DNA from: Pseudomonadota bacterium
GTDB taxonomy: Bacteria; Myxococcota_A; UBA9160; UBA4427
Reading direction: 5' to 3'
DNA: 64,000 bases
Assembly: GCA_027295775.1 (NCBI GenBank)
Contig: JAPUKG010000007.1
Span: forward strand, 276 to 64,275
Every line of letters begins with the position of its first letter. Position 1 is the first letter of the stretch. This document shows positions 1 through 64,000 of the stretch, piece by piece. The notes under the pieces were generated by a model. It was not told where the DNA came from, did not search any database, and was given only the letters and a program-made list of their open reading frames with translations. The translations under genes were made by a program, and so were the position numbers.

Positions 1-336
1 GTTGACCTCGATGCCCGACAGCACTTCGTCGGCACTCGCGAGGCTCTCCTCGAGCTCCCGCACGGTCGCGGGCGGCAACACCTCGTCGGGATCGAGGGCC
101 AGCACCCAGTCGTGGGAGGCGAGTCCGGCGCAGAACTCCTTCTGCTCGATGTCCCCGAGATAGGGCCGGACGATCACGCACTGGGCGCGCTCGCGGGCAA
201 TCTTCTCGGTTCCGTCGCGACTCTTCTCGTCCACCACCACGACGATCTCGTCCGCCCAGGCCACCGAGTCGAGACAACGGGGCAGGAGCTCCTCCTCGTT
301 GCAGGCGATGATGCAGACGGAGACCGGTGCCCTCAT
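1..336 (-). CDS. Glycosyltransferase family 2, N-terminal part only (gene runs off left edge)
   Basis: Not in the ORF track. Own minus-strand translation from ATG 336..334 gives MRAPVSVCIIACNEEELLPRCLDSVAWADEIVVVVDEKSRDGTEKIARE..., a typical GT-A/GT2 N-terminus. The ATG overlaps the rel stop (ATGA at 333-336). G/C-rich third positions. Confidence 0.75.
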   Translation of the reverse strand, partial: MRAPVSVCIIACNEEELLPRCLDSVAWADEIVVVVDEKSRDGTEKIARERAQCVIVRPYLGDIEQKEFCAGLASHDWVLALDPDEVLPPATVRELEESLASADEVLSGIEVN

Positions 337-2498
337 CCCCGGACGCGTTCCACCGAGTGGACACCGCGGACCTTTTCGATCTCCTTCATGACCGAATTCA
401 GGGTGCCCACATCGGCAACCCAGAGCTGGAAGGTCAGGACCGCCAGGCGATCCATGTCGGTCGTGATGCGCGCGTCGCTGATGTTGATGCCCGCGGTCGA
501 GATGGACCTGGTGATCTTGGCCAGGATGCCGGGTTGATCCTTGGAGCGAACGCGGATCTTGATGCGCCGCGGCACCTCGGCCTCCACGTCCCAGTCGACT
601 TCGATCCTCCGCTCGGGATCGAGCTCGAAGACCCGGCGACAGGAGACCGAGTGGACCGTCACGCCCCGGCCTCGCGTGACGAAGCCGATTACCTCGTCGC
701 CGGCCAGCGGGTCGCAGCATCCGGCGAAGCGCACCATCACGTCCGGCTGACCGCTGACGCGGATGCCGCTCCTCGACGGCGGCGCCTTCTGGCGGCGAAA
801 CAGGCTGCGCAGCTTCTGGGGGACCGACTCGGCGTCGCCCTCCGTCTCCTGGGGCTCGCCGACGAGCTTCTTGACCAGGCTCGCCGCGGAGACCTTTCCG
901 TAGCCGACGGCGGCGAAGAGATCCTCGACCGAGCCACCGCGCAGGCTGGTGTTTGCCAGCTCCCCCAGCTCGCCCGCCTCCAGCAGGCGCGCGAGCGACA
1001 AGCCCGCGCGGCGCAGCTCCCGGCTGAGGATGTCGCGGCCGAGCTCGCGGCTGCGCTCGTTCTCGGCCAGCCGGATCGAGTGACGGATGCGACTGCGCGC
1101 CTTGCCCGTGACGACGAACTCGAGCCAGTCCTTGCGCGGGAACTGGTGCGTGCTCTGGGTGATCTCGACGGTGTCGCCGTCGTGCAGGGTGTGGCGCAGC
1201 GGGACCATCTTGCCATTCACCTTGGCCCCGGCGCAGTGGTCGCCCACCTCGCTGTGGATGGCGTAGGCGAAGTCCACGGGGGTGGCCAGGCGGGGCAGAT
1301 CGATCACGTCTCCCTTGGGCGTGAACACGAAGACCTCGTCGGGAAAGAGGTCGACCTTGACCACGTCCAGAAACTCGTGGGGGTCGTCCAGCTCACGCTG
1401 CCACTCCAGCAGCGAGCGCAGCCACGCGAACTTGTTGTCGTCGTCCTGGGGTACGCTGCCGCGGCCTTCCTTGTACTTCCAGTGCGCTGCGATCCCGAGC
1501 TCCGCGTTGCGGTCCATCTCGCGGGTGCGGATCTGGATCTCCATCCGCTCTCCGTAGGGACCGATCACCGCGGTGTGGAGCGACCGGTAACCGTTGGGCT
1601 TGGGCAGCGCGACGTAGTCCTTGAAGCGACCCGGGACCGGGCGCCAGGTGTTGTGGAGGATGCCCAGCGCCTGGTACGCGCCGTCGCTGGCCGAGTCGAG
1701 AATGATCCGAAACGCGATCACGTCGTAGACCTGGTCCAGGTCGATGCCCTGGCTCTCCATCTTGGCGTGGATGGAAGCCAGATCCTTCACCCGCCCCTTG
1801 ATCTCGGCGTTCAGACTCGCGTCGGCGAGCTTGGTCGAGAGGATGCTGATCACCTCTTCGATGTACGCCTCGCGCTCCTGGCGCAGGCCGGAGAGCCGGC
1901 TCTCCAGATCCTCGACCACGGCGGGCTGGAGCTGGCGGAAGGCCAGGTCCTCGAGCTCCTGCTTGAGCCAGTGGATGCCCAGCCGGTGCGCCAGCGGGAC
2001 GTAGATCTCCTGGGTCTCCTGGGCGATCCGCCGCCGCGAGTCCTCGCTCATGAAGCCGAGGGTGCGCATGTTGTGCAGGCGGTCCGCGAGCTTGATCAAC
2101 AGGATGCGGATGTCCTTGGACATCGCGATCAACATCTTGCGGAAGTTCTCGGCCTGGGCCTCGCGGTCGGACGTGAACTCGATCTTGGCGATCTTCGTGA
2201 GTCCCTCGACCAGGAACGCCACCTCCTCGCCGAAGTGCTTCGCCAGCTCGTCCCGGTCGACGAGGGTGTCCTCGATCGTGTCGTGCAGAAGCCCGACCGC
2301 CACCGTCTGTTGATCGAGGCGCATCTCGACCAGGATGCCCGCCACCTCCAGCGGGTGGACCAGGTAGGGCTCGCCCGAGAGGCGCTCCTGGCCCTCGTGG
2401 ACCTTGGCGGCGAAGACGTAGGCCCGCTGCAGCAGCTCCAGGTCGACGCCCGGGTGGTACTCGAGGATGCGGTCGGCGATGTCGTTGAAGCGCAGCAC
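333..2498 (-). CDS. rel: Bifunctional (p)ppGpp synthetase/hydrolase (RelA/SpoT homolog)
   Basis: 721 aa. HD hydrolase motif (LLHDTIEDT). Synthetase motif (RFKDYVALPKPNGYRSLHT). TGS (VFVFTPKGDVIDLP) and C-terminal ACT-like region. GTG start. Confidence 0.95.
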   Translation of the reverse strand: MLRFNDIADRILEYHPGVDLELLQRAYVFAAKVHEGQERLSGEPYLVHPLEVAGILVEMRLDQQTVAVGLLHDTIEDTLVDRDELAKHFGEEVAFLVEGLTKIAKIEFTSDREAQAENFRKMLIAMSKDIRILLIKLADRLHNMRTLGFMSEDSRRRIAQETQEIYVPLAHRLGIHWLKQELEDLAFRQLQPAVVEDLESRLSGLRQEREAYIEEVISILSTKLADASLNAEIKGRVKDLASIHAKMESQGIDLDQVYDVIAFRIILDSASDGAYQALGILHNTWRPVPGRFKDYVALPKPNGYRSLHTAVIGPYGERMEIQIRTREMDRNAELGIAAHWKYKEGRGSVPQDDDNKFAWLRSLLEWQRELDDPHEFLDVVKVDLFPDEVFVFTPKGDVIDLPRLATPVDFAYAIHSEVGDHCAGAKVNGKMVPLRHTLHDGDTVEITQSTHQFPRKDWLEFVVTGKARSRIRHSIRLAENERSRELGRDILSRELRRAGLSLARLLEAGELGELANTSLRGGSVEDLFAAVGYGKVSAASLVKKLVGEPQETEGDAESVPQKLRSLFRRQKAPPSRSGIRVSGQPDVMVRFAGCCDPLAGDEVIGFVTRGRGVTVHSVSCRRVFELDPERRIEVDWDVEAEVPRRIKIRVRSKDQPGILAKITRSISTAGINISDARITTDMDRLAVLTFQLWVADVGTLNSVMKEIEKVRGVHSVERVRG

Positions 2499-2565
2499 CG
2501 AGAGAGAAATCCCTTATAGATCAATGAGTTGAATCAGACGATACCACAACCGCTGGAGCCCCTGG

Positions 2566-3222
2566 TCAGGCTTGGCCCGGCTCCGGCCGCGCCGTCCAGC
2601 GCGCCCGCACGGCGTCGCGCCCGTAGCGCTCGACGAGCTCGGCGGCGCGGCCCTCGCGCTCGGCGCGAATGATCTGGAGCACGGCCTCGATCGTGTCCTC
2701 CAGGTCGTCGTTCACCACGGCGTAGTCGAAGAAGGCCAACGCCTCGAGCTCCCGATCCGCCACCGCGAGCCGGCGGTGGACGGCATCGTCGCTGTCGGTC
2801 CCCCGCGAGCGGAGGCGCTCTTCCAGCACCTTCATCGACGGCGGCAGCAGGAAGAGGAAGCGCGCGGCCGACAGCCGATCGCGCAGCTGCCGCGCGCCCT
2901 GGATCTCGATCTCCACGAGCAGGTCGTACCCCTGCTCGAGCGGCTCCTCGAGGGAACGCCGGCTCGTTCCGTACACGTTGCCGGCGTACTCTGCGTGCTC
3001 CAGGAACTCACCGGCCTCCACCCCGCGGCGGAACTCCTCAGCCGTCACGAAGTGGTAGTCGATGCCGTCGCGCTCACCGTCGCGTGGCGCGCGGGTGGTG
3101 TGGGAGATCGAGAAGCGCAGCCCGGAGTCGCGCTCGAGGGCCGCCCGACAGACCGTGGTCTTGCCGGTGCCCGATGGTGCCGCCACGACGAACGGGATGC
3201 CGCGCCGCCGCGACGCGCTCAC
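2566..3222 (-). CDS. gmk: Guanylate kinase
   Basis: P-loop APSGTGKTT; [21 protein letters not shown] guanylate-kinase signature. The GTG start overlaps the upstream stop (GTGA). Confidence 0.95.
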
Positions 3223-3479
3223 GAGGCACCGCTCCCGCCGCCGCCCGCGTCTTCCTGGGAGAGACGCGACTGGATCGTCTCCGGATTGATCGCCGAGAGC
3301 ACCACATGGTCGCTGTCGGTCACGATGATGGAGCGCGTCTTGCGGCCCTGGGTCGCGTCGACCAATTTGCCCCGGGCCGAAGCCTCCTCGCGCAGACGCC
3401 GCATGGGCGAAGACTGGGGCGAGACCACTGCCACCACGCGGGAGGCGATCAGCAGGTTGCCATAGCCAATGTTCAGCAT
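3219..3479 (-). CDS. RemA/DUF370-family small DNA-binding protein
   Basis: Trimmed to the ATG giving [33 protein letters not shown]...[29 protein letters not shown], which matches the RemA/YlzA pattern. The yicC-remA-gmk order is also typical. Confidence 0.8.
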
Positions 3480-3522
3480 GCGCGGTACCGGGCTCGCGCC
3501 CGGCTCGCGACCCGCGCCGGTT

Positions 3523-4407
3523 CTACTCAATGTTTTGAACCTGTTCTCGGATGCGCTCGATCTCGGCCTTGACCTCCACCACCACGTGGGCGAGCGGGGC
3601 GTCGTTGGCCTTGGCGCCGACCGTGTTCGCTTCCCGCGCCATCTCCTGGAGCAGAAAGTCGAGCCGTCTGCCGACGGGCGTGCCGCGATCCGCCTCGGCC
3701 ATGATCTGGCGAAACTGCGCCACGTGACTGCGCAGGCGAGCGATCTCCTCGGTGATATCGAGGCGGTCCGCGGCGATCACGACCTCCTGGTGAAGCCGCG
3801 CCTCGTCGAGCAGGCCCGTCTCGCTCTCGAGCTGCTCGGCGCGCTTGCGCAGCTTCTGCCGCACGGACTGGACCACCAGCTCGCTCCGGCTCTCCAGGAT
3901 GACCGCCGACTCGACGACGCGGTCGAGGCGCGGCCCGAGCTCGCGGGCGAGAGCCTCTCCCTCCGCCCGGCGCATGGCGTCGAGCGCCTCGAGGGCCGAA
4001 TCGACGGCGCGGCCCAGCTCTTCGGCCAGCGGCTCGGCGGGGAGCTCGACTTCGACACTGCGCGCGACCCCCGGCAGCGACAGGAGCGCGGTCACGTCGA
4101 GGGTGCCCGGGACCAACCCCGCCAGCTCCCGGGCGACGTCCAGGTACTGCTGGGCCGCCTCGCGGTCGATCTCGATGCGCGGCGGCACCACCACATCGGC
4201 GGGATGGGAGACCGAGAGGTCGACCTTCCCGCGCGAGAGGGCGGCCTGGATGCGCGCCTTGATCTCGGCCTCGCGGTCGGCCAGGACTCGAGGGAGCTTG
4301 ACCCGGGCGTCCAGGTAGCGGTGATTGACAGTGCGCACCTCCACGTCGAAGACGGCGCTGCCGACCGAGAAGGAGGCCCGCCCGTACCCCGTCATACTGC
4401 GGATCAT
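3523..4407 (-). CDS. yicC: YicC-family stress-induced protein (DUF1732)
   Basis: N-terminus [11 protein letters not shown]...[12 protein letters not shown] and C-terminus [12 protein letters not shown]...[19 protein letters not shown] 4407 forms an ATGA overlap with the upstream GT2 stop; the track start at 4413 is a GTG. Confidence 0.9.
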
Positions 4408-5438
4408 GCGCACCCCTTCGCGCTGGCGTTGGCCCGCGCCTCTTGCTTCCCGGCTTCCGGCGCGGGACTAGCTTCCCGCGTTCTCGGCCCGCCGTCGAGC
4501 GCGGCGAGTCCCGCGCCCGCCGGGCAGCCCCGAAGGTGCCAGAGGAGCACCTGGAAGCGCTCGACCAGGCGCGCCCGGGCCGGAGCGGAAGCTGCGGCCG
4601 GCGCCGCGAGCAGGAGCACCGAGCCCAGGAGCCTGGCCGCGCGCAGGACCGCCACCGCCAACGCGACGGCGTGGCCGCGGTGCTCGCGCAGGAAGCGGTA
4701 CAGCGAGCGGTGGTACTCGATGCGGGTGGCGGCCGGGTGACGGCGCTTGCTGCTCGCCCCGAGCAGGTGCACCACGGGCGCGCCGGGCACGAGCCGCACC
4801 CGCCAGCCGCCGCGGCGCAGGCGCCAGCACCAATCCGTCTCCTCGAGGAAGAAGAAGTAGTCCTCGCAGAGGGGCCCGATCGCGTCCACGGCGGCGCGGC
4901 GCACGAAGAGCGCCGCGCCGCGGAGCGCCTCCACATCGATCGGCTGCTCGTAGCGGCGCCGCTTCGACGGGAAGCGCGCCGGGAGCAGGGCCTCGCGCAG
5001 CCGGGCCGGGACCAGCTCGGTGGCGAGACCCGGGAAGGGGTGGATCGTATTCTGGGGACGGCCGTCCGGGTGCTGGAGCTCGGGACCCGCAGCCCCCACG
5101 GCGGGATCGTCGCGCAGCGCGGCCAGGCAGCGGTCCAGGGCGGCCCGAGTGATGCGCACGTCGGTGTTGAGCAGCAGAATCGAGTCGCCGCCGACCCGGG
5201 CCAGGGCCGCGTTGTTCCCCGCCGCGTAGCCGCGGTTCTCGGCGAGCTCGATCAGGCAGACCGTCGGGAAGCGCTCGCGCACGGCGTCGGCGCTGCCGTC
5301 GCGCGAGCCGTTGTCGACCACACAGATCTCGGCGGCCAGGGGCTCGCCCTCGGCCAGGACCCGCTCCAGCGTCTCCAGACACGAGAGCAGGAGCTCCCGG
5401 GTGTTCCAGCTGACGACGATGACCGCGAGATCGCTCAT
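4404..5438 (-). CDS. Glycosyltransferase family 2
   Basis: Trimmed from the 429-aa track ORF to MSDLAVIVVSWNTRELLLSCLETL...VVDNGSRDGSADAV...NRGYAAGNN...LLLNTDV (GT2 motifs). ATGA overlap with the upstream heptosyltransferase stop. Confidence 0.85.
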   Translation of the reverse strand: MSDLAVIVVSWNTRELLLSCLETLERVLAEGEPLAAEICVVDNGSRDGSADAVRERFPTVCLIELAENRGYAAGNNAALARVGGDSILLLNTDVRITRAALDRCLAALRDDPAVGAAGPELQHPDGRPQNTIHPFPGLATELVPARLREALLPARFPSKRRRYEQPIDVEALRGAALFVRRAAVDAIGPLCEDYFFFLEETDWCWRLRRGGWRVRLVPGAPVVHLLGASSKRRHPAATRIEYHRSLYRFLREHRGHAVALAVAVLRAARLLGSVLLLAAPAAASAPARARLVERFQVLLWHLRGCPAGAGLAALDGGPRTREASPAPEAGKQEARANASAKGCA

Positions 5439-6493
5439 CGGCCGTCCTCCGAGCGCGGGGGTTCGAGCGCGCGCAGGATCTCTGCCACTACCCGCTCGGG
5501 CGCGATCCGGGTCATGCAGCGGTGGTCGATGGGACACACGCGCCGGTAGCAGGGCCGGCAGCCCACGTCGGTCTGGAGCACGGTGACGCGCTCCAGGTTC
5601 TCGTTCGTCTTGGCGAGATCGGTCGGGCCCATCAGGACGATCGCGGGCACGCCGAACGCCACCGCCACGTGTCGCGCCCCGGCGTCGTTGCACACCAGCG
5701 CGGACGCGCGGCGCAGCACCGCCTTGAGGGATCCCAGGTCCAGGGCGCCCACCAGATCCGCGGTGGGCTCACACGTGGCCGCGCGGACGCGCGCTGCCAG
5801 AGGCGCCTCCGCCGGCGCACCCACCAGCACTGCCTGGCCGCCGGCGCGCACCACGGCGTCCGCCACAGCCGCGAAGGACTCGGCCGGCCAGCACTTGGAC
5901 GGGCCGTAGGAGGCACCTGGCGCCAGCGCCACCCACGGACGAGCCGAGTCGACGCCCCGAGAGGAGAGCGCCTGGGCGGCGCGCTTCTCCTCGACCGGGG
6001 TGGTGAAGAGCTCGAGGTGGGTACCCCGCTCGGGGCAGCCGAGGGCGCCCACCAGGTCGAGCACGAAGCGCTCGCGGGCCACACGCCGGTGGCTCCCCCA
6101 AGCGGAGGGCGGCGTGACGGGGGTGTGGAGGAGAACGCCGCGGCCTCCGCGCCGGTAGCCCGCCACCTCTCGCACACCGCCAGCGCGCATCAGCAGCGCG
6201 GCGGAGAACGAGTCGGGGATGCAGATGCCCAGGTCGAAGCGCGGCGCGCGTCGGCGCAGCTCCCGCGCCTCGCGCAGCACGGCGGCCGTCCCCCGGTGGT
6301 ACGACGTCACGGGCACGACCTCGTCGAACCAGGGAGCGCCGTGCATCAGCGCCTCGAGACCGGGGCGCACCTGAAGCGTGATGCGCGCCTTGGGGAAGCG
6401 ACCGCGCACGGCCCGGAAGCCTGGCGTGGCCATCACCAGGTCGCCGGTCCAGTTGGGGCCGCGGAGCAGGATCTCGCTGGGCTCGGACACCAT
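5435..6493 (-). CDS. ADP-heptose:LPS heptosyltransferase (GT9)
   Basis: Trimmed to MVSEPSEILLRGPNWTGDLVMATPGFRAV...; C-terminal GT9 motif CNDAGARHVAVAFGVPAIVLMGPTD. TGATG junction with the upstream gene. Confidence 0.85.
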   Translation of the reverse strand: MVSEPSEILLRGPNWTGDLVMATPGFRAVRGRFPKARITLQVRPGLEALMHGAPWFDEVVPVTSYHRGTAAVLREARELRRRAPRFDLGICIPDSFSAALLMRAGGVREVAGYRRGGRGVLLHTPVTPPSAWGSHRRVARERFVLDLVGALGCPERGTHLELFTTPVEEKRAAQALSSRGVDSARPWVALAPGASYGPSKCWPAESFAAVADAVVRAGGQAVLVGAPAEAPLAARVRAATCEPTADLVGALDLGSLKAVLRRASALVCNDAGARHVAVAFGVPAIVLMGPTDLAKTNENLERVTVLQTDVGCRPCYRRVCPIDHRCMTRIAPERVVAEILRALEPPRSEDGR

Positions 6494-7563
6494 CACACCG
6501 CGATCGCAGCGGTCCCGGCAGTCCCGGCGGACCGGACTGGACCGCCGACCAGCAGCTCGCGCGCGGCCGACACGACGTCGCGGGTCGGAACGCCGCGCAT
6601 GCAGGTCGCCTCCGCGCACCCCCGTCGGCACGGACTGCACGGCACCGGAACCCGGACCGCTCGGGACGGCGTCCCGGGATACGGCGCGTTCACGACCGGA
6701 TCCGTCGGGCCCAGGATCTGCACCACCGGGGTTCCCACCAGTGACGCCACGTGCAGGGGACCGCTGTCGCTTCCGACGAACAGACGGCACCAGGCGAACA
6801 GGGCAGCGAGGTCGGGCAGGCTCGGCGTCTCCGGCGCCAGGCGGGCCGCGCCGTCCGCCGCGTCCACCACCGAGCGGGCCAGCTCGCGCTCCCCAGGGCC
6901 GAAGCTCACGATGCAGGAGACGCCGTCGGCGCCGGCGAGCACCTTCGCAAGTGCGCCGTACTGCTCCGGGTCCCACCTCTTGTACGGCGTCGAGTCGCTG
7001 GTGCCGGGATGGAGCACCACGGGCGCGGGCCCGGCGCCCAGACTCGCACGCACGCGCTCCCGGGCCGCTTCGGGGACGCACAGCGGCGCCTGCGCCGCCG
7101 ACTCCGTCACCGCCAGGAACCGGACCAGCGCCTCGTTTCGCTCGAAGCGACTCAAGCGGGTGTCACCCAGCCGGACGCGCCGGTTCGTGAACAGCCAGGA
7201 TCCCTCGCGCGCGACGGGCGCGGCGTAGCCCACGCGAAGCGGAGCCCCGGAAAGGCGTGCGAGCAGGCCGCTCTTCAGGATCCCGTGGAAGTCGAGAACG
7301 AGATCGAAGCCCCCGCGCCGCAGCGCGGCGATCCAGCGCCCGGCCTCCCCCGCTGCGGCGAGCCAGCGCCCGCGACGCACCAGATCGGACAGCGCCTCGC
7401 GCGGGAAGAGCATCACCTCGTCCACCCACGGCTGGGTCTCGACCACCGACGCGGCTTTGCGCTCCACCATCCAGGTCAGATGGGCGTCGGAGTAGTGGGC
7501 GCGCAATGCCGACACCGCCGGCAGGGTGCGCACCACGTCGCCCACCGCGCCGAGGCGGATCAC
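6493..7563 (-). CDS. ADP-heptose:LPS heptosyltransferase (GT9), second copy
   Basis: (M)IRLGAVGDVVRTLPAVSAL N-terminus and GSDSGPLHVASLVGTPVVQILGPTD motif. GTG start. The in-frame upstream residues RILV look like part of the family N-terminus, but no ATG/GTG/TTG is available there. Confidence 0.85.
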   Translation of the reverse strand: MIRLGAVGDVVRTLPAVSALRAHYSDAHLTWMVERKAASVVETQPWVDEVMLFPREALSDLVRRGRWLAAAGEAGRWIAALRRGGFDLVLDFHGILKSGLLARLSGAPLRVGYAAPVAREGSWLFTNRRVRLGDTRLSRFERNEALVRFLAVTESAAQAPLCVPEAARERVRASLGAGPAPVVLHPGTSDSTPYKRWDPEQYGALAKVLAGADGVSCIVSFGPGERELARSVVDAADGAARLAPETPSLPDLAALFAWCRLFVGSDSGPLHVASLVGTPVVQILGPTDPVVNAPYPGTPSRAVRVPVPCSPCRRGCAEATCMRGVPTRDVVSAARELLVGGPVRSAGTAGTAAIAV

Positions 7564-7631
7564 CAGGATCCGCCCGGCCGCGGGAGTCCGCGGCAGGGGA
7601 TTCAGGCAGCGAACGATGACGAACCTCGCCG

Positions 7632-8567
7632 ATGGAGAACGGGACAGATAGGATACCCCGCGATGAGAGCACCGCGCACGTTCTCGTTGTGAGCGGATCG
7701 TCAGGATCTCGAGGATCTCCGGCCGCCAGCGGTTCGTTTCGGCGCATCTCGATTGGCCGCTCGGTGTTGGTGGTCGATGCCGCCCTCGAGAACGCAGTCC
7801 ACGCGTTGGCGCTGCACGAGCCGGAGCGCCTGCGGGACGTTCTGGCCGCTGCTGCCGCGCCTCCCCTCGGCGGACGCGGCCCGGCGGCCGTGGTCGACCT
7901 GCCTACCAACGACGCGGAGGGCGACGCAGGGGGCGCCGTGCGGCTCCACCTGCGACCCCTTCGACACGGAGGCTGGCTGGGCGGCTTGCTCGGGCGGCGC
8001 TGGCTCGGTCTCGCGCGTCCGGTCGCCGAGCTGGAAGCAACCGCCGAGCTGCGCGCGCGGGGCGCACCGGTTCCGCGACCCGTGGGCGTGGTGGGCCACC
8101 GTGTCTGGCGATTCTGGGAGGCCGTGGTGGCCACCGTCTTCGAGGAGGATGCGCCGGACGCGGCGCGCTTCCTGGCACGCGATCCCGCCCCTGCGCGGAT
8201 CCACCGGGCCGCTCGGGCGGCCGGGCACGCCGTCCGGCGCTTCCACGACGCGGGCGGCCGCCATCGCGATCTGCACGTCGGCAATCTCCTGGTGCGCGAG
8301 GTCGACGAGCGCGCGGAGGTGATCATCGTCGATCTCGATCGGGCGCGGCTCGGGCCGGACCCGCCGCCGGCGCGCCGCATGGCGGAGCTGATGCGCCTCT
8401 ACCGGTCGCTGGTCAAGCGCGGCCTCGCCACCCGCGTGGGGCCGCGCGGCTGCGCGGCCTTCTTCGCCGGCTACGTCGGGCGCGATCGAGATCTGCGCCG
8501 CGCCCTGCTCGCGCGCCTGGGCCGCGAGCGGGTTCGTGTTCGTCTCCACGCGCTGGGGTATCGCTAA
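7632..8567 (+). CDS. Lipopolysaccharide kinase (Kdo/WaaP family)
   Basis: Kinase catalytic loop HRDLHVGNLLV followed by IIVDLDRA. Sits inside the LPS core cluster. The first ~44 codons have atypical A/T-ending codons, so the true start may be GTG 7764. Confidence 0.7.
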   Translation: MENGTDRIPRDESTAHVLVVSGSSGSRGSPAASGSFRRISIGRSVLVVDAALENAVHALALHEPERLRDVLAAAAAPPLGGRGPAAVVDLPTNDAEGDAGGAVRLHLRPLRHGGWLGGLLGRRWLGLARPVAELEATAELRARGAPVPRPVGVVGHRVWRFWEAVVATVFEEDAPDAARFLARDPAPARIHRAARAAGHAVRRFHDAGGRHRDLHVGNLLVREVDERAEVIIVDLDRARLGPDPPPARRMAELMRLYRSLVKRGLATRVGPRGCAAFFAGYVGRDRDLRRALLARLGRERVRVRLHALGYR

Positions 8568-8570
8568 GCC

Positions 8571-9662
8571 GTGCGTCTCGTCCATGTCGACCGGCAGCGC
8601 TCGTGGACCGGGCAGATCGCGCGGGTACATCGGATCGCCACGGCGATGGCCGAGCGGGGACACGATGTCCGCGTCGTGGCGCATCCGCGGAGTGCGCTCG
8701 AGGAGCGCTGCCAGCGCGACGGGGTCGAGGTCCTGCCGCTGCCCATGCGCGGCTGGCGCGCGCATGTCTCTACGCTTCCCCTGGTTCGCGCGCTGCGCAA
8801 ACGACCGGCGGACATCCTGCACTGCCACGGCGCACGCGATCACCAGCTGGCAGCGCTAGCGGCTCGCTGGGCGGGTGTTCCCCACCTGATCCGCACCAAG
8901 CACAACCACACGACCCTCCGTTCGGGCCCCTTCAGCCGGTTCCTCTACGAGCGCTGCGCCCGGGTGATCACTGTCTCGGACTACGCGCGCGAGCAGCTTC
9001 GCCGCGATGGGGTGGCCGGCGCCCACGTGCAGACCGTGCGCGACGCGGCCGCGGTGTCGCGTTTCGCGCCGCGACCGCGCGATGCGGACCTGGCCCGGAA
9101 GCTGGGGCTGCCCGAGGGAGCGCCGGTGGTCGGCCACGTCTCCCGGCTGTCGCCCCGCAAGGGAATCGAGCAGATCCTGCGCGCCGCCCGGATCCTGCTC
9201 GATCGAAGCCCCGAGCCGAGCCCGTGGTTCCTGCTGCTGGGTGGCGACGCCGGCCGCTGGCAGCCCCTGGCCCGGCAGCTCGGCATCGCGGACCGGGTGG
9301 TGTGGGGTGGCTTCCACGAGGACGTGCCCGCCGTGCTCTCGCTGATCGACATCTTCGTGTATCCGTCGCATCAAGAGGCGCTCGGCATGGCCGTCCTGGA
9401 AGCCATGGCCATGCAGATCTCCGTCGTCGCCACCGACGTGGGCGGGCTGCGCGAGGCAGTGGCATCCGACACGGGCGTACTCGTCCCGCCGGGCGACCCG
9501 AGCGCCCTCGCCGACGCCGTGGCAGGGCTGCTCCGCGACCCCGAGCGGCGCGCGCGGCTCGGCCGCGCCGCGCGCGAGCGCGTGACGCTCCACTTCTCGG
9601 ACCGCGCACTCGTGGAGCAGACCCTCGCGATCTACGAGGAGGTGCTGAAGGGCACCTCTTGA
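8571..9662 (+). CDS. Glycosyltransferase family 4 (GT-B, WaaG-like)
   Basis: 363 aa. Typical GT4 C-terminal motif: VYPSHQEALGMAVLEAMAMQISVVATDVGGLREAV. GTG start 3 nt after the kinase TAA. Confidence 0.85.
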   Translation: MRLVHVDRQRSWTGQIARVHRIATAMAERGHDVRVVAHPRSALEERCQRDGVEVLPLPMRGWRAHVSTLPLVRALRKRPADILHCHGARDHQLAALAARWAGVPHLIRTKHNHTTLRSGPFSRFLYERCARVITVSDYAREQLRRDGVAGAHVQTVRDAAAVSRFAPRPRDADLARKLGLPEGAPVVGHVSRLSPRKGIEQILRAARILLDRSPEPSPWFLLLGGDAGRWQPLARQLGIADRVVWGGFHEDVPAVLSLIDIFVYPSHQEALGMAVLEAMAMQISVVATDVGGLREAVASDTGVLVPPGDPSALADAVAGLLRDPERRARLGRAARERVTLHFSDRALVEQTLAIYEEVLKGTS

Positions 9663-10744
9663 GCGGGCGAGGGGAGCCGCGCCTCCAGCCAGTCGAGCAG
9701 GCCCTCGGGATCCTCCAGCTCCAGGTCGACGACGAGGACGCGCAGGTCAGCGCCGCGCAGCCAGGTGGGAAGGATCTTGATGGCATCCTTCTGGGTGGTG
9801 AACCAGATCGGCACCTGACGCGCGAGACCACGCAGGTCGCGAGGCCGATAGACATGGTGATCGCGGAACAGGCGCTCGGCCACCACCTCGGCGCCCAGGG
9901 ACTCGAGAGTGGCGCGGAAGCTCGCGGGCCGGGCGATCGCCGCCAGCATTCCCACCCGCGCGCCGCGCAGGGTTTCGAGGGAGCTCTCCTCGACGGGCAC
10001 GCGGCCGGACGCTTGCAGCGAGCGCACACCCCGCGGTCGCCGCCGGCCGCGAAAGCGGAACGCGTCCGGCGCGAGCCGCGTGACGCGATCCCGGTCGGTG
10101 TCGCCGAGCGGGCCGGCGAGGACGCCCACGGCGTGAGCGCGGGAGAGCGCTTCGGGGCACTCGCGCAGGGGGCCGCGGGGCAGCACCCGGCCGTTCCCCA
10201 GACCGAGTCGCCCGTCTATGGTCACCACCTCCACATCTCGGGCCAGGCGGTGATGGTGGAAGCCGTCGTCCAGCACCAGGACCTGCGCCGAGAACGCCGA
10301 GATGGCGCGCAGCCCCACCACCGCGCGATCGCGGCCGACCAGCACGGGACCCCGCGGAGCGCCCCCGGCCAGCAGCATCGCCTCGTCGCCGGCGACGGCG
10401 GGACCGGCGTGGACCCTGTAACCGTCGGAGACGACGGTCACAGCCTCGCGCGCGGCGCCCCGGTAGCCGCGGCTTGCCAGCGCCACCCGGTGACCGCGGC
10501 GGGACAGGCCCGCGGCCAGCCAGGACGCCAGCGGAGTCTTGCCCGAGCCGCCGACGGCGAGACCGCCCACGCTCACCACACGGCACGGAAGCCGCCGCGC
10601 GTCCAGCCAGCCGCGCTCGTAGAGCCGGCGGTGCAACCGGGCGCCGCCGGCGTAGCAGAGCGCCAGCGGCGCGAGCGGGGAGAGCGCCGCTCGTTGCCAG
10701 CCGCGCTCGCACCCCGCCTCCCACTCCCACCAGGGGATCCGCAT
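9632..10744 (-). CDS. lpxK: Tetraacyldisaccharide 4'-kinase
   Basis: Trimmed from the 691-aa track ORF to MRIPWWEW...VVSVGGLAVGGSGKTPLASWLA (LpxK P-loop)...LDDGFHHHRL. TGATG junction with the waaA stop. Confidence 0.9.
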   Translation of the reverse strand: MRIPWWEWEAGCERGWQRAALSPLAPLALCYAGGARLHRRLYERGWLDARRLPCRVVSVGGLAVGGSGKTPLASWLAAGLSRRGHRVALASRGYRGAAREAVTVVSDGYRVHAGPAVAGDEAMLLAGGAPRGPVLVGRDRAVVGLRAISAFSAQVLVLDDGFHHHRLARDVEVVTIDGRLGLGNGRVLPRGPLRECPEALSRAHAVGVLAGPLGDTDRDRVTRLAPDAFRFRGRRRPRGVRSLQASGRVPVEESSLETLRGARVGMLAAIARPASFRATLESLGAEVVAERLFRDHHVYRPRDLRGLARQVPIWFTTQKDAIKILPTWLRGADLRVLVVDLELEDPEGLLDWLEARLPSPAQEVPFSTSS

Positions 10745-12024
10745 CAGCCCAGGTCGGGGTTCCGGCCCCGACTCCGCCCGATCTGCGCCTCCACCAGGGC
10801 GACGCTCCGCTCGACGCTCCCCTGGTGACGCGAAAGTGCCTCGCGACCGCGCGCCGCGCGCGCCGCCGCATCGGCGGGAGACGCCAGCAGCCTCACGGCC
10901 TCGGCGACCAGTCGGTCGGCGTTCTCGACCCGGAGTCCCGCGCCCGCCTCCTCCAGGATTCGCGCCGGCTCGCGCACGTGGGCCAGCTCCGGCCCGAACA
11001 GGACCGGGCTTCCCGCCTGGACCGGCTCGAGCACGTTGTGACCGCCCACCGGGACGAGGGTCCCGCCGACGAAGGCCACGGTCGCCCGGGCGTATACGGC
11101 CGGCAGCTCGCCGAGGCTGTCGAGGAGCAGAATCTCGCCGGGGGCGAGGGGCGGCTCCGACGCGCCGAGCCGGCTGCGGAGGCGCACGCGCTGTCCGGAC
11201 TCCGCCAGCTCCTTCGCCAGGGGCTCCCCGCGGCTCGGCCGACGCGGCGCCAGCACCAGAGAGGCGGCCACGCCCACCCGCTCGCACGCGGACAGCACGC
11301 CCAGGACGGCGCGCTCTTCGCCGGGATGGGTGCTGCCGGCGACCAGGATCGCTCCGCCCGCCAGGACCGCGGCCAGATCGGCGGCCAGCGGCTCGCCGTC
11401 GGCAGCGCAGTCGAGCTTGAGGTCGCCGGTGACGAGAATCCGCTCGGGCGGAACGCCCAGGCTCCGGTAGCGCTGCGCATCCTCGTCGCTCCGCGCCCCC
11501 ACGGCGTCCAGCGCCGCGAAGCTGCGACCCAGGAGCGGGCGCGCCAACCGGTACCGGCGCAGGCTCCGGTCCGAGATCCGGCCGGAGACGACGGCGATCG
11601 GGATCCCGCGTCGGCGGGCGGCGGCAAGCCAGACGGGCCAGATCTCGGTCTCCACCAACACCAGGCACGCGGGACGCACCCGACCGAGCGCCCGCTCGAC
11701 GCACCACGGGTGATCGAGTGGGGCCAGGGCCGATGGAACCGCGGGCAGTGTCGCGCGCAGACGCATCCGCCCGTCGCTGCTGGTCGTCGACGCGAACACG
11801 GGAAGCCCGCGCCGCTCCAGCCGCTCGACCAGGCGGCGCGCGGCGGCGACCTCGCCGACGCTCGCCGCGTGCACCCAGATCCGCCCTGGGGTCGGCGGAC
11901 GAACTCCGCCCAGGCGCTCTCCCACGCCGATCCGCCAGCGGGGGCGCACGGCCAGCGCCACCGCGCCGACGGGAAGCAGGACGGCTCCGCTGACGGCGGC
12001 GACGCTGTGCGCGAGGGGGCGCAA
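10744..12024 (-). CDS. waaA: 3-deoxy-D-manno-octulosonic acid (Kdo) transferase
   Basis: Motifs IWVHAASVGEV, ETEIWP, GGTLVPVGGHNVLEP. Start is uncertain. TTG 12024 is proposed because it lies just after the lpxB stop and gives 426 aa, close to the ~425 aa I recall for E. coli WaaA. The track start 12267 would overlap lpxB by 227 nt. Confidence 0.85.
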   Translation of the reverse strand: MRPLAHSVAAVSGAVLLPVGAVALAVRPRWRIGVGERLGGVRPPTPGRIWVHAASVGEVAAARRLVERLERRGLPVFASTTSSDGRMRLRATLPAVPSALAPLDHPWCVERALGRVRPACLVLVETEIWPVWLAAARRRGIPIAVVSGRISDRSLRRYRLARPLLGRSFAALDAVGARSDEDAQRYRSLGVPPERILVTGDLKLDCAADGEPLAADLAAVLAGGAILVAGSTHPGEERAVLGVLSACERVGVAASLVLAPRRPSRGEPLAKELAESGQRVRLRSRLGASEPPLAPGEILLLDSLGELPAVYARATVAFVGGTLVPVGGHNVLEPVQAGSPVLFGPELAHVREPARILEEAGAGLRVENADRLVAEAVRLLASPADAAARAARGREALSRHQGSVERSVALVEAQIGRSRGRNPDLG

Positions 12025-12040
12025 GAACCGTCTCCAGCGC

Positions 12041-13210
12041 CTAGGCCCGGGGTGGCCCGAGCATCTTCTCCGCGAGACCGGCGGCGCGCTCGGCGGCACC
12101 GCCCTCACCGAGCTTGTCCGCCACCTCGCGGAGTCGAGCGAGCTGCTCGCGCCGGACGGGCCCGGCCAGAAGGGCGAGCAGCGCGTCGGCCATCGCGTCG
12201 GGCCGGGCGTCGTCCTGCAGGAATTCGGGCACCACGCTCTTGCCGGCGATGAGGTTCGGCATGGCAAAGGCGGGCACCCGGACGGCGCGGCGCAGGACCG
12301 CCGCGGTGAGCGCGTTCACCCGACCCATCACCACCATGGGGCGCTCGAGCAGGGTGACCTCGACTGTCACGCTCCCGGGCTTGGCCAGCACCGTGTCCGC
12401 GGCGCGGATCGCCAGGGGCGTCCGGCCCTCCACCACGACGAGACGCAGAAGCTCCGGCAGCGCGGCCCGGCGCACGATCGCATCGACGCGCGCGCGCTCG
12501 ATCGAGGGAGCCAGCGCCAGTACGAAGGCGGCGCCAGGCGTCCGCGCGTGCACGCGCCGGGCGGTCTCGAGCTGGAGCGGAAGTTGGTGGTCGATCTCGT
12601 TCCGCCGGCTCCCCGGGAGCAGCGCGATCCACCGCGCCTCGGGATCGAGACCAAGCAGGGCGCGGGCGCTCCGGGCATCCCACTGCTCGCGCAGCGCGCG
12701 CATCCGGTCCACGAGGGGGTGGCCCACGAACTCCACGGTCAGGCCGGTACCGGCGTAGACCTCCGGCTCGAACGGAAAGATCACCGCCAGCCGGTCGACC
12801 CGGCGGGCGAGCTTGCGGATCCGGCCGGGCCGCCAGGCCCAGACCTGGGGGGCCACGTAGAACAGGATCGGCGCGCTCGAACGCCTGCGCACCCGCGCGG
12901 CGAATGGAAGGTTGAAGCCCCCGGAATCCACGAGCACGACGAGATCGGGACGTGCGCGGTCGAGCGCGGTGCCCATGCGGCGCCACGCTCGGGCGATCCG
13001 GGGCGCGCTCCGCCCGAGCTCGAAGAGCCCGCCCACCGCGAGCTCGTCTTGCGCCACGGCCAGCTCGACGCCGGCGCGCCGCATCGCCGGACCGCCGAGC
13101 CCGACGAACCGGGCCCCGGGTCGGCGCTGCCGGAAGGCCCGCACCAGCTCCGCCGCGTGATCGTCCCCCGACACATCGCCCGCGGAGAGCAGGAGCGTGG
13201 GCGAACTCAT
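12041..13210 (-). CDS. lpxB: Lipid-A-disaccharide synthase
   Basis: Trimmed from the 855-aa track ORF to MSSPTLLLSAGDVSGDDHAAELV...FYVAPQVWAWRPGRI...LLPGSRRNEI (LpxB motifs). ATGA overlap with the upstream oxidoreductase stop. Confidence 0.92.
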   Translation of the reverse strand: MSSPTLLLSAGDVSGDDHAAELVRAFRQRRPGARFVGLGGPAMRRAGVELAVAQDELAVGGLFELGRSAPRIARAWRRMGTALDRARPDLVVLVDSGGFNLPFAARVRRRSSAPILFYVAPQVWAWRPGRIRKLARRVDRLAVIFPFEPEVYAGTGLTVEFVGHPLVDRMRALREQWDARSARALLGLDPEARWIALLPGSRRNEIDHQLPLQLETARRVHARTPGAAFVLALAPSIERARVDAIVRRAALPELLRLVVVEGRTPLAIRAADTVLAKPGSVTVEVTLLERPMVVMGRVNALTAAVLRRAVRVPAFAMPNLIAGKSVVPEFLQDDARPDAMADALLALLAGPVRREQLARLREVADKLGEGGAAERAAGLAEKMLGPPRA

Positions 13211-14187
13211 GCGAGCTGGTCCGCGGCTGGCATGGCGTCGATCACGCGGAGGGCGGTGCGCAGGGCGCCACAGGCCCCGCCCGGCGACCCGGGCCCGTTG
13301 GCGGGCGACGGCTTCCGGGTGCGCACAGATTGCAGGAAGCTCCGGAGCTGGGCCTCCATGGCATCGGTCGGATCCACGTCGAGCGTCTCCACCTCGATCT
13401 CGCGGGCGTCGGCCCCGGACTCCCCGTCTCCCGTGCGACGGCGGAGCACCAGCGCGGACTGCTCCAGGAAGTCGATCGAGAAGTAGCCGTCGGTCTGGAA
13501 GAAGCGGAGCTTGCGCATGGGGGTCGGCGTTACGCGGCTCGCGGTCAGGTTGGCGACGCAGCCACCGGGATAGGTTACTCGGGCGTTGGCGATATCGACG
13601 CTTTCGCTCAGCACCGACACGCCAATCGCTTCGACCCGGACGGGCTCCTCGCCCAGGATCTGCTGGATGATGTCGAGGTCGTGGATCATCAGGTCCCGGA
13701 CCACGTCGATGTCCGTGGCGCGGTCCGGGAACGGACCCAGCCGGTGCGCCTCCACGAAGCGGGGCCGCTGGATGCGCTCCCGGATCACCTGCATGGCCGG
13801 GTTGTACCACTCGAGGTGGCCGACCTGGAGAATGCGGCCACCCTCGTGGGCCAGCTTGAGCAGGTCGTCGGCCTCGCCCAGGTCGGCGGCGATGGGCTTC
13901 TCGACCAGGACGTCGCAGCCCGCCGCCAGGACCTCGCGCACGACCGGATGGTGATCGACGGTCGGCACGGCCACGATGACGGCGTCGCTCTCCGCGAGGA
14001 GCTCGCCGAAACGGCCCGTCGCCGGCACGCCCAGCTCCTCCGCCAGCGCACGGGCGCGCGCGGCATCGGCATCGGCGACACCCGCCAGCGTCACCTCCGC
14101 GCCCCCGTTGCCCAGAGCCGAGACCTTCTCGGCATGGAGGCGCCCCATGTGACCCGCCCCGACCACGGCGATGCGCAGCGCGCTCAA
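13207..14187 (-). CDS. Gfo/Idh/MocA-family NAD(P)-dependent oxidoreductase embedded in the lipid A operon
   Basis: Rossmann N-terminus (M)SALRIAVVGAGHMGRLHAEK and the EKP motif (DVLVEKPIA). The TTG start at 14187 overlaps the lpxI stop (TTGA). Confidence 0.85.
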   Translation of the reverse strand: MSALRIAVVGAGHMGRLHAEKVSALGNGGAEVTLAGVADADAARARALAEELGVPATGRFGELLAESDAVIVAVPTVDHHPVVREVLAAGCDVLVEKPIAADLGEADDLLKLAHEGGRILQVGHLEWYNPAMQVIRERIQRPRFVEAHRLGPFPDRATDIDVVRDLMIHDLDIIQQILGEEPVRVEAIGVSVLSESVDIANARVTYPGGCVANLTASRVTPTPMRKLRFFQTDGYFSIDFLEQSALVLRRRTGDGESGADAREIEVETLDVDPTDAMEAQLRSFLQSVRTRKPSPANGPGSPGGACGALRTALRVIDAMPAADQLA

Positions 14188-15038
14188 ATCGGCTCCTCCG
14201 GGGTCGGCGGTTCCGGCCCCGTAGCAGCGAACCCGAGCAGGGCGATGCCGGCGGCGTCCGCCCGCCGGACCACTTCGCCCCGCTCGAGCAGCACGGTCTT
14301 GCCGGCTTCGAAAGCGAGCATCGCTGCCTGCACCTCCTCCAGGACCTCCAGGGTACCCGGACCGATGGCGGGCAGGTCGAATCGCGGATCCTGGCCCGCC
14401 ATGGACACCTTGACCACGCAGACCCCGGGACCCGCCAGGGCAGCTCCGCGCCGGATGGCCTCGTCGGTGCCCTCGAGGGCCTCGAGGGCGACGACGGCCC
14501 GCTCGCGCACCACCACCGTCTGCCCCACGCCCTGGGTCGCCAGGGTCTTGGCGATCGCCCAGCCGAAGGCGGCGTCGCCCAGCTGCGCCGGCGAGGCGTC
14601 CACGGCACCCTGGGGCCCGGGCGCGGCCATCAGCTCCGGAACGAGCTCGGCCTGGGGCAGGAGCCGGATGCCCCGGTTCTCGAGCAGGGCGGCCAGGGCG
14701 CCGAGGTTCGACGCGTCTCGCCGGTCGCGCAGGCTCTCGACCAGCTCGAGGGCCAACGCGTCGGGCCGGTGGCGGGCGGGGTCTCCGTACAGGTGCAGCT
14801 TGGGCACCTTGCCGGCCATCACGACTTCGCACGCTCCAGCAGCGCGCAGGGTCTCGACCAGGGTGCCCACCTGTCCCAGGTGCAGCCACGAGAGCTCGTC
14901 GACCTCGGCGGCCAGGGCCGGGCTCGACAGCTCGCGAAACGCCACGGCCACCACGCGCCTGCCGCGCCGGCGGGCGGCCCGGGCGATCTCGATGGGAAAG
15001 CGGCCGTCGCCGGCGATCAGGCCCAGGGGATCCGCCAC
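14184..15038 (-). CDS. lpxI: UDP-2,3-diacylglucosamine diphosphatase LpxI (DUF1009)
   Basis: 284 aa. MADPLGLIAGDGRFPIEIA... and ...GVGQTVVVRERAVVALEALEGTDEAIRRG...KVSMAGQDPRFDLPAIG match the LpxI family pattern. Located between lpxA and lpxB. Confidence 0.85.
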   Translation of the reverse strand: MADPLGLIAGDGRFPIEIARAARRRGRRVVAVAFRELSSPALAAEVDELSWLHLGQVGTLVETLRAAGACEVVMAGKVPKLHLYGDPARHRPDALALELVESLRDRRDASNLGALAALLENRGIRLLPQAELVPELMAAPGPQGAVDASPAQLGDAAFGWAIAKTLATQGVGQTVVVRERAVVALEALEGTDEAIRRGAALAGPGVCVVKVSMAGQDPRFDLPAIGPGTLEVLEEVQAAMLAFEAGKTVLLERGEVVRRADAAGIALLGFAATGPEPPTPEEPI

Positions 15039-15059
15039 GGCGGTCGATCGCTCCCAGCG

Positions 15060-15836
15060 CTAGCGGCAGACGCCGCGCTCGGACTTCTCCACGAAACGAA
15101 CCAGCCGCTCTACCTCGGGCGAGTCCTGGATCTCCTCGCGCACCCGGGCCAGGGCAGGCTCGAGGCGAAGTCGCGACTGGAAGAGGATGTGGAAGGCGCG
15201 CTTGATCCGCGCGATGGCTTCCCGATCGAGGTCCCGCCGCCGCAGGCCCACGCTGTTCACGCCCGCCAGCCTCGCCCGATCGCCCGCGACCAGGGAGAAG
15301 GGCGGCGCGTCCAGGGAGAGCTTCGCGTTGGAGGCCGCCATCACCGATTCCCCGATTCGGCAGAACTGATGCACGCCGGTGTAGGCGCCGAGCACCGCGA
15401 AGTCGTCGACGAGCACGTGCCCCGCCAGGCCGCAGAAGCTGGCCACGATGCAGTGGGAGCCGATCTGGCAGTCGTGGGCGATGTGGGCGGAGTTCATGAT
15501 CAGGTTGTCGTCACCGATCCGGGTGCAGCCCCCGCCCTTGGGTGTTCCCACGTGGAGCGTGGCGTGCTCGCGGATCACATTGTCCACGCCGATCTCGAGA
15601 CGCGTGGGCTCTCCGGCGAAGGTCTTGTCCTGGGGCTCCCCGCCGACGCACGCATACGGGAAGATGCGGCTCCGCGCACCGACCCGCGTGCGACCGATCA
15701 CCGAGGCGTGCGCGCCGATCTGCACGCTGGCCTCCAGCTCCACCTCCGCGCCGACCAGTGCGTAGGCGCCGATCTCGACGTCGTCGGCGAGCACCGCGCC
15801 GGCTTCGACGATCGCAGTGGGGTGGATGCCGGGCAT
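15060..15836 (-). CDS. lpxA: Acyl-ACP--UDP-N-acetylglucosamine O-acyltransferase
   Basis: 258 aa. Left-handed beta-helix hexapeptide repeats from IHPTAIVEAGAVLADDVEIGAYALVG...; C-terminal LRRRDLDREAIARIKRAF helical domain. Confidence 0.95.
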   Translation of the reverse strand: MPGIHPTAIVEAGAVLADDVEIGAYALVGAEVELEASVQIGAHASVIGRTRVGARSRIFPYACVGGEPQDKTFAGEPTRLEIGVDNVIREHATLHVGTPKGGGCTRIGDDNLIMNSAHIAHDCQIGSHCIVASFCGLAGHVLVDDFAVLGAYTGVHQFCRIGESVMAASNAKLSLDAPPFSLVAGDRARLAGVNSVGLRRRDLDREAIARIKRAFHILFQSRLRLEPALARVREEIQDSPEVERLVRFVEKSERGVCR

Positions 15837-15851
15837 CGGTCCGTCCTCTCG

Positions 15852-16379
15852 TCAGCCCTTCTTGTCGAAGCTCTCGATGACCAGGTCCGTGATGTCGAGC
15901 GCCTCTCTCGTATACATCACACCCGGAGCGCCACGCAGGAGAATCAGCGAGAAGCCCTGGCTGCGTCCGATCTCCTCGACGATCTGGGCGAGCTTGGCGC
16001 GCAGGGGGCCCACCAGGCGCTCCCGGTCCACCTCGAGCTGGCCCTGGATCTCGCGGCGCTTGTTCTCGATCTGGTTGCGCAGCTCCGCCAGGTCGAGCTG
16101 CTTCTGGAACAGGGCATCGTCGGAGAGGACGAACCTCTTGGCCTCGTACTCCTTCAACAGCTCCTGGGCGCGCTCGTGCAGGGGCGCGAGCTTGGCCTCG
16201 GCCTCCCGCTTCTTGCGCTCGAACTCGTCCCGGGCCTTTTTGCCCTCGTCCGTGGAGCTCACCGCCTGGTCGAGATCGACGACTCCGATCTTGACTGCCG
16301 GCTCCGCGCCAAGGCCAACGGCCAGGATGGTTGCGACTCCCAGCACGGCGATCCATTTGTGGACGCTGTTGACTCGCAT
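15852..16379 (-). CDS. skp: OmpH/Skp periplasmic chaperone
   Basis: 175 aa. Signal peptide, then IGVVDLDQAV and long charged helices (KKARDEFERKKREAEAKL...). Position immediately downstream of bamA. Confidence 0.85.
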   Translation of the reverse strand: MRVNSVHKWIAVLGVATILAVGLGAEPAVKIGVVDLDQAVSSTDEGKKARDEFERKKREAEAKLAPLHERAQELLKEYEAKRFVLSDDALFQKQLDLAELRNQIENKRREIQGQLEVDRERLVGPLRAKLAQIVEEIGRSQGFSLILLRGAPGVMYTREALDITDLVIESFDKKG

Positions 16380-16437
16380 GTCTCGCTCCTCACCTCTTGC
16401 ACGGGCGTCGCCCGTGATTGGCTCCGCGAACCCTCTG

Positions 16438-19400
16438 TCAGAGTCCGAACCCGCCCACCGAGAACTCGAACACTGGACTGTCTTCCACGGGCAGGGCGTC
16501 GATGGGGAAGCCCAGGATCAGCTGCAGCGGGCCAAAGGGGGAGAACCAGAGTACTCCACCTCCTACACCGTAGCGCCACTCGGCGGGGTTAAACAGCTTG
16601 TTCCCGTCGCTCTCTGCGAACGCGTTGCCGCCGTCCACGAACACGACGCCCTGGAGGCCGATCTCCTCCGAGATCGGGAACCGGTACTCGAAGGTCGTGG
16701 AGATGAACGAGTTGCCGCCGATCACGTCGGTCTCGTTCAGGTCGTCGAAGTCGTCGATCTCCGAGTCGTCGAGATTGTTGCACTTCCCGTTGGCGTTGCC
16801 CTGGTTCGGGTTCCCGTTGTCCTGGAGCCGGTCGTTGCACACTGCAACCAGGCCGCCTCCCACCGGATTTGCTGCGAGCTGCGTGCCCACGGGATGAAAG
16901 AGCTGGCCGGTTCCCTGCAGGCCGCTGCGCTTCAGGATGGCCCGGCGCGGCCCCAGGGACCGCGCCCGGAAGCCCCGGAGCTGGAAGGTTCCGAGCCCGC
17001 CGAGGAAGTAGCGCTCGGTCAGGGGCAGCTCGATGTCGGTGTCGATCATGTTGAGCGCCGCCACGTTGTCGCAGCTGAACTCGTCACAGCCGCCCTCGGG
17101 GCCGGCCAGGAGATCGTAGTCGTCGATGGTGTTGAAGGGGATGGCGTAGCCCAGGCGGGCGCCGAACACGAAGGTCGAGCGATCGAACAGCCACCCGGGC
17201 GCGCCGAGGTACCAGCTGAAGCGCCCTTCGAAGCGCAGGAACTTGGAGAAGCCGCCCAGGCCAGCGTACTCCACCGTCGCCCCGTAGGTGGTGCCCGATG
17301 TGGGCGCGAAGCGATCGTCCCGGGTGTCGCTCTGGAAGGAGAGGCCGACCAGGCTCGTGCTCTCGACGCCCTGGAAGAGCTCCCGGAACAGCACCGCGGA
17401 GGTGTTGACGTTCTGGGACTGGCTGATCTCCCGGTTCGAGTAGCTGTAGCGCAGGAAGCCCCGGGCGGTGTTGTCCTCGCGCAGCGAGTGACCCAGGCTG
17501 ATGTCGACGCCCCGCCGGTCCTGGTTGAAGTCCTGGAAGCGGACGCTGGTGAGGAAGACGCTCATCCCCAGGCTGAAGGTGCTGCCCAGAAAGTAGGGAT
17601 CGTTGAAGCTGAAGGAGAACCGGTTCGTGCTGCCGCCGATGTCGGCGGACAGGCTGGTGGCGTAGCCGCGGCCGAAGAGATTCTGCTGGGACAGGGACGC
17701 CGTGAAGACGAAGCGGTCCTGGGACGAGAACCCGGCGCCGAAGCTGAAGGACCCGGTGGGCCGCTCGACCACGTTCACGTCCAGGTCCAGCTGCGATGGG
17801 TCCTCGGTGGGCCGCGGCTCGAATGCCACGTCCTCGAAGTAGCCGAGTCGACGAATGCGGCGGGTGCTGAGCTGGATCGCCCGAGCCGAGTAGAGCTGAC
17901 CCTCCACCGCCTTCATCTCGCGCCGGATCACCCTGTCGACGGTGCGGGTGTTGCCGGAGATGTCGACGTGACGGATGAAGTAGAGGGGCCCCTTCTCTAC
18001 CCGGAACTCCACGTCCACCTTCAGGGCGTCCGGATCGAGCTTCGTCAGGGGCTGGATGCTCGCGAAGTAGAAGCCCCGATCCGTGTAGAACTCCTCGAGC
18101 TCCTGCACGTCCTCGGTAAGGAATGAGCGGTTGAAGATGTCGCCGCTCTCCAGCTTCAGCTTCTCGCGCAGGAGCTCGAAGTCCGCCGTCTCGTCCCCGG
18201 CGATATCGATGATACCGACACTGTACTGGTCGCCCTCCACGATCGGGACCGTCACCACCAGGCGATCTTCCAGGGCCTCGACGTCGGGCTGGCCGACCTC
18301 CACCTGGAGGTAGCCGTTGTCGGTGTAGAGCTTCTCCACCTTGCGCAGGTCCTGGATGAAGAGGGGCTCCGAGTAGGTGCCCGACTTGTCGAACCAGCTC
18401 GTGGCCCAGGACCACCAGCGCCAGCGCTTGGTGGCGAAGCCCTTGCGGAGCTCCCCGGCGTCGAAGGCCTCGATCCCGGAGAACGCGACCTCGCGCAGGC
18501 GGAGCTTCTTGTTCTCCTCCACCTCGAAGTTGACCGCCACCGATCCCGGCGCCAGGGCCTGGATCTCGTAGCTGACCTTGGCCAGGTAGTAGCCGTCCGC
18601 CCGGTACAGAGCCTCGATCCGCTGGGTGTTCTCGTGGAGCAGCGGGTAGTCGAGGGTCGAGCCCGTGGTCAGGGTCAACGCGTCCCGGACCTGCTCGCTG
18701 TCGATATTCTCGTTGCCGGCGATGGCGATCTGCCGCACCACCGGGTTCTCCTCGACCTCGAAGATCAGGATCGTGCCGTCGGGCCCGTCCTCGGCCAGGA
18801 CCCGGACGTTGCGGAAGAATCCGAGCGAGAACACCTCCCGGACATCGGCGGCGAGCTGGGCGGGGCGGAGGTTCTCGCCCGCGCGAGTGCGGATGCGGCT
18901 CTTGATCGCGTCGGCTTCGATGCGCCGATTCCCGCGGATCTCGATCTTGGCAACGATCTCTCCCTCGGGCTCGAAGCTGGTGCCGCCGAAGATCATCTCG
19001 GCGCGGAGCACGCGGAAGCGCACGCGGACGCCCGACGGGCTCCGCTCGGTCTCGACCGTCGTGCTGGCCACGCTCGGGTGGGCGGTCAGGCGCTCGGCGT
19101 CGGCCTGGGCCACGTCCGGGTTGTAGGTCGCGCCGACCTCGGTCTCGAGCTCGCTGCGCAGATCCTCCTGGAGGTCGCCGGCACCGGCGATCTCGACCTC
19201 GAGCACCGGCCCGGGACCACCCTCGCGGAGACTCGCCGCCGCCCGGTCTGCCACCTCCGCCACCCGGCCGAGGAGCGCCTCTTCGCTGCTCGCTGTGAAC
19301 ACGATGGTGCGACTTCTCTGGGCGGGTGCGACGGGCACGACCCGCACGTCCAGACTGAAGCGCCCCGCCAGCTCGGTGAGACTGCCGGTGATGACCGCAT

Positions 19401-19830
19401 CGGCCCCGAGCCGCACCGCCAGACTGCGCAGCGTGGAGTCCAGCAGCTCCTCCTGCGTGGGGTCCAGGGGACCGAGGGCCGCGCGCACCAGATCCGGATC
19501 CACGACCTCCACGGTCCCGCTGGCCTCGAGCCGCACGGCCAGCAGATCGGTGATCGACGCGATCAGGAGGTCGCGGGAGTCGGCGCTGTGGACCCGGAAC
19601 GGAAGGATCGCCAGGTGGGTGATCCCGCCCGGGCCGCGGATCGGGTCGCGGCCGGCCTCGCTGGCAGGGATGCGCTCCTCGCCGGGCGGAGAGGCGGCGT
19701 CCGGCTGCGCTTGCTGTGCGGACTGTGGGGCGGGCGGAGTCGTCACCTGGGCCTCGGCACTCGGAGTGGCGAGAACCAGCCAGGCCGCGGCCGTGGCCAG
19801 GCTCGTTCCGACGCGTCGGTGCGGGCGCAA
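16438..19830 (-). CDS. bamA: Outer-membrane protein assembly factor BamA with ~290-aa N-terminal extension
   Basis: POTRA repeats begin at IVAKIEIRGNRRIEADAI. The C-terminal barrel has the L6 motif FQLRGF and a terminal ...FEFSVGGFGL. Start moved to TTG 19830, which is preceded by GGGAGGAAGCTC and yields a clean Sec signal (RPHRRVGTSLATAAAWLVLATPSAEA/QV). Confidence 0.9.
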   Translation of the reverse strand: MRPHRRVGTSLATAAAWLVLATPSAEAQVTTPPAPQSAQQAQPDAASPPGEERIPASEAGRDPIRGPGGITHLAILPFRVHSADSRDLLIASITDLLAVRLEASGTVEVVDPDLVRAALGPLDPTQEELLDSTLRSLAVRLGADAVITGSLTELAGRFSLDVRVVPVAPAQRSRTIVFTASSEEALLGRVAEVADRAAASLREGGPGPVLEVEIAGAGDLQEDLRSELETEVGATYNPDVAQADAERLTAHPSVASTTVETERSPSGVRVRFRVLRAEMIFGGTSFEPEGEIVAKIEIRGNRRIEADAIKSRIRTRAGENLRPAQLAADVREVFSLGFFRNVRVLAEDGPDGTILIFEVEENPVVRQIAIAGNENIDSEQVRDALTLTTGSTLDYPLLHENTQRIEALYRADGYYLAKVSYEIQALAPGSVAVNFEVEENKKLRLREVAFSGIEAFDAGELRKGFATKRWRWWSWATSWFDKSGTYSEPLFIQDLRKVEKLYTDNGYLQVEVGQPDVEALEDRLVVTVPIVEGDQYSVGIIDIAGDETADFELLREKLKLESGDIFNRSFLTEDVQELEEFYTDRGFYFASIQPLTKLDPDALKVDVEFRVEKGPLYFIRHVDISGNTRTVDRVIRREMKAVEGQLYSARAIQLSTRRIRRLGYFEDVAFEPRPTEDPSQLDLDVNVVERPTGSFSFGAGFSSQDRFVFTASLSQQNLFGRGYATSLSADIGGSTNRFSFSFNDPYFLGSTFSLGMSVFLTSVRFQDFNQDRRGVDISLGHSLREDNTARGFLRYSYSNREISQSQNVNTSAVLFRELFQGVESTSLVGLSFQSDTRDDRFAPTSGTTYGATVEYAGLGGFSKFLRFEGRFSWYLGAPGWLFDRSTFVFGARLGYAIPFNTIDDYDLLAGPEGGCDEFSCDNVAALNMIDTDIELPLTERYFLGGLGTFQLRGFRARSLGPRRAILKRSGLQGTGQLFHPVGTQLAANPVGGGLVAVCNDRLQDNGNPNQGNANGKCNNLDDSEIDDFDDLNETDVIGGNSFISTTFEYRFPISEEIGLQGVVFVDGGNAFAESDGNKLFNPAEWRYGVGGGVLWFSPFGPLQLILGFPIDALPVEDSPVFEFSVGGFGL

Positions 19831-19977
19831 GAGCTTCCTCCCAGCTCGGGGGCCGCAGTCTAGGGATCGACCCCACCCGGGGCAAGCCCCCACATCGCGG
19901 TTTTTCCCTTCGAAGACAACGGGTTAAGAGATCTGACCTGGCTCCGCCGGATGCAACTGCGGTTCCGCGGGCGGGGT

Positions 19978-20665
<688 letters not shown>

Positions 20666-20673
<8 letters not shown>

Positions 20674-22648
20674 ACCGCAGGGCCTCGGCGGGATCGAGGC
20701 GCGCGCCCTGGCGGCTCGGCAGGAGGGTGGCGCCCAGGGACAGCACCATGGCGATGGCTGCTACCAGTCCCACCTCGATGGGATCGATCTGCGACGGAAG
20801 GGTCGAGAACTGGTAGACGCTGGCGGGCAGGGTGTCGATCCCGGTCAGCGATTCGATGGTCGTCTGGATCCAGGTGAGCTGATCCGTGACCGCGATCCCG
20901 GCGATGACCCCCAGCACGGTCCCCGCGAGCCCGATCAGCGTGCCCTCGATGGCGAAGATGCGTTCGATGGTCTCGTCCTGGGCGCCCATCGTCTTCAGGA
21001 TCGCGATGTCGCCGGACTTCTCCATGATCATCATCATCAAGGTGGCGACGATCATGAACGCGGCCACCACCATGATCATGGTGAGCAGAATGAACATCAT
21101 CACCTGCTCGGTCTTGAGCGCCTGGAAGAAGGCGGGGAAGACTTCCTTCCAGTCGCGGGTAAAGAACGGGTAGTCGAGCTCGGCGCGCACCACGTCGGCC
21201 ACCTGGCGCGACCGGTAGAAGTCGGTGGTGCGCGCGTCGATACCGTCGATCACGTCTCCAGAGCGGCGGAACTCCTGGGCCGCCTCGAGGCTCACGTAGG
21301 TGAAGACCTCGTCGTACTGGAAGAAGCTGGTCTCGAAGACCCCCACCACCCGGAACTGCTTGAGCCGAGGCGCCGGCCCGAGGGGCGTTGGCGCGCCGCC
21401 GTAGGGCGAGATGAGGAGCAGGGAGTCCCCGGGCGACACGTTCATGGCCGACGCGAGCTGGTGGCCGATCACGATCCCGGGGTCTTGGAGCCTCGTGCCA
21501 TTGGTCGGATGGCCCGGGTCGAGCTCATCGAGGGAGCCCAGGATCAGGTCCTGGCGCAGGTCCGTCACGTCTCCGATGGTGCTGGGCTGGATGCCGCGGA
21601 CCCGGACGCTGTAGATCCGCCCGCCCGGTCCCCGGACCATTCCCTCCGCGTCGAGGAAGGGCGAGGCGCCGGTCACCCCAGGCACCGATCGCACCACCGA
21701 GAGGACGTCGCCGTAGTCCTCGAACGAGCCGAAGCCGTTGTGGACCGTGAAGTGCGCGCGGTTGCCGACGATCTCGTCGCGCCAGGTCTTCTCGAAGCCA
21801 TTCATCACCGAGAGCACGACCACGATCAGCCACACGCCGGCAGCGATGCCGGCCACGCAGATTCCCGTGATGGCAGAGATGAACACCTGCCGCCGCTTCG
21901 CCACCAGGTAGCGGATCGCAATGAACCACTCGACGGAGCGACGCATGTCGACCAGGCCGGCGGCGGCCAGCGGCAGGAAGCCAAGGACCACCGCCCACAG
22001 GAAGAGTCCCACGAGCCCGGCTCCGGCGCTGGCGATCTCGGGCTGGGGCTCTGGGACCAGCAGCGCGACGGCGATTCCGGGGACCAGCGCCCCGGTCAGC
22101 CAGCGGAGCTGGAGCTCGAGCTCGCCGGGGCCCCCGGTGCCGCTCCGACGCCGACGCCACCGCGCCACCCCAACCAGCAGACCGACCGTGACGGGCGACG
22201 CCGCGGCGTAGAGCGGAAGCCCGGTTGCGCCCACCCACAGCGCGGCGGCCAGTCCCAGCAGCACGAGGGCACCACTGGCCAGGCGCGCCGGCGGGAGCCA
22301 GCGGATTCCGAACCAGGCCAGGGCCATGGCAACCGCGGTGAGGAGCAGGGTCCTGCCCGCCAGCTGGGTGAATTGCTCCACCCACTCGGTGCCGGACAGG
22401 TGGCCCCCCTCCTCGACGGCGAGGCGCACCCCGAGCCCCGCCGCCAGCAGGGCGATTGCCACGCCGAAGGCGAGCGCCCAGCGCGGCCGCCGCACCGTCC
22501 GGGCGAAGCGCTCGAGTACGACCACCGCCGAGCCCACGTAGAAGAGGAAGAGGGCCAGCATGCCCAGGGCCAGTAGCACGATGAAGGTCAGGGCCAGGGT
22601 GCCGCCGCCCGCCGACAGGGCGCGCCAGATGGCGCTCTCCGCGTCCAT
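20666..22648 (-). CDS. LolC/LolE-family lipoprotein-release permease with 234-aa polytopic N-terminal extension
   Basis: The canonical LolC/E part starts at [14 protein letters not shown] (ATG 21946) and carries the FtsX-type C-terminus ([10 protein letters not shown]...[18 protein letters not shown]). The upstream in-frame 234 codons are hydrophobic and keep coding-type G/C third positions. ATG 22648 directly abuts the lysS stop. Confidence 0.85.
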
Positions 22649-24139
22649 CTAGTGCGGCTCCTCGCGCCTCTCGGCGCGCAGGTGGGGAAACAGCACGACC
22701 TCGCGGATGTGCGACGCATCGGACAGGATCATCACGAGCCGGTCGACGCCGATGCCCAGGCCACCGGTGGGCGGGAGCCCGTGCTCGAGCGCGCGCACGT
22801 AGTCCTCGTCCAGGGGGTGGGCCTCTTCGTCTCCCGCGGCCCGCGCCCTGCGCGCAGCCTCGAAGCGCAGGCGCTGGTCCTCGGGATCGTTGAGCTCGCT
22901 GAACGCGTTGCCCAGCTCCATTCCGGCGACGAAGGGCTCGAAGCGCTCCACCAGGCTCGGCGAGTCGGGCGACTGCTTGGCCAGGGGAGAGAGCTCGAGC
23001 GGGTGGTCGGTCACGAAGGTGGGCTCGAGCAGCTTCGGCTCGACGGTTTCGCTGAAGAGATTGTCGACCAGCACGCCCCAGCTCGGCGCGTCCTCCACGT
23101 CGAGTCCCGATCGCTCCACCTCTGCCCGGAGCGCCGCGAGATCGACCGCCTCGAGGATGTCGATGCCGGTCGCCTCGCGCACAGCGTCGCGCATGGTCAC
23201 GCGGGCCCACGGCTTGCCGAAGTCGATTTGGACGCCCTGGTAGGTCAGCTGGGAGGTGCCCAGCACCTTCTCGGCGATCTCCCGGAACATGTCCTCCACC
23301 AGGCCCATCATGTCTCGGTAGTCGGCGTAGGCCTGGTAGCACTCCATCATCGTGAACTCGGGGTTGTGCTTCCTCGACACTCCTTCGTTGCGGAAGTTGT
23401 GGCCGATCTCGTAGACCCGGTCGAGGCCACCGACCACGAGCCGCTTCAGGTAGAGCTCGTCCGAGATGCGCAGGTAGAGCTCCTGGTCGTAGAGGTTGTG
23501 GCGGGTGGTGAAGGGCATCGCCGCGGCCCCGCCGTAGAGCGGCTGGAGGACCGGGGTCTCGACCTCGACGAAGCCCCGCGCGTCCAGGAAGGCGCGCATG
23601 GCCGTAATCGTGCGGCTCCTGATCAGCGCGATCCGCCGCGCGTCCTCGTTGGCGAGCAGGTCGAGGTAGCGCTGGCGGTAGCGCGCGTCGACGTCGGTAA
23701 GCCCGTGCCACTTCTCGGGCAGGGGTCGCAGCGCCTTGGCGAGGACCTGCACGGCCCGGGCATCCACCGTCAGCTCGTCGGTGCGGGTTCGCCAGAGCAC
23801 GCCCTCGACCCGGGCGAAGTCGCCCACCGCGAGGTCCTTGATGAACTGGAAGAGCTCTGGCGAGATCTCGGCTCTGCGGGCGCTCACCTGGATCGACTCG
23901 CCGTCCGCCTGGAGGCGCAGGAACATCAGCTTGCCGAAGGAGCGGCTGGCCATGATGCGACCCACCACGGCCACCTCCGGCGACGCCGCCTCGAGGGCGG
24001 CGCCGTCGCTGGCGCCGTGCGCGTCGAGCACGGCGCGGATCGGCTCGTGCGGCCCCACCCGGGCCGGATAAGGATCGACCCCGGCCTCCCGGAGGGCCTT
24101 CACCCGCTGCTGTCGGGCTTCCCGCTCGTAGTCGCTCAA
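22649..24139 (-). CDS. lysS: Lysine--tRNA ligase (class II)
   Basis: 496 aa. OB-fold N-domain, class II motifs (YLRISDELYLKRL, FRNEGVSRKHNPEFTMME, GGLGIGVDRLVM). TTG start. Confidence 0.95.
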   Translation of the reverse strand: MSDYEREARQQRVKALREAGVDPYPARVGPHEPIRAVLDAHGASDGAALEAASPEVAVVGRIMASRSFGKLMFLRLQADGESIQVSARRAEISPELFQFIKDLAVGDFARVEGVLWRTRTDELTVDARAVQVLAKALRPLPEKWHGLTDVDARYRQRYLDLLANEDARRIALIRSRTITAMRAFLDARGFVEVETPVLQPLYGGAAAMPFTTRHNLYDQELYLRISDELYLKRLVVGGLDRVYEIGHNFRNEGVSRKHNPEFTMMECYQAYADYRDMMGLVEDMFREIAEKVLGTSQLTYQGVQIDFGKPWARVTMRDAVREATGIDILEAVDLAALRAEVERSGLDVEDAPSWGVLVDNLFSETVEPKLLEPTFVTDHPLELSPLAKQSPDSPSLVERFEPFVAGMELGNAFSELNDPEDQRLRFEAARRARAAGDEEAHPLDEDYVRALEHGLPPTGGLGIGVDRLVMILSDASHIREVVLFPHLRAERREEPH

Positions 24140-24148
24140 CCCGAACCC

Positions 24149-25280
24149 CTAGCTCGCTGATTTCTGTAGCAGAGTCGCGCGGATGAAGCGGTCCAGGTCC
24201 CCATCCAGGACCGCCTCCACGTTGCCCGTTTCGACGTCCGTGCGGTGGTCCTTGACCCGCTGCTGGGGGTGCAGCGTATAGGAGCGGATCTGGCTGCCAA
24301 AGCCGATCTCGCGCTTCTCCCCCGCCAGCTCCGCCATCCTGGCCTCGCGCTCGCGCCGCTCGCGCTCGTAGAGCTGGGCCCGCAGCACCTTCATGGCCGT
24401 GGCCTTGTTCTTGTGCTGGGACCGCTCGTTCTGGCACTGGACGACGATCCCGGTGGGAATGTGGGTAATCCGCACCGCCGAGTCGGTCTTGTTCACGTGC
24501 TGGCCCCCGGCGCCACTGGCCCGGTAGGTGTCGATGCGCAGGTCCCCCTCGTCGAGCTCCACCTCGATCGCGTCGTCGATCTCGGGCAGCGCCGCCACGC
24601 TGGCGAACGCGGTATGGCGGCGGGACTGGGAGTCGAAGGGGGAGATGCGCACCAGCCGGTGCACACCCTGCTCGGAGTTCAGATAGCCGTAGGCGTGCTC
24701 GCCGCGCACCGAGAGGGTGACGCTGCGCAGGCCCGCCTCGTCCCCCTCCTGGATGTCGAGGATCTCGGTCTTGTAGCTGCGCCGCTCGGCCCAGCGCAGG
24801 TACATGCGCAGCAGCATCTCGGCCCAGTCGCAGGCGTCGGTGCCGCCGGCGCCGGCGTTGATGGACAGGATCGCGTTGCCGGCGTCGTGCTCGCCTCCGA
24901 GGAGCTGACCGAGCTCCGCCTCCTCGAGGGCCATCTCCGCCCGGTCGACCTGCTCCGCGGCCTCGCTGCGCGCCTCCGCGTCGTCGGCCTCTTGGGCGAG
25001 CTCGAGCATCGCCTCGGCGTCGTCGAAGGCGGCGCCCAGCTCGGCGTGGAGGGCGAGCTCCCGGTCCACGGCGTTCTTCTCGCGCAGGGTCTTCTCGGCC
25101 CGCTCCCGGTCGTCCCACAGATCGGGCCGCGCGGACTCCTTCTCGAGCTCTTCGCGGCGCGCGTTTAGGCGGGCGAGGTCAAAGACGCCCCCGGAACTCG
25201 TCGAAGCGCGGGCGCAGGCGCCGCAGCTTCTGGGTGATCTCGTTGGCATCGGGCACACGGGGTGCCTCACTCTCGCTCAT
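24149..25280 (-). CDS. prfB: Peptide chain release factor 2, programmed +1 frameshift
   Basis: Frame 0 (25280..25182) reads [33 protein letters not shown], then an in-frame TGA. After the +1 shift (from 25180) it reads [13 protein letters not shown]...SPF...GGQ... The 373-aa track ORF carries a spurious N-terminus. Confidence 0.95.
25178..25193 (-). promoter_or_regulatory. prfB autoregulatory +1 frameshift site
   Basis: The minus strand reads CGGGGGCGTCTTTGAC: an SD-like GGGGG, a 3-nt spacer, then CTT TGA C. From memory the E. coli site is AGGGGGTATCTTTGAC, which has the same architecture. Confidence 0.9.
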
Positions 25281-25288
25281 GGTCGCAC

Positions 25289-26959
25289 CTACCTCTTCTC
25301 GTCGGGAGGATTCGTTCGGCCTCGCATGCGCCGGATCGCGGGGAGCGTCCGGATCACCAATGCCGCCCAGCAGCTCCAGGCGAACACGTCGCCGAAGCGA
25401 ACGTAGAGGGTGCTGCCGTCTGCGGGCCGGCGGAGCGGCACGTCCGCCGCGATCCAGTGCCGCTCGAAGATCGGCGTCTGCTCTCGAACCTCCCCAGTGG
25501 CGTCGATGATCGCGCTGATCCCGGTGTTCGCGGCCCGCACGGTCCAGACGCCGGTCTCCGCCGAGCGCAGGGCCGTGATCGCCAGGAACTGATAGGGCGC
25601 CCCCGTCCGCCCGTACCAGGCGTCGTTCGTGATGGCGAAGAGAACCTCGGCTCCGTCGCCCACGAAACGCCGCACCAGATCCGGAAAGAGGAGTTCATAG
25701 CAGATCGGAACGCCGGCCCGAACGACCGGCCCGCCGGGTGCGCCCGGGGTCGGGACCTCGACCGCGCGGGGCCCGAGGCCCGCGCTCACGTCGGTCCGCG
25801 CCATGCCGCGCGCAACGGCGCCGAGCACCGAGCCGAGCAGGCCGCGGAGCGGCACGTACTCCCCGAAGGGGACGAGGTGCGACTTGTCGTAGCGGTCGGT
25901 GAACGTGCCGTCCGGGTCGATGAAGAACGCGCTGTCGAAGAAGAGCCGCTCGCCCTGGGCGTCCGTGTCGAGCCCGACCGCGCCCACCACCAGCGACACG
26001 CCCGTCTCTCGTCCGAGCCGTGCCAGTCGCGCGCGCAGGGCGGGGTCCGATCCCGCGTGCCCGGGAACAGCGGATTCGGGCCACACCACGATCTGTGCCC
26101 CGCCCTCCCGGACCGCGCGACGCGTGAGCTGCTCGTAGATGGTGACCGTCTCGTCGCGCCACTCGGGGCTCCACTTCACGTCCTGGTCGATGTTGCCCTG
26201 GATCGCCGCCACCCGGACCGTCGGAGCGTCCTCGGGAATCGGACGGCGAAGCCCGAGGCCGACGGCGTGGAGCGCGGCCACGACCGCCAGCGCGGCCCAA
26301 ACGCTCCGACTCGGCAGCAACCCGGCGACGCCGCCGCGCATCCACGCGCGCGCGACGGCGGCCAGTGCGGCACCGCCGAGGGCGGTGGTGAACGAGAGGC
26401 CATAGACCCCGGTCGCCGAGGCCAGCCCGAGCAGGGCGGTGTTCTCGTGCTGCGCGTAGCCCAGGGTGGCCCATGGAAAACCGGTGAGCACGAACGACCG
26501 CGCGTGGTCGACGGCGGTCCAAAGGAGGGCTGCCGTCCACACCCCGGCCAGGCGGTGCTGGCACAGTCGGCCCCAGATCGCGCCGAAGACACCGGTGAAG
26601 GCCGCCACGTACAGCGCCAGGGCCATGGGCGCGACGATCCCCAGCAGGGCCGGCGCGTGCCCGTAGGTCACGGTGACCACGTAGATCCAGTGCATCACCG
26701 CGGTGTGCGCGGCCAGCCCCGCGACCAGGGCCGCCCGCCCGGCGCGCTTCCAGTCGAGGCCGTCGATGCCCAGCAGGAGCAGCGCGGGCCCGAGCCAGGA
26801 GACGACCGCCCCCAGGTCCAGCACGCGGCCGGCCACCGGGTGGGGAAACGAGAGGAAGGTGGCGGCGACGTAGCCCCCAAGCAGGAGCCCCCGGGTGCGC
26901 GCGCTCCACAGCGGATGACCCTGCAAAGCGGTTGCGCTCAGGAGCGGACCACCTGCCAA
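25289..26959 (-). CDS. lnt: Apolipoprotein N-acyltransferase
   Basis: 556 aa. Polytopic N-terminal half plus a C-terminal CN-hydrolase domain (RVAAIQGNI...VVWPESA...DKSHLVPFGEYVP...ICYELLF). TTG start overlaps the ybeY end by 22 nt; start is uncertain. Confidence 0.9.
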   Translation of the reverse strand: MAGGPLLSATALQGHPLWSARTRGLLLGGYVAATFLSFPHPVAGRVLDLGAVVSWLGPALLLLGIDGLDWKRAGRAALVAGLAAHTAVMHWIYVVTVTYGHAPALLGIVAPMALALYVAAFTGVFGAIWGRLCQHRLAGVWTAALLWTAVDHARSFVLTGFPWATLGYAQHENTALLGLASATGVYGLSFTTALGGAALAAVARAWMRGGVAGLLPSRSVWAALAVVAALHAVGLGLRRPIPEDAPTVRVAAIQGNIDQDVKWSPEWRDETVTIYEQLTRRAVREGGAQIVVWPESAVPGHAGSDPALRARLARLGRETGVSLVVGAVGLDTDAQGERLFFDSAFFIDPDGTFTDRYDKSHLVPFGEYVPLRGLLGSVLGAVARGMARTDVSAGLGPRAVEVPTPGAPGGPVVRAGVPICYELLFPDLVRRFVGDGAEVLFAITNDAWYGRTGAPYQFLAITALRSAETGVWTVRAANTGISAIIDATGEVREQTPIFERHWIAADVPLRRPADGSTLYVRFGDVFAWSCWAALVIRTLPAIRRMRGRTNPPDEKR

Positions 26960-27377
26960 ATCCGCCGCTCCTCGGCGCGCATGACGCGCGCGTCTGCGCT
27001 GCGCTCGTGGTCGTGGCCCAGTAGGTGAAGGACGCCGTGGATCAGGAGCTGGGCCACCGTCTCGTTGAGGCCGCGGTGCCGTCTACGCGCCTGGCGGGCC
27101 GCCTCCTCGATCCCGATCACCACGTCGCCCAGCAGCCGGCCGCGGTGGCTGGCGTGCTCCCCATCGACCAGCGAGAACGAGAGGACGTCGGTCGGCTGGT
27201 CGCGATTGCGCCAGGCCGCGTTCAGCTCGGCGATGCGCTCGTCGTCCACCAGCGAGAGAGAGAGCTCGGAGCGGGCGTGACCGAGCTGATCGAGCACCCG
27301 GCGCGCCCGGGACTCGAGCAGCCGGACGTCGACGCGCGGGGTGCCCACGCCCGGCGGAGGGCCGGTGAGTCGCAGGG

Positions 27378-27381
<4 letters not shown>
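26938..27381 (-). CDS. ybeY: rRNA maturation endoribonuclease YbeY
   Basis: 147 aa with the zinc motif HGVLHLLGHDHE. ATGA overlap with the phoH stop. Confidence 0.92.
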
Positions 27382-28292
<911 letters not shown>

Positions 28293-28415
28293 CCGGAGCG
28301 TGCGATCGCCCTGTCCGTACAGCTCTGCGGCGGTGTGGTTGTCGTCGAAGATGAGGGTCTGTCGGGTGCTGGGTTGCTGTGCGGCCAGGGGCTGCTCCGG
28401 CGCTTCTCGAGCGCG

Positions 28416-29573
28416 TCAGCGCAGGGGAGCGAGGAGCAGAACTCCGTCCTCGCGTTGCACGTAATAGTAGGCGGGTCCCGACGACGACGTCAACGCGCCG
28501 TCCGGGAGCGGCGTGCCCCCCTCGAGCCGCGCCAGGGTGTCCGGCCAGCTTCCCGTGAGGAAACGGTGGGCCTCGATGGCGTGGCGGAGGCGACGCTTCT
28601 CGAAGGCCTGGCGCGCCCTCTCGAAGGCCGCCCGCGGGATCGGCTGACTCGAGCCCAGCTCGCGCGCAGCCGACGCGCCCGGCGCCCGAGCGGGGAGCGA
28701 CGGGAGGATGCTCGACACCAGGAATCCGAGCAGCAGCAGGGGGAACGCCGCTGCCAGCCACCAGCGAACGCCCTCGCCCACGGCGCCGGGGCGGAGCTTC
28801 CGGCTGCGCTTGCGCGCCACACGCGCCTGCTTGGGATCGAGGCTCTCGACCACGCCGGCCCGGCGGAGATCGGCGAGGAGCCGGGTGGCGTCGAACGTGC
28901 CGAGTCGCGAGAGGTCGATGACACGCCGGGTGGTGAGCCGGCCATCCACCAGCTGGAAGATGCGCTCGGCCTCGGCCAAGCGCCGGCCCTCGGCGCCCTG
29001 GGCCTGCTGCCGGTAGACCTCGAACGAGCCGGAGCGGCGGAAGACCGTCTCGCCCGAGGGCACCTGCTCGGCAAAGGTGCGCCACTCGTCCACCATGCGC
29101 AGGCCGTCCATCAGGATCTGCTCCGCCGCCAGCAGCTTCTCGGGCGGGCGGTCGTGGGGGATGGCCTGGGCGGAGAAGTGGAAGGAGCCCTGGGACCAGC
29201 GCAGTACCTCGAAGATCGTCTCTTGGGTGAGGAGATCCAGAGTGGCCTCGAGGTCGAGCTCGCTGACCGAACCCGACGACGCGAGCAGCGCGGGGAGCGG
29301 GCGAGCGGAGCCCTCACTTTCGCGCAGGGCCTCGTCCAGGGACTCGCGGGTCAGCAGGCCGCAGCGAACGAGCATCTCGCCCAGGGCGGTGTGCTCGCCA
29401 CTCGCCGCGGGCTGGGCCCACACCACGTGCCCGTCGCTGAAGGCCAGGCGCATCTTCAAGCCTCTGGCGGCGATCTCCAGCAGTCCCGTCTTGCGCTGCT
29501 GGCCGATCAGCTGGAACACCTCGGCCAGTCCGAAGTCCTTGAGATTGCCGTGCAAGGCGACCGCCACGATCAC
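28416..29573 (-). CDS. DUF4388 (PatA-like N-terminal) domain protein with single TM and small C-terminal exported domain
   Basis: GTG 29573 overlaps the upstream stop (GTGA). N-terminus (M)IVAVALHGNLKDFGLAEVFQLIGQQRKTGLLEI...FSDGHVVWA matches the DUF4388 pattern. TM segment VRWWLAAAFPLLLLGFLVSSILP. Confidence 0.75.
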   Translation of the reverse strand: MIVAVALHGNLKDFGLAEVFQLIGQQRKTGLLEIAARGLKMRLAFSDGHVVWAQPAASGEHTALGEMLVRCGLLTRESLDEALRESEGSARPLPALLASSGSVSELDLEATLDLLTQETIFEVLRWSQGSFHFSAQAIPHDRPPEKLLAAEQILMDGLRMVDEWRTFAEQVPSGETVFRRSGSFEVYRQQAQGAEGRRLAEAERIFQLVDGRLTTRRVIDLSRLGTFDATRLLADLRRAGVVESLDPKQARVARKRSRKLRPGAVGEGVRWWLAAAFPLLLLGFLVSSILPSLPARAPGASAARELGSSQPIPRAAFERARQAFEKRRLRHAIEAHRFLTGSWPDTLARLEGGTPLPDGALTSSSGPAYYYVQREDGVLLLAPLR

Positions 29574-31450
29574 TGGCTCCTGCGCACCAACTGCGCGATA
29601 CCGACCACCCCCAGGTACCCGAGCAACGCCATACCGCCCATGAGAAGGAAGGCCAGCGGGCCCGCCGCGCCCACCGCCATGGGATCCGGAACGACGCCGT
29701 CGCGCCACAGGAGCGAAACCCCGGCCCAGGCAAAGAACAGGATGCTGACGAAGGCCAGGTCCGGCCGCTTGGCCAGCAGCCCCCCGACCCCCGGGACCAG
29801 CAGCGAGGCCGCGAGGGTCACGCGCTCCAGGCGGGACTCCCGGTCGCGGAGCTCGCCGAGCCGCGCCATGCGCAGCGCCGTGTCCGTCGTCTCTGGACGG
29901 TGGAACAGGCGGTGGCAGCCGTCGCAGATCTCGCTGTTCCAGACCGTGCCATCGCAGCGGGCGCAGATCCGTGCGCCGCAGCGAGCGCAGCGGCTGGCGT
30001 GCCGCCAGCGACCCGACACCAGGAGCCCGAGTACCGCGGCGGCGGCGAAGCCCAGCGACGTGGCGAGCCAGCTCTGCCCGAGTCGGCCGGGCGCGGCCGG
30101 GCGACGCAGGGCCTCGGCGAAGCCGCTGCCCCGTGCCCCCTTGATCAGGCGACCGCGGATCTCGTCCATCGGAAAGGCGAGGTCCGCCACGAAGCTCGGA
30201 TCGCCGTTTCGCGACAGCTCGGCCACGATCTCCGGGCCGATCCGCTGCGCGTTCTGCATGGCGCTCTCGAACTCCTCCATGCGGAAGGAGCGCGCGTAGG
30301 ACTGCGACAGGTTGAACATCAGCGTCGGCGAGTCGATCAAGCCAGCCGCGCGCTCGTAGAGATCCGTCGCCGCCGCCGTGTCCCCGCGCTGGAAGCGCAG
30401 GTTGGCGAGGTTCGTGAGGACGACCGGATCGCGCGGGTTCTCGGCGTGGAGCACGGTGTACCGCGCGTGGGCGGCGTCTGCGAGGCCGAGACGCCGAACC
30501 TTCAAGGCCAGCACGTGCTTGGCGAGCGCGTCGTCGGGCGCGGCCGCTACCAGCCGCTCGAGCTCTTCGGAAGTCTCGGTGCCGCGCACGACGGAGAGCG
30601 CGGCGTCGGCCAGGGGATCGGAATCCAGGGCCGACAGCGCGGTCCCGGCCACGCGGGCGAGCGGATACATGCCGATCACGACCAGCACAGCGGACAGCGC
30701 GAGGGCGACGCGGTGGCGGGGACTCCCATACGTGAAGCCCAGTGCAAAGAGTGCGACCACGAGACCGAGCACGCCCTCGCCGGCCAGGAGCGGCAGGAGC
30801 AGAAGCGAGCCGAGCAGCGCGGTTCGGGCGAAGGCGGGCATCGAGCGCGACAGCAGGTCGCCCAGGTCATGGGCGGCGTGGGAGAAGGCGGCCACGCCCA
30901 CGCTGGCGCCGAAGTAGAGGGAGCCGGCGACCAGCGCCACGGCGAACATGACGAGCAGGGACGAGGCCAGCCAGACCGTCGCCTCCAGGTGACGCGGAAT
31001 CGCCAGCAGCCCGTCCACCACCGCCTCCAACGCCGGACGCCGCTCGCCGTGCTCCCAGTGGGCGCCGGCCAGCGCGATGTGTGCCATGGGCAGGTCCGGC
31101 GCGAGACGCACGGCCAGCATCGCCCGGCCGAGGCTGTCGCCGCGGGCTCCCGGGGCGATCAGCGCCCGCGCCGCCGCCTCGACGTTGTCCATGCCCAGCT
31201 CGAGGGCCCGGATGCGCGTGCGGGTGGCGCGGGTTCCCAGGTCGGCTCCCCCCCGGAACCAGGCCCGCTCCACCTCCGAGCGGTAGCCGCCGCGGGGCGC
31301 GAGCGAGACCTCCCCGGGCCCAGCGTCGGCTTGCTCGCCATTGGCAGAAGCGGACACGGGGGGCCGCTCGGCGACCGTAGACCCCGGCACCCCGATCAGC
31401 CCGAGGCCCATCGACAGGCCTGCGAGGAATCGGCGCCAGCTCACACTCAT
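29570..31450 (-). CDS. Polytopic membrane protein with TPR-like region and Cys-rich zinc-ribbon motif
   Basis: 626 aa. N-terminal hydrophobic leader and a ~5-TM block. TPR-like helical region (NLANLRFQRGDTAAATDLYERAAG...). CARCGARICARCDGTVWNSEICDGCH motif, followed by further TM segments. No family name recognised. Confidence 0.7.
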   Translation of the reverse strand: MSVSWRRFLAGLSMGLGLIGVPGSTVAERPPVSASANGEQADAGPGEVSLAPRGGYRSEVERAWFRGGADLGTRATRTRIRALELGMDNVEAAARALIAPGARGDSLGRAMLAVRLAPDLPMAHIALAGAHWEHGERRPALEAVVDGLLAIPRHLEATVWLASSLLVMFAVALVAGSLYFGASVGVAAFSHAAHDLGDLLSRSMPAFARTALLGSLLLLPLLAGEGVLGLVVALFALGFTYGSPRHRVALALSAVLVVIGMYPLARVAGTALSALDSDPLADAALSVVRGTETSEELERLVAAAPDDALAKHVLALKVRRLGLADAAHARYTVLHAENPRDPVVLTNLANLRFQRGDTAAATDLYERAAGLIDSPTLMFNLSQSYARSFRMEEFESAMQNAQRIGPEIVAELSRNGDPSFVADLAFPMDEIRGRLIKGARGSGFAEALRRPAAPGRLGQSWLATSLGFAAAAVLGLLVSGRWRHASRCARCGARICARCDGTVWNSEICDGCHRLFHRPETTDTALRMARLGELRDRESRLERVTLAASLLVPGVGGLLAKRPDLAFVSILFFAWAGVSLLWRDGVVPDPMAVGAAGPLAFLLMGGMALLGYLGVVGIAQLVRRSQ

Positions 31451-31557
31451 CCCCCTTCCGCGCAGTCGGCTTCCCCTGGCTTATCGGCGGGCTCCAGCAC
31501 CCGCTGAAGGAGGGTTCCGGGGCTCCCAGGAGGGACGGGAAGGCGTTCTCGCAGCCG

Positions 31558-31586
31558 TTGCCCAGGGGCGGACCGAAGACTATGAT
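31558..31586 (+). promoter_or_regulatory. Candidate sigma70-type promoter of rpsT
   Basis: TTGCCC (31558-31563), a 17-nt spacer, then TATGAT (31581-31586). It lies 24 nt upstream of the GTG start. SD GGGAGG at 31599-31604. Confidence 0.4.
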
Positions 31587-31609
31587 CCGCGCCTTCCAGG
31601 GAGGTCCGG

Positions 31610-31873
31610 GTGGCCCAGCACAAGTCCGCAGTCAAGCGCGCCCGCCAGTCACTGAAGCGGCACGCCCGCAATCAGCAGGTGCGAAGCCGCATGCGGACGC
31701 TGATCAAGCAGTTCCGCCAGGCCGCGGCATCCGGCGACGCGTCGGCGCCCGAGAAGCTGAAGGCCGCCGAGATCGGCATCCGCAAGGCCGCCAGCCGGGG
31801 CGTCATCCCCAAGCAGCGCGCCAGCCGCCACGTCTCCCGCCTCACCCGCCAGCTGGCCTCCGCCTCGAAGTAG
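31610..31873 (+). CDS. rpsT: 30S ribosomal protein S20
   Basis: 87 aa: (M)AQHKSAVKRARQSLKRHARNQQVRSRMRTLIK..., a typical S20. GTG start with a good SD. Confidence 0.95.
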   Translation: MAQHKSAVKRARQSLKRHARNQQVRSRMRTLIKQFRQAAASGDASAPEKLKAAEIGIRKAASRGVIPKQRASRHVSRLTRQLASASK

Positions 31874-31885
31874 CCGCCGAACTGG

Positions 31886-32863
31886 CTAGCTCGCCAGTCC
31901 GAGCACGAGCCTTTCGAGCGCCAGGTCGGGGGGCAGTGCGCCCGCGCCCTTGAGCGCGGTGTCCGTGCGGTGGATCGCGTCGAGACACGACACCAGCCGG
32001 GCCAGTGAGTAGCGACGCGCCTGGCCCTCGAGCTTGCGCACCACGAAGGGAGGCCCCGGCACCGACGCGCCGCTGCGGGTCCGCGCGAGTCGCCGGAAGT
32101 GTGACGCCAGCGCGCCCAGGATGACGGGTGCCGGAGCGCCCGCGCCCTGCATGCGCCCCAGCTGGACCAGGGCGGTGTCGATCCGGCCCTCGCCGATGGC
32201 GTCGGTCAGATCCCAGATCGGCTGCTCCGCGAGCAGACTGCTGCCCGCCTCGACGTGGTGGCGCGTGATCGCCTCCCCTGCGCCGGCCAGGAGGGCCGCC
32301 TTCTCGAGTTCCTGGCGCAGCACCAGGAGCTGGGGCCCGACCCGCTCGGCGAGCAGCTCGGCTGCGCCGGGTGCCAGTGTGAGCACCTGGCGCTTCGCCT
32401 CCTTGCGGAGGAAGTCCAGCAGCGCGCGCTGGCCCTTGGGCGGCTGGCAGTCGACCACCGCGGCCGGGCTCTGGAAGGCCTTGACCCAGCGCGAGCGGCG
32501 GTCGGGCTTGGCCGACACGACCACGAGGACCGTCTGCGCCTGGGCCGTCACGTCGCTCACCACGTCCGCCAACGCGTCCGCCAGCGCCTTGGCCCCGGCC
32601 CGCCGCCCCTTGGATGGATCGTCGAGCGTCACCAGCCGGTGTTCGGCCATGACCGGCAGGGTGGCGACGGCGTCCCGCAGCTCTCCCGCGGTGGCGTCGG
32701 CGCCGAGCCGCTGGTGGTTGAAATCCTCGGGACCTCCCGCGAGCACCGCCCGGCGCAGCGCGAGGAGCGCGTCGTCCCGCAGCAGCGGCTCCTCGCCCGC
32801 CAGCAGGTAGGCGGGCCGCAGCTCTCCCTCGGCCAGCTCGCGCGACAGCTCTTCGACGTTCAT
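31886..32863 (-). CDS. holA: DNA polymerase III subunit delta
   Basis: Trimmed from the 491-aa track ORF to MNVEELSRELAEGELRPAYLLAGEEPLL..., the HolA N-terminal pattern. ATGA overlap with the lptE stop; lptE-holA synteny. Confidence 0.85.
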   Translation of the reverse strand: MNVEELSRELAEGELRPAYLLAGEEPLLRDDALLALRRAVLAGGPEDFNHQRLGADATAGELRDAVATLPVMAEHRLVTLDDPSKGRRAGAKALADALADVVSDVTAQAQTVLVVVSAKPDRRSRWVKAFQSPAAVVDCQPPKGQRALLDFLRKEAKRQVLTLAPGAAELLAERVGPQLLVLRQELEKAALLAGAGEAITRHHVEAGSSLLAEQPIWDLTDAIGEGRIDTALVQLGRMQGAGAPAPVILGALASHFRRLARTRSGASVPGPPFVVRKLEGQARRYSLARLVSCLDAIHRTDTALKGAGALPPDLALERLVLGLAS

Positions 32864-33375
32864 TGCAACACGCGCTCGAGGGCGTCGTGCGCCCGGCTCG
32901 CCAGCAGCTGGGCCACCCTGCGCAGCGCCTCCTTCCGGTTCTTGCGCCCGACCTCCAGGTCGGCGCTGGAAAGGTACACCTCCGTGTCCTGGAGCGAGAG
33001 CCTCTCGACGGCCAGCTTCCGACCGTCCGGCGCCTCGAGGCGCAGCGAGATGCGGAGCGTCAGCTCGTACTCGAGCGCCAGCACCACGTCCGAGAACGAC
33101 CGCACCCTGGTGTCGATGTTCGGCACGCGCCCGCGAATCACCAGGTCGGCCTGCTCCGGGTTCGACACCAGCCGCACCCCCCCACGCGCCAGGAACTCGC
33201 GCCGCAACGCCTCGGTCACCAGCATCTCGACCCCCGGCTCCGCGGTGTCGTTCGTGAGGGTCTTGATCGATACCCGAGAGAGACCGCGGCCCTGCTCGTC
33301 GTAATGGACGACCGTGTAGCCGCAGCCGCAGGTCACGAAGAGGAGAGCGATCGTGCCCCAACGCAACGCGTTCAC
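32860..33375 (-). CDS. lptE: LPS-assembly lipoprotein LptE
   Basis: 171 aa. Lipoprotein signal ending LLFVTCG/CGY, which resembles the E. coli LptE ...ITAG/CGW as I recall it. The position directly upstream of holA is the canonical one. Confidence 0.75.
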   Translation of the reverse strand: MNALRWGTIALLFVTCGCGYTVVHYDEQGRGLSRVSIKTLTNDTAEPGVEMLVTEALRREFLARGGVRLVSNPEQADLVIRGRVPNIDTRVRSFSDVVLALEYELTLRISLRLEAPDGRKLAVERLSLQDTEVYLSSADLEVGRKNRKEALRRVAQLLASRAHDALERVLQ

Positions 33376-33391
33376 GATGAGGAGGATAGTG

Positions 33392-35992
33392 CTACAGCGT
33401 GAAGCGCCGCACCTCGTCCCGGAGCGCCTCGGACTGCTCCTGCAGGTCGTTCTTCGCCTCCTTCATGGTGGCCACCGACTGCTCGTTGGCGCTGGTGCGC
33501 TCGGACACCTGGTCGAGGAATCCCTTGAGCTCCCGGTAGGAAGCGGATTGAGCCTCGAGGCTGTCGTTGATCTGGAGCGTCGCGTCACGCACCCCCTCGA
33601 TGCTCTCGCGGATGCGCGCGCCCCCGCGCGCCTGCTCCTGGGTGGTTCCGCGGAGCTGCTGGGCCACCTCGCGCATGGCCTCCGACGAGAGGTACACCAC
33701 CTCGTTGCCGCGGTCCTGCTCGGCGGCGGCCCACTGGATCGCCTCGACGCCCGCGTTCACGCTCTCCATCAGGCCCACTACGTGGACCGCGGCCTTCGTC
33801 TGCTCGCGGACGGCCTGGAGGATCTCGTGCATGCGGGTGCCGCTCTCCCGACTCGCGCGGGTGATCTCCTCCAGCGAGGCGCCGGCCTCCCTAGAGAGCT
33901 GCACCCCGGATGCAACGCTGCGCGAGCCGACCTCGATCGCGCCCACCGCGTTCTCGCTCTCCTCCTGCAGCGAGCGGATCAGCCCGCCGATCTCCTTGGT
34001 GCTGGCAAGAACCCGGTCCGCCAGCTCCTTGATCTCGTTCGCCACCACCGAGAACGCCCGCCCGTGCTCGCCCGCCTGGGCCGCGATGATCGCGGCGTTC
34101 AGCGCCAGCAGGCTTGTCTCGTCGGCCACGTCGTCGATCACGTCGAGGATCGCGCCGATCTCCACGGCCCGGGTACCGAGCACCCGGATCACTCGCTCGG
34201 CGGTGTCGGTGGCCTCGCGGATGGATTGCATGCCTTCGATGGTCTGGCGCACACGGGCCTGGCCGGTCTCGGCGTTCACGACCATGCGCTCGGAGAGGGC
34301 CGCGGTCTCCTCCGCGGTATTGTCCACCTGGCGCATGGCGCTGGCCATCTGCTCCATGCTCGACGACGTCTCCGTCGCCGCCGCCGAGAGCGCCTCCGAG
34401 TTGGCGACCACCTCTTTCACGCTGCGCACCATCTCCTCGATCGATGTCGAGACCTCGTCGACCCGGGAGGACAGCACGCCCGCGGTGTCGTTCAGCTCCT
34501 CGCCCGCCGCCCCCATCTCCAGGATCGAGCTGCTCGACTCCTCGACCAGGCTGCCCAGCTCCCGCGCCGACGCAGCGATGCCCGCGACCTGATCGTTGAT
34601 TCTCTCCAGGAGCCGCGCCGCCTGCTCGACGCCCCGGCCCTGCTCGGCCGCGCCGCGCGCCACGTTCTCGGAGGCCGATTCGATGCCGACCGTGTTTCGC
34701 TCCACCTGATCCGCGGCCTCGGCCACCCGCCCGACGGTCTCGCGCAACGCGGTCACCATGCTCTCGAACGACCGCGCCAGCTCGCCGAGCTCGTCCTCGG
34801 ACTCGAAGACGCGGCCCGGGCGGAGGTCCCCAGCGGCCATCCGCTGCACCTTCTCCTGCAGCTCCCGCGTGGCGGAGCCGACATCCACGGCCAGCACCCG
34901 CGAGAGTCCGAAGGAGATGGCCGCGGACACGGCGAGCATGATCAGGAAGACCACCTCGAGACTGCGCGTCTCTCCCGTGACCTCACTCCAAGGGGTGACA
35001 GCCACGACAACGGAGGTGCCGTCCCACAGCGGGCGCCAGGCGAAGCTATTGGGCGAATCGAAGCCCAGGCTGTTCCCACCCTGCCGGTTGGCGGCGCCGT
35101 CGGCGCTGGTGATCTGGGCCAGCTCGGACGGGTAGAGCAGCTCCGACGGCCCCGCGACCACGCGACCCTCGGCGACGTCCACCCACAGGAGGTCCGCGGC
35201 GATGCCGAGCCGCCGCGCCTGCGCCGACGCGGCCGACAGGGCGTCGGGGCCGCCCGCCTCGAGGGTCGGGGCGACCTCCTCCAGATAGCGGGCATGCGAA
35301 AGGGTGGCGTTGGCCTCGAGCCGCCGGCTCGAGGTGGCGAAGGCCAGGAACATCGCGAACGTGACTGTCACGAACGTTACGCCCGTCACGGAGACAAAGA
35401 GCTTGCTGCGCAGGGAGACCGGATGCACCAATCGAGCGCGGATTTCGGGGCCGTCGAGCCGGCTCGCCAGGGTGCGCAGTAGCTCCCCCAGATGCGACTT
35501 GAAGACGAAGTACATGAAGATCGACGTGACGAAGCCGCCGCTGGCCGCGGCCAGGCTCATCACCGCCCAGGGAAGGGCTTGGAAGGAGTCGAAGCGAAGC
35601 CACATGGCGGACGCCACCAGCACGCCGCCGAGACTCCACCAGACGATCCCCGAGAAGAACATCCGCAGCGGAAAACGGGCCAGTGCTTCGAACGCACAGC
35701 GCAGGGTCTCGTCGGCTCCCTTCCCCTGTTCCTCGTCCTTCAGGTAGGCCAGGATCGGAGCCAGGAAGCGGTGGTTCACCGTCATCGTGATCGAGAAGAG
35801 GATCACGAACAGACCGGCGACGATCTCGCCGAATCCGCGCCACAGCGCCGTTGGCAGCTGCAGCAGCATCAACAGATACGCGCTGATCAGCACGATGGTG
35901 GCGACGGAGATGACCGCCGACATCCTCATCACCCGGAGGTGAAATTCGCGCGCGCGCGGCAGCGCCCCGTTCGTTCCCGCGTCCGCGTTCAT
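33392..35992 (-). CDS. Methyl-accepting chemotaxis protein (6 predicted TM, HAMP, long signalling domain), paralog 1
   Basis: 866 aa. HAMP (ATRELQEKVQRMAAGDL...DELGELARSFESMVTALR). Signalling hairpin ...DETSLLALNAAIIAAQAGEHGRAFSVVANEIKELADR. ATGA overlap with the upstream cheY stop. Confidence 0.92.
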   Translation of the reverse strand: MNADAGTNGALPRAREFHLRVMRMSAVISVATIVLISAYLLMLLQLPTALWRGFGEIVAGLFVILFSITMTVNHRFLAPILAYLKDEEQGKGADETLRCAFEALARFPLRMFFSGIVWWSLGGVLVASAMWLRFDSFQALPWAVMSLAAASGGFVTSIFMYFVFKSHLGELLRTLASRLDGPEIRARLVHPVSLRSKLFVSVTGVTFVTVTFAMFLAFATSSRRLEANATLSHARYLEEVAPTLEAGGPDALSAASAQARRLGIAADLLWVDVAEGRVVAGPSELLYPSELAQITSADGAANRQGGNSLGFDSPNSFAWRPLWDGTSVVVAVTPWSEVTGETRSLEVVFLIMLAVSAAISFGLSRVLAVDVGSATRELQEKVQRMAAGDLRPGRVFESEDELGELARSFESMVTALRETVGRVAEAADQVERNTVGIESASENVARGAAEQGRGVEQAARLLERINDQVAGIAASARELGSLVEESSSSILEMGAAGEELNDTAGVLSSRVDEVSTSIEEMVRSVKEVVANSEALSAAATETSSSMEQMASAMRQVDNTAEETAALSERMVVNAETGQARVRQTIEGMQSIREATDTAERVIRVLGTRAVEIGAILDVIDDVADETSLLALNAAIIAAQAGEHGRAFSVVANEIKELADRVLASTKEIGGLIRSLQEESENAVGAIEVGSRSVASGVQLSREAGASLEEITRASRESGTRMHEILQAVREQTKAAVHVVGLMESVNAGVEAIQWAAAEQDRGNEVVYLSSEAMREVAQQLRGTTQEQARGGARIRESIEGVRDATLQINDSLEAQSASYRELKGFLDQVSERTSANEQSVATMKEAKNDLQEQSEALRDEVRRFTL

Positions 35993-36366
35993 TCGACCTT
36001 CAACAGGCCCTTGGCTATGGAGAGCACCCGGTTGGCCTGGATGGGCTTGGTGAGATACTCGTTCGCACCCAACGTAAGCGCCCGCTGGCGGTCGTCAGTG
36101 GCGCCTTCGGTCGTGATGACGCAGATCGGCATCTGCTTCAGGCTTTCATCTCCCCGGATCAGTCGGATCAGCTTGAGCCCGTCCATGACCGGCATGTTGA
36201 TGTCGATCAGCGCCAGGTCGAAGTGGTCGCTCGTCACCTTGCGCAGCCCGTCCATGCCGTCCGCGGCCTCGACAATGTCGACGTTCTTCAGACGATTCAG
36301 GGCGAACACCAGAAGCTGGCGCATCGTCGGACTGTCTTCGACGATCAGGATTCGATTGTCAGCCAT
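35989..36366 (-). CDS. cheY: CheY-like single-domain response regulator
   Basis: 125 aa. ILIVEDS, phospho-acceptor context LALIDINMP, VITTEG, YLTKP. Confidence 0.9.
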   Translation of the reverse strand: MADNRILIVEDSPTMRQLLVFALNRLKNVDIVEAADGMDGLRKVTSDHFDLALIDINMPVMDGLKLIRLIRGDESLKQMPICVITTEGATDDRQRALTLGANEYLTKPIQANRVLSIAKGLLKVE

Positions 36367-36390
36367 TGCACTCCTCGACCGGCCCAGTCG

Positions 36391-37206
36391 CTACTTCGTC
36401 AGAAGATCGATGAAGCCCTGGATGGTGTTCAACTTGCGTTTGGACTGCGAATGCAGCCGGGCCGCGAAGATCGACGTCGCGGCGTGACCCGCCAGCAGTG
36501 TGAAGAGCTCGTAATCCAGCGCCGTGAAGCCGTCCTTCTGCTGGAGCAGGCTGTGGATGGCGATGGCACCCACCGGCCGCTCCTGGACCCGCAGGGGAAT
36601 CGACACCAGGGGCCCCTCCTCCGGTGCGCGCGCCCCAGCCGCCGGCTCCGCCACAGCCACCTCGCCATCCTGGACGGCCAGGCCGAGAGCCCCGCTTCCG
36701 ATCTCGATGCGCGGGAACTGCGACACCGGCGCGCCCTCCGAGGCAACTGGCTCGAGAATCCCGGAGCGCTCGTCGACGACGTACACGCAGAAGACCTCGG
36801 CGCCGATCAGGTTGATGACGATCTCGATGATGACCTTCAGCACCTCACTCGGATCGAGGGTGGAGTGGAGCTGGTAGCTGGCAACGTACAGGTTCGCGAG
36901 GTTGTTGTTCTCTTCCTCGATCTCTACGTACCGGCCGGCAAACTGACCGTTCTCCTCCTCCACCGCCTGCAACCGCTCGCGGATGTCCCGGTTCTCGACC
37001 TCGAGCGATTCGATCTTGCCGAGGAGCTCATTCCGCAGCTTCTCCCACTCTTCGGGATCGCGCGCCGCGTCCGTCTGCCGCTGCTCGATGTTCAGCAGGC
37101 GGACGCGAAGCTGCTCGTTCTCCTGGAGCAGATCCTTGGTGAACTCGGCGCCCCGTTTGAAGATCGAGAGCACGGCTTCTCCGCGTTCGTAGTTCTTCAC
37201 GCTCAT
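36391..37206 (-). CDS. Coiled-coil + GAF domain protein
   Basis: Trimmed from the 443-aa track ORF to MSVKNYERGEAVLSIFKRG.... About 110 aa of heptad-rich sequence (LRVRLLNIEQRQ...EEENNNLANLY), then a GAF-like fold (LKVIIEIVINLIGAEVFCVYVVDE...PLRVQERPVGAIAIHSLL). ATGA overlap with the cheB stop. Confidence 0.75.
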   Translation of the reverse strand: MSVKNYERGEAVLSIFKRGAEFTKDLLQENEQLRVRLLNIEQRQTDAARDPEEWEKLRNELLGKIESLEVENRDIRERLQAVEEENGQFAGRYVEIEEENNNLANLYVASYQLHSTLDPSEVLKVIIEIVINLIGAEVFCVYVVDERSGILEPVASEGAPVSQFPRIEIGSGALGLAVQDGEVAVAEPAAGARAPEEGPLVSIPLRVQERPVGAIAIHSLLQQKDGFTALDYELFTLLAGHAATSIFAARLHSQSKRKLNTIQGFIDLLTK

Positions 37207-38285
37207 GACATTTCCTTCCGAATCGGGGCCCCCGAGACACCGGACAGGCCAGACTGGATCGCTGCTGGGATCTCGCTGAGGGCGAGTACCCGATCCACCG
37301 CACCCGTCCGTATCGCCTGCTGGGGCATGCCGAAGATCACTGCGCTCTCCTCCGACTCCGCGATCACCGAGCCCCCGGCCTCCTTCACCCGGGTCACGCC
37401 CCGGCGTCCGTCGTCGCCCATTCCCGTGAGGACGATCGCCAGGAGGTCGCTGCCGAAGTGCTTCGCCGCGGTCTCGAACAGGCGGTCCGCGGACGGGGTG
37501 TACTTGTCCGACGGACCGTTGGGCGTCACCCGAGTCACGATCTCGCTGCCGCGGCTCTCGAGCTCCAGGTGATGGCCGCCGGGCGCGACCAGCACGGAGC
37601 CCGGTTCGGGCCGCTCGCCGCCCTCGGCCTCGTTGGCACTCAGCGGGGTCAGCCGGTCGAGTCGCTCCGCGAAGCCGCGGGTGAAGCCCCGGGGCATGTG
37701 CTGGGCCACCAGAAACGCGCACGGCGGCGGCGCGGCGAAGGCGCCCAGGATCTGCATCAACGCCGCCGGTCCGCCGGTCGACGAGCCGATCACCACCATC
37801 GATGGGATCGGAGACACGGCCCCCCCGAGCCGGGCCAGCACCGGGGGCACCGATCGGATCCGATCGCGCACCTTGTCGATGCGCAGCTCGCGGATGGCGT
37901 GGACCTTGCGGATCAGCTCCTGCTGGATGCTCTCCAGCTCTGGCGTGGCGTGCGGCATGGGCTTGGCGAGGAAGTCCACCGCCCCCAGGTCGAGGGCCTT
38001 GAACACGTCCTCTTCTCCGGCCCGGCCGCTGATCACCATCACGGGGGTCGGCCGCTTGCTCATCACCAGCCGCAGGAACGTGAACCCGTCCATCCGCGGC
38101 ATCTCCAGGTCCAGCGTCACGAGATCGGGCTCGAGCTCCAGGGTCTTGCGCAGGGCCTCCTCGCCATCGCGCGCGACGCCGACCACGTCGACCAGCGGCG
38201 ACGTGCGCAGCATGCGCATGATCGTCTGCCGGCTGAAAGCCGAGTCGTCGATCACCAGGACGCGGATCAGCTCCCGGGGCTTCAT
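37203..38285 (-). CDS. cheB: Protein-glutamate methylesterase/glutaminase CheB (REC + esterase)
   Basis: 360 aa. REC (VLVIDDS...LVTLDLEMPRMDG...FLAKP). Esterase triad context (GSSTGGP, AQHMPRGFT, GMGDDG). ATGA overlap with the cheR stop. Confidence 0.93.
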   Translation of the reverse strand: MKPRELIRVLVIDDSAFSRQTIMRMLRTSPLVDVVGVARDGEEALRKTLELEPDLVTLDLEMPRMDGFTFLRLVMSKRPTPVMVISGRAGEEDVFKALDLGAVDFLAKPMPHATPELESIQQELIRKVHAIRELRIDKVRDRIRSVPPVLARLGGAVSPIPSMVVIGSSTGGPAALMQILGAFAAPPPCAFLVAQHMPRGFTRGFAERLDRLTPLSANEAEGGERPEPGSVLVAPGGHHLELESRGSEIVTRVTPNGPSDKYTPSADRLFETAAKHFGSDLLAIVLTGMGDDGRRGVTRVKEAGGSVIAESEESAVIFGMPQQAIRTGAVDRVLALSEIPAAIQSGLSGVSGAPIRKEMS

Positions 38286-39211
38286 CGCTCGCCCCCGTCG
38301 GCGGTGGCCAGCGCGGTTTCGGCCGCCTGGTGCCAGGGGTCGCGCACCTCCTCGCCGGGGATCGGTCGCCGGTAGACCAGTTCGTTGGTCAGGTGGCGCA
38401 GCTCGAACGCTGTGGAGAGATTGATCAGCGACTCCGAGTGGCCCAGGAGCAGATGTCCGCCGGGCCGCAACTTGTCGTGGAACGTGTCAATCACCCGCTT
38501 CTTGATCTCGGCGTCGAAGTAGATGATCACGTTTCGGCACAGGATCACGTCCATGGAGCCGAGTAGCGCGAGCTTTCCGTCATCGAGCAGGTTCAGGTGG
38601 ATGAAGTCCACGTGCTTCTTGACTTCGTCACAGATCCGGAAGAGGCCGTCCTTCTCGATGAAGTACTTGTCCCGCAAGTGCGACGGCGTCTCCCGGAACG
38701 ATGCTTCCCGGTAGACGCCGCGCCGCGCCTTCTGGAGCATCGCGCGGGAGATGTCGGACGCGTACACGCGGATGTCGCGGCCCGGCTCGAGTCCAGCCTC
38801 CAGGGCCATCATGACCGTGGTGTAGGGCTCCTCCCCGCTCGAGCAGCCCGCAGACCAGATGCTGACGCTGGCGGCGGGGTTGTGGGTGCGCCGCTGTAGC
38901 AGGTGCTCCGGGAGGATCTCGTCGATCAGCGCCCGGAGCTGTTTGTACTCGCGGAAGAAGTACGTCTCGTTGGTGGTGAGGTCGTCGATCACCCGCGACA
39001 TCTCGCTGTTGTCGCTCCCGGCGCGCAGCTGGTAGTGGTACGCGGCGAAGCTGCCGAGCTCGAGCGCTTCGACCCGCCGAGCCAGGCGCTTCTCCAGCAG
39101 GAACCGCGATTCCGCCGCGAAATGGAGCCCGCAGTGCTCCCGCAACATCTGGCAGAACATGCGGAACTCCGCATCGCTCATGCTGAGCTTCGCCGCTGCG
39201 ACCGTACCCAC
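38282..39211 (-). CDS. cheR: Chemotaxis protein methyltransferase CheR
   Basis: 309 aa. N-terminal helical domain plus SAM-binding site IWSAGCSSGEEPYT and ILCRNVIIYFD. Confidence 0.93.
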   Translation of the reverse strand: MGTVAAAKLSMSDAEFRMFCQMLREHCGLHFAAESRFLLEKRLARRVEALELGSFAAYHYQLRAGSDNSEMSRVIDDLTTNETYFFREYKQLRALIDEILPEHLLQRRTHNPAASVSIWSAGCSSGEEPYTTVMMALEAGLEPGRDIRVYASDISRAMLQKARRGVYREASFRETPSHLRDKYFIEKDGLFRICDEVKKHVDFIHLNLLDDGKLALLGSMDVILCRNVIIYFDAEIKKRVIDTFHDKLRPGGHLLLGHSESLINLSTAFELRHLTNELVYRRPIPGEEVRDPWHQAAETALATADGGER

Positions 39212-39217
39212 CGCGGA

Positions 39218-41317
39218 CTACCCCTCCAGGCTCCTGAGTGCGCGGAGGATCGCGTCGCGAACGAAGTCGTCTTGCTCGGTCTCGAGTCGTCGCAGGATCG
39301 GGGGAACGGCGGCGACCATGCGTCGCTCCGCCAGGGTCTGGACCACGTCCGCGCGAACAACCCAGCTTGGATGCGCGATGAGACCGAGGAGCACCTCCGC
39401 CGTGCCCGCGTCGCCGTGGGCGCCCACGCAGCGCACGCCAGCCTGGACGAGTTCGGGCTCGGCGCGGTCGAGCAGTCGGCACGCGGTCCGGGCGGCGGCG
39501 TGGCCGCCCACCTGGGCCAGCGCCTCGACTGCGGCCAGGGCCACTTCACCGCAATCCTCGAGGGCGCGCTCGATCAGGGCGAAGGCCTCGGTCGCTGCGC
39601 TGTCGCCGGCCGAACGGGCGCACTGCGCCCCGATGGCGCGAACCGCGGCTGCCCGCACCCTGGGATCCTCGTCTCCGATCAGCCGGGGCAGGTCCTCGAG
39701 CACCGCCGCGTTCCGGGAGCTGCCGAGGGCGGTGGCCGCGGCGATGCGCACCGCCGCCGACTCGTCGGCGAGAGCAAGCCGAAGCGGCTCGGAGGCGGAG
39801 CCCGGCTCCAGGTGGGCCAGGGCTTCGACCGCGGCGCGGCGCACCCCAGCGCTCGGATCCTTGAGCAGGAACACCACCAGCTTCGCGTCCTCGCCGCGCC
39901 CAATGCGACCGAGGACGGTGGCAATCGAGATGCGCACCGCCTCATTGGCGCCGTCGAGCCCGGCTCGCAGCAGCTCGATGGCCTGGGCCGCGAGCCCTCC
40001 GCCCGCTGTCCCTTCCGGCCCGGCCAGCGCCACGATCGCTTCCGTGATCGCCGCCAGCTCGTCCTCGGCCTCGAAGTCCTCCTCCTCGGCGGCGGCCTGC
40101 AGTCTCCGCACCAGCTTGGGAAGCACGCGTCCGCAACGGCGGCGCCCGAGCGCGCGGGCCGCCGCCGAGCGCTGCGCGGAGTCGCTCCCGTCGAGGGCGC
40201 TCTCCAACCGCACCTCACCCGCTTCGCCGCCGGTTCGCGCCAGCAGGCCGCAGGCGTCCCGGCGCAGGTCGGGATCGAGATCGGGCCAGGCCGCGTCGAG
40301 CGCGGATTCCGCCCGGTCGCCCATCGACTCGAGGGTGGCGTGCGCGAGCTCGGTGACCGCTTCGTCCCGGCCGGCGCGAAGGATCGGCACGACACACTCG
40401 GGCGCGCCAACCACGCCCAAGAACTGCACCAGCACGAGCCGGGTGGCCAGGTCGGCCTCCTCGACGCGCACTCCGGCGTCCTCGATCAGGACCGGGTCGC
40501 GCCCGGCTTCCCGGATCTCGTCGGCCAGCCGGTCTGCGCCCGCGTCGGAGTCAGCCAGCCGACGCAGCAGGGCCGTCATGGCCGCTTCGCGGACCGCGCG
40601 GGAATTGCTGGCCAGCGCCTTCTTCAGCCTCTCGAGGCCGCGCGCGTCCAGGGGATCCGCCAGCAGCACGAGCGCGGCCGGCTGCAGGGTGGGATCGTCC
40701 AGGGCCGGCCCCAGGTCCGCCGCCGTCACGGCCGTCTCGAGGCGGGCCAGGGCGCTCAACGCGGAGAAACGGACCAGCGTGTCCTCGCCGCCTCGGACGG
40801 CGCACTGCTGGAGCGCCTCGGACACCTCGGGGCCCCCGAGCACGCCCAGCGCGTCAGCGGCGGCGCTGCGCACGTTCGGGTCGGCGTCGTCGAGCATGCC
40901 GAGCATGGGCTGCCGCGACGACTCGTCTCCGATCCCGGCGATGGCATCGATCATCAGCTTGCGCACGTCCACATCGTCGCTGTCGAGGGCTCCGATCAGG
41001 AAGGGCACCACCCGGGAGCCACAACCCACGAGCGCCTCCACGGCGGCATTGCGCCGCCCCGCGTTGTCGCCGTCGCCCAGCGCCACGATCAGGGCCTCGG
41101 TGACACGGTCCGACTCGGCGCAGTCGATCAGCCTCTCCACGGCGGCCTTGCGCACGCGCCAGCCCGGGTCCCCGAGGCTCTTTACGAGTTTCGGGATCGC
41201 CTCGGCGGACGGGAGCGTCAGCAGCCGCTCCACCGCCAGGCGCCGCACCTCCTCGTCGGCGCTCGCGAGATCCTCGAGGATGCTCCGGCGTTCGCGATCG
41301 CCGAGCTCGGGGTTCAT
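39218..41317 (-). CDS. HEAT-repeat (PBS-lyase-type) protein
   Basis: 699 aa made almost wholly of repeats of the form L..AL.D.D..VR..AA.ALG (e.g. LGDPGWRVRKAAVERL, LDDADPNVRSAAADALG, DEDPRVRAAAVRAIG). ATGA overlap with the upstream gene. Confidence 0.85.
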   Translation of the reverse strand: MNPELGDRERRSILEDLASADEEVRRLAVERLLTLPSAEAIPKLVKSLGDPGWRVRKAAVERLIDCAESDRVTEALIVALGDGDNAGRRNAAVEALVGCGSRVVPFLIGALDSDDVDVRKLMIDAIAGIGDESSRQPMLGMLDDADPNVRSAAADALGVLGGPEVSEALQQCAVRGGEDTLVRFSALSALARLETAVTAADLGPALDDPTLQPAALVLLADPLDARGLERLKKALASNSRAVREAAMTALLRRLADSDAGADRLADEIREAGRDPVLIEDAGVRVEEADLATRLVLVQFLGVVGAPECVVPILRAGRDEAVTELAHATLESMGDRAESALDAAWPDLDPDLRRDACGLLARTGGEAGEVRLESALDGSDSAQRSAAARALGRRRCGRVLPKLVRRLQAAAEEEDFEAEDELAAITEAIVALAGPEGTAGGGLAAQAIELLRAGLDGANEAVRISIATVLGRIGRGEDAKLVVFLLKDPSAGVRRAAVEALAHLEPGSASEPLRLALADESAAVRIAAATALGSSRNAAVLEDLPRLIGDEDPRVRAAAVRAIGAQCARSAGDSAATEAFALIERALEDCGEVALAAVEALAQVGGHAAARTACRLLDRAEPELVQAGVRCVGAHGDAGTAEVLLGLIAHPSWVVRADVVQTLAERRMVAAVPPILRRLETEQDDFVRDAILRALRSLEG

Positions 41318-42357
41318 TGCATCCCTTTCTCTCGAGCCACCCGGATCAGCTCCTCGACCAGGAAGTTGCGCTCGTCGCGAACCCGGGGATCGATGCGCTG
41401 CTGGAAGAGCGATCGGCCCTCGTCGAGGTCGCTGTCCAGCGCCTCGGCCACGTTGCCGGCGGCGATGGCGGCGTCGAACTTCTCCGGGCTGTAGAGGATG
41501 ATGTCCGACACGATGATCCGGGCGAGGCGCTCGGCCTTGCTCCGCTCCGCCGCGAGCGGGTCGTCGGCGACGACCGGTGCGGCTGCCGGGGCAGCGGCCT
41601 CGGGCGTCACCAGCTCGGCCTGCGCGGGCGCTTCGATCGGCGCTGCAACCGGGGCGGCTTGCGCCGGGGCTTGAATCGCAACCGGGGCGGCTTGCGCCGG
41701 CGCTTGGATCGGCGGTGCGGCCGGCACGGCGACCGCCGGCTGCGGCGGGGCAACCGGCGCAGGGGCGGCGGCGGCGGACTCGACCAGCGGGAAGCCCGCC
41801 TGACGCAGGATGGGCAGCAGTCCGTCGGGCAGGTCCGGCCCCTCCAGGTACACGTCGGCGCCGTAGAGCTCGCTCGGCGGGCGGCGGTAGCGATCCGACT
41901 GGTGGATCGCGCCGATCAGGACCACGCGCGTGCTGCGCAGGCTCTCATTGCGCTTGACGATCTCGCAGACCTGGAAGCCGTACATCTTGGGCAGTGCGGC
42001 ATCGAGCACCACCAGGCGCGGCAGCTGGCGCTGGATGGTGAGCAGCGCCTCGACGCCGTCGTGCACGAGGATCGACTGCAGGCCCCACTCGGACAGCGCC
42101 GCAGCCGTTCGCTTGCCGGAATCCTCCTCGGGATCCGCGACCACCACCAGGCGAGTGCGATCGAAGTCGTGCTCCGGCGTGGGCTCGGGGATCGGGGCCG
42201 CTGCGGGCCGCGCCGCCGCCGTCGAGCCGGCGGATTCGGGCGCGCGGACGCGGAACACGGCCTGACAGCGCGCGCAGCGCAGCCGAGCTCCGTCGCTCCC
42301 GATGTGAATCGGGTTGACGCGATACCTCGCATTGCACTTCGGACAGGCCGCGATCAT
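41314..42357 (-). CDS. MJ0042-type zinc-ribbon + degenerate receiver-like domain + Pro/Ala repeat linker + conserved C-terminal helical domain
   Basis: Start set to ATG 42357, which has AAGGAG 6 nt upstream: MIAACPKCNARYRVNPIHIGSDGARLRCARCQAVFRV. REC-like LVVVADPEED...LVVLDAALPKMYGF...VVLIGA. The REC Lys position reads YLEGP. Confidence 0.75.
   Translation of the reverse strand: MIAACPKCNARYRVNPIHIGSDGARLRCARCQAVFRVRAPESAGSTAAARPAAAPIPEPTPEHDFDRTRLVVVADPEEDSGKRTAAALSEWGLQSILVHDGVEALLTIQRQLPRLVVLDAALPKMYGFQVCEIVKRNESLRSTRVVLIGAIHQSDRYRRPPSELYGADVYLEGPDLPDGLLPILRQAGFPLVESAAAAPAPVAPPQPAVAVPAAPPIQAPAQAAPVAIQAPAQAAPVAAPIEAPAQAELVTPEAAAPAAAPVVADDPLAAERSKAERLARIIVSDIILYSPEKFDAAIAAGNVAEALDSDLDEGRSLFQQRIDPRVRDERNFLVEELIRVAREKGMQ
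41619..41710. repeat. In-frame degenerate tandem repeat (33-nt unit, ~2.8 copies) encoding a Pro/Ala/Gln linker
   Basis: gcaaccggggcggcttgcgccgg occurs at 41645 and again at 41678 (period 33). A third degenerate unit starts at about 41619. The protein reads PIQAPAQAAPVA-IQAPAQAAPVA-APIEAPAQAELV. Confidence 0.85.
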
Positions 42358-42405
42358 CGTCCACTCCTTCTCATGCACTTCGCTCCCGCTCTTCCAGGGA
42401 GCCGG

Positions 42406-44979
42406 CTAGATCTGGAACTTCGCCACATCCTCACGCAGTGTCTCCGCCTGGCGCACTAGGTCGTGCATGGCTCCGCCCATGCGCTGACTCGCCTCCTCGT
42501 TGGAGCGGGTGCGCTCGGATACCTGCTCCAGGAACTCCGATACCTGACTGCAGGCGTTGGACTGCTCCTGGAGCGAGCCGTTGATCTGCTCCACCGCCTC
42601 GCGCACGCCCTCGACGCTCTCGCGAATGCGAACGAATCCCCGGGCCTGCTCCTCGGTGGTGCGCCGAACCTGTCCGGCCACCTCCCGCATGACGAGCGAG
42701 GAGCGGTGGACCACCTCGTTGCCCCGGTGCTGCTCGGCACCCGCCGCGGTGATCTGCTCGACTCCGTGGCGGACGCGCTCCATCAGCTCCACCACGTGCG
42801 AGGCGGCCTTGGTCTGCTCGCGCACCGCGGCCCCGATCTCCGCGATGCGGGTCCCGCTCTCCCGGGACGAAGCCGTGATCTCCTCGAGAGAGACGCCCGC
42901 TTCGGCCGACAGCTCCACGCCGCTGGCCACGCTGGCCGAGCCGGCCTCCACAGCGCCTTCGGCGTTGGCGGCCTCTTCCTGCACGGAGCGGATCAGCCCG
43001 CCGATCTCCTTCGTGCTCGCGAGCACCCTGTCCGCCAGCTCCTTGATCTCCTCGGCCACGACCGAGAAGGCGCGGCCCTGTTCTCCCGCCTGGGCCGCGA
43101 TGATCGCGGCGTTCAGCGCGAGCAGGTTGGTCTCGTCGGCGACGTCATCGATCACGTCCAGGATCGCGCCGATCTCCTGGGTTCGCGCACCCAGTCCGCG
43201 GATCACCTGCTCGGCGCTATCGGTCGCGTCGCGGATCGCCTCCATGCCGCTGATCGTCTGGCGGACCTTGGTCTGTCCGTTCTCGGCACTGGCGACCACC
43301 GCGCTGGAGAGCTCCGCGGTCTTCTCCGCGGTGGTGTCCACCACGCGCATCGCGCTCGCCATCTCCTCCATGCTGGAGGACGTCTCCGCCGCAGCGTCCT
43401 CGAGCTCCTCGCTGCTGGTCGCCACCTGCTTCACGCTTTGGACCATCTGATCGATAGAGCTCGATACCTCGTCCACCTTGGAGGAGAGCACCGAGGCCGT
43501 CTCGTTCAGCTCGTCGCCCGCAGCACCGAGCTCGAGGATGGAGCTGCTCGACTCCTCCACCGAGACGTTGAGGACCTGGGCCGATCCGGCCACCTCGTTC
43601 ACCTGGTGGCTGATCTCGAGCATGAGTTCGTTGGCCTGCTGGATGCGGCGCACCTGGTCGGCGCTCGCGGCCGCCACGCTCTCGGAGGCGCCGGCGATCT
43701 CGCCGGCGGTGGCCTCGACCCGGTCCGCGGCCTCGACTACCCGGCCCACCGTGGAGCGCAGGGACTGACCCATGCGCTCGAAGGAGCGCCCCAGCTCGCC
43801 CAGCTCGTCGTCGGACTCGACGCTGAGTCCCCCGCGCAGGTCGCCCAGCGCCATCCGCTCGGCCTCCCGTCTCAGGCCCAGGACCGGTCCGCTGATGTCG
43901 GCGGCCAGCAGCCACCCCACGCCGAGCAGGAGCCCGGTGACGGTCACCAGCACGATCGCCAGCACGGACTGGAGCCCGGCGAGCGGCTCGCGCAGCTTGC
44001 CGCGATCGACCGAGGCCACCAGCACTCGGTCGTCCGCGAGGGTCTGCCAGGCGAGTACCTGGCGGGTGCCGGTTCCGGCGTAGGTGCCGGTCTTGGCCCC
44101 GGCCTCGACGAGGCCCAGCAGGGCCTGGAAGGATGCGTGGTCCCCATCTGCCCGGTCCGGGTCGAGCACAAGGAACTCCGTCGGATACGGCAGGAGCTCG
44201 TCGGCCAGGCCCAGCCGCCTGCGCGCGCTACCCAGGTCGCCGGCCTCGACGTGGGGCGCCAGGACCGCGAGCGTCCGCGCTTGCCAGGCCGTGGCCAGCT
44301 CGTCGAGGGCGGCGCCAGCGCGCGAGTAGGAGAGGCTCATCGTGAACAGGATTGCCGCGAAGCCGGTCCCGGCGACCACGTACTGGACCTTGCGCGAGAG
44401 CGCCATGGGAACGATCAAGGCGCCGCGCTCCTCCGGGTCGGGCAGCGCGGCGGTCAGCGCCTCGCGGATCGGCGCGAGCGCGCGCTTCGTCAGGAAGTAC
44501 ATGAAGGCGGACGAGAGGATTCCGCCGGTCACGCCCGCGGCGGCCACCACCATGAACCGCTCGCTGCTGAGCCAGGCCGGGAACCCACCGAGCCAACCCA
44601 GCAGCGGAAGCGTCAGGCCGGCGAAGACCCAGATCGTGAGCATGATGCGCGTCACCGTCCGAGGCACGGAGATCGCGCTGGCGAAGGCCTTCTGCTGCGC
44701 CTCTCGCGAGAGCTCGTGGTCGCGCTGCTGGGCACAGGCGTCGAGGTAGGCGTAGAGCGGCACCAGCACGCGGCGGCGAATGGGTTCGAAGCCTCCCGCG
44801 GCCAGCGCGGCGTAGCCCAGGCCGGCGAAGGAGAATGCCTTCCACTCCTGGGGGGACACCTCGAGGAGCGACGCGATGTACCAGAGCATCACCCCGAAGA
44901 CCGGGATCGACACCGCGGTATCGATCATCAGCACGCGCAGGCGCAGCTCGCGCGACGTCGGTAGCACTCGCCAGCTCAC
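42406..44979 (-). CDS. Methyl-accepting chemotaxis protein (6 predicted TM, HAMP, long signalling domain), paralog 2
   Basis: 857 aa. Same architecture as 33392-35992, with long identical blocks (EIGAILDVIDDVADET.LLALNAAIIAAQAGE.GRAFSVVA.EIKELADRVLASTKEIGGLIRS). The GTG start overlaps the cheW stop (GTGA). Confidence 0.92.
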   Translation of the reverse strand: MSWRVLPTSRELRLRVLMIDTAVSIPVFGVMLWYIASLLEVSPQEWKAFSFAGLGYAALAAGGFEPIRRRVLVPLYAYLDACAQQRDHELSREAQQKAFASAISVPRTVTRIMLTIWVFAGLTLPLLGWLGGFPAWLSSERFMVVAAAGVTGGILSSAFMYFLTKRALAPIREALTAALPDPEERGALIVPMALSRKVQYVVAGTGFAAILFTMSLSYSRAGAALDELATAWQARTLAVLAPHVEAGDLGSARRRLGLADELLPYPTEFLVLDPDRADGDHASFQALLGLVEAGAKTGTYAGTGTRQVLAWQTLADDRVLVASVDRGKLREPLAGLQSVLAIVLVTVTGLLLGVGWLLAADISGPVLGLRREAERMALGDLRGGLSVESDDELGELGRSFERMGQSLRSTVGRVVEAADRVEATAGEIAGASESVAAASADQVRRIQQANELMLEISHQVNEVAGSAQVLNVSVEESSSSILELGAAGDELNETASVLSSKVDEVSSSIDQMVQSVKQVATSSEELEDAAAETSSSMEEMASAMRVVDTTAEKTAELSSAVVASAENGQTKVRQTISGMEAIRDATDSAEQVIRGLGARTQEIGAILDVIDDVADETNLLALNAAIIAAQAGEQGRAFSVVAEEIKELADRVLASTKEIGGLIRSVQEEAANAEGAVEAGSASVASGVELSAEAGVSLEEITASSRESGTRIAEIGAAVREQTKAASHVVELMERVRHGVEQITAAGAEQHRGNEVVHRSSLVMREVAGQVRRTTEEQARGFVRIRESVEGVREAVEQINGSLQEQSNACSQVSEFLEQVSERTRSNEEASQRMGGAMHDLVRQAETLREDVAKFQI

Positions 44980-45476
44980 TGTGACTCCTCCCGCTGCGGC
45001 AGCGCAGAGCGGTAGACGCTCTCGATGATGTGGTCCAGAGAGAGCACCAGCACGGGCGACTCGCCGGGCCGGCGCACCACTGCGCGGACCGCGTCGTAGC
45101 CGGCCTGGATGACGAGCGCGGGCGGATCTTCGAGCGCGCCAGCTTCCACGGAGAGAACGTCCACCGCGGCCTCTACGGCGAGTCCCAGAACGAGCCCGTC
45201 GGTCTCGAGGACGACCACGCGCGTGCGCGCGTCCACCTCTGCCGGCTGCCCCGTGAGCGCTCGGCTCAGATCCAGGACCGGGACCAGCTGACCGCGCAGG
45301 TCGATCACGCCCTCGATGAGCTCGGGCGCCTTGGGCATGGGGGTCACCTCTTGCCAGCGCACGATCTCCCGGACCTGGGCCACGTCGAGGGCCACCATGC
45401 GCCCGCCGACCTCGAAGCAGGCGAGGTTGATCTGCCCCCCCTCGAGAAGGCTCGCGCTGTTACCGGTCGTCAACAA
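44976..45476 (-). CDS. cheW: CheW-like coupling protein (copy 2 in operon order)
   Basis: 166 aa. FEVGGRMVALDVAQVREIV...APELIEGVIDLRGQLVPVLDLS is the CheW fold pattern. TTG start overlaps the upstream cheW. Confidence 0.9.
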   Translation of the reverse strand: MLTTGNSASLLEGGQINLACFEVGGRMVALDVAQVREIVRWQEVTPMPKAPELIEGVIDLRGQLVPVLDLSRALTGQPAEVDARTRVVVLETDGLVLGLAVEAAVDVLSVEAGALEDPPALVIQAGYDAVRAVVRRPGESPVLVLSLDHIIESVYRSALPQREESQ

Positions 45477-45975
45477 GCTTCAGTACCCGATCCAGATCGA
45501 TGATGGAAACGAACTCGTCTCCGTGCAGACACAGCTCGGCCACGCTGATGGTCTCTCCCGGCGGCGCTGGCCGAATGAACTCCTCGGTGACGCGCAGGAC
45601 TTCCCGGACGGCGTCCACCAGCACGCCGGCCACCCGACCGTCCTCGCCGTGGAGGACGATGATGCGGCTCGAGCGGGTGGGTTCGGGCTGCGCAAGGCCG
45701 AGCCGCATGCGCAGGTCCACCACCTGCACGATCTCGCCGCGCAGCGCAATCACGCCGAGCACCGCCTTCGGCACTCGCGGCACCGGTGTGATGGTGCGGA
45801 TGCGGACGATCTCGCGAACCCGTTCCACGGGAACCGCGTAGGACGAGTCGTTGAGCTGGAAGCTCAGGAGCTCGCGCAGGCGCTCCGGTTCTTCCGGGGC
45901 GGCGCGTCCCCGGGCGGCGGCGCGCGCCAGCTCGACCCAGTCTCCAGATGCGGCAGCGGCGTCGGTGGCACTCAT
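45460..45975 (-). CDS. cheW: CheW-like coupling protein (copy 1 in operon order)
   Basis: 171 aa. LLSFQLNDSSYAVPVERVREIVR...PKAVLGVIALRGEIVQVVDLR. Confidence 0.9.
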   Translation of the reverse strand: MSATDAAAASGDWVELARAAARGRAAPEEPERLRELLSFQLNDSSYAVPVERVREIVRIRTITPVPRVPKAVLGVIALRGEIVQVVDLRMRLGLAQPEPTRSSRIIVLHGEDGRVAGVLVDAVREVLRVTEEFIRPAPPGETISVAELCLHGDEFVSIIDLDRVLKLVDDR

Positions 45976-46006
45976 CCGGCCTGCCCCGGGCGAATCGTTC
46001 CCCGCG

Positions 46007-48058
46007 TCATGCGGCGTCCCTGCGACGCATGGCGTCTTCCACGATGCTGGAGACGTCGATCACCAGGACCGCGCCCTGGTCGCCGATCTCGGTGGCGCCG
46101 GCGATCCCGCGCACCTGCTGGATCGGGCCCTGGATCGACTTCATGATCGTGTCCTGCTGACCCTCGAGGGAGTCCACCAACAGGCCCAGACGCAGCTCGC
46201 CGAGTCCCAGTACCACCACGTGCCGCTTCTCGTCTTCGGACGTGCTGCGCAGGTTGAACTCATCCGCCAGGCGCCGGAGCGGCAGCGGCTCGCCGCGCAG
46301 GTTCATCATCTCGCGGCCCTCGCTGCGCTGCACCTCCTCGGGCTGAAGCAGCAGGGTCTCGAGCACCGAGTTCAACGGAATGGCGTAGCGCTGGTCGCCG
46401 ACGGTGACGATCAGTGCCTGGATGATGGCCAGGGTGAGGGGCAGGGTCATCACCACGGTGGTCCCCTTGCCCAGGACCGAGTCGATGTCGACGATGCCGT
46501 CCAGGGCCGTCAGGTTGGCCCGCACCACGTCCATGCCGACGCCGCGCCCGCTCGTCTCGGTCACCTCATCGCGGGTGGATAGGCCGGGCAGGAAGACGAG
46601 GTCGAGGGTCTCCTTCGGCGTGAGCACTGCGTCGGGGGCGACCAGCCCCGCGGCCTCCGCGCGGCGGCGCACCTCCGCCGGATCGATCCCCCGCCCGTCG
46701 TCGGCCACCTCGATCACCACGTGGTTGCCGCGCTGGCTCGCCTCGATGAGGATCCTGCCCTGGGCCGGCTTGCCCGCCATCACGCGCTCTTCCTCGGACT
46801 CGATGGCGTGGTCGAAGGCGTTGCGCACCACGTGCATGAGCGGATCGATCAGCTCTTCCACGATCAGCTTGTCGAGCTCCGTGTCCGCGCCCTTGTATTC
46901 GAGGCTCACGTCCTTCCCGAGATCCCGGCGCAAGCGGCGGACCACCCGGGAGATCTTCTCGAAGACATGGCGCAGAGGCACCATGCGCACGTCCAGGACG
47001 CTGTTCTGCAGGTCCTTGAGCTTGCGCTCGATCACCTTGTGCACCTTCGCGAGCTCGCCCCCGACGCGGGAGGTCTCTGGATCCCGGCACAGCCGGTCTG
47101 CGATTCGCGAGAGCGAGCCGCGCTGGATGACCAGCTCGCCCACCAGGTTCATCAGCTCGTCGAGCTTGCGGATGTCGACCCGCACCGTGTCGCTGATCGA
47201 CTTCAGCGACTCGATGTCGGCGCTCTCCCCGAGCCCAGTCGCCAGCTCGGGCGCCGGTGCCGACGCCATCTCGATGGACGCGGCGCGGTTGGACGCCTCG
47301 CGCACCGCACGGATGCTCGTGTCCGCGAACTCCAGCCGCGCCGCCAGCTGCTCCGCATCCACCTCCGTGGCGACGAGCAGCGAAAAGCGGATCTGGGACT
47401 CGGGCGTCTCGCCCGGCGACGGCAGGGTGGAGACGACCTCGCCCACCTCGCGGACCGCCGCGGACAGCTCGGCCAGGCCCTCCTCGAAGGTGATGATCTC
47501 GAACATCGTGTTGATGAGCGAGATGTGACGCCCGCGCCGCAGGTTCTCGCGCAGGCGGTGCTCCTCGTACTCCGTCAGGGCGCGCATGAGTGCGGGGTCC
47601 ACGTCCAGGTCCACGAGCTCGTCCTGGACCGCGGCGGTCTCCTCGATTGCTTCCGCGATCCGGGTCACCAGGTCGGCTACGGCGAGCGAGTCCTCCTCGG
47701 CCTTTCCCTCGTCGCCGAGCCGCTGGAGCAGCTTGCCGAACAGGGCGACCGCCTCGTCCAGCAGGCCCACCGCGGGCGCGTCGGCCGCGACGCGCCCCAG
47801 GCGCAGGCCGTCGAGCACGTCTTCCAGGTGGTGGGCCAGCTCGCCGATCCCGTCGAGCCCGAACATGCCCGCCAGGCCCTTCAGCGAGTGAGCGGAGCGG
47901 AAGATGCGGTTCACCAGATCGGGATCGATCTCGCCCACCGCCCGCTGGTCGTGCAGATCCGAGAGATCCCCGCTCATGCGGTCGAGGAGCTCTTCCGCCT
48001 CCGAGACGAATTCGCGGTGCGCCTTGCTCTTCACGCTTCGCGAACGCCGCGCGGCCAC
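46007..48058 (-). CDS. cheA: Chemotaxis histidine kinase CheA
   Basis: 683 aa. HPt (IFRSAHSLKGLAGMFGL), dimerisation region, HATPase (VRNAFDHAIE...DDGRGID...SGRGVGMDVV), C-terminal CheW-like P5. Confidence 0.95.
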   Translation of the reverse strand: MAARRSRSVKSKAHREFVSEAEELLDRMSGDLSDLHDQRAVGEIDPDLVNRIFRSAHSLKGLAGMFGLDGIGELAHHLEDVLDGLRLGRVAADAPAVGLLDEAVALFGKLLQRLGDEGKAEEDSLAVADLVTRIAEAIEETAAVQDELVDLDVDPALMRALTEYEEHRLRENLRRGRHISLINTMFEIITFEEGLAELSAAVREVGEVVSTLPSPGETPESQIRFSLLVATEVDAEQLAARLEFADTSIRAVREASNRAASIEMASAPAPELATGLGESADIESLKSISDTVRVDIRKLDELMNLVGELVIQRGSLSRIADRLCRDPETSRVGGELAKVHKVIERKLKDLQNSVLDVRMVPLRHVFEKISRVVRRLRRDLGKDVSLEYKGADTELDKLIVEELIDPLMHVVRNAFDHAIESEEERVMAGKPAQGRILIEASQRGNHVVIEVADDGRGIDPAEVRRRAEAAGLVAPDAVLTPKETLDLVFLPGLSTRDEVTETSGRGVGMDVVRANLTALDGIVDIDSVLGKGTTVVMTLPLTLAIIQALIVTVGDQRYAIPLNSVLETLLLQPEEVQRSEGREMMNLRGEPLPLRRLADEFNLRSTSEDEKRHVVVLGLGELRLGLLVDSLEGQQDTIMKSIQGPIQQVRGIAGATEIGDQGAVLVIDVSSIVEDAMRRRDAA

Positions 48059-48064
48059 GATGGG

Positions 48065-48466
48065 CTACCCCCTGGGCCGTCGGTTGGCGGAGTCCGCGCT
48101 CTGGAGCAGATCCCGAGCCACGGTTCGCAGCTCTTCGGGCTCGAACGGCTTGACCAGATACGCGTCCGCACCGAGCTCCAGCCCCTTGTCGCGATCGCGC
48201 TCCGAGCCCTCGGTCGAGACGATGATCAGTGGGATCGAGCGGTAGGCCGGGTTCTGCTTCACGAACGACACCAGCTCGAGCCCGTTGATGTCGGGCATGT
48301 TGATGTCGGTCACGATCAGGTCGGCCGACTCTCTCGGCAAGATGCGCAGCGCCTCGAACCCGCTGTCCACCTGGGTGATCTTGACCGGAAGGTCGATCGC
48401 CTCGAGCGTCGATGCGAGCAGGGATCGCATGGTCGCCGAATCTTCCACGATCAGGATGCGCTGCAC
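48065..48466 (-). CDS. cheY: CheY-like single-domain response regulator
   Basis: 133 aa. ILIVEDS, LIVTDINMP, IIVSTEG, YLVKP. GTG start preceded by GGAGGAGG. Confidence 0.9.
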   Translation of the reverse strand: MQRILIVEDSATMRSLLASTLEAIDLPVKITQVDSGFEALRILPRESADLIVTDINMPDINGLELVSFVKQNPAYRSIPLIIVSTEGSERDRDKGLELGADAYLVKPFEPEELRTVARDLLQSADSANRRPRG

Positions 48467-48525
48467 GGGCCTCCTCCGGACCGCATCTCAATGCGCTGCA
48501 CGGGCCTCCCCGGGACCGGCTCGAG
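48456..48525. repeat. Tandem duplication (2 x 35 nt) of the cheY translation-initiation region
   Basis: Unit 1 is 48456-48490 and unit 2 is 48491-48525. The first 19 nt are identical (atgcgctgcacgggcctcc), and 28/35 nt are identical overall by eye. Confidence 0.85.
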
Positions 48526-48584
48526 AGCGACTCAAGGCGGCCTCTCCCGCACCGGGTTCGCGGTCGCCACCCGACCGCTCCCTC

Positions 48585-50444
48585 CTATCGGTCGTCCGGG
48601 GCGTTTCTTGAGGCAGGCGAAGGACTTCCGTCCTCCCGGCGCGGGTCCGCCGCCGGTTCGTGGAGGGGCGACTCTGCGCCGTCTGCGGGGACCCTCTCGA
48701 CCCCCTCCAGCCGCTCGAGGGCGGCCCGGTCCAGGGCCAGTCCGGCGTGGTGGAGGACCACCTCGAGGGCACTGGTGTCGCCCACGAGCCGTGAGCTCGG
48801 GAGGTTGTCCCCATAGAGGAGCGCCACGATCTGGCCCGAGCTCTCGATGGGCGCCAGGTAGGCCTCGCTCGGCGAGGCATCCCCCAGCATCAAACCGAGC
48901 TCCCGGTCGCCGTCGTCGATCGGGGCGGAGCGGAGCGAGGTCCGGGTCGCGAGCACGCGCCGGAACCACGAGCAGCGCTCGGCCCGCATTCTCACGCCGC
49001 GCAGTCCGGCGTCGTCGGGTCCCCCCGCCCGGTTCAGGCCGTGCTGGGCCATGCCCATCACCAGGTCGTCGCGGACACCGAACATCGCCACCCGCGAGAA
49101 GCGTTCCGCGGCGAAGCGGATGACCAGGGGCAGGACCTCGCCGCGCGACGCTGCATCGCGGAGATCCGTCATCGCCTCGTTCAGCCTGCGCATGATCTCC
49201 GGAGGGATGGCGTCGGAGCGCGCACCCGCGGCAGGGCCCGCCTCCGGCACCGGCGGCACCACGGCATCCACCACGGCGGCGCGCAGCCGGGCCGCGACTC
49301 TCTCGACCTGTTCCGCCCGCGCCGGGTCGGAGAGGTCGTGGGCGCTCGGGCGTTCCACGATGCCGTCCGCCGGCGCGACGGGCTCGGGCTGCCCGGCGTC
49401 CTCCTCGCAGAGCCACAGCACGCGCATTCGCGCGGACTGGGTCTTCAGGCGTCTGGCGAAGTCGCGGGCGTCCAGAATTCCACTCAGGGGATCACCCGGC
49501 ACATCCGGCGACAGCAGAACCAGGGGCGTCTCGGCGCGGACCAGGTACTGGCGAATGCGCGCCAGCCCGAGCTCGGAGCGCTGGAAGATGTGGGTGCGGG
49601 GAAAGTCGTCGGCCAGCGCGCGCTTCGTCCACTCGAGCCCGGTGAGGTCGGAGTCGATGGCGACGACGGGCGGTCGGGGTGCGCCCTCCTTCGCCTGCTC
49701 CACCCGGTGGGTCGCTGCCGACGCCACCCGATCGATCTGCTCGGCCCGCACGTCGGCGGGGGAGAGGGGCGCCGCGACCTCCCCGACTGACTCCGGAACG
49801 AGCGGCGCCTTCGTCTCCTCGGCGGACTCCGCGTCAAGAGCGGGCTCTGCGGGTTCGCTTTCGCCGTCGAACTCGAGATCCGCACCGAACATCACGTCCG
49901 CCGAGAGCTCGTCCTCGGGAGCGGGCGCGTCTCCGCGGTCCAAGCGCTCCGCCTCCACTGCCTCGTCGTTGAGGCGCGAGCCCTCCATAGCCAGGTACTG
50001 GGCGTTGATACCCGTCTCCAGGAACAGGGGCGGGTCGTCGGGCTCGGGCTCCTCGCGAACGTCGAAGCTGAACTCGCCGATCTTCCAGCGGAACATCGAC
50101 ACCACGGCGGACTCCACCGCCTCCCGGCGCAGGGAGTCGATCCGCTCGCTGGGAATCGAGACCGTGTCCGCGAGCACGCGCTCGATCGAGACGCCCGACT
50201 CGCGACTGGTCCGGGCGGCCTCGTCGAACTCGGCCCCGGACACGATCTCGCCGCCGACGAGCACGCCGCGCAGGTCGTCGGGGCCGCCCTTGAGCACGGC
50301 GCCGCGCACCAGGCCTTCGACGAACAGGATGCGACCCTCCCCCGCCTCGCTGCGAATGGCGAGCACTCCCGACTTCTGAGAGAGGCTGATGATCTGGAGG
50401 ATGTCCCCGAGTCCCAAATCCTCGAGGCTTCCGATCAGGCTCAT
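48585..50444 (-). CDS. DUF4388 (PatA-N-like) + receiver-like + GAF-like multidomain protein
   Basis: Trimmed to MSLIGSLEDLGLGDILQIISLSQKSGVLAIRSEAGEGRILFVEGLVRGA (DUF4388 pattern). Acidic linker. REC-like VVAIDSD...LVLLSPDVPGDP. C-terminal GAF-like region (RFSRVAMFGVRDD...IVALLYGDN). First gene of the che-like cluster. Confidence 0.75.
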   Translation of the reverse strand: MSLIGSLEDLGLGDILQIISLSQKSGVLAIRSEAGEGRILFVEGLVRGAVLKGGPDDLRGVLVGGEIVSGAEFDEAARTSRESGVSIERVLADTVSIPSERIDSLRREAVESAVVSMFRWKIGEFSFDVREEPEPDDPPLFLETGINAQYLAMEGSRLNDEAVEAERLDRGDAPAPEDELSADVMFGADLEFDGESEPAEPALDAESAEETKAPLVPESVGEVAAPLSPADVRAEQIDRVASAATHRVEQAKEGAPRPPVVAIDSDLTGLEWTKRALADDFPRTHIFQRSELGLARIRQYLVRAETPLVLLSPDVPGDPLSGILDARDFARRLKTQSARMRVLWLCEEDAGQPEPVAPADGIVERPSAHDLSDPARAEQVERVAARLRAAVVDAVVPPVPEAGPAAGARSDAIPPEIMRRLNEAMTDLRDAASRGEVLPLVIRFAAERFSRVAMFGVRDDLVMGMAQHGLNRAGGPDDAGLRGVRMRAERCSWFRRVLATRTSLRSAPIDDGDRELGLMLGDASPSEAYLAPIESSGQIVALLYGDNLPSSRLVGDTSALEVVLHHAGLALDRAALERLEGVERVPADGAESPLHEPAADPRREDGSPSPASRNAPDDR

Positions 50445-50574
50445 TCGGCCCTCCGCGTCCGCACCGCTGCGGGGCGCGGTGCCCCCTGGCGCCGCGCCAC
50501 GATCCGGGCGCACTCCGCTCGCCCCAGGCGAGCCGATGTGCCCCGAGATGTTGATCGGCCAGTGGCAGGGGGAC

Positions 50575-51201
50575 TTAATCGCGATGCGGCAGGGAGGAGG
50601 AGACCCGACGGAAGTGCTCGGCTCCGACCCCCCTGGGGCGACGCTTGGGTGCGCCGGTCAGCAGCTCCAGCGGCACGTCCCGCCGAAGCCCGGCGGCAGC
50701 CTCCTCCAGGGCGCGGGCGGCCGCGCGAGCTTCCTCGGGAGGCAGCACCAGCACGAGCCGAAACGAGCGGCGGGCCTCCTTCATGGCCTCGAGCGCTCCG
50801 GCCAGGATGGCCTCGGCGTGACGGGCGAAGTCGCCGGCGATGATCCCGGGGCCGGATAGCCCCAGGCTGCGCACGCCGAGCGCCGTGGCTCGCAGGACCA
50901 GCTCGCGGACCGCGTCCTGGACCTGCGGGAGGCCGTAGGACGCCCGGCGGCCGAGACCCAGGAGTAGAACCCGCGGCGCGCGTAGGCGCCCGCCCGACGG
51001 CAGTAGCACCGCCTCCCCAGCTTCGCCGGTGAGCTGCTTGTCGAGCAGCAGATTCGAGACCTGGGCGCACAGGCGCCAGTCGGCGCGGGCGGCGCCTCCT
51101 CGCAGCGGCCGCTGGTCGGCGAAGTATCCCGCTGCGACCAGCTCCACCTCGACCCGCTCCAGGGGGAGCGGGTCGATCTGGACCGACAGCCCCCGGCTCA
51201 A
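50575..51201 (-). CDS. Hypothetical protein resembling the N-terminal domain of M17 leucyl aminopeptidases (no catalytic domain)
   Basis: 208 aa. VELVAAGYFADQRPLRGGAARADWRL...LTGEAGEAVLLP...RVLLLGLGRR fits the pattern of the M17 N-terminal domain. TTG start overlaps the nusB stop (TTGA). The family call is tentative. Confidence 0.55.
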   Translation of the reverse strand: MSRGLSVQIDPLPLERVEVELVAAGYFADQRPLRGGAARADWRLCAQVSNLLLDKQLTGEAGEAVLLPSGGRLRAPRVLLLGLGRRASYGLPQVQDAVRELVLRATALGVRSLGLSGPGIIAGDFARHAEAILAGALEAMKEARRSFRLVLVLPPEEARAAARALEEAAAGLRRDVPLELLTGAPKRRPRGVGAEHFRRVSSSLPHRD

Positions 51202-51659
51202 GAGGACTCCGTTCGGTGCGCCTTCGCGATGGAATCGAGGATCCCGTTCACGAACGCGGGCGACTCGCCGGCGCCAAAGCGCCGGGCCAGCTCGACCGCC
51301 TCGTCGAGCACGACGGGCGTCGGGGTGTCGGTGTGGAGCAGCTCGTAGGTGGCGAGGCGCAGGACGTTGCGGTCCACCGCCGCCATCCGGGACACGCGCC
51401 AGCGGCGCGCGTGGCTCGCCAGCTCGGCGTCGATGGCGCTGCGGTACCGGGTCGTCTCGCAGACCAGCTCCTTGGCAAAGGCCACCGCGCCCGGCGGAAT
51501 CTCGAACTGGGCCGCCGCCCCCTCGAAGACCTCCTGGGCCGCGGGCGCCTCGTCGCCCCGGGACTCGGCCACGTCGAGGGCGTACAGGACTTGAAGCGCC
51601 ACCTCCCGCGAGCGGTGACGAGACGCGAGCCGAGGGCGACTCACGTGTCCGGCTCCCAC
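51198..51659 (-). CDS. nusB: Transcription antitermination factor NusB
   Basis: RSREVALQVLYALD...RMAAVDRNVLRLATYELL...VVLDEAVELARRFG...FVNGILD. An alternative GTG at 51644 has a better SD (GGGAG, 8 nt upstream). Confidence 0.9.
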   Translation of the reverse strand: MGAGHVSRPRLASRHRSREVALQVLYALDVAESRGDEAPAAQEVFEGAAAQFEIPPGAVAFAKELVCETTRYRSAIDAELASHARRWRVSRMAAVDRNVLRLATYELLHTDTPTPVVLDEAVELARRFGAGESPAFVNGILDSIAKAHRTESS

Positions 51660-51678
51660 AGGGAGCGAGGGTGGAGAC

Positions 51679-52164
51679 TCACGCTTCCACTTCCGGTGGG
51701 GCCGGGAGCCGGCGGCAGAGGTGGGCCATCTCGATAGCCGCCCGGGCGAACTCCGCGCCCTTGTTTCCCTCAGGCCCGCCCGCTCGCGCCAACGCCTGGT
51801 CCACGTCGTTGGTCGTCAGCACTCCGAAGGCGACGGGAACGCCGGTGTCGCGCACCACCTCGCGCACCCCGTCGGTCACGCTCTGGCAGACGAAGTCGAA
51901 ATGGGGTGTTCCTGCCCGGATGACCGCGCCCAGGGTGACCACCGCGTCGTAGCGCCCGCTCTTCGCCATCACCCGCGCGGCCAGCGGGATCTCGTAGGCG
52001 CCCGGCACCCAGGCCACGTCGATGTCGCCGGCCACGGCGCCGCGGGCCACCAGCTCGCCCGTGCAGCCCTCGAGCAGGCGCACGCAGATCAGGTGGTTGA
52101 AGCGCGCCACCACCACCGCGAAGCGCAGCCCCGTGGCATCGATCACCGACGGATAGACCCTCAC
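51679..52164 (-). CDS. ribH: 6,7-dimethyl-8-ribityllumazine synthase
   Basis: Trimmed from the 615-aa track ORF. The GTG start overlaps the ribD stop (GTGA). ...LRFAVVVARFNHLI...VPGAYEIPLAA...DAVVTLGAVIRGTPHFDFV-type motif, present here as VIRAGTPHFDFV. Confidence 0.92.
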   Translation of the reverse strand: MRVYPSVIDATGLRFAVVVARFNHLICVRLLEGCTGELVARGAVAGDIDVAWVPGAYEIPLAARVMAKSGRYDAVVTLGAVIRAGTPHFDFVCQSVTDGVREVVRDTGVPVAFGVLTTNDVDQALARAGGPEGNKGAEFARAAIEMAHLCRRLPAPPEVEA

Positions 52165-53291
52165 CGACTCCTGCCCTTCTCTCCGCGTGCCGCGACCCGC
52201 CCGTGCAGGTGGAGATCGCGTCCGACGCGCCGCACTGTCACGTCCTCGAGCCGCGCCGCGGACTCGAGCCGCCGCACCGCCAGCGCCCCGACGGCAGGCC
52301 TTCCCTCCGCGCCCAGCAGCAGGGGCGCCAGGAACCAATGTATCTCGTCTATCAGGCCCGCGCGGAGAAGGGCCGCCGCGAGCTGCCCGCCGCCTTCCAC
52401 CAGCAGGGTGGTGAGCCCCTTCCGGGCCAGGGCTCGGAGCCCGGCCCGCAGATCCAGGTGCGCCCCTCGGCGAGCCACGGGGATCGAGGCAGCGCCCGCC
52501 CCCGCCAGCCGGCCCGCACCGCGGGCCCCGTGCGCGTGCAGGACCCAGGTGCGCGCGCCCCCATCGTGGCCGCGGTACAGGCGGGCGCGGGTCGGCACGC
52601 GCAGCCGCGAGTCCACCAGGATGCGCACCGGACGGTGGATCACGCGGTCTCCTCGACGCGCGGAGAGATCGGGATCGTCGGCCAGCGCCGTTCCCGAGCC
52701 CACCATGATTCCGTCGACGCGGCGGCGCAGGTCGTGCACGCGGCGTCGCGCTTCGGGACCCGTGATCCAACGCGACGCCCCGGACACCGTGGCGATGCGA
52801 CCGTCGAGACTGCTGGCCAGCTTGAGCGTGACGAACGGGCGTCTGCGCTCCCACACAGACAGGAAGCCGCGATGCTGCTCGCGGCAGCGGTCGCCCAGGA
52901 CGCCGACCCGGGTCTCGACACCTGCACGGCGCAGACGGCGCACCCCGCGACCGCTCACCTCCGGATGCGGATCCACGCAGCCGACATAGACGCGGCCGAG
53001 CCCCGCCTCGATCAGCGCCTCCACACAGGGCCCCGTGCGACCGCGGTGACAGCAGGGCTCCAGGGTCACCGCCATGGACGCGCCGCGCAGCAAGGGCTTG
53101 CCGAAGCGGCGCTCCGCTTGCCGGAGCGCGACGATCTCGGCGTGGGCTCCGCCGGGCGGGCGAGTCGCACCGCTGCCAAGCAGCCGCGACCCGCGGTAGA
53201 CCACCGCGCCCACGGAGGGATTGGGGAAGGTCCGCCCGAGCGCGGTGCGCGCGCGGGCCAGGGCCCGGCGCATGGCTTCGTCGGGGGTCAT
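52161..53291 (-). CDS. ribD: Bifunctional riboflavin biosynthesis deaminase/reductase
   Basis: Trimmed to MTPDEAMRRALARA...PNPSVGAVV...GGAHAEIVAL...TLEPCCHRGRTGPC (deaminase zinc site), then the reductase half (KLASSLDGRIA...LLVEGGG). ATGA overlap with the nrdR stop. Confidence 0.92.
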   Translation of the reverse strand: MTPDEAMRRALARARTALGRTFPNPSVGAVVYRGSRLLGSGATRPPGGAHAEIVALRQAERRFGKPLLRGASMAVTLEPCCHRGRTGPCVEALIEAGLGRVYVGCVDPHPEVSGRGVRRLRRAGVETRVGVLGDRCREQHRGFLSVWERRRPFVTLKLASSLDGRIATVSGASRWITGPEARRRVHDLRRRVDGIMVGSGTALADDPDLSARRGDRVIHRPVRILVDSRLRVPTRARLYRGHDGGARTWVLHAHGARGAGRLAGAGAASIPVARRGAHLDLRAGLRALARKGLTTLLVEGGGQLAAALLRAGLIDEIHWFLAPLLLGAEGRPAVGALAVRRLESAARLEDVTVRRVGRDLHLHGRVAARGEKGRSR

Positions 53292-53764
53292 GAACCCGAC
53301 GGGTCTTCGGACTTCGGCGCTTCGAGGGAGGCAAAGAAGTCCGAGTAGTCCTCCGCGCTCTGGAAGTTGCGAAACACCGAGGCGAAGCGGACCGCGGCGA
53401 TGGGATCGAGGGCGGTGAGCTCCTCCATGGCTCGCTCCCCGACGTAGCCGCTCGACACCTCCTTCTCGCCGGTCTCCTGGAGACGCCGCTCGATCCGGTC
53501 CACGAGCTTCTCGATGGCGTCGGCACTGACCGACCGCTTCTCGCACGCGCGTTCGATACCCGCCTGCAGCTTGTCCCGTTTGAACTCTTCGCGGCGAGCG
53601 TCCTGCTTGATGATCCTGGGGATCACCGCGTCCACGCGCTCCCGGGTGGTGAAGCGCCGGCCGCACTCGGCGCACTCCCGCCGACGGCGAACCTCCTCGG
53701 CGTCGCGGCCGAGGCGCGAGTCGATCACGCGGTTCGCCTCGTCTCCGCAGTACGGACAGCGCAA
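53288..53764 (-). CDS. nrdR: Transcriptional repressor NrdR
   Basis: MRCPYCG...ECAECGRRFTTRERV zinc ribbon plus an ATP-cone. Confidence 0.95.
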   Translation of the reverse strand: MRCPYCGDEANRVIDSRLGRDAEEVRRRRECAECGRRFTTRERVDAVIPRIIKQDARREEFKRDKLQAGIERACEKRSVSADAIEKLVDRIERRLQETGEKEVSSGYVGERAMEELTALDPIAAVRFASVFRNFQSAEDYSDFFASLEAPKSEDPSGS

Positions 53765-53773
53765 GACCCGACC

Positions 53774-55033
53774 TCAGTCGCTCCAGCGACCGGTATACAG
53801 CGGGAAGCGCCTGCAGAGGCCTTCTGCTTCGGCCCGGATTTCGTCGAGTGCGGCGACGTCGCCCGGGCTCTCCAGAGCGCCCGCGATGAAGCCCGCGATC
53901 TCGTCCATCTCGGCCTCGCCCATGCCACGGCTGGTGACCGCAGGCGTTCCGATGCGCACCCCGGAGGTCACCATGGGCTTGCGCGGATCGAACGGGACCA
54001 TGTTCTTGTTGGCGGTGAGGCCGGCGCGCTCGAGGGCGATCTGCGCCGCCTTGCCCGTGGTGTCTCGATCGACCAGGGAGAGCAGGAACAGGTGGTTGTC
54101 GGTGCCGCCGGATACCACCGCGAAGTCACGCTCCATCACCCCCGCCGCCAGCGCCCGGGCATTGGCCACGATCTGCTCGCAGTAGCTCTTGAAGTCCGGA
54201 GACAGCGCCTCCTGGAACGCCACCGCCTTGCCAGCGATCACGTGCATCAGGGGACCGCCCTGGCCGCCGGGGAAGACCGCACTGTCGATCTTCTTCTGGT
54301 ACTCGCGGTCGCACAGGATGAGGCCACCGCGTGGCCCGCGCAGGGTCTTGTGGGTGGTGGTCGTGAACACCTGCGCCCGCCCCACCGGACTCGGGTGGAC
54401 CCCCGTCGCCACCAATCCCGCGACGTGCGCGATGTCCGCGAACAGGATCGCGTCCACCTCGTCTGCGATGGACCGGAACGCGTCGAAGTCGATGATCCGC
54501 GAGTAGGCCGTGGCCCCACACTGGATCATCTTCGGCCGGTGCTCCCGTGCCAACCGCCGCACCTCGTCGTAGTCGATGAGGCCGTCCTCCCGGCGAACGC
54601 CGTAGGGAACGATGCGGTAGTGCTTGCCCGAGAAGTTGACCGGGCTCCCGTGAGTCAGGTGCCCTCCGTGATCCAGGTTCATGGCCAGGATCGTGTCGCC
54701 GAGCTCGAGCACCGCCTGGTAGACCGCCGCGTTGGCCTGGGATCCGGAGTGAGGCTGGACGTTGGCGTGGTCGGCCCCGAAGAGCTGCACGGCCCGGTCG
54801 ATGGCGAGCTGCTCCACCTCGTCTACAAATTCGCAGCCCCCGTAGTAGCGGCGTCCGGGATACCCCTCCGCGTACTTGTTCGTGAGCACCGTCCCCATCG
54901 CCTCGAGCACCGCCTCCGACACGAAGTTCTCGGAGGCGATCAGCTCCAGCGAGAGCGCCTGGCGACGACCTTCCTTCCGCACGAGGTCAGCGATGGTCGG
55001 GTCTTGTGCGTCGAGATGAGGGGTCAAAGACAT
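53774..55033 (-). CDS. glyA: Serine hydroxymethyltransferase
   Basis: Trimmed to [18 protein letters not shown]...ELIASENF...; PLP site [14 protein letters not shown]. Confidence 0.95.
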
Positions 55034-55163
55034 CGATTGCGTTCCTCGGCAACGGCGGGTGTGGGGAGCGGGGTGGCAGAACATAGCTCGTGCACGCCCC
55101 GTTCCCAGATCCGCTTCAAGCCACGCCCTGCCACCGGGCGAGACGCTCGGAGCGCGATGACCC

Positions 55164-55200
55164 CCACCCGCCCCCAGGAGGAAACCTCCCGAAGTTCAGA
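55164..55200 (-). repeat. 37-nt motif spanning the fabF stop codon (copy A)
   Basis: Minus strand reads TCTGAACTTCGGGAGGTTTCCTCCTGGGGGCGGGTGG. 31/37 nt are identical to 62437-62473, in the same register relative to a TGA stop. Confidence 0.8.
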
Positions 55201-56431
55201 AGGAAGGTCGCGACAGAACGAGAGAGGCGTTCGTTCCGCCGAAGCCGAAGGAGTTGGAGAGGATCGTCTCGACCTGCTCGGGCCGCGCCTTGTTGGCGAT
55301 GTGGTCGAGCGCGCAGCCCGGATCGGGGTCGTCGAGGTTGATCGTGGGCGGCAAGCGGCCCGTCTCGAGGGCGCGCACGCAGAGGATCGCTTCCACCGCG
55401 CCTGCGGCACCGAGCAGGTGGCCCATCATCGACTTGGTCGACGAGACCGGGGTGCCCTCGCCCAGCAGGTCGCGCAGCGCCCGCGCCTCCACCGGATCGC
55501 CCGCCGGCGTGCCGGTTGCGTGGGCATTCACGTAGCCCAGCTCGGCGGGCGCGATCTTCGCATCCGCGAGCGCCAGCCGCATGCAGCGGGTCACGCCCTC
55601 GCCGCTCTCCTCCGGGGCGGCCATGTGGCTGGCGTCCGCCGAGGCGCCGTAGCCGCACAACTGCGCCAGAATCGGCGCGCCGCGCGCGCGGGCGTGCTCG
55701 AGCGACTCCAGGACCATCACTCCCGCGCCCTCGCTGACGACGAAGCCGTCCCGGTCGCGATCGAAGGGCCGGCTGGCGGTCGCCGGTTCGTCGTTGCGAG
55801 TCGACAGCGCGCGCATGGCGGCGAAGCCCGCCACCGCCAGGTCCGTAATGGGTGCCTCCGTTCCGCCCGCCAGCATCACGTCCGCGTCTCCGCGCATGAT
55901 CAGTCGCGCGCTCTCCCCGATCGAGTGGGCGCTGCTCGCGCAGGCGCTCACGTGACACAGGTTCGGACCCCGCAATCCGTAGGTGATGGAGACGTAGCTA
56001 CTGGGCATGTTCGCGAGCGCCATCGGGATCGTGAACGGCGACGCTCGACGCGGACCGCGCTCGAGGATCACCTTGTGATTCTCGAGGATCGTTCCCAGTC
56101 CGCCGATGCCACTGCCGATGGCGACGCCGATGCGATCCCGGTTGTGATCGCCGATGGAGAGCCCGGCCGCTTCCAGCGCCTGGTGGGCCGCGGACAGTCC
56201 CAGCAGGATGCCGCGATCCAACCGGCGCCGTTCCTTGGCGGGAAGATCGGGGACCACGATCTCGCCCCGCACCTCGCCCGCGATCCGCGCTGGATAGTCG
56301 GTGGCGTCGAAGCGGGTGATGGGACCGATGCCGCTTCGTCCCTCCACCGCAGCGTCCCAGGTGGCATCGAGCGAGTTGCCGAGGGGCGTGACACAGCCCA
56401 TCCCGCTTATGACCACGACCGAGCGGGCCAT
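55196..56431 (-). CDS. fabF: 3-oxoacyl-ACP synthase II
   Basis: 411 aa. Active-site context SACASSAHSIG, plus HATGTPAGD and GHLLGAAG. Confidence 0.95.
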   Translation of the reverse strand: MARSVVVISGMGCVTPLGNSLDATWDAAVEGRSGIGPITRFDATDYPARIAGEVRGEIVVPDLPAKERRRLDRGILLGLSAAHQALEAAGLSIGDHNRDRIGVAIGSGIGGLGTILENHKVILERGPRRASPFTIPMALANMPSSYVSITYGLRGPNLCHVSACASSAHSIGESARLIMRGDADVMLAGGTEAPITDLAVAGFAAMRALSTRNDEPATASRPFDRDRDGFVVSEGAGVMVLESLEHARARGAPILAQLCGYGASADASHMAAPEESGEGVTRCMRLALADAKIAPAELGYVNAHATGTPAGDPVEARALRDLLGEGTPVSSTKSMMGHLLGAAGAVEAILCVRALETGRLPPTINLDDPDPGCALDHIANKARPEQVETILSNSFGFGGTNASLVLSRPSF

Positions 56432-56436
56432 GGAGC

Positions 56437-56673
56437 TCAGCTCCCGCGGCGCTCTTCCAGGTAGGCGACGGCGTCGCCGATGGTCTGGATCTTCTCGGCG
56501 TCCTCGTCGGGAATCTCGATGTCGAACTCTTCCTCCATGGACATCACCAGCTCCACGATGTCCAGGGAGTCAGCCCCCAGGTCGTCGATGAAGGAAGCCT
56601 TCAGCACGACCTCGGCCCGAGCGACCCCGAGCTGCTCCACGATGAGATCCGTGACCTTCTTTTCGAGATCCAT
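56437..56673 (-). CDS. acpP: Acyl carrier protein
   Basis: 78 aa with the phosphopantetheine site [14 protein letters not shown]. Confidence 0.95.
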
Positions 56674-56783
56674 CCAGGAACCTCCGACCTACGCGTCCCA
56701 GGCGAGACGGCTCTCACCGGCGGCGCCGGCCGCGCAATCGTCGTCCATCCGAACGGCGCCCGCAACATCGGCGCGTCCCTCGT

Positions 56784-57728
56784 TCAAGGCGCCTCCGCGG
56801 CGAATTCCACCGCCTCGTCCAGGTCCTGGATCGAGCCCAGGTTCGCCCGGCGGGCCCGTCGGTCGATGCGCGCCACCAGTCCCGAGAGCACGCGCCCGGG
56901 TCCGACCTCCAGGAAACGGGTCACGCCCAGGCCGCGCAGGGTCTCCACCATCTCGGTGAAGCGGACCGGCGCGGTGACCTGTTGGAGGAGCAGTCCCGGG
57001 ATTCGCGCCGGATCCGAATTCGGCCGCGCCTCCACGTTGCTGACCACGGGCGGCTTCGCCGGCGCGAAGCGGACCCCGTCGAGCTCCAGGCGCAGCTTCT
57101 CGGCGGCAGGCGCCATCAACGGGCAGTGGAAGGGCGCCGACACCGCGAGGGGGACGGCGCGCTTGGCCCCGAGCTCCCGGGCGCGGCTGCACGCGCTCTC
57201 CACCGCCACTGCATCGCCCGCAATCACGACCTGCTGGGGCGAGTTGAAATTGGCCGGCGTCACCACGCGGCCCGTCTCGCGGGCGGCGTGCTCGCACGCG
57301 GCGCGGACGTCGTTGGCACCGCACCCGAGGAGCGCCGCCATGGCGCCCCGCCCTTCGGGCACCGCCTCCTGCATGTAGCGCCCGCGCGCGTGGACCAGGC
57401 ACACCGCCTCGTCGAAGGCCAGCGCGCCGGCAGCCACCAGGGCCGTGTACTCCCCCAGGCTGTGTCCCGCCACGAAATCCGGAGACACCGCGGTGCGCTC
57501 CTCGAGGGCTCTCAGCAGCGCCACACCGGTGGTGAGGATCGCGGGCTGCTGGATCTCGGTGCGGCGGAGCTCGTCCTCAGGTCCCTCGAAGCAGAGGGCC
57601 GACAGGGAGAAGCCGAGCGCCGCGTCGGCAGCGTCGAAGACGCGCCGCGCCGCAGGCGAGGACGACGCCGCTTCGCGGCCCATCCCCACTTCCTGTGAGC
57701 CCTGACCCGGGAAGAGGAGCGCTAACAC
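56784..57728 (-). CDS. fabD: Malonyl-CoA:ACP transacylase
   Basis: (M)LALLFPGQGSQEVGMG...GHSLGEYTALV. GTG start. Confidence 0.93.
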   Translation of the reverse strand: MLALLFPGQGSQEVGMGREAASSSPAARRVFDAADAALGFSLSALCFEGPEDELRRTEIQQPAILTTGVALLRALEERTAVSPDFVAGHSLGEYTALVAAGALAFDEAVCLVHARGRYMQEAVPEGRGAMAALLGCGANDVRAACEHAARETGRVVTPANFNSPQQVVIAGDAVAVESACSRARELGAKRAVPLAVSAPFHCPLMAPAAEKLRLELDGVRFAPAKPPVVSNVEARPNSDPARIPGLLLQQVTAPVRFTEMVETLRGLGVTRFLEVGPGRVLSGLVARIDRRARRANLGSIQDLDEAVEFAAEAP

Positions 57729-57734
57729 CGGCGG

Positions 57735-57917
57735 CTATTCCTCGTCGGTCTCGATGACGGTCCGGTCGCGATACCAGCCGCAGCTCGGACAGACGCGGTG
57801 CGGGAGCTTGGGCGCCTTGCACTGGGGACAGAAACCGACGACCGGGGCCGCCAGGGCGTCGTGACTCCGCCGTTGGCTCTGCTTCGACTTCGACGTCCTG
57901 CGCTTGGGTACCGCCAT
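57735..57917 (-). CDS. rpmF: 50S ribosomal protein L32
   Basis: [19 protein letters not shown]...[18 protein letters not shown]. Confidence 0.95.
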
Positions 57918-57975
57918 CAGCCCAATCCTCCATCTCGCGCGGGTACCGCCATCAAGCCTCCCCTTCGTCTCTTCC
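57906..57975. repeat. Tandem duplication (2 x 35 nt) of the yceD-stop/rpmF-start junction
   Basis: gggtaccgccatca occurs at 57906-57919 and again at 57941-57954. The remainder of each unit is degenerate. This creates an 11-codon uORF at 57917-57952. Confidence 0.85.
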
Positions 57976-58530
57976 GCCCCGAAGTGCGGCGAGCACCGCG
58001 AAGGGCGAGTTCGGTTTCGTCTCCGCGCACGCGCAGGCCGACTTGTTGAGGTCGATCCCGCAGCGAGAACACAGCCCCGCGCAGTCCTCCCGGCACAGGG
58101 GCTGGATCGGCAGGGCCAGAGCCACCAGTTCGGCGAAGAAGGACTCGAGGTCGATCTCGCTGCCCCGGTACCAGCCCGTCTGGAGCTCCTCGCTCACCCA
58201 CACGCCATCCCGCTCGAGGGCTCGCGCGCTCTCGGGATCTCCGGGGACGCGATCGCCAGCGGGCTCCAGCACCAGCCGGAAGTCGTCGCGAAGGGCGTGA
58301 CGATAGCGCGCGCCACACCGGCTGCATTCGGCCTCGATGGCGCCGGCGAGGGCCCCCGAGACGAGCAGATCCGAGCCCATCCCCCGGGCCGCGCCGACCC
58401 TCGTGGAGGCCTCGGCGGTCATCCGGTACGGCTCTACAGCGGAGACCTCGCGGTCCTTCCACCAGTCGGGGCCGGCCTCGAACTCGAAGGGGGTCGGAGT
58501 CTCGCAGAGCCGGTCGACCAGGATCTTCAT
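57952..58530 (-). CDS. yceD: YceD/DUF177 family protein (23S rRNA accumulation protein-like)
   Basis: Trimmed to MKILVDRL...; the CSRCG...[17 protein letters not shown] Cys motifs are typical of DUF177. Position upstream of rpmF. Confidence 0.85.
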
Positions 58531-58646
58531 AGCGGTGAGCCCCGCGTGAAGCGGGGTAGAGGACGAGAAAAGAGAGAAAAAACAGGGATTTGGGATTTGA
58601 CGGAAATAGCAGAGCGGAACACCGTCCGCCAATGGAACCCCCCGGG

Positions 58647-60095
58647 ATGCGATATGTTGACGCCGTGCAAGACGTCCGCACCCGCTTTGCGCCCAGCCCC
58701 ACGGGGTTCCTGCACATCGGCGGCGCCCGCACCGCCCTGTTCAACTGGGCCTACGCGCGGCGCCACGCCGGCAGCCTGGTCCTGCGCATCGAGGACACCG
58801 ACCGCGAGCGCTCGACGGCCGAGTCCGAGGCGGCGGTGCTGGAGGGGCTGGCCTGGCTGGGCGTCGACTGGGACGACGGGCCCTACCGGCAGAGCGAGCG
58901 GAGTGAACTCTACGCCGAGGCGGCGGATCGCCTGCTGGCCAGCGGCCGCGCGTACCGCTGCGCGTGCACGCGCGAGGAGCTCGAGGCGCGCAAGCAGGCC
59001 ACGATCGCCGCCGGGCGAAAGTGGATCTACGACGGGCGCTGCCGAGACCGGGAGCTGGGCCCGGACTGCGGCGAGCACACGGTCCGCCTGCGGGTCGACG
59101 ACGACGAGCAGCTCGAGTGGGACGATCTGGTCTTCGGCCCGAGCGGACAGCAGGGCCGGGAGGTCGGCGACAAGATCATCCGGCGCAGCGACGGCAGCGT
59201 CCTCTACCACCTGGCGGTCGTGGTGGACGACCTCGAGATGAGCATCCGACAGGTGATTCGCGGCGTCGACCACCTCCCCAACACCCCCTTCCAGATCGCG
59301 CTCTACCGGGCGCTCGACGCCGAGCCGCCCCGCTTCGCGCACGTGCCCCTGATCGTGAACGAGAAGGGCGTGAAGCTCTCCAAGCGACGCGACCCGGTGT
59401 CGGTCCAGCAGTTCCGGGAGGACGGCTTCCTGCCCGAGGCCGTGCGCAACTGGCTGATCCGGATCGGCTGGTCGCACGGAGACCAGGAGATCTTCTCTCG
59501 CGAGGAGATCGTCCAGCTGTTCGATCTCGAGAGTGTGGGCCGCTCCAGCGGCCAGGCGGATCCCGCCAAGCTCGAGGCACTCAATCGACACTACATCGTG
59601 TCGATCCCGGCGCCGGAGCTCCATCGCGCCGCCCGTCCCTTTCTGGCACGGGAGGCCGGCTACGGGGACGGGGACGGGCCGACCGCGAGTCCGGAGCTCG
59701 AGCGCCTGCTGGACCTGCTGCGGGAGCGGAGTGTCCGTCTGACGGAGATGGCAGCGCGCGCCCGCTGGTTCCTGCTGGACGAGATCACCGTCGACGAGAA
59801 GGCGGCGCGCAAGCACCTGACCCCCGCCGCGCTGCCGATCCTCGAGGTCCTGCGCGACCGACTCGAGTCGGTGTCCGTGTCCAACTGGGAGGACGCCTCA
59901 CTGGAGGAGGTCTTCGAGACGGTAAAGACGGAGCAGGGCGACGTGTCGATGGGCGTGCTCGCGCAGCCCGTGCGCGTGGCGGTCACTGGAAGCGCGGCCT
60001 CGCCGGGGATCTACGAGACCCTGGCGGTGCTGGGCCGGGAGCGCACGCTGGAGCGGCTCGGCAGCGCCATCGAACGCATCCGAAGCGGGCGCTGA
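58647..60095 (+). CDS. gltX: Glutamate--tRNA ligase
   Basis: RTRFAPSPTGFLHIGGARTALFNW (HIGH region) and VKLSKRR (KMSKS). Start could be ATG 58647 or GTG 58665. The track start 58590 is unlikely. Confidence 0.93.
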   Translation: MRYVDAVQDVRTRFAPSPTGFLHIGGARTALFNWAYARRHAGSLVLRIEDTDRERSTAESEAAVLEGLAWLGVDWDDGPYRQSERSELYAEAADRLLASGRAYRCACTREELEARKQATIAAGRKWIYDGRCRDRELGPDCGEHTVRLRVDDDEQLEWDDLVFGPSGQQGREVGDKIIRRSDGSVLYHLAVVVDDLEMSIRQVIRGVDHLPNTPFQIALYRALDAEPPRFAHVPLIVNEKGVKLSKRRDPVSVQQFREDGFLPEAVRNWLIRIGWSHGDQEIFSREEIVQLFDLESVGRSSGQADPAKLEALNRHYIVSIPAPELHRAARPFLAREAGYGDGDGPTASPELERLLDLLRERSVRLTEMAARARWFLLDEITVDEKAARKHLTPAALPILEVLRDRLESVSVSNWEDASLEEVFETVKTEQGDVSMGVLAQPVRVAVTGSAASPGIYETLAVLGRERTLERLGSAIERIRSGR

Positions 60096-60096
60096 G

Positions 60097-62118
60097 TCAC
60101 TCGACGTAGCCCATGGCCCGCAGCTCGTCGACCCTCTCCACGTCGAGAAGGGCGGGCTCGGGATCGATCCGGGGCGTCAACAGATCGCGGGCCTGCGGGC
60201 CGAGCCGCTCCATCAGCTCGGCGGGCCAGGCGTCGCCCTTGCCCGCCACGTTGCGTCGCTCGCCGGGGTCGCGATCCAGCTCATAGGCACCCAGGAGCCG
60301 GCCCTCCTCGAGGGCGGCGGGATCCTCGAAGCCGATCAGCTTGTGCGGCCCCTCGATCAGCGCCACGGTGCTGCGCTCGCGCCGGGTGGCCTGGAACGCG
60401 AACGCCGGTCGATCCTCCAGCGTCCCGAGCGCGAGCAGGGAGCTGCCGGGCCAGTCGGGATCCGGCGGCCTGCCCGCCATCTCCACCAGCGTCGGGGCCA
60501 GGTCCACCAGGGAGGCGGCCGCGTCGATCCGGCCCGGCTCGATGCCGGCACCGACGATGAAGAGCGGGACGGAGATCAGCTCCTCCCAGACGGTGCCCTG
60601 GTGGTAGAGCACGTTGTGCTCGCCGAAGGCCTCGCCGTGGTCGCTGGTGAACACGAAGTAGCCGTTCGCGAGCATCCCCCGTGCGCGCAGGTCCGCGACG
60701 ATCCCTTCGAGGGCTCGGTCGAGGTCGATGACCCCGCCCCGGTAGCGGGCCTGGAGCTTCTCCACGAGCCGGGCGACCGCCGGGTCGTCCAGGCTGCTCG
60801 CGCCGCGTGTCCGCGCCACGAGCTCGCGCTGCAGCGGCTCGTTCCACTGCTCGATGCCGAGCCGCTCCCCGTGCTGGCGCGCCGTCGCCGCGCTGACCCG
60901 GTAGGGCAGGTGCGTCCGGTACGTCTGGACGAACAGGAAGACCGGGCGGCCGTCGTCTGCGTCGAGGAAGGCTCGCGTGCGTTCGGCGGTGGAGCGGATG
61001 CTGATCTGGCGCTCGTCGAACCACTCGAATCCCTGGGAGAGGCCCCGGTGATCCGAGACCACGACGGCGTCGGTGATGGCCCCGGTCCGGTACCCGGCCG
61101 CGGAGAGGTGCTCGGCGATGGTCGAGACCGCGTCCGGAAGCACCGTGGTCTCGTCGCGCACGCCCACCTGGTGGGGATAGAAGCCGCTGAAGAGCGCCGC
61201 GTGGGCCGGCAGGGTGTGGGTGCTGGCGGACCAGGCGCGCGTGAAGAGCAGACTCTCGCCGGCGAGCCGGTCGAGGAACGGGGTCAGGCTGAGCTCGCCG
61301 CCGTAGGCCTGGAGGTTGTCCGCCCGGAACGTGTCGGCCAGGAAGAGCACGATGTCCGGGTGCCGCCGTGTCCACAGCCGTGCGCCCGGCGCGCCGACCT
61401 CGGCCGGCCCGATCACGGGCGCGAGGAAGGCGCTGTGGGCGAGGCCACCGTCGACCTCGAAGCGCACCCGAGCGCTCGAACGCCCTTCCGCTGGAAGGAC
61501 GACCTCGTGCCAGGCGAACGCCTCCCGTCCCGGATCGGGGGCAGCGTGCTCGAAGACGAGCTGGTCGTCGAGCAGCACGCGAAAGCGCACCGGGACGTCC
61601 TCGGCGCTCTCGCCGAGCAGCGCGGGCTCGACGGTGGTGGCGAAGCGCAGACCGCTGGCGGCGGGAATCGCCACCTCCCGCTCGTACGCCTCGCCGGCGC
61701 GGAGCGCGAAGCCCTCGCCCGAGAACCGGTTGCCGGTCACGCGCCAGGTGTCGTCCAGCCGGCGCCGCCCCCCGAGCAGGACGGAGAGGGTCAACGACGC
61801 CGGTGGCTCTCGCCCCGCCGCGGGCCGCAGGAACAGACCCTTGCGTGAGGCCACGAACGAGTCCGGCGGAAAGTCCCAGGCACCGGAGACGAGATTCGGC
61901 GGCGCGTACCGGTAGGAAGCCTCTCCACCCGTGAGGCGCTGAGGCGTGACCCCCCTCGAACCCGCTCCGCGCACGCGCACGGGTGCGCTCCAGGTGTGTT
62001 CCGCCGCGTCCGAAGGACTCCAATCCGAACGCTCGACCACCGTCTCGAGCCACTCTCCGTCGCCATCTCGCGCGATCCGGAAGGTCCGCCCGTCTCGGGC
62101 CGTGAAGACCGCACGCAC
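60097..62118 (-). CDS. Sulfatase/alkaline-phosphatase-superfamily protein with Thr at the nucleophile position
   Basis: 673 aa. Metal site DIVLFLADTFRADN. The sulfatase signature region reads SASTHTLPAHAALFSGFYPHQVG, i.e. T and H where type I sulfatases have C/S and R. Later motif FTSDHGEAFGEH. No signal peptide when started at GTG 62118 (see the 62182-62283 feature). Confidence 0.8.
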   Translation of the reverse strand: MRAVFTARDGRTFRIARDGDGEWLETVVERSDWSPSDAAEHTWSAPVRVRGAGSRGVTPQRLTGGEASYRYAPPNLVSGAWDFPPDSFVASRKGLFLRPAAGREPPASLTLSVLLGGRRRLDDTWRVTGNRFSGEGFALRAGEAYEREVAIPAASGLRFATTVEPALLGESAEDVPVRFRVLLDDQLVFEHAAPDPGREAFAWHEVVLPAEGRSSARVRFEVDGGLAHSAFLAPVIGPAEVGAPGARLWTRRHPDIVLFLADTFRADNLQAYGGELSLTPFLDRLAGESLLFTRAWSASTHTLPAHAALFSGFYPHQVGVRDETTVLPDAVSTIAEHLSAAGYRTGAITDAVVVSDHRGLSQGFEWFDERQISIRSTAERTRAFLDADDGRPVFLFVQTYRTHLPYRVSAATARQHGERLGIEQWNEPLQRELVARTRGASSLDDPAVARLVEKLQARYRGGVIDLDRALEGIVADLRARGMLANGYFVFTSDHGEAFGEHNVLYHQGTVWEELISVPLFIVGAGIEPGRIDAAASLVDLAPTLVEMAGRPPDPDWPGSSLLALGTLEDRPAFAFQATRRERSTVALIEGPHKLIGFEDPAALEEGRLLGAYELDRDPGERRNVAGKGDAWPAELMERLGPQARDLLTPRIDPEPALLDVERVDELRAMGYVE

Positions 62119-62181
62119 TTCGCCGCCGCTCTCGACACCCCGGCCCGCCGGAACAGCCAGCCGCAGCCACGCCGCCTGCGA

Positions 62182-62283
62182 TTAGCCGGAGTCGGAGCCC
62201 TCGCCGCCCCCGACCCCGCAGCCAGGCACGAGCGCGAGCGCAAGCAGAGCGATCGCCAGCCTCAGCGGATTCGTCGCAGACAT
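62182..62283 (-). other. 33-codon lipoprotein signal-peptide ORF, in frame with and 21 codons upstream of the sulfatase-like ORF, ended by TAA
   Basis: Own translation: ATG 62283 gives MSATNPLRLAIALLALALVPGCGVGGGEGSDSG, then TAA (62184-62182). The same frame continues SQAAWLRLAVPAGRGVESGGE-V(62118)RAVFTARDG.... Confidence 0.55.
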
Positions 62284-62310
62284 GGCTTCACGGAAGTGCG
62301 AGAAGAGGAG

Positions 62311-62384
62311 TGGATCCCCGGCGTGGATTTGAACCACGATTAGTAGATTCAGAGTCTACTGTCCTGCCGTTAGACGACCGGGGA
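62311..62384 (-). tRNA. tRNA-Gln (anticodon CUG)
   Basis: Hand-folded 74-nt cloverleaf. Acceptor UCCCCGG/CCGGGGA (U1-A72), U8, D-arm GUCU-AACGGCA-GGAC. Anticodon arm GUAGA-CUCUGAA-UCUAC, T-arm CGUGG-UUCAAAU-CCACG, U73, encoded CCA. Confidence 0.9.
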
Positions 62385-62436
62385 CCAAGCGGCTCGAAAT
62401 TAGTAAAGCCCTCGCGCTTCCGCTCCCCTCTCGCTT

Positions 62437-62473
62437 CCACCCGCCCCCAGAAGAGAGCCCCGCGAAGTTCAGA
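62437..62473 (-). repeat. 37-nt motif spanning the prepilin-peptidase stop codon (copy B)
   Basis: Minus strand reads TCTGAACTTCGCGGGGCTCTCTTCTGGGGGCGGGTGG. This is the partner of 55164-55200. Confidence 0.8.
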
Positions 62474-63350
62474 GGGAGGGGAAGAAGGGCACCAGGACCA
62501 CGAGAAGCGCACCCAACGCGATGGCGGGGCCGAAGCCGAAGGGGCTACTCCAGCTGCGGGTGGCGAGGGCCCAGCCAACGCCCATGACGATGCCGGCGAG
62601 GGAGGCCGCGATGATGGTCTGGAGCACGCCCCAGGGCCCGAGGAAGGCGCCGATCATCGCCAGGAGCTTGATGTCGCCGAAGCCCATGCCCGGGAACCAG
62701 ATCCAGTAGTCGAGGCTACCCGGCGTCGGGTAGGTCTCGCCTTCGCCCGGCCAGTGCTCGAACTCGCGCCCCATGGCGGCCGACAGCCGCGCGTGCAGGA
62801 ACGCCACCGACCACAGAACGCCGCCGCCCACCAGCGCCCCGCCCCAGGCCACGCCCAACGCGTCCGCCAGCGGGCCGCCCGACCCCGCCTGGACCGCCGG
62901 CACCAGGGCCAGCCCCAGGGCCAGCCCACCGAGCGAGATCTCGTCGGGGATGATGCGGTGGTCCAGGTCGATCAGGGCCGCGGCGATCAGGCCCGCAGCG
63001 AAGAGCATCAGGACTGGCGTGGCCGGGCTTGCGCCGAAGCGCCAGGCGATGGCCGCGAAGACGCAGCCAGTGAGCAGCTCCACCGCCGGGTAGCGCGGGG
63101 AGATCCGCACCCGGCACTGGCGACAACGGCCGCCGAGCCACAGGTACGAGAGCACGGGCACGTTGTCCCACGGTTTGATCGCGGTGTTGCAGGAGGGACA
63201 GTGGGAGCCGGGCTTGACGATCGACTGGCCCAGGGGGAGGCGGTGGATGACTACGTTGAGGAACGAGCCGATCACCAGGCCGAACGCGAAAGTGAAGCCC
63301 AGGCCGGCGCCCGTGAGCCACGCCGTGGTCTGCATCGCCTCACCGGTCAT
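62469..63350 (-). CDS. pilD: Prepilin peptidase (A24 family, PilD-like)
   Basis: GSFLNVVIHRLPLGQSIVKPGSHCPSCNTAIKPWDNVPVLSYLWLGGRCRQCRVRISPRYPAVEL (Cys-box N-domain), plus the catalytic Asp contexts ALIDLDHRIIPD and GFGDIKLLAMIG. Start set at ATG 63350; ATG 63335 is an alternative. Confidence 0.88.
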   Translation of the reverse strand: MTGEAMQTTAWLTGAGLGFTFAFGLVIGSFLNVVIHRLPLGQSIVKPGSHCPSCNTAIKPWDNVPVLSYLWLGGRCRQCRVRISPRYPAVELLTGCVFAAIAWRFGASPATPVLMLFAAGLIAAALIDLDHRIIPDEISLGGLALGLALVPAVQAGSGGPLADALGVAWGGALVGGGVLWSVAFLHARLSAAMGREFEHWPGEGETYPTPGSLDYWIWFPGMGFGDIKLLAMIGAFLGPWGVLQTIIAASLAGIVMGVGWALATRSWSSPFGFGPAIALGALLVVLVPFFPSL

Positions 63351-63376
63351 GGCGCCCCTGCTCGCGGAAGTCCCGT

Positions 63377-64000
63377 CTATCGGAAGTCCCTGCGCTCGAA
63401 AACATAGGCGGCCACGCACAGCAGCGCCGCCGCGTAGCCGATCCCGTAGGCCACCGGGAGCCAGATCTCCGCCGCGGAGATCGGCAGGCCATGGGCCGCG
63501 TGGAGACTCAGGTTGAAGCTCTCCAGGTTGGGCAGGACCCGGTGGATCACCACGGTGAACGTCCCGAAGCCCTCGACGTCGCCCTGCGCGCCGAGCTGGC
63601 GAAGATCCCGGGTCAGGTGTCCGAGCATGTAGATCCCGACCGAGAAGAGCGACGAGAGCAGCGGGGTGGTGAACGCCGAGAAGAGCGTCGCCACCGCCAC
63701 GATCACCATGACCTCGATTCCGGTCAGCCCGATGGCCGCGGCGTGCGCCAGATCGATGGGCGCTCCCGTGGCGAACGAAACGGCCGCGAAGGCGACGCTC
63801 ATGATTGCGAGCTGCAGCCAGGTGGTGAGCACGAGACCCACGTACTTCCCCACCAGGAACTCGCTTCGCGAGATCGGCTTGGACAGGATGGTGTAGATGG
63901 TGCGGCGATCTACTTCGCCGTGGATCAGCCCCACCCCGAGAAAGATCGCGATACCCACGCTGAACAGGCGGATCGCCGCGAGGCCCACGTCCTGGAAGAT
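63377..64000 (-). CDS. ABC-2-type transporter permease, C-terminal part (gene continues beyond right edge)
   Basis: A polytopic hydrophobic ORF; GEVDRRTIYTILSKPISRSEFLVGKYVG is the ABC-2/NosY-like pattern. The frame stays open to position 64000 (…IFQDVGLAAIRLF). Confidence 0.7.
   Translation of the reverse strand: MFQDVGLAAIRLFSVGIAIFLGVGLIHGEVDRRTIYTILSKPISRSEFLVGKYVGLVLTTWLQLAIMSVAFAAVSFATGAPIDLAHAAAIGLTGIEVMVIVAVATLFSAFTTPLLSSLFSVGIYMLGHLTRDLRQLGAQGDVEGFGTFTVVIHRVLPNLESFNLSLHAAHGLPISAAEIWLPVAYGIGYAAALLCVAAYVFERRDFR

Follow-up and report, generated by a model that had tools for sequence, protein, structure and literature searches.

Which signalling system is encoded by a gene cluster that interleaves a complete Che core with non-canonical partner proteins, and on what does that system act? 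The question is raised by a 64,000-nucleotide stretch of an uncultured member of the Myxococcota (the window), in which 13 co-directional open reading frames occupy positions 33392-50444 of the minus strand. A sequence-only reading had described a minus-strand cluster of 13 genes with named domains, and both the coordinates and the Pfam matches agree with that description. In gene order, the features are:

48585..50444, minus strand: PATAN(DUF4388)-linker-REC-like-GAF-like protein, 619 aa, the first gene of the cluster (Pfam DUF4388/PatA_N, 7e-22)
48065..48466, minus strand: CheY1, canonical single-domain receiver, 133 aa (Response_reg, 3e-27)
46007..48058, minus strand: CheA histidine kinase, 683 aa (Pfam Hpt, dimerisation, HATPase and CheW domains)
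45460..45975, minus strand: CheW (a), 171 aa (CheW, 2e-32)
44976..45476, minus strand: CheW (b), 166 aa (CheW, 5e-33)
42406..44979, minus strand: MCP2, membrane receptor, 857 aa (Pfam HAMP and MCPsignal)
41314..42357, minus strand: protein with an MJ0042-type Zn ribbon, a degenerate receiver, a Pro/Ala linker and a RomX-like three-helix bundle (ZnR-REC-RomX-like protein), 347 aa (Zn_ribbon_4; Response_reg, 30.7 bits)
39218..41317, minus strand: HEAT-repeat (PBS-lyase-type) scaffold protein, 699 aa (HEAT_2, 2e-62, six stretches)
38282..39211, minus strand: CheR methyltransferase, 309 aa (CheR, 1e-55; CheR_N)
37203..38285, minus strand: CheB methylesterase with receiver, 360 aa (CheB_methylest, 1e-59; Response_reg)
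36391..37206, minus strand: coiled-coil and GAF protein, 271 aa (GAF_3, 1e-13; GAF_2; GAF)
35989..36366, minus strand: CheY2, canonical single-domain receiver, 125 aa (Response_reg, 1e-28)
33392..35992, minus strand: MCP1, second membrane receptor, 866 aa (Pfam HAMP and MCPsignal)

With the start codons chosen in this analysis, eight of the 12 junctions, rather than the nine counted earlier, either overlap or leave a gap of no more than 8 nt; the five 4-nt ATGA or GTGA overlaps lie where they had been placed, and the remaining four gaps measure 118, 31, 48, and 24 nt. The CheW (b) gene overlaps the preceding cheW by 17 nt and the MCP2 gene by 4 nt, and the frame of the ZnR-REC-RomX-like protein is also open from a GTG at 42378. 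The other genes of the window are of the housekeeping kind (relA/spoT, LPS and lipid A genes, bamA, lolCDE, lysS, prfB, lnt, phoH, holA, lptE, nusB, ribH, nrdR, glyA, and gltX). As the sequence-only reading had observed for flagellar, CheZ, CheC, CheD and output-enzyme genes, none of these occurs in the 64-kb window, and neither does CheV.

The accessory genes had been taken for integral parts of the system, a view borne out by relatives: the order is kept in dozens of species-level genomes at 43–86% identity. Of 41 Myxococcota MAG loci (species level) spanning the entire region, 31–38 carry a given accessory gene (PATAN gene, 38; HEAT gene, 35; coiled-coil-GAF gene, 31). The internal MCP is found in 28 of these loci and at least one MCP in most; MCP1 is a variable member of the cluster, a trailing MCP being present in only 10. 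CheY2 is the most conserved gene (73–86% identity to relatives; CheY1, 60–82%). In two loci (L042 and L062) only the PATAN, CheY1, and ZnR-REC-RomX-like genes remain, within the same nusB...lptE-holA context; lptE-holA also lies 3′ of the cluster in the window and in loci L001 and L003.

The Che core is complete. CheA comprises a P1 Hpt domain, a dimerisation domain, a HATPase, and a P5 CheW-like domain, with a single Hpt and no fused receiver (Pfam), and CheY1 has the acidic pocket, the phospho-acceptor Asp, and the Ser/Thr and Lys motifs. In MCP2 a multi-pass N-terminal module and HAMP precede a signaling hairpin of ~449 aa, as judged from hydropathy and tip position. From the end of HAMP to the C-terminus there are 448 aa in MCP1 and 449 aa in MCP2, and the hairpin tip is central (in MCP1 at about residue 643, with arms of ~224 aa each); by length only, both in-cluster receptors are assigned to the 64-heptad (64H) class.

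The combination of accessory proteins had been held to match no described pathway, which is not supported: the same set in the same order recurs in Geobacterales loci, and their layout matches the order reported for che cluster 5 of Geobacter sulfurreducens. The window cluster represents, in uncultured Myxococcota, the delta-proteobacterial 'group beta' type of chemosensory system. A Geomonas locus (L084) and a Desulfuromonadales locus (L089) read der, PATAN-REC, CheY, CheA, ATPase, CheW, REC, CheW, ZnR-REC, HEAT, CheR, CheB, GAF, and CheY, followed by leuS-lptE-holA; in G. sulfurreducens the order is GSU2225 (EngA), GSU2224 (RR), GSU2223 (CheY), GSU2222 (CheA), GSU2221 (ATPase), and GSU2220 (CheW) (PMC8242959, PMC5585712). 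The window has the group-beta core order CheY-CheA-CheW-CheW-...-CheR-CheB-...-CheY with a non-hybrid CheA, and its accessory genes hold the Geobacterales positions, with PATAN upstream, ZnR-REC and HEAT between cheW and cheR, and GAF between cheB and the last cheY. Position-specific identities to Geobacterales are 30–65% overall (tblastn): 46% for CheA, 49–52% for CheR, 50–53% for CheB, 52–56% for the coiled-coil-GAF protein, 30–39% for the HEAT protein, 30–32% for ZnR-REC, and 33–40% for PATAN, with CheY1 at 62–65% to the first and CheY2 at 59–62% to the last CheY of the Geobacterales cluster.

Cluster 5 was catalogued in 2008 as a group beta che cluster, with M. xanthus among the group-beta genomes listed (Tran et al., PMC2577667), and has been studied in part through EsnB (the CheW GSU2220) and EsnC (the CheA GSU2222) (PMC5585712) and through a GSU2224 mutant (PMC8242959). 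The orthologue that shares these accessory genes is known from its phenotypes rather than from its accessory proteins or direct output. EsnB and EsnC of Geobacter have been connected with a 40H receptor and with a GGDEF regulator rather than with the polarity GTPase MglA, which counts against the MglA reading developed below. Judging from published gene order, the cluster also appears to correspond to M. xanthus Che8, which reads CheY8b-CheA8-CheW8b-CheW8a-two unnamed genes-CheR8-CheB8-CheY8a and has no MCP (PMC3945109).

An output through protein–protein interaction, as proposed earlier, is the most plausible; the cluster codes for neither an enzyme nor a DNA-binding protein as output. The AlphaFold model of the PATAN protein (mean pLDDT 84) consists of PATAN (residues 1–170), an acidic linker that is disordered, a REC-like domain of alpha/beta type (260–395), and a GAF-like domain (415–583); Foldseek matches it best to a REC-GAF dual-sensor kinase and to GAF domains, in accord with the domains called from sequence. 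Its REC-like domain carries Ser, not Asp, after β3 ('LVLLSPD'; sequence and consensus) and receives no Pfam REC call. Assignment to the PatA-type (PATAN-REC) regulators was rejected: PATAN and the receiver fold are present, but the phospho-acceptor Asp is absent. In Synechocystis, PATAN is an output domain that binds PilB1/PilC (bioRxiv 10.1101/2021.06.11.447907). The likeness drawn earlier between the head of the operon (PATAN and CheY) and Tfp-class systems is apt, whereas membership of the Tfp (Pil-Chp) class was rejected, as CheA has one Hpt and no receiver and the window has no pil genes. The HEAT protein matches alphaRep/HEAT structures in the PDB, and its comparison with M. xanthus Che7 was well chosen; the position of the HEAT gene matches.

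What is new here, as judged from sequence comparison, is that the zinc-ribbon protein ends in a RomX-like bundle. The earlier description of this protein as a zinc-ribbon pseudo-receiver captured two of its domains and missed the third, a conserved C-terminal RomX homologue. Against the PDB, the family profile matches RomX (8zna, 4e-14) and the Zn ribbon of GltJ (2e-6), the latter a domain that binds MglB (PMC11135422); the single window sequence matches RomX 8zna at E=1.8e-8, with residues 271-335 on RomX 5-69 and ~45% identity across 65 residues. The structure model (mean pLDDT 82) has three folded domains and includes a confidently modeled RomX-like three-helix bundle (helices 276-350, pLDDT >90); the REC fold is confirmed. 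AlphaFold models combining a Zn finger, REC, and a RomX-like fold have already been noted in a preprint on the RomX structure (A0A2N6E6P0).

In RomX, binding of MglA-GTP or exchange requires residues R11, R14, and D19 (bioRxiv 10.1101/2024.02.20.581209). Their counterparts in the alignment are R277, R280, and D285 in the 347-aa numbering (R284, R287, and D292 in the 354-aa numbering), which are invariant among 30 family members. In a wider alignment that includes three Geobacterales orthologues, the equivalents of R11 and D19 are Arg and Asp in all sequences; the R14 position is Arg in the Geobacterales orthologues and Arg or Lys elsewhere (multi-repeat proteins). The HMMER alignment ends at RomX residue 69, short of L75, R76, and W87, which hold the RomR REC domain; in the window protein the Arg of an 'ELxRVA' stretch is invariant, and the chain ends before any W87 equivalent. 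Its receiver (Pfam score 30.7, cut-off 30.2) was rejected as a canonical phospho-accepting domain: Ala81 stands in place of the first acidic residue, Gly/Ala occupies the Thr/Ser position, and the residue at the Lys position in 'YLExP' varies, although the D57-equivalent Asp (D126) is invariant (354-aa numbering). Nor is the protein a RomR: receiver fold and disordered Pro/Ala linker are present, but the C-terminus is RomX-like and not the pole-targeting RomR-C.

The ZnR-REC-RomX-like gene is carried by 290 genomes. Two proteins (P0251 and P0309) are natural fusions of MglA to RomX-like repeats, the N-terminal domain of P0251 matching M. xanthus MglA at E=1e-57. The bundle is small and also occurs in orphan genes, on Nitrospirota-labelled and other contigs, adjoining rhomboid and sigma-70 genes; its partner need not always be MglA.

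The RomX-like domain suggests that the system steers the MglA cell-polarity GTPase. We give a probability of about one half to the reading that the cluster feeds chemosensory signals into a switch of MglA type governing polarity and surface motility, for which we infer both the binding steps and the cellular output. The two long-hairpin membrane receptors (64 heptads by length), two CheW proteins, and one CheA would form a sensing array, adapted by CheR and CheB; CheA would phosphorylate both canonical CheYs, which would act on co-encoded scaffold proteins rather than on an enzymatic or DNA-binding output. The key scaffold would be the ZnR-REC-RomX-like protein, built like a RomR-RomX fusion; the predicted partner of its bundle is an MglA-family polarity GTPase in the GTP-bound state. 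The PATAN protein, by analogy with cyanobacterial PatA-type regulators, may dock on the motor of the type IV pilus or on some other machine at the pole. Additional CheY partners, or scaffolds that integrate signals, may be provided by the HEAT protein (cf. Cpc7 in the Che7 system) and by the coiled-coil-GAF protein. Overall, signals from the receptors would establish cell polarity, or reverse it, in surface motility, analogous in function to Frz acting on MglA/MglB/RomR-RomX, yet hard-wired within one operon. Where RomR occurs in Geobacter, Pelobacter, and Myxococcales, the same genomes code for MglA/MglB and for type IV pili (PMC3441718); no mglA or mglB gene lies in the window or, in 83 related loci, within 10 kb of the cluster. 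The phenotypes reported for orthologous systems concern electrode colonization, biofilm or matrix, and groEL regulation rather than motility polarity (PMC5585712, PMC8242959, PMC2577667, PMC9040617).

Several of these phenotypes are central to a rather unlikely alternative, control of biofilm, matrix, or second messengers, in which CheA would phosphorylate unlinked response regulators (diguanylate cyclases with a GGDEF domain, for example, of which EsnD is one), both GAF-type proteins would sense or relay nucleotide messengers, and the HEAT, Zn-ribbon, and PATAN proteins would merely assemble or localize the array. Mutants in esnB and esnC fail to colonize electrodes, as does a mutant in the GGDEF regulator gene esnD (PMC5585712); biofilms of the GSU2224 transposon mutant are thicker and oxygen-tolerant (PMC8242959); and cluster 5 knockouts reportedly alter extracellular matrix expression (unpublished, cited in PMC2577667). 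The conservation of two GAF-type domains in the cluster fits as well, but no cyclase, phosphodiesterase, or PilZ gene is present in cluster or window, and this alternative leaves unexplained the invariant MglA-contact residues of the RomX-like domain, the MglA-RomX-like fusions, and the persistence of PATAN-CheY-ZnR/REC/RomX-like without the Che core. Pilus or polarity defects could themselves give colonization or biofilm phenotypes, so the MglA and second-messenger readings are not exclusive.

Regulation of developmental or stress genes, as in Che7/Che8, is improbable to a greater degree. Here the interaction of a phosphorylated CheY with the HEAT protein (CheY7-Cpc7 type), and the cross-phosphorylation of an orphan regulator working with HrcA, would tune chaperone expression or differentiation. 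The Che7 core order is the same (CheY, CheA, CheW, MCP, HEAT, CheR, CheB), a CheY7-Cpc7 partnership has been described (cited in PMC9040617, PMC6194562), pull-downs with the orphan regulator MXAN_4468 recovered CheA8 and CheA7, whose deletion altered groESL transcription (PMC9040617), and the HEAT gene is kept in 35 of the 41 loci. However, the system is shared by Geobacterales as well as by uncultured Myxococcota without known fruiting development, a Pfam search of the cluster genes found no Des7-like desaturase, no transcription-factor gene is linked, and the RomX-like and PATAN modules are ignored.

An ordinary flagellar chemotaxis operon with extra scaffold genes is scarcely credible despite the complete CheA/W/Y/R/B and MCP core, given the conserved accessory set, the lack of any flagellar gene, CheZ, CheC, CheD, or CheV in the 64-kb window, and the presence of this cluster type in M. 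xanthus, a non-flagellated organism, and in Geobacter, where the orthologous clusters are not near flagellar genes (PMC2577667).

The MglA reading can be extended, tentatively, to the proposal that group-beta/Che8-type systems are an ancestral, dedicated sensory input to MglA, widespread in Myxococcota and Geobacterales, with PATAN, CheY, and the RomR/RomX-like fusion as kernel. If so, the kernel would couple CheY phosphorylation directly to MglA-GTP recruitment or release at the pole, and hence to pilus or gliding polarity; the orphan Che8 of M. xanthus and Esn of Geobacter would share one mechanism, and 64H receptors would be nominated as one cognate input.

Compared with known systems, the window shares with group beta the downstream lptE-holA(-rpsT) flank (after leuS in L084 and L089). 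Group beta was defined without an mcp gene (Tran et al., 2008, PMC2577667), whereas the window has two in-cluster MCPs; it lacks the AAA ATPase gene (GSU2221) that follows cheA in Geobacter and the extra receiver between the cheW genes: a 31-nt gap separates cheA from cheW, and the two cheW genes overlap. The receiver of the Geobacterales PATAN protein is recognized by Pfam, that of the window is degenerate, and the upstream flank is nusB and an M17_N-like gene in the window but era-der in Geobacterales. As in cyanobacterial Tax/Pil systems with PatA-type regulators (PixG, PilG, PixE), a PATAN protein and then a plain CheY head the operon, and PATAN is a protein-interaction output domain; the window differs in its receiver without phospho-acceptor Asp, its appended GAF-like domain, its non-hybrid CheA, and the absence of pil genes nearby. 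In Tfp-class (Pil-Chp) systems, CheA is of the ChpA type, with several Hpt domains as well as a fused receiver, and its gene lies in a pilGHIJ-chpA context.

Che8 (MXAN_4751-4759) is collinear in its published order and likewise has a non-hybrid CheA, two CheW, and two CheY proteins, but it is without an MCP, a GAF gene is apparently missing between CheB and CheY, and CheA8 is 862 aa long against 683 aa in the window. Che7 (CheY7-CheA7-CheW7-Mcp7-Cpc7-CheR7-CheB7-Des7), which groups with Che8 in Che-protein phylogeny (PMC3945109), has a HEAT gene between receptor and cheR and a CheA of equal size (683 aa) and domain order; the cluster in the window lacks the desaturase, has two CheW, a membrane-bound receptor where that of Che7 is soluble, and adds the PATAN, ZnR-REC-RomX-like, and GAF genes and a second CheY. 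The proposed likeness to Frz of M. xanthus is that of a chemosensory system with two receiver outputs onto the MglA polarity module; the window has no FrzE-type CheA-CheY fusion, FrzZ double receiver, or cytoplasmic FrzCD-type receptor, and the organization is not homologous. The RomR-RomX complex of M. xanthus binds MglA-GTP and has been described as a GEF or as an effector. The window protein differs from it in being one polypeptide, in having its gene within a che operon, in carrying a Zn ribbon at its N-terminus, in lacking the Glu-rich RomR-C domain, and in a receiver without the conserved Thr/Ser, Lys, and one acidic residue, but it has the same receiver, Pro-rich disordered linker, and RomX module, as if RomR and RomX had been fused.

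The 13 minus-strand open reading frames that the sequence-only reading had placed at 33392-50444 are present as claimed, in a window with a G+C content of about 70%, and each of their domain assignments is backed by Pfam, as follows.

Genes of the chemosensory cluster (33392-50444, minus strand), first gene first, with Pfam content
PATAN protein, minus strand: 619 aa, N-terminal DUF4388/PATAN domain
CheY1, minus strand: single-domain receiver
CheA, minus strand: Hpt, dimerisation, HATPase and CheW-like domains
CheW and CheW, minus strand: two consecutive genes
MCP2, minus strand: receptor, HAMP and MCPsignal domains
ZnR-REC, 41314-42357, minus strand: 347 aa (frame also open from a GTG at 42378), Zn-ribbon protein (MJ0042 type) whose receiver match is weak
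HEAT, minus strand: HEAT-repeat protein, 699 aa
CheR and CheB, minus strand
CC-GAF, minus strand: coiled-coil and GAF protein
CheY2, minus strand: single-domain receiver
MCP1, minus strand: receptor, HAMP and MCPsignal domains

Five 4-nt start/stop overlaps fall where they had been reported; nine of the twelve junctions had been called tight, and with the start codons chosen here the number is eight. CheY1 and CheY2 both retain the acidic pocket, the phospho-acceptor Asp, the Ser/Thr and the Lys. Both receptors carry several hydrophobic segments at the N-terminus, and they extend 448 and 449 residues from HAMP to the C-terminus with the hairpin tip central, so that the hairpins, judged by length alone and not by class HMMs, would comprise 64 heptads (64H). 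A scan for sigma-70 promoters and terminators gave matches at chance level, and a sigma-54-like motif was absent upstream of the first gene and in the larger gaps. Between nusB and the PATAN gene lies a gene for a 208-aa protein that consists of the Peptidase_M17 N-terminal domain alone (50575-51201, minus strand); it occupies the same position in two related contigs (L001 and L003) and so may belong to the transcription unit of the cluster. Downstream of lptE-holA, two minus-strand genes (29570-31450 and 28416-29708) followed by phoH encode a 626-aa membrane protein, multi-pass, with a Cys-rich motif, a TPR-like central part and no Pfam match, and a second DUF4388/PATAN protein with a hydrophobic anchor at its C-terminus; this trio also follows holA in locus L042, and weak PATAN matches occur there in many loci. 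The open reading frames of lpxK (9632-11707, minus strand), lpxB (12041-14608, minus strand) and ribH (51679-53526, minus strand) are 2-4 times the length of their C-terminal Pfam domains, which is probably over-extension typical of very high G+C (73-77% here) and not a set of true N-terminal extensions.

The Zn-ribbon protein has more than 1000 homologues, nearly all metagenomic, and one of them, from an NCBI 'MAG: Proteobacteria bacterium', is 99% identical to it; clusters of ten representatives at 50% identity held metagenome proteins throughout and no cultured relatives. With one genome scanned per species, relatives turned up in 290 genomes; the top 80 are MAGs without exception, and most of them bear a Myxococcota or Deltaproteobacteria label. 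One related locus (L008) lies on a complete MAG chromosome (OZ252299.1). The identical 13-gene order occurs on two long contigs (L001 and L003), between ribH-nusB-(M17_N-like) and lptE-holA-rpsT, the same flanks as in the window. When the 13 window proteins were compared with all related loci by tblastn, the order PATAN, CheY1, CheA, CheW, CheW, MCP, ZnR-REC, HEAT, CheR, CheB, CC-GAF, CheY2 recurred at 43-86% identity. Among the 41 loci spanning the region in full, PATAN is present in 38/41, HEAT in 35/41, CC-GAF in 31/41, CheY2 in 34/41, CheA in 35/41, the internal MCP in 28/41 and the trailing MCP in 10/41; these counts bear out the earlier view that the accessory genes are integral parts of the system and not insertions, and they mark the second receptor as the variable part. 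Fifteen MAG loci labelled Spirochaetales or Spirochaetaceae (L020, L026, L029, L034, L040, L048, L050, L055, L058, L060, L064, L065, L070, L072, L080) carry the Myxococcota-type cluster at 45-56% identity; one of these MAGs has 'MYXO' in its isolate name, and the labels are probably wrong.

Two clean reduced loci (L042, 7516-11080; L062, 7979-11056) have only the PATAN, CheY1 and ZnR-REC genes between nusB and lptE and lack the Che core, HEAT, CheR/CheB, GAF and CheY2 genes, in the context seen elsewhere (glyA, nrdR, nusB ... lptE, holA, membrane protein, second PATAN gene, phoH). Since this trio stays together where the other cluster genes are absent, it may represent the output kernel of the system. 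Two further loci, which lack CheA and both CheW and have CheY1 fragments adjoining the C-terminal portion of an MCP (L025, 9250-9834; L075, 9164-9953), resemble internal deletions or MAG misassemblies and were set aside as evidence of reduction.

The structural model of the Zn-ribbon protein (mean pLDDT 82) places a zinc ribbon at 8-44 and a receiver fold at 77-193, joined by a disordered Pro/Ala linker to a three-helix bundle (276-350) that is modelled confidently. NCBIfam gives generic matches alone for this protein and the HEAT protein. The aligned family members share an invariant phospho-acceptor Asp, and of the canonical receiver residues they lack one acidic residue, the Thr/Ser and the Lys. 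Searched against the PDB, the family profile matches M. xanthus RomX (8zna, E=4e-14), as does the single window protein (E=1.8e-8, residues 271-335 on RomX 5-69); the zinc ribbon also matches the MglB-binding Zn ribbon of the gliding protein GltJ (PMC11135422). The response regulator RomR has RomX as its small partner; helix 1 of RomX binds MglA in the GTP form only, with exchange activity depending on D19 and binding on R11 and R14 (bioRxiv 10.1101/2024.02.20.581209), and RomRX has since been argued (2026) to be an MglA-GTP effector and not a GEF (PMC13408092). All three residues align to positions that are invariant in 30 family members and retained in Geobacterales orthologues, and multi-repeat proteins have Arg or Lys at the R14 position. 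AlphaFold models combining a zinc finger, a receiver and a RomX-like fold (e.g., A0A2N6E6P0 from Desulfuromonas) have been mentioned in passing, without function or gene context (bioRxiv 10.1101/2024.02.20.581209).

The 80-residue RomX-like domain had 1013 matches in a search of 1.84 billion representatives. Two of these proteins, both from metagenome contigs (P0251, 805 aa; P0309, 914 aa), have an N-terminal small GTPase followed by at least three RomX-like repeats; the N-terminal domain of P0251 matches M. xanthus MglA at E=1e-57, and its residues 601-672 match RomX. By a Rosetta-stone argument, these fusions suggest that the RomX-like family acts on MglA-type GTPases. Tandem arrays also occur: P0241-P0247 (about 600-990 aa) have three to five RomX-like repeats, mostly with a Zn-ribbon motif, P0241 having five repeats together with a receiver and an N-terminal Zn-ribbon motif, and P0265 and its relatives have two repeats each.

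The AlphaFold model of the PATAN protein (mean pLDDT 84) opens with a PATAN domain that carries a helical insertion (1-170); after a disordered acidic linker come a receiver-like domain of alpha/beta fold (260-395) and a GAF-like one (415-583). The best Foldseek matches, to many GAF domains and to a dual-sensor kinase of REC-GAF type, agree with these regions and with the REC-like and GAF-like assignment made from sequence. The position after beta3 holds Ser, not Asp, and this receiver is therefore degenerate. For the PATAN and CC-GAF proteins, NCBIfam lacks a specific family and a PDB sequence search gave no useful match. In Synechocystis, PATAN serves as the output domain and binds PilC and the pilus extension ATPase PilB1, and pilus-dependent motility of M. 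xanthus requires a PATAN protein (bioRxiv 10.1101/2021.06.11.447907).

From the parts list, its conservation and orthology, the folds, and the RomX homology with its conserved contact residues, we infer a possible control of surface-motility polarity. An array of 64H-length receptors, two CheW and CheA, adapted by CheR and CheB, would phosphorylate CheY1 and CheY2, which would act on the co-encoded scaffolds; the RomR/RomX-like fusion protein would bind MglA-GTP and the PATAN protein would dock on a polar motility machine, so that polarity is set or reversed. Genomes of Geobacter, Pelobacter and Myxococcales that encode RomR also have MglA, MglB and type IV pili, most without Frz (PMC3441718), so the polarity module of these lineages would need some other chemosensory input. 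Against polarity control, tblastn found no match to mglA or mglB in the window or near the cluster in 83 loci, with an MglA query that was checked against the PDB sequence. A further point against it is that orphan ZnR-REC-RomX-like genes, with no che genes near, have a rhomboid protease gene on one side and a sigma-70-family gene on the other (L085, 10001-11071; L086, 10001-10978; L088, 10001-10891); one of these contigs is labelled Nitrospirota and two are cytochrome-rich.

Published phenotypes of the orthologues also count against polarity control and favour rival readings. Control of biofilm, matrix or second messengers is backed by electrode colonisation, in which a 40H receptor and a GGDEF regulator are implicated too (PMC5585712), by a thicker, oxygen-tolerant biofilm (PMC8242959) and by reported effects on matrix expression (PMC2577667); regulation of developmental or stress genes is backed by an effect on groEL via an orphan regulator (PMC9040617). 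These phenotypes are also compatible with a pilus or polarity defect. Flagellar chemotaxis would find no partner in the window, where, as noted earlier, flagellar, CheZ/C/D and output-enzyme genes are absent and the rest of the 64 kb holds housekeeping genes.

The RomX-like domain, with its conserved MglA contacts, is the most useful result; it turns the output of the Che8/group-beta class into a directly testable hypothesis, and one that is cheap to test in genetically tractable organisms. If true, chemosensory signalling would be tied to a small-GTPase polarity switch in lineages without Frz, and the electrode-colonisation phenotypes of Geobacter could be re-read as effects on polarity or pili. 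The version in the window, which contains receptors, hints at the receptor class that feeds such systems.

The cluster had not been matched to any described pathway; the observation stands, the interpretation is partly supported, and its claim of an undescribed combination is not supported. With the divergent representative P0265 as query, Geobacterales proteins were retrieved, and a Geomonas locus (L084) and a Desulfuromonadales MAG (L089) have the order der, PATAN-REC, CheY, CheA, AAA ATPase, CheW, REC, CheW, ZnR-REC, HEAT, CheR, CheB, GAF, CheY, followed by (infA) leuS, lptE, holA. Window proteins and those at the same positions share 46% identity for CheA, 49-52% for CheR, 50-53% for CheB, 52-56% for CC-GAF, 62-65% for CheY1 with the first CheY, 59-62% for CheY2 with the last, 30-32% for ZnR-REC, 30-39% for HEAT and 33-40% for PATAN. 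This layout equals the reported order of G. sulfurreducens che cluster 5, GSU2225 (EngA), GSU2224 (response regulator), GSU2223 (CheY), GSU2222 (CheA, EsnC), GSU2221 (ATPase) and GSU2220 (CheW, EsnB) (PMC8242959, PMC5585712), which Tran et al. (2008) termed 'group beta', without mcp genes and of unknown function, and reported as conserved across delta-proteobacteria, among them M. xanthus, Stigmatella, Anaeromyxobacter and Plesiocystis (PMC2577667). In G. sulfurreducens, GSU2217 is the putative ZnR-REC-RomX-like gene and GSU2216 the putative HEAT gene. In M. xanthus, Che8 (CheY8b 4759, CheA8 4758, CheW8b 4757, CheW8a 4756, two unnamed genes, CheR8 4753, CheB8 4752, CheY8a 4751; no MCP; PMC3945109), whose function 'has not yet been identified' (PMC9040617), is, judged by published gene list and order, the sole cluster of this make-up, and we infer from that order that it belongs to group beta. 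Che5 and Che6 were ruled out by their hybrid CheAs, TPR-CheR and 40H receptors, and Tfp-class and Frz membership by CheA architecture. Literature searches for the exact accessory set led no further than Tran 2008 and the Esn and oxt8 papers. The type has been catalogued since 2008 and occurs in G. sulfurreducens and M. xanthus, both intensively studied models, with its accessory proteins and direct output never explained. The window cluster differs from group beta in its two in-cluster receptors, and from the Geobacterales loci in lacking the ATPase and the extra receiver and in the degenerate receiver of its PATAN protein; it is a receptor-containing member of this catalogued class and not a separate kind of system.
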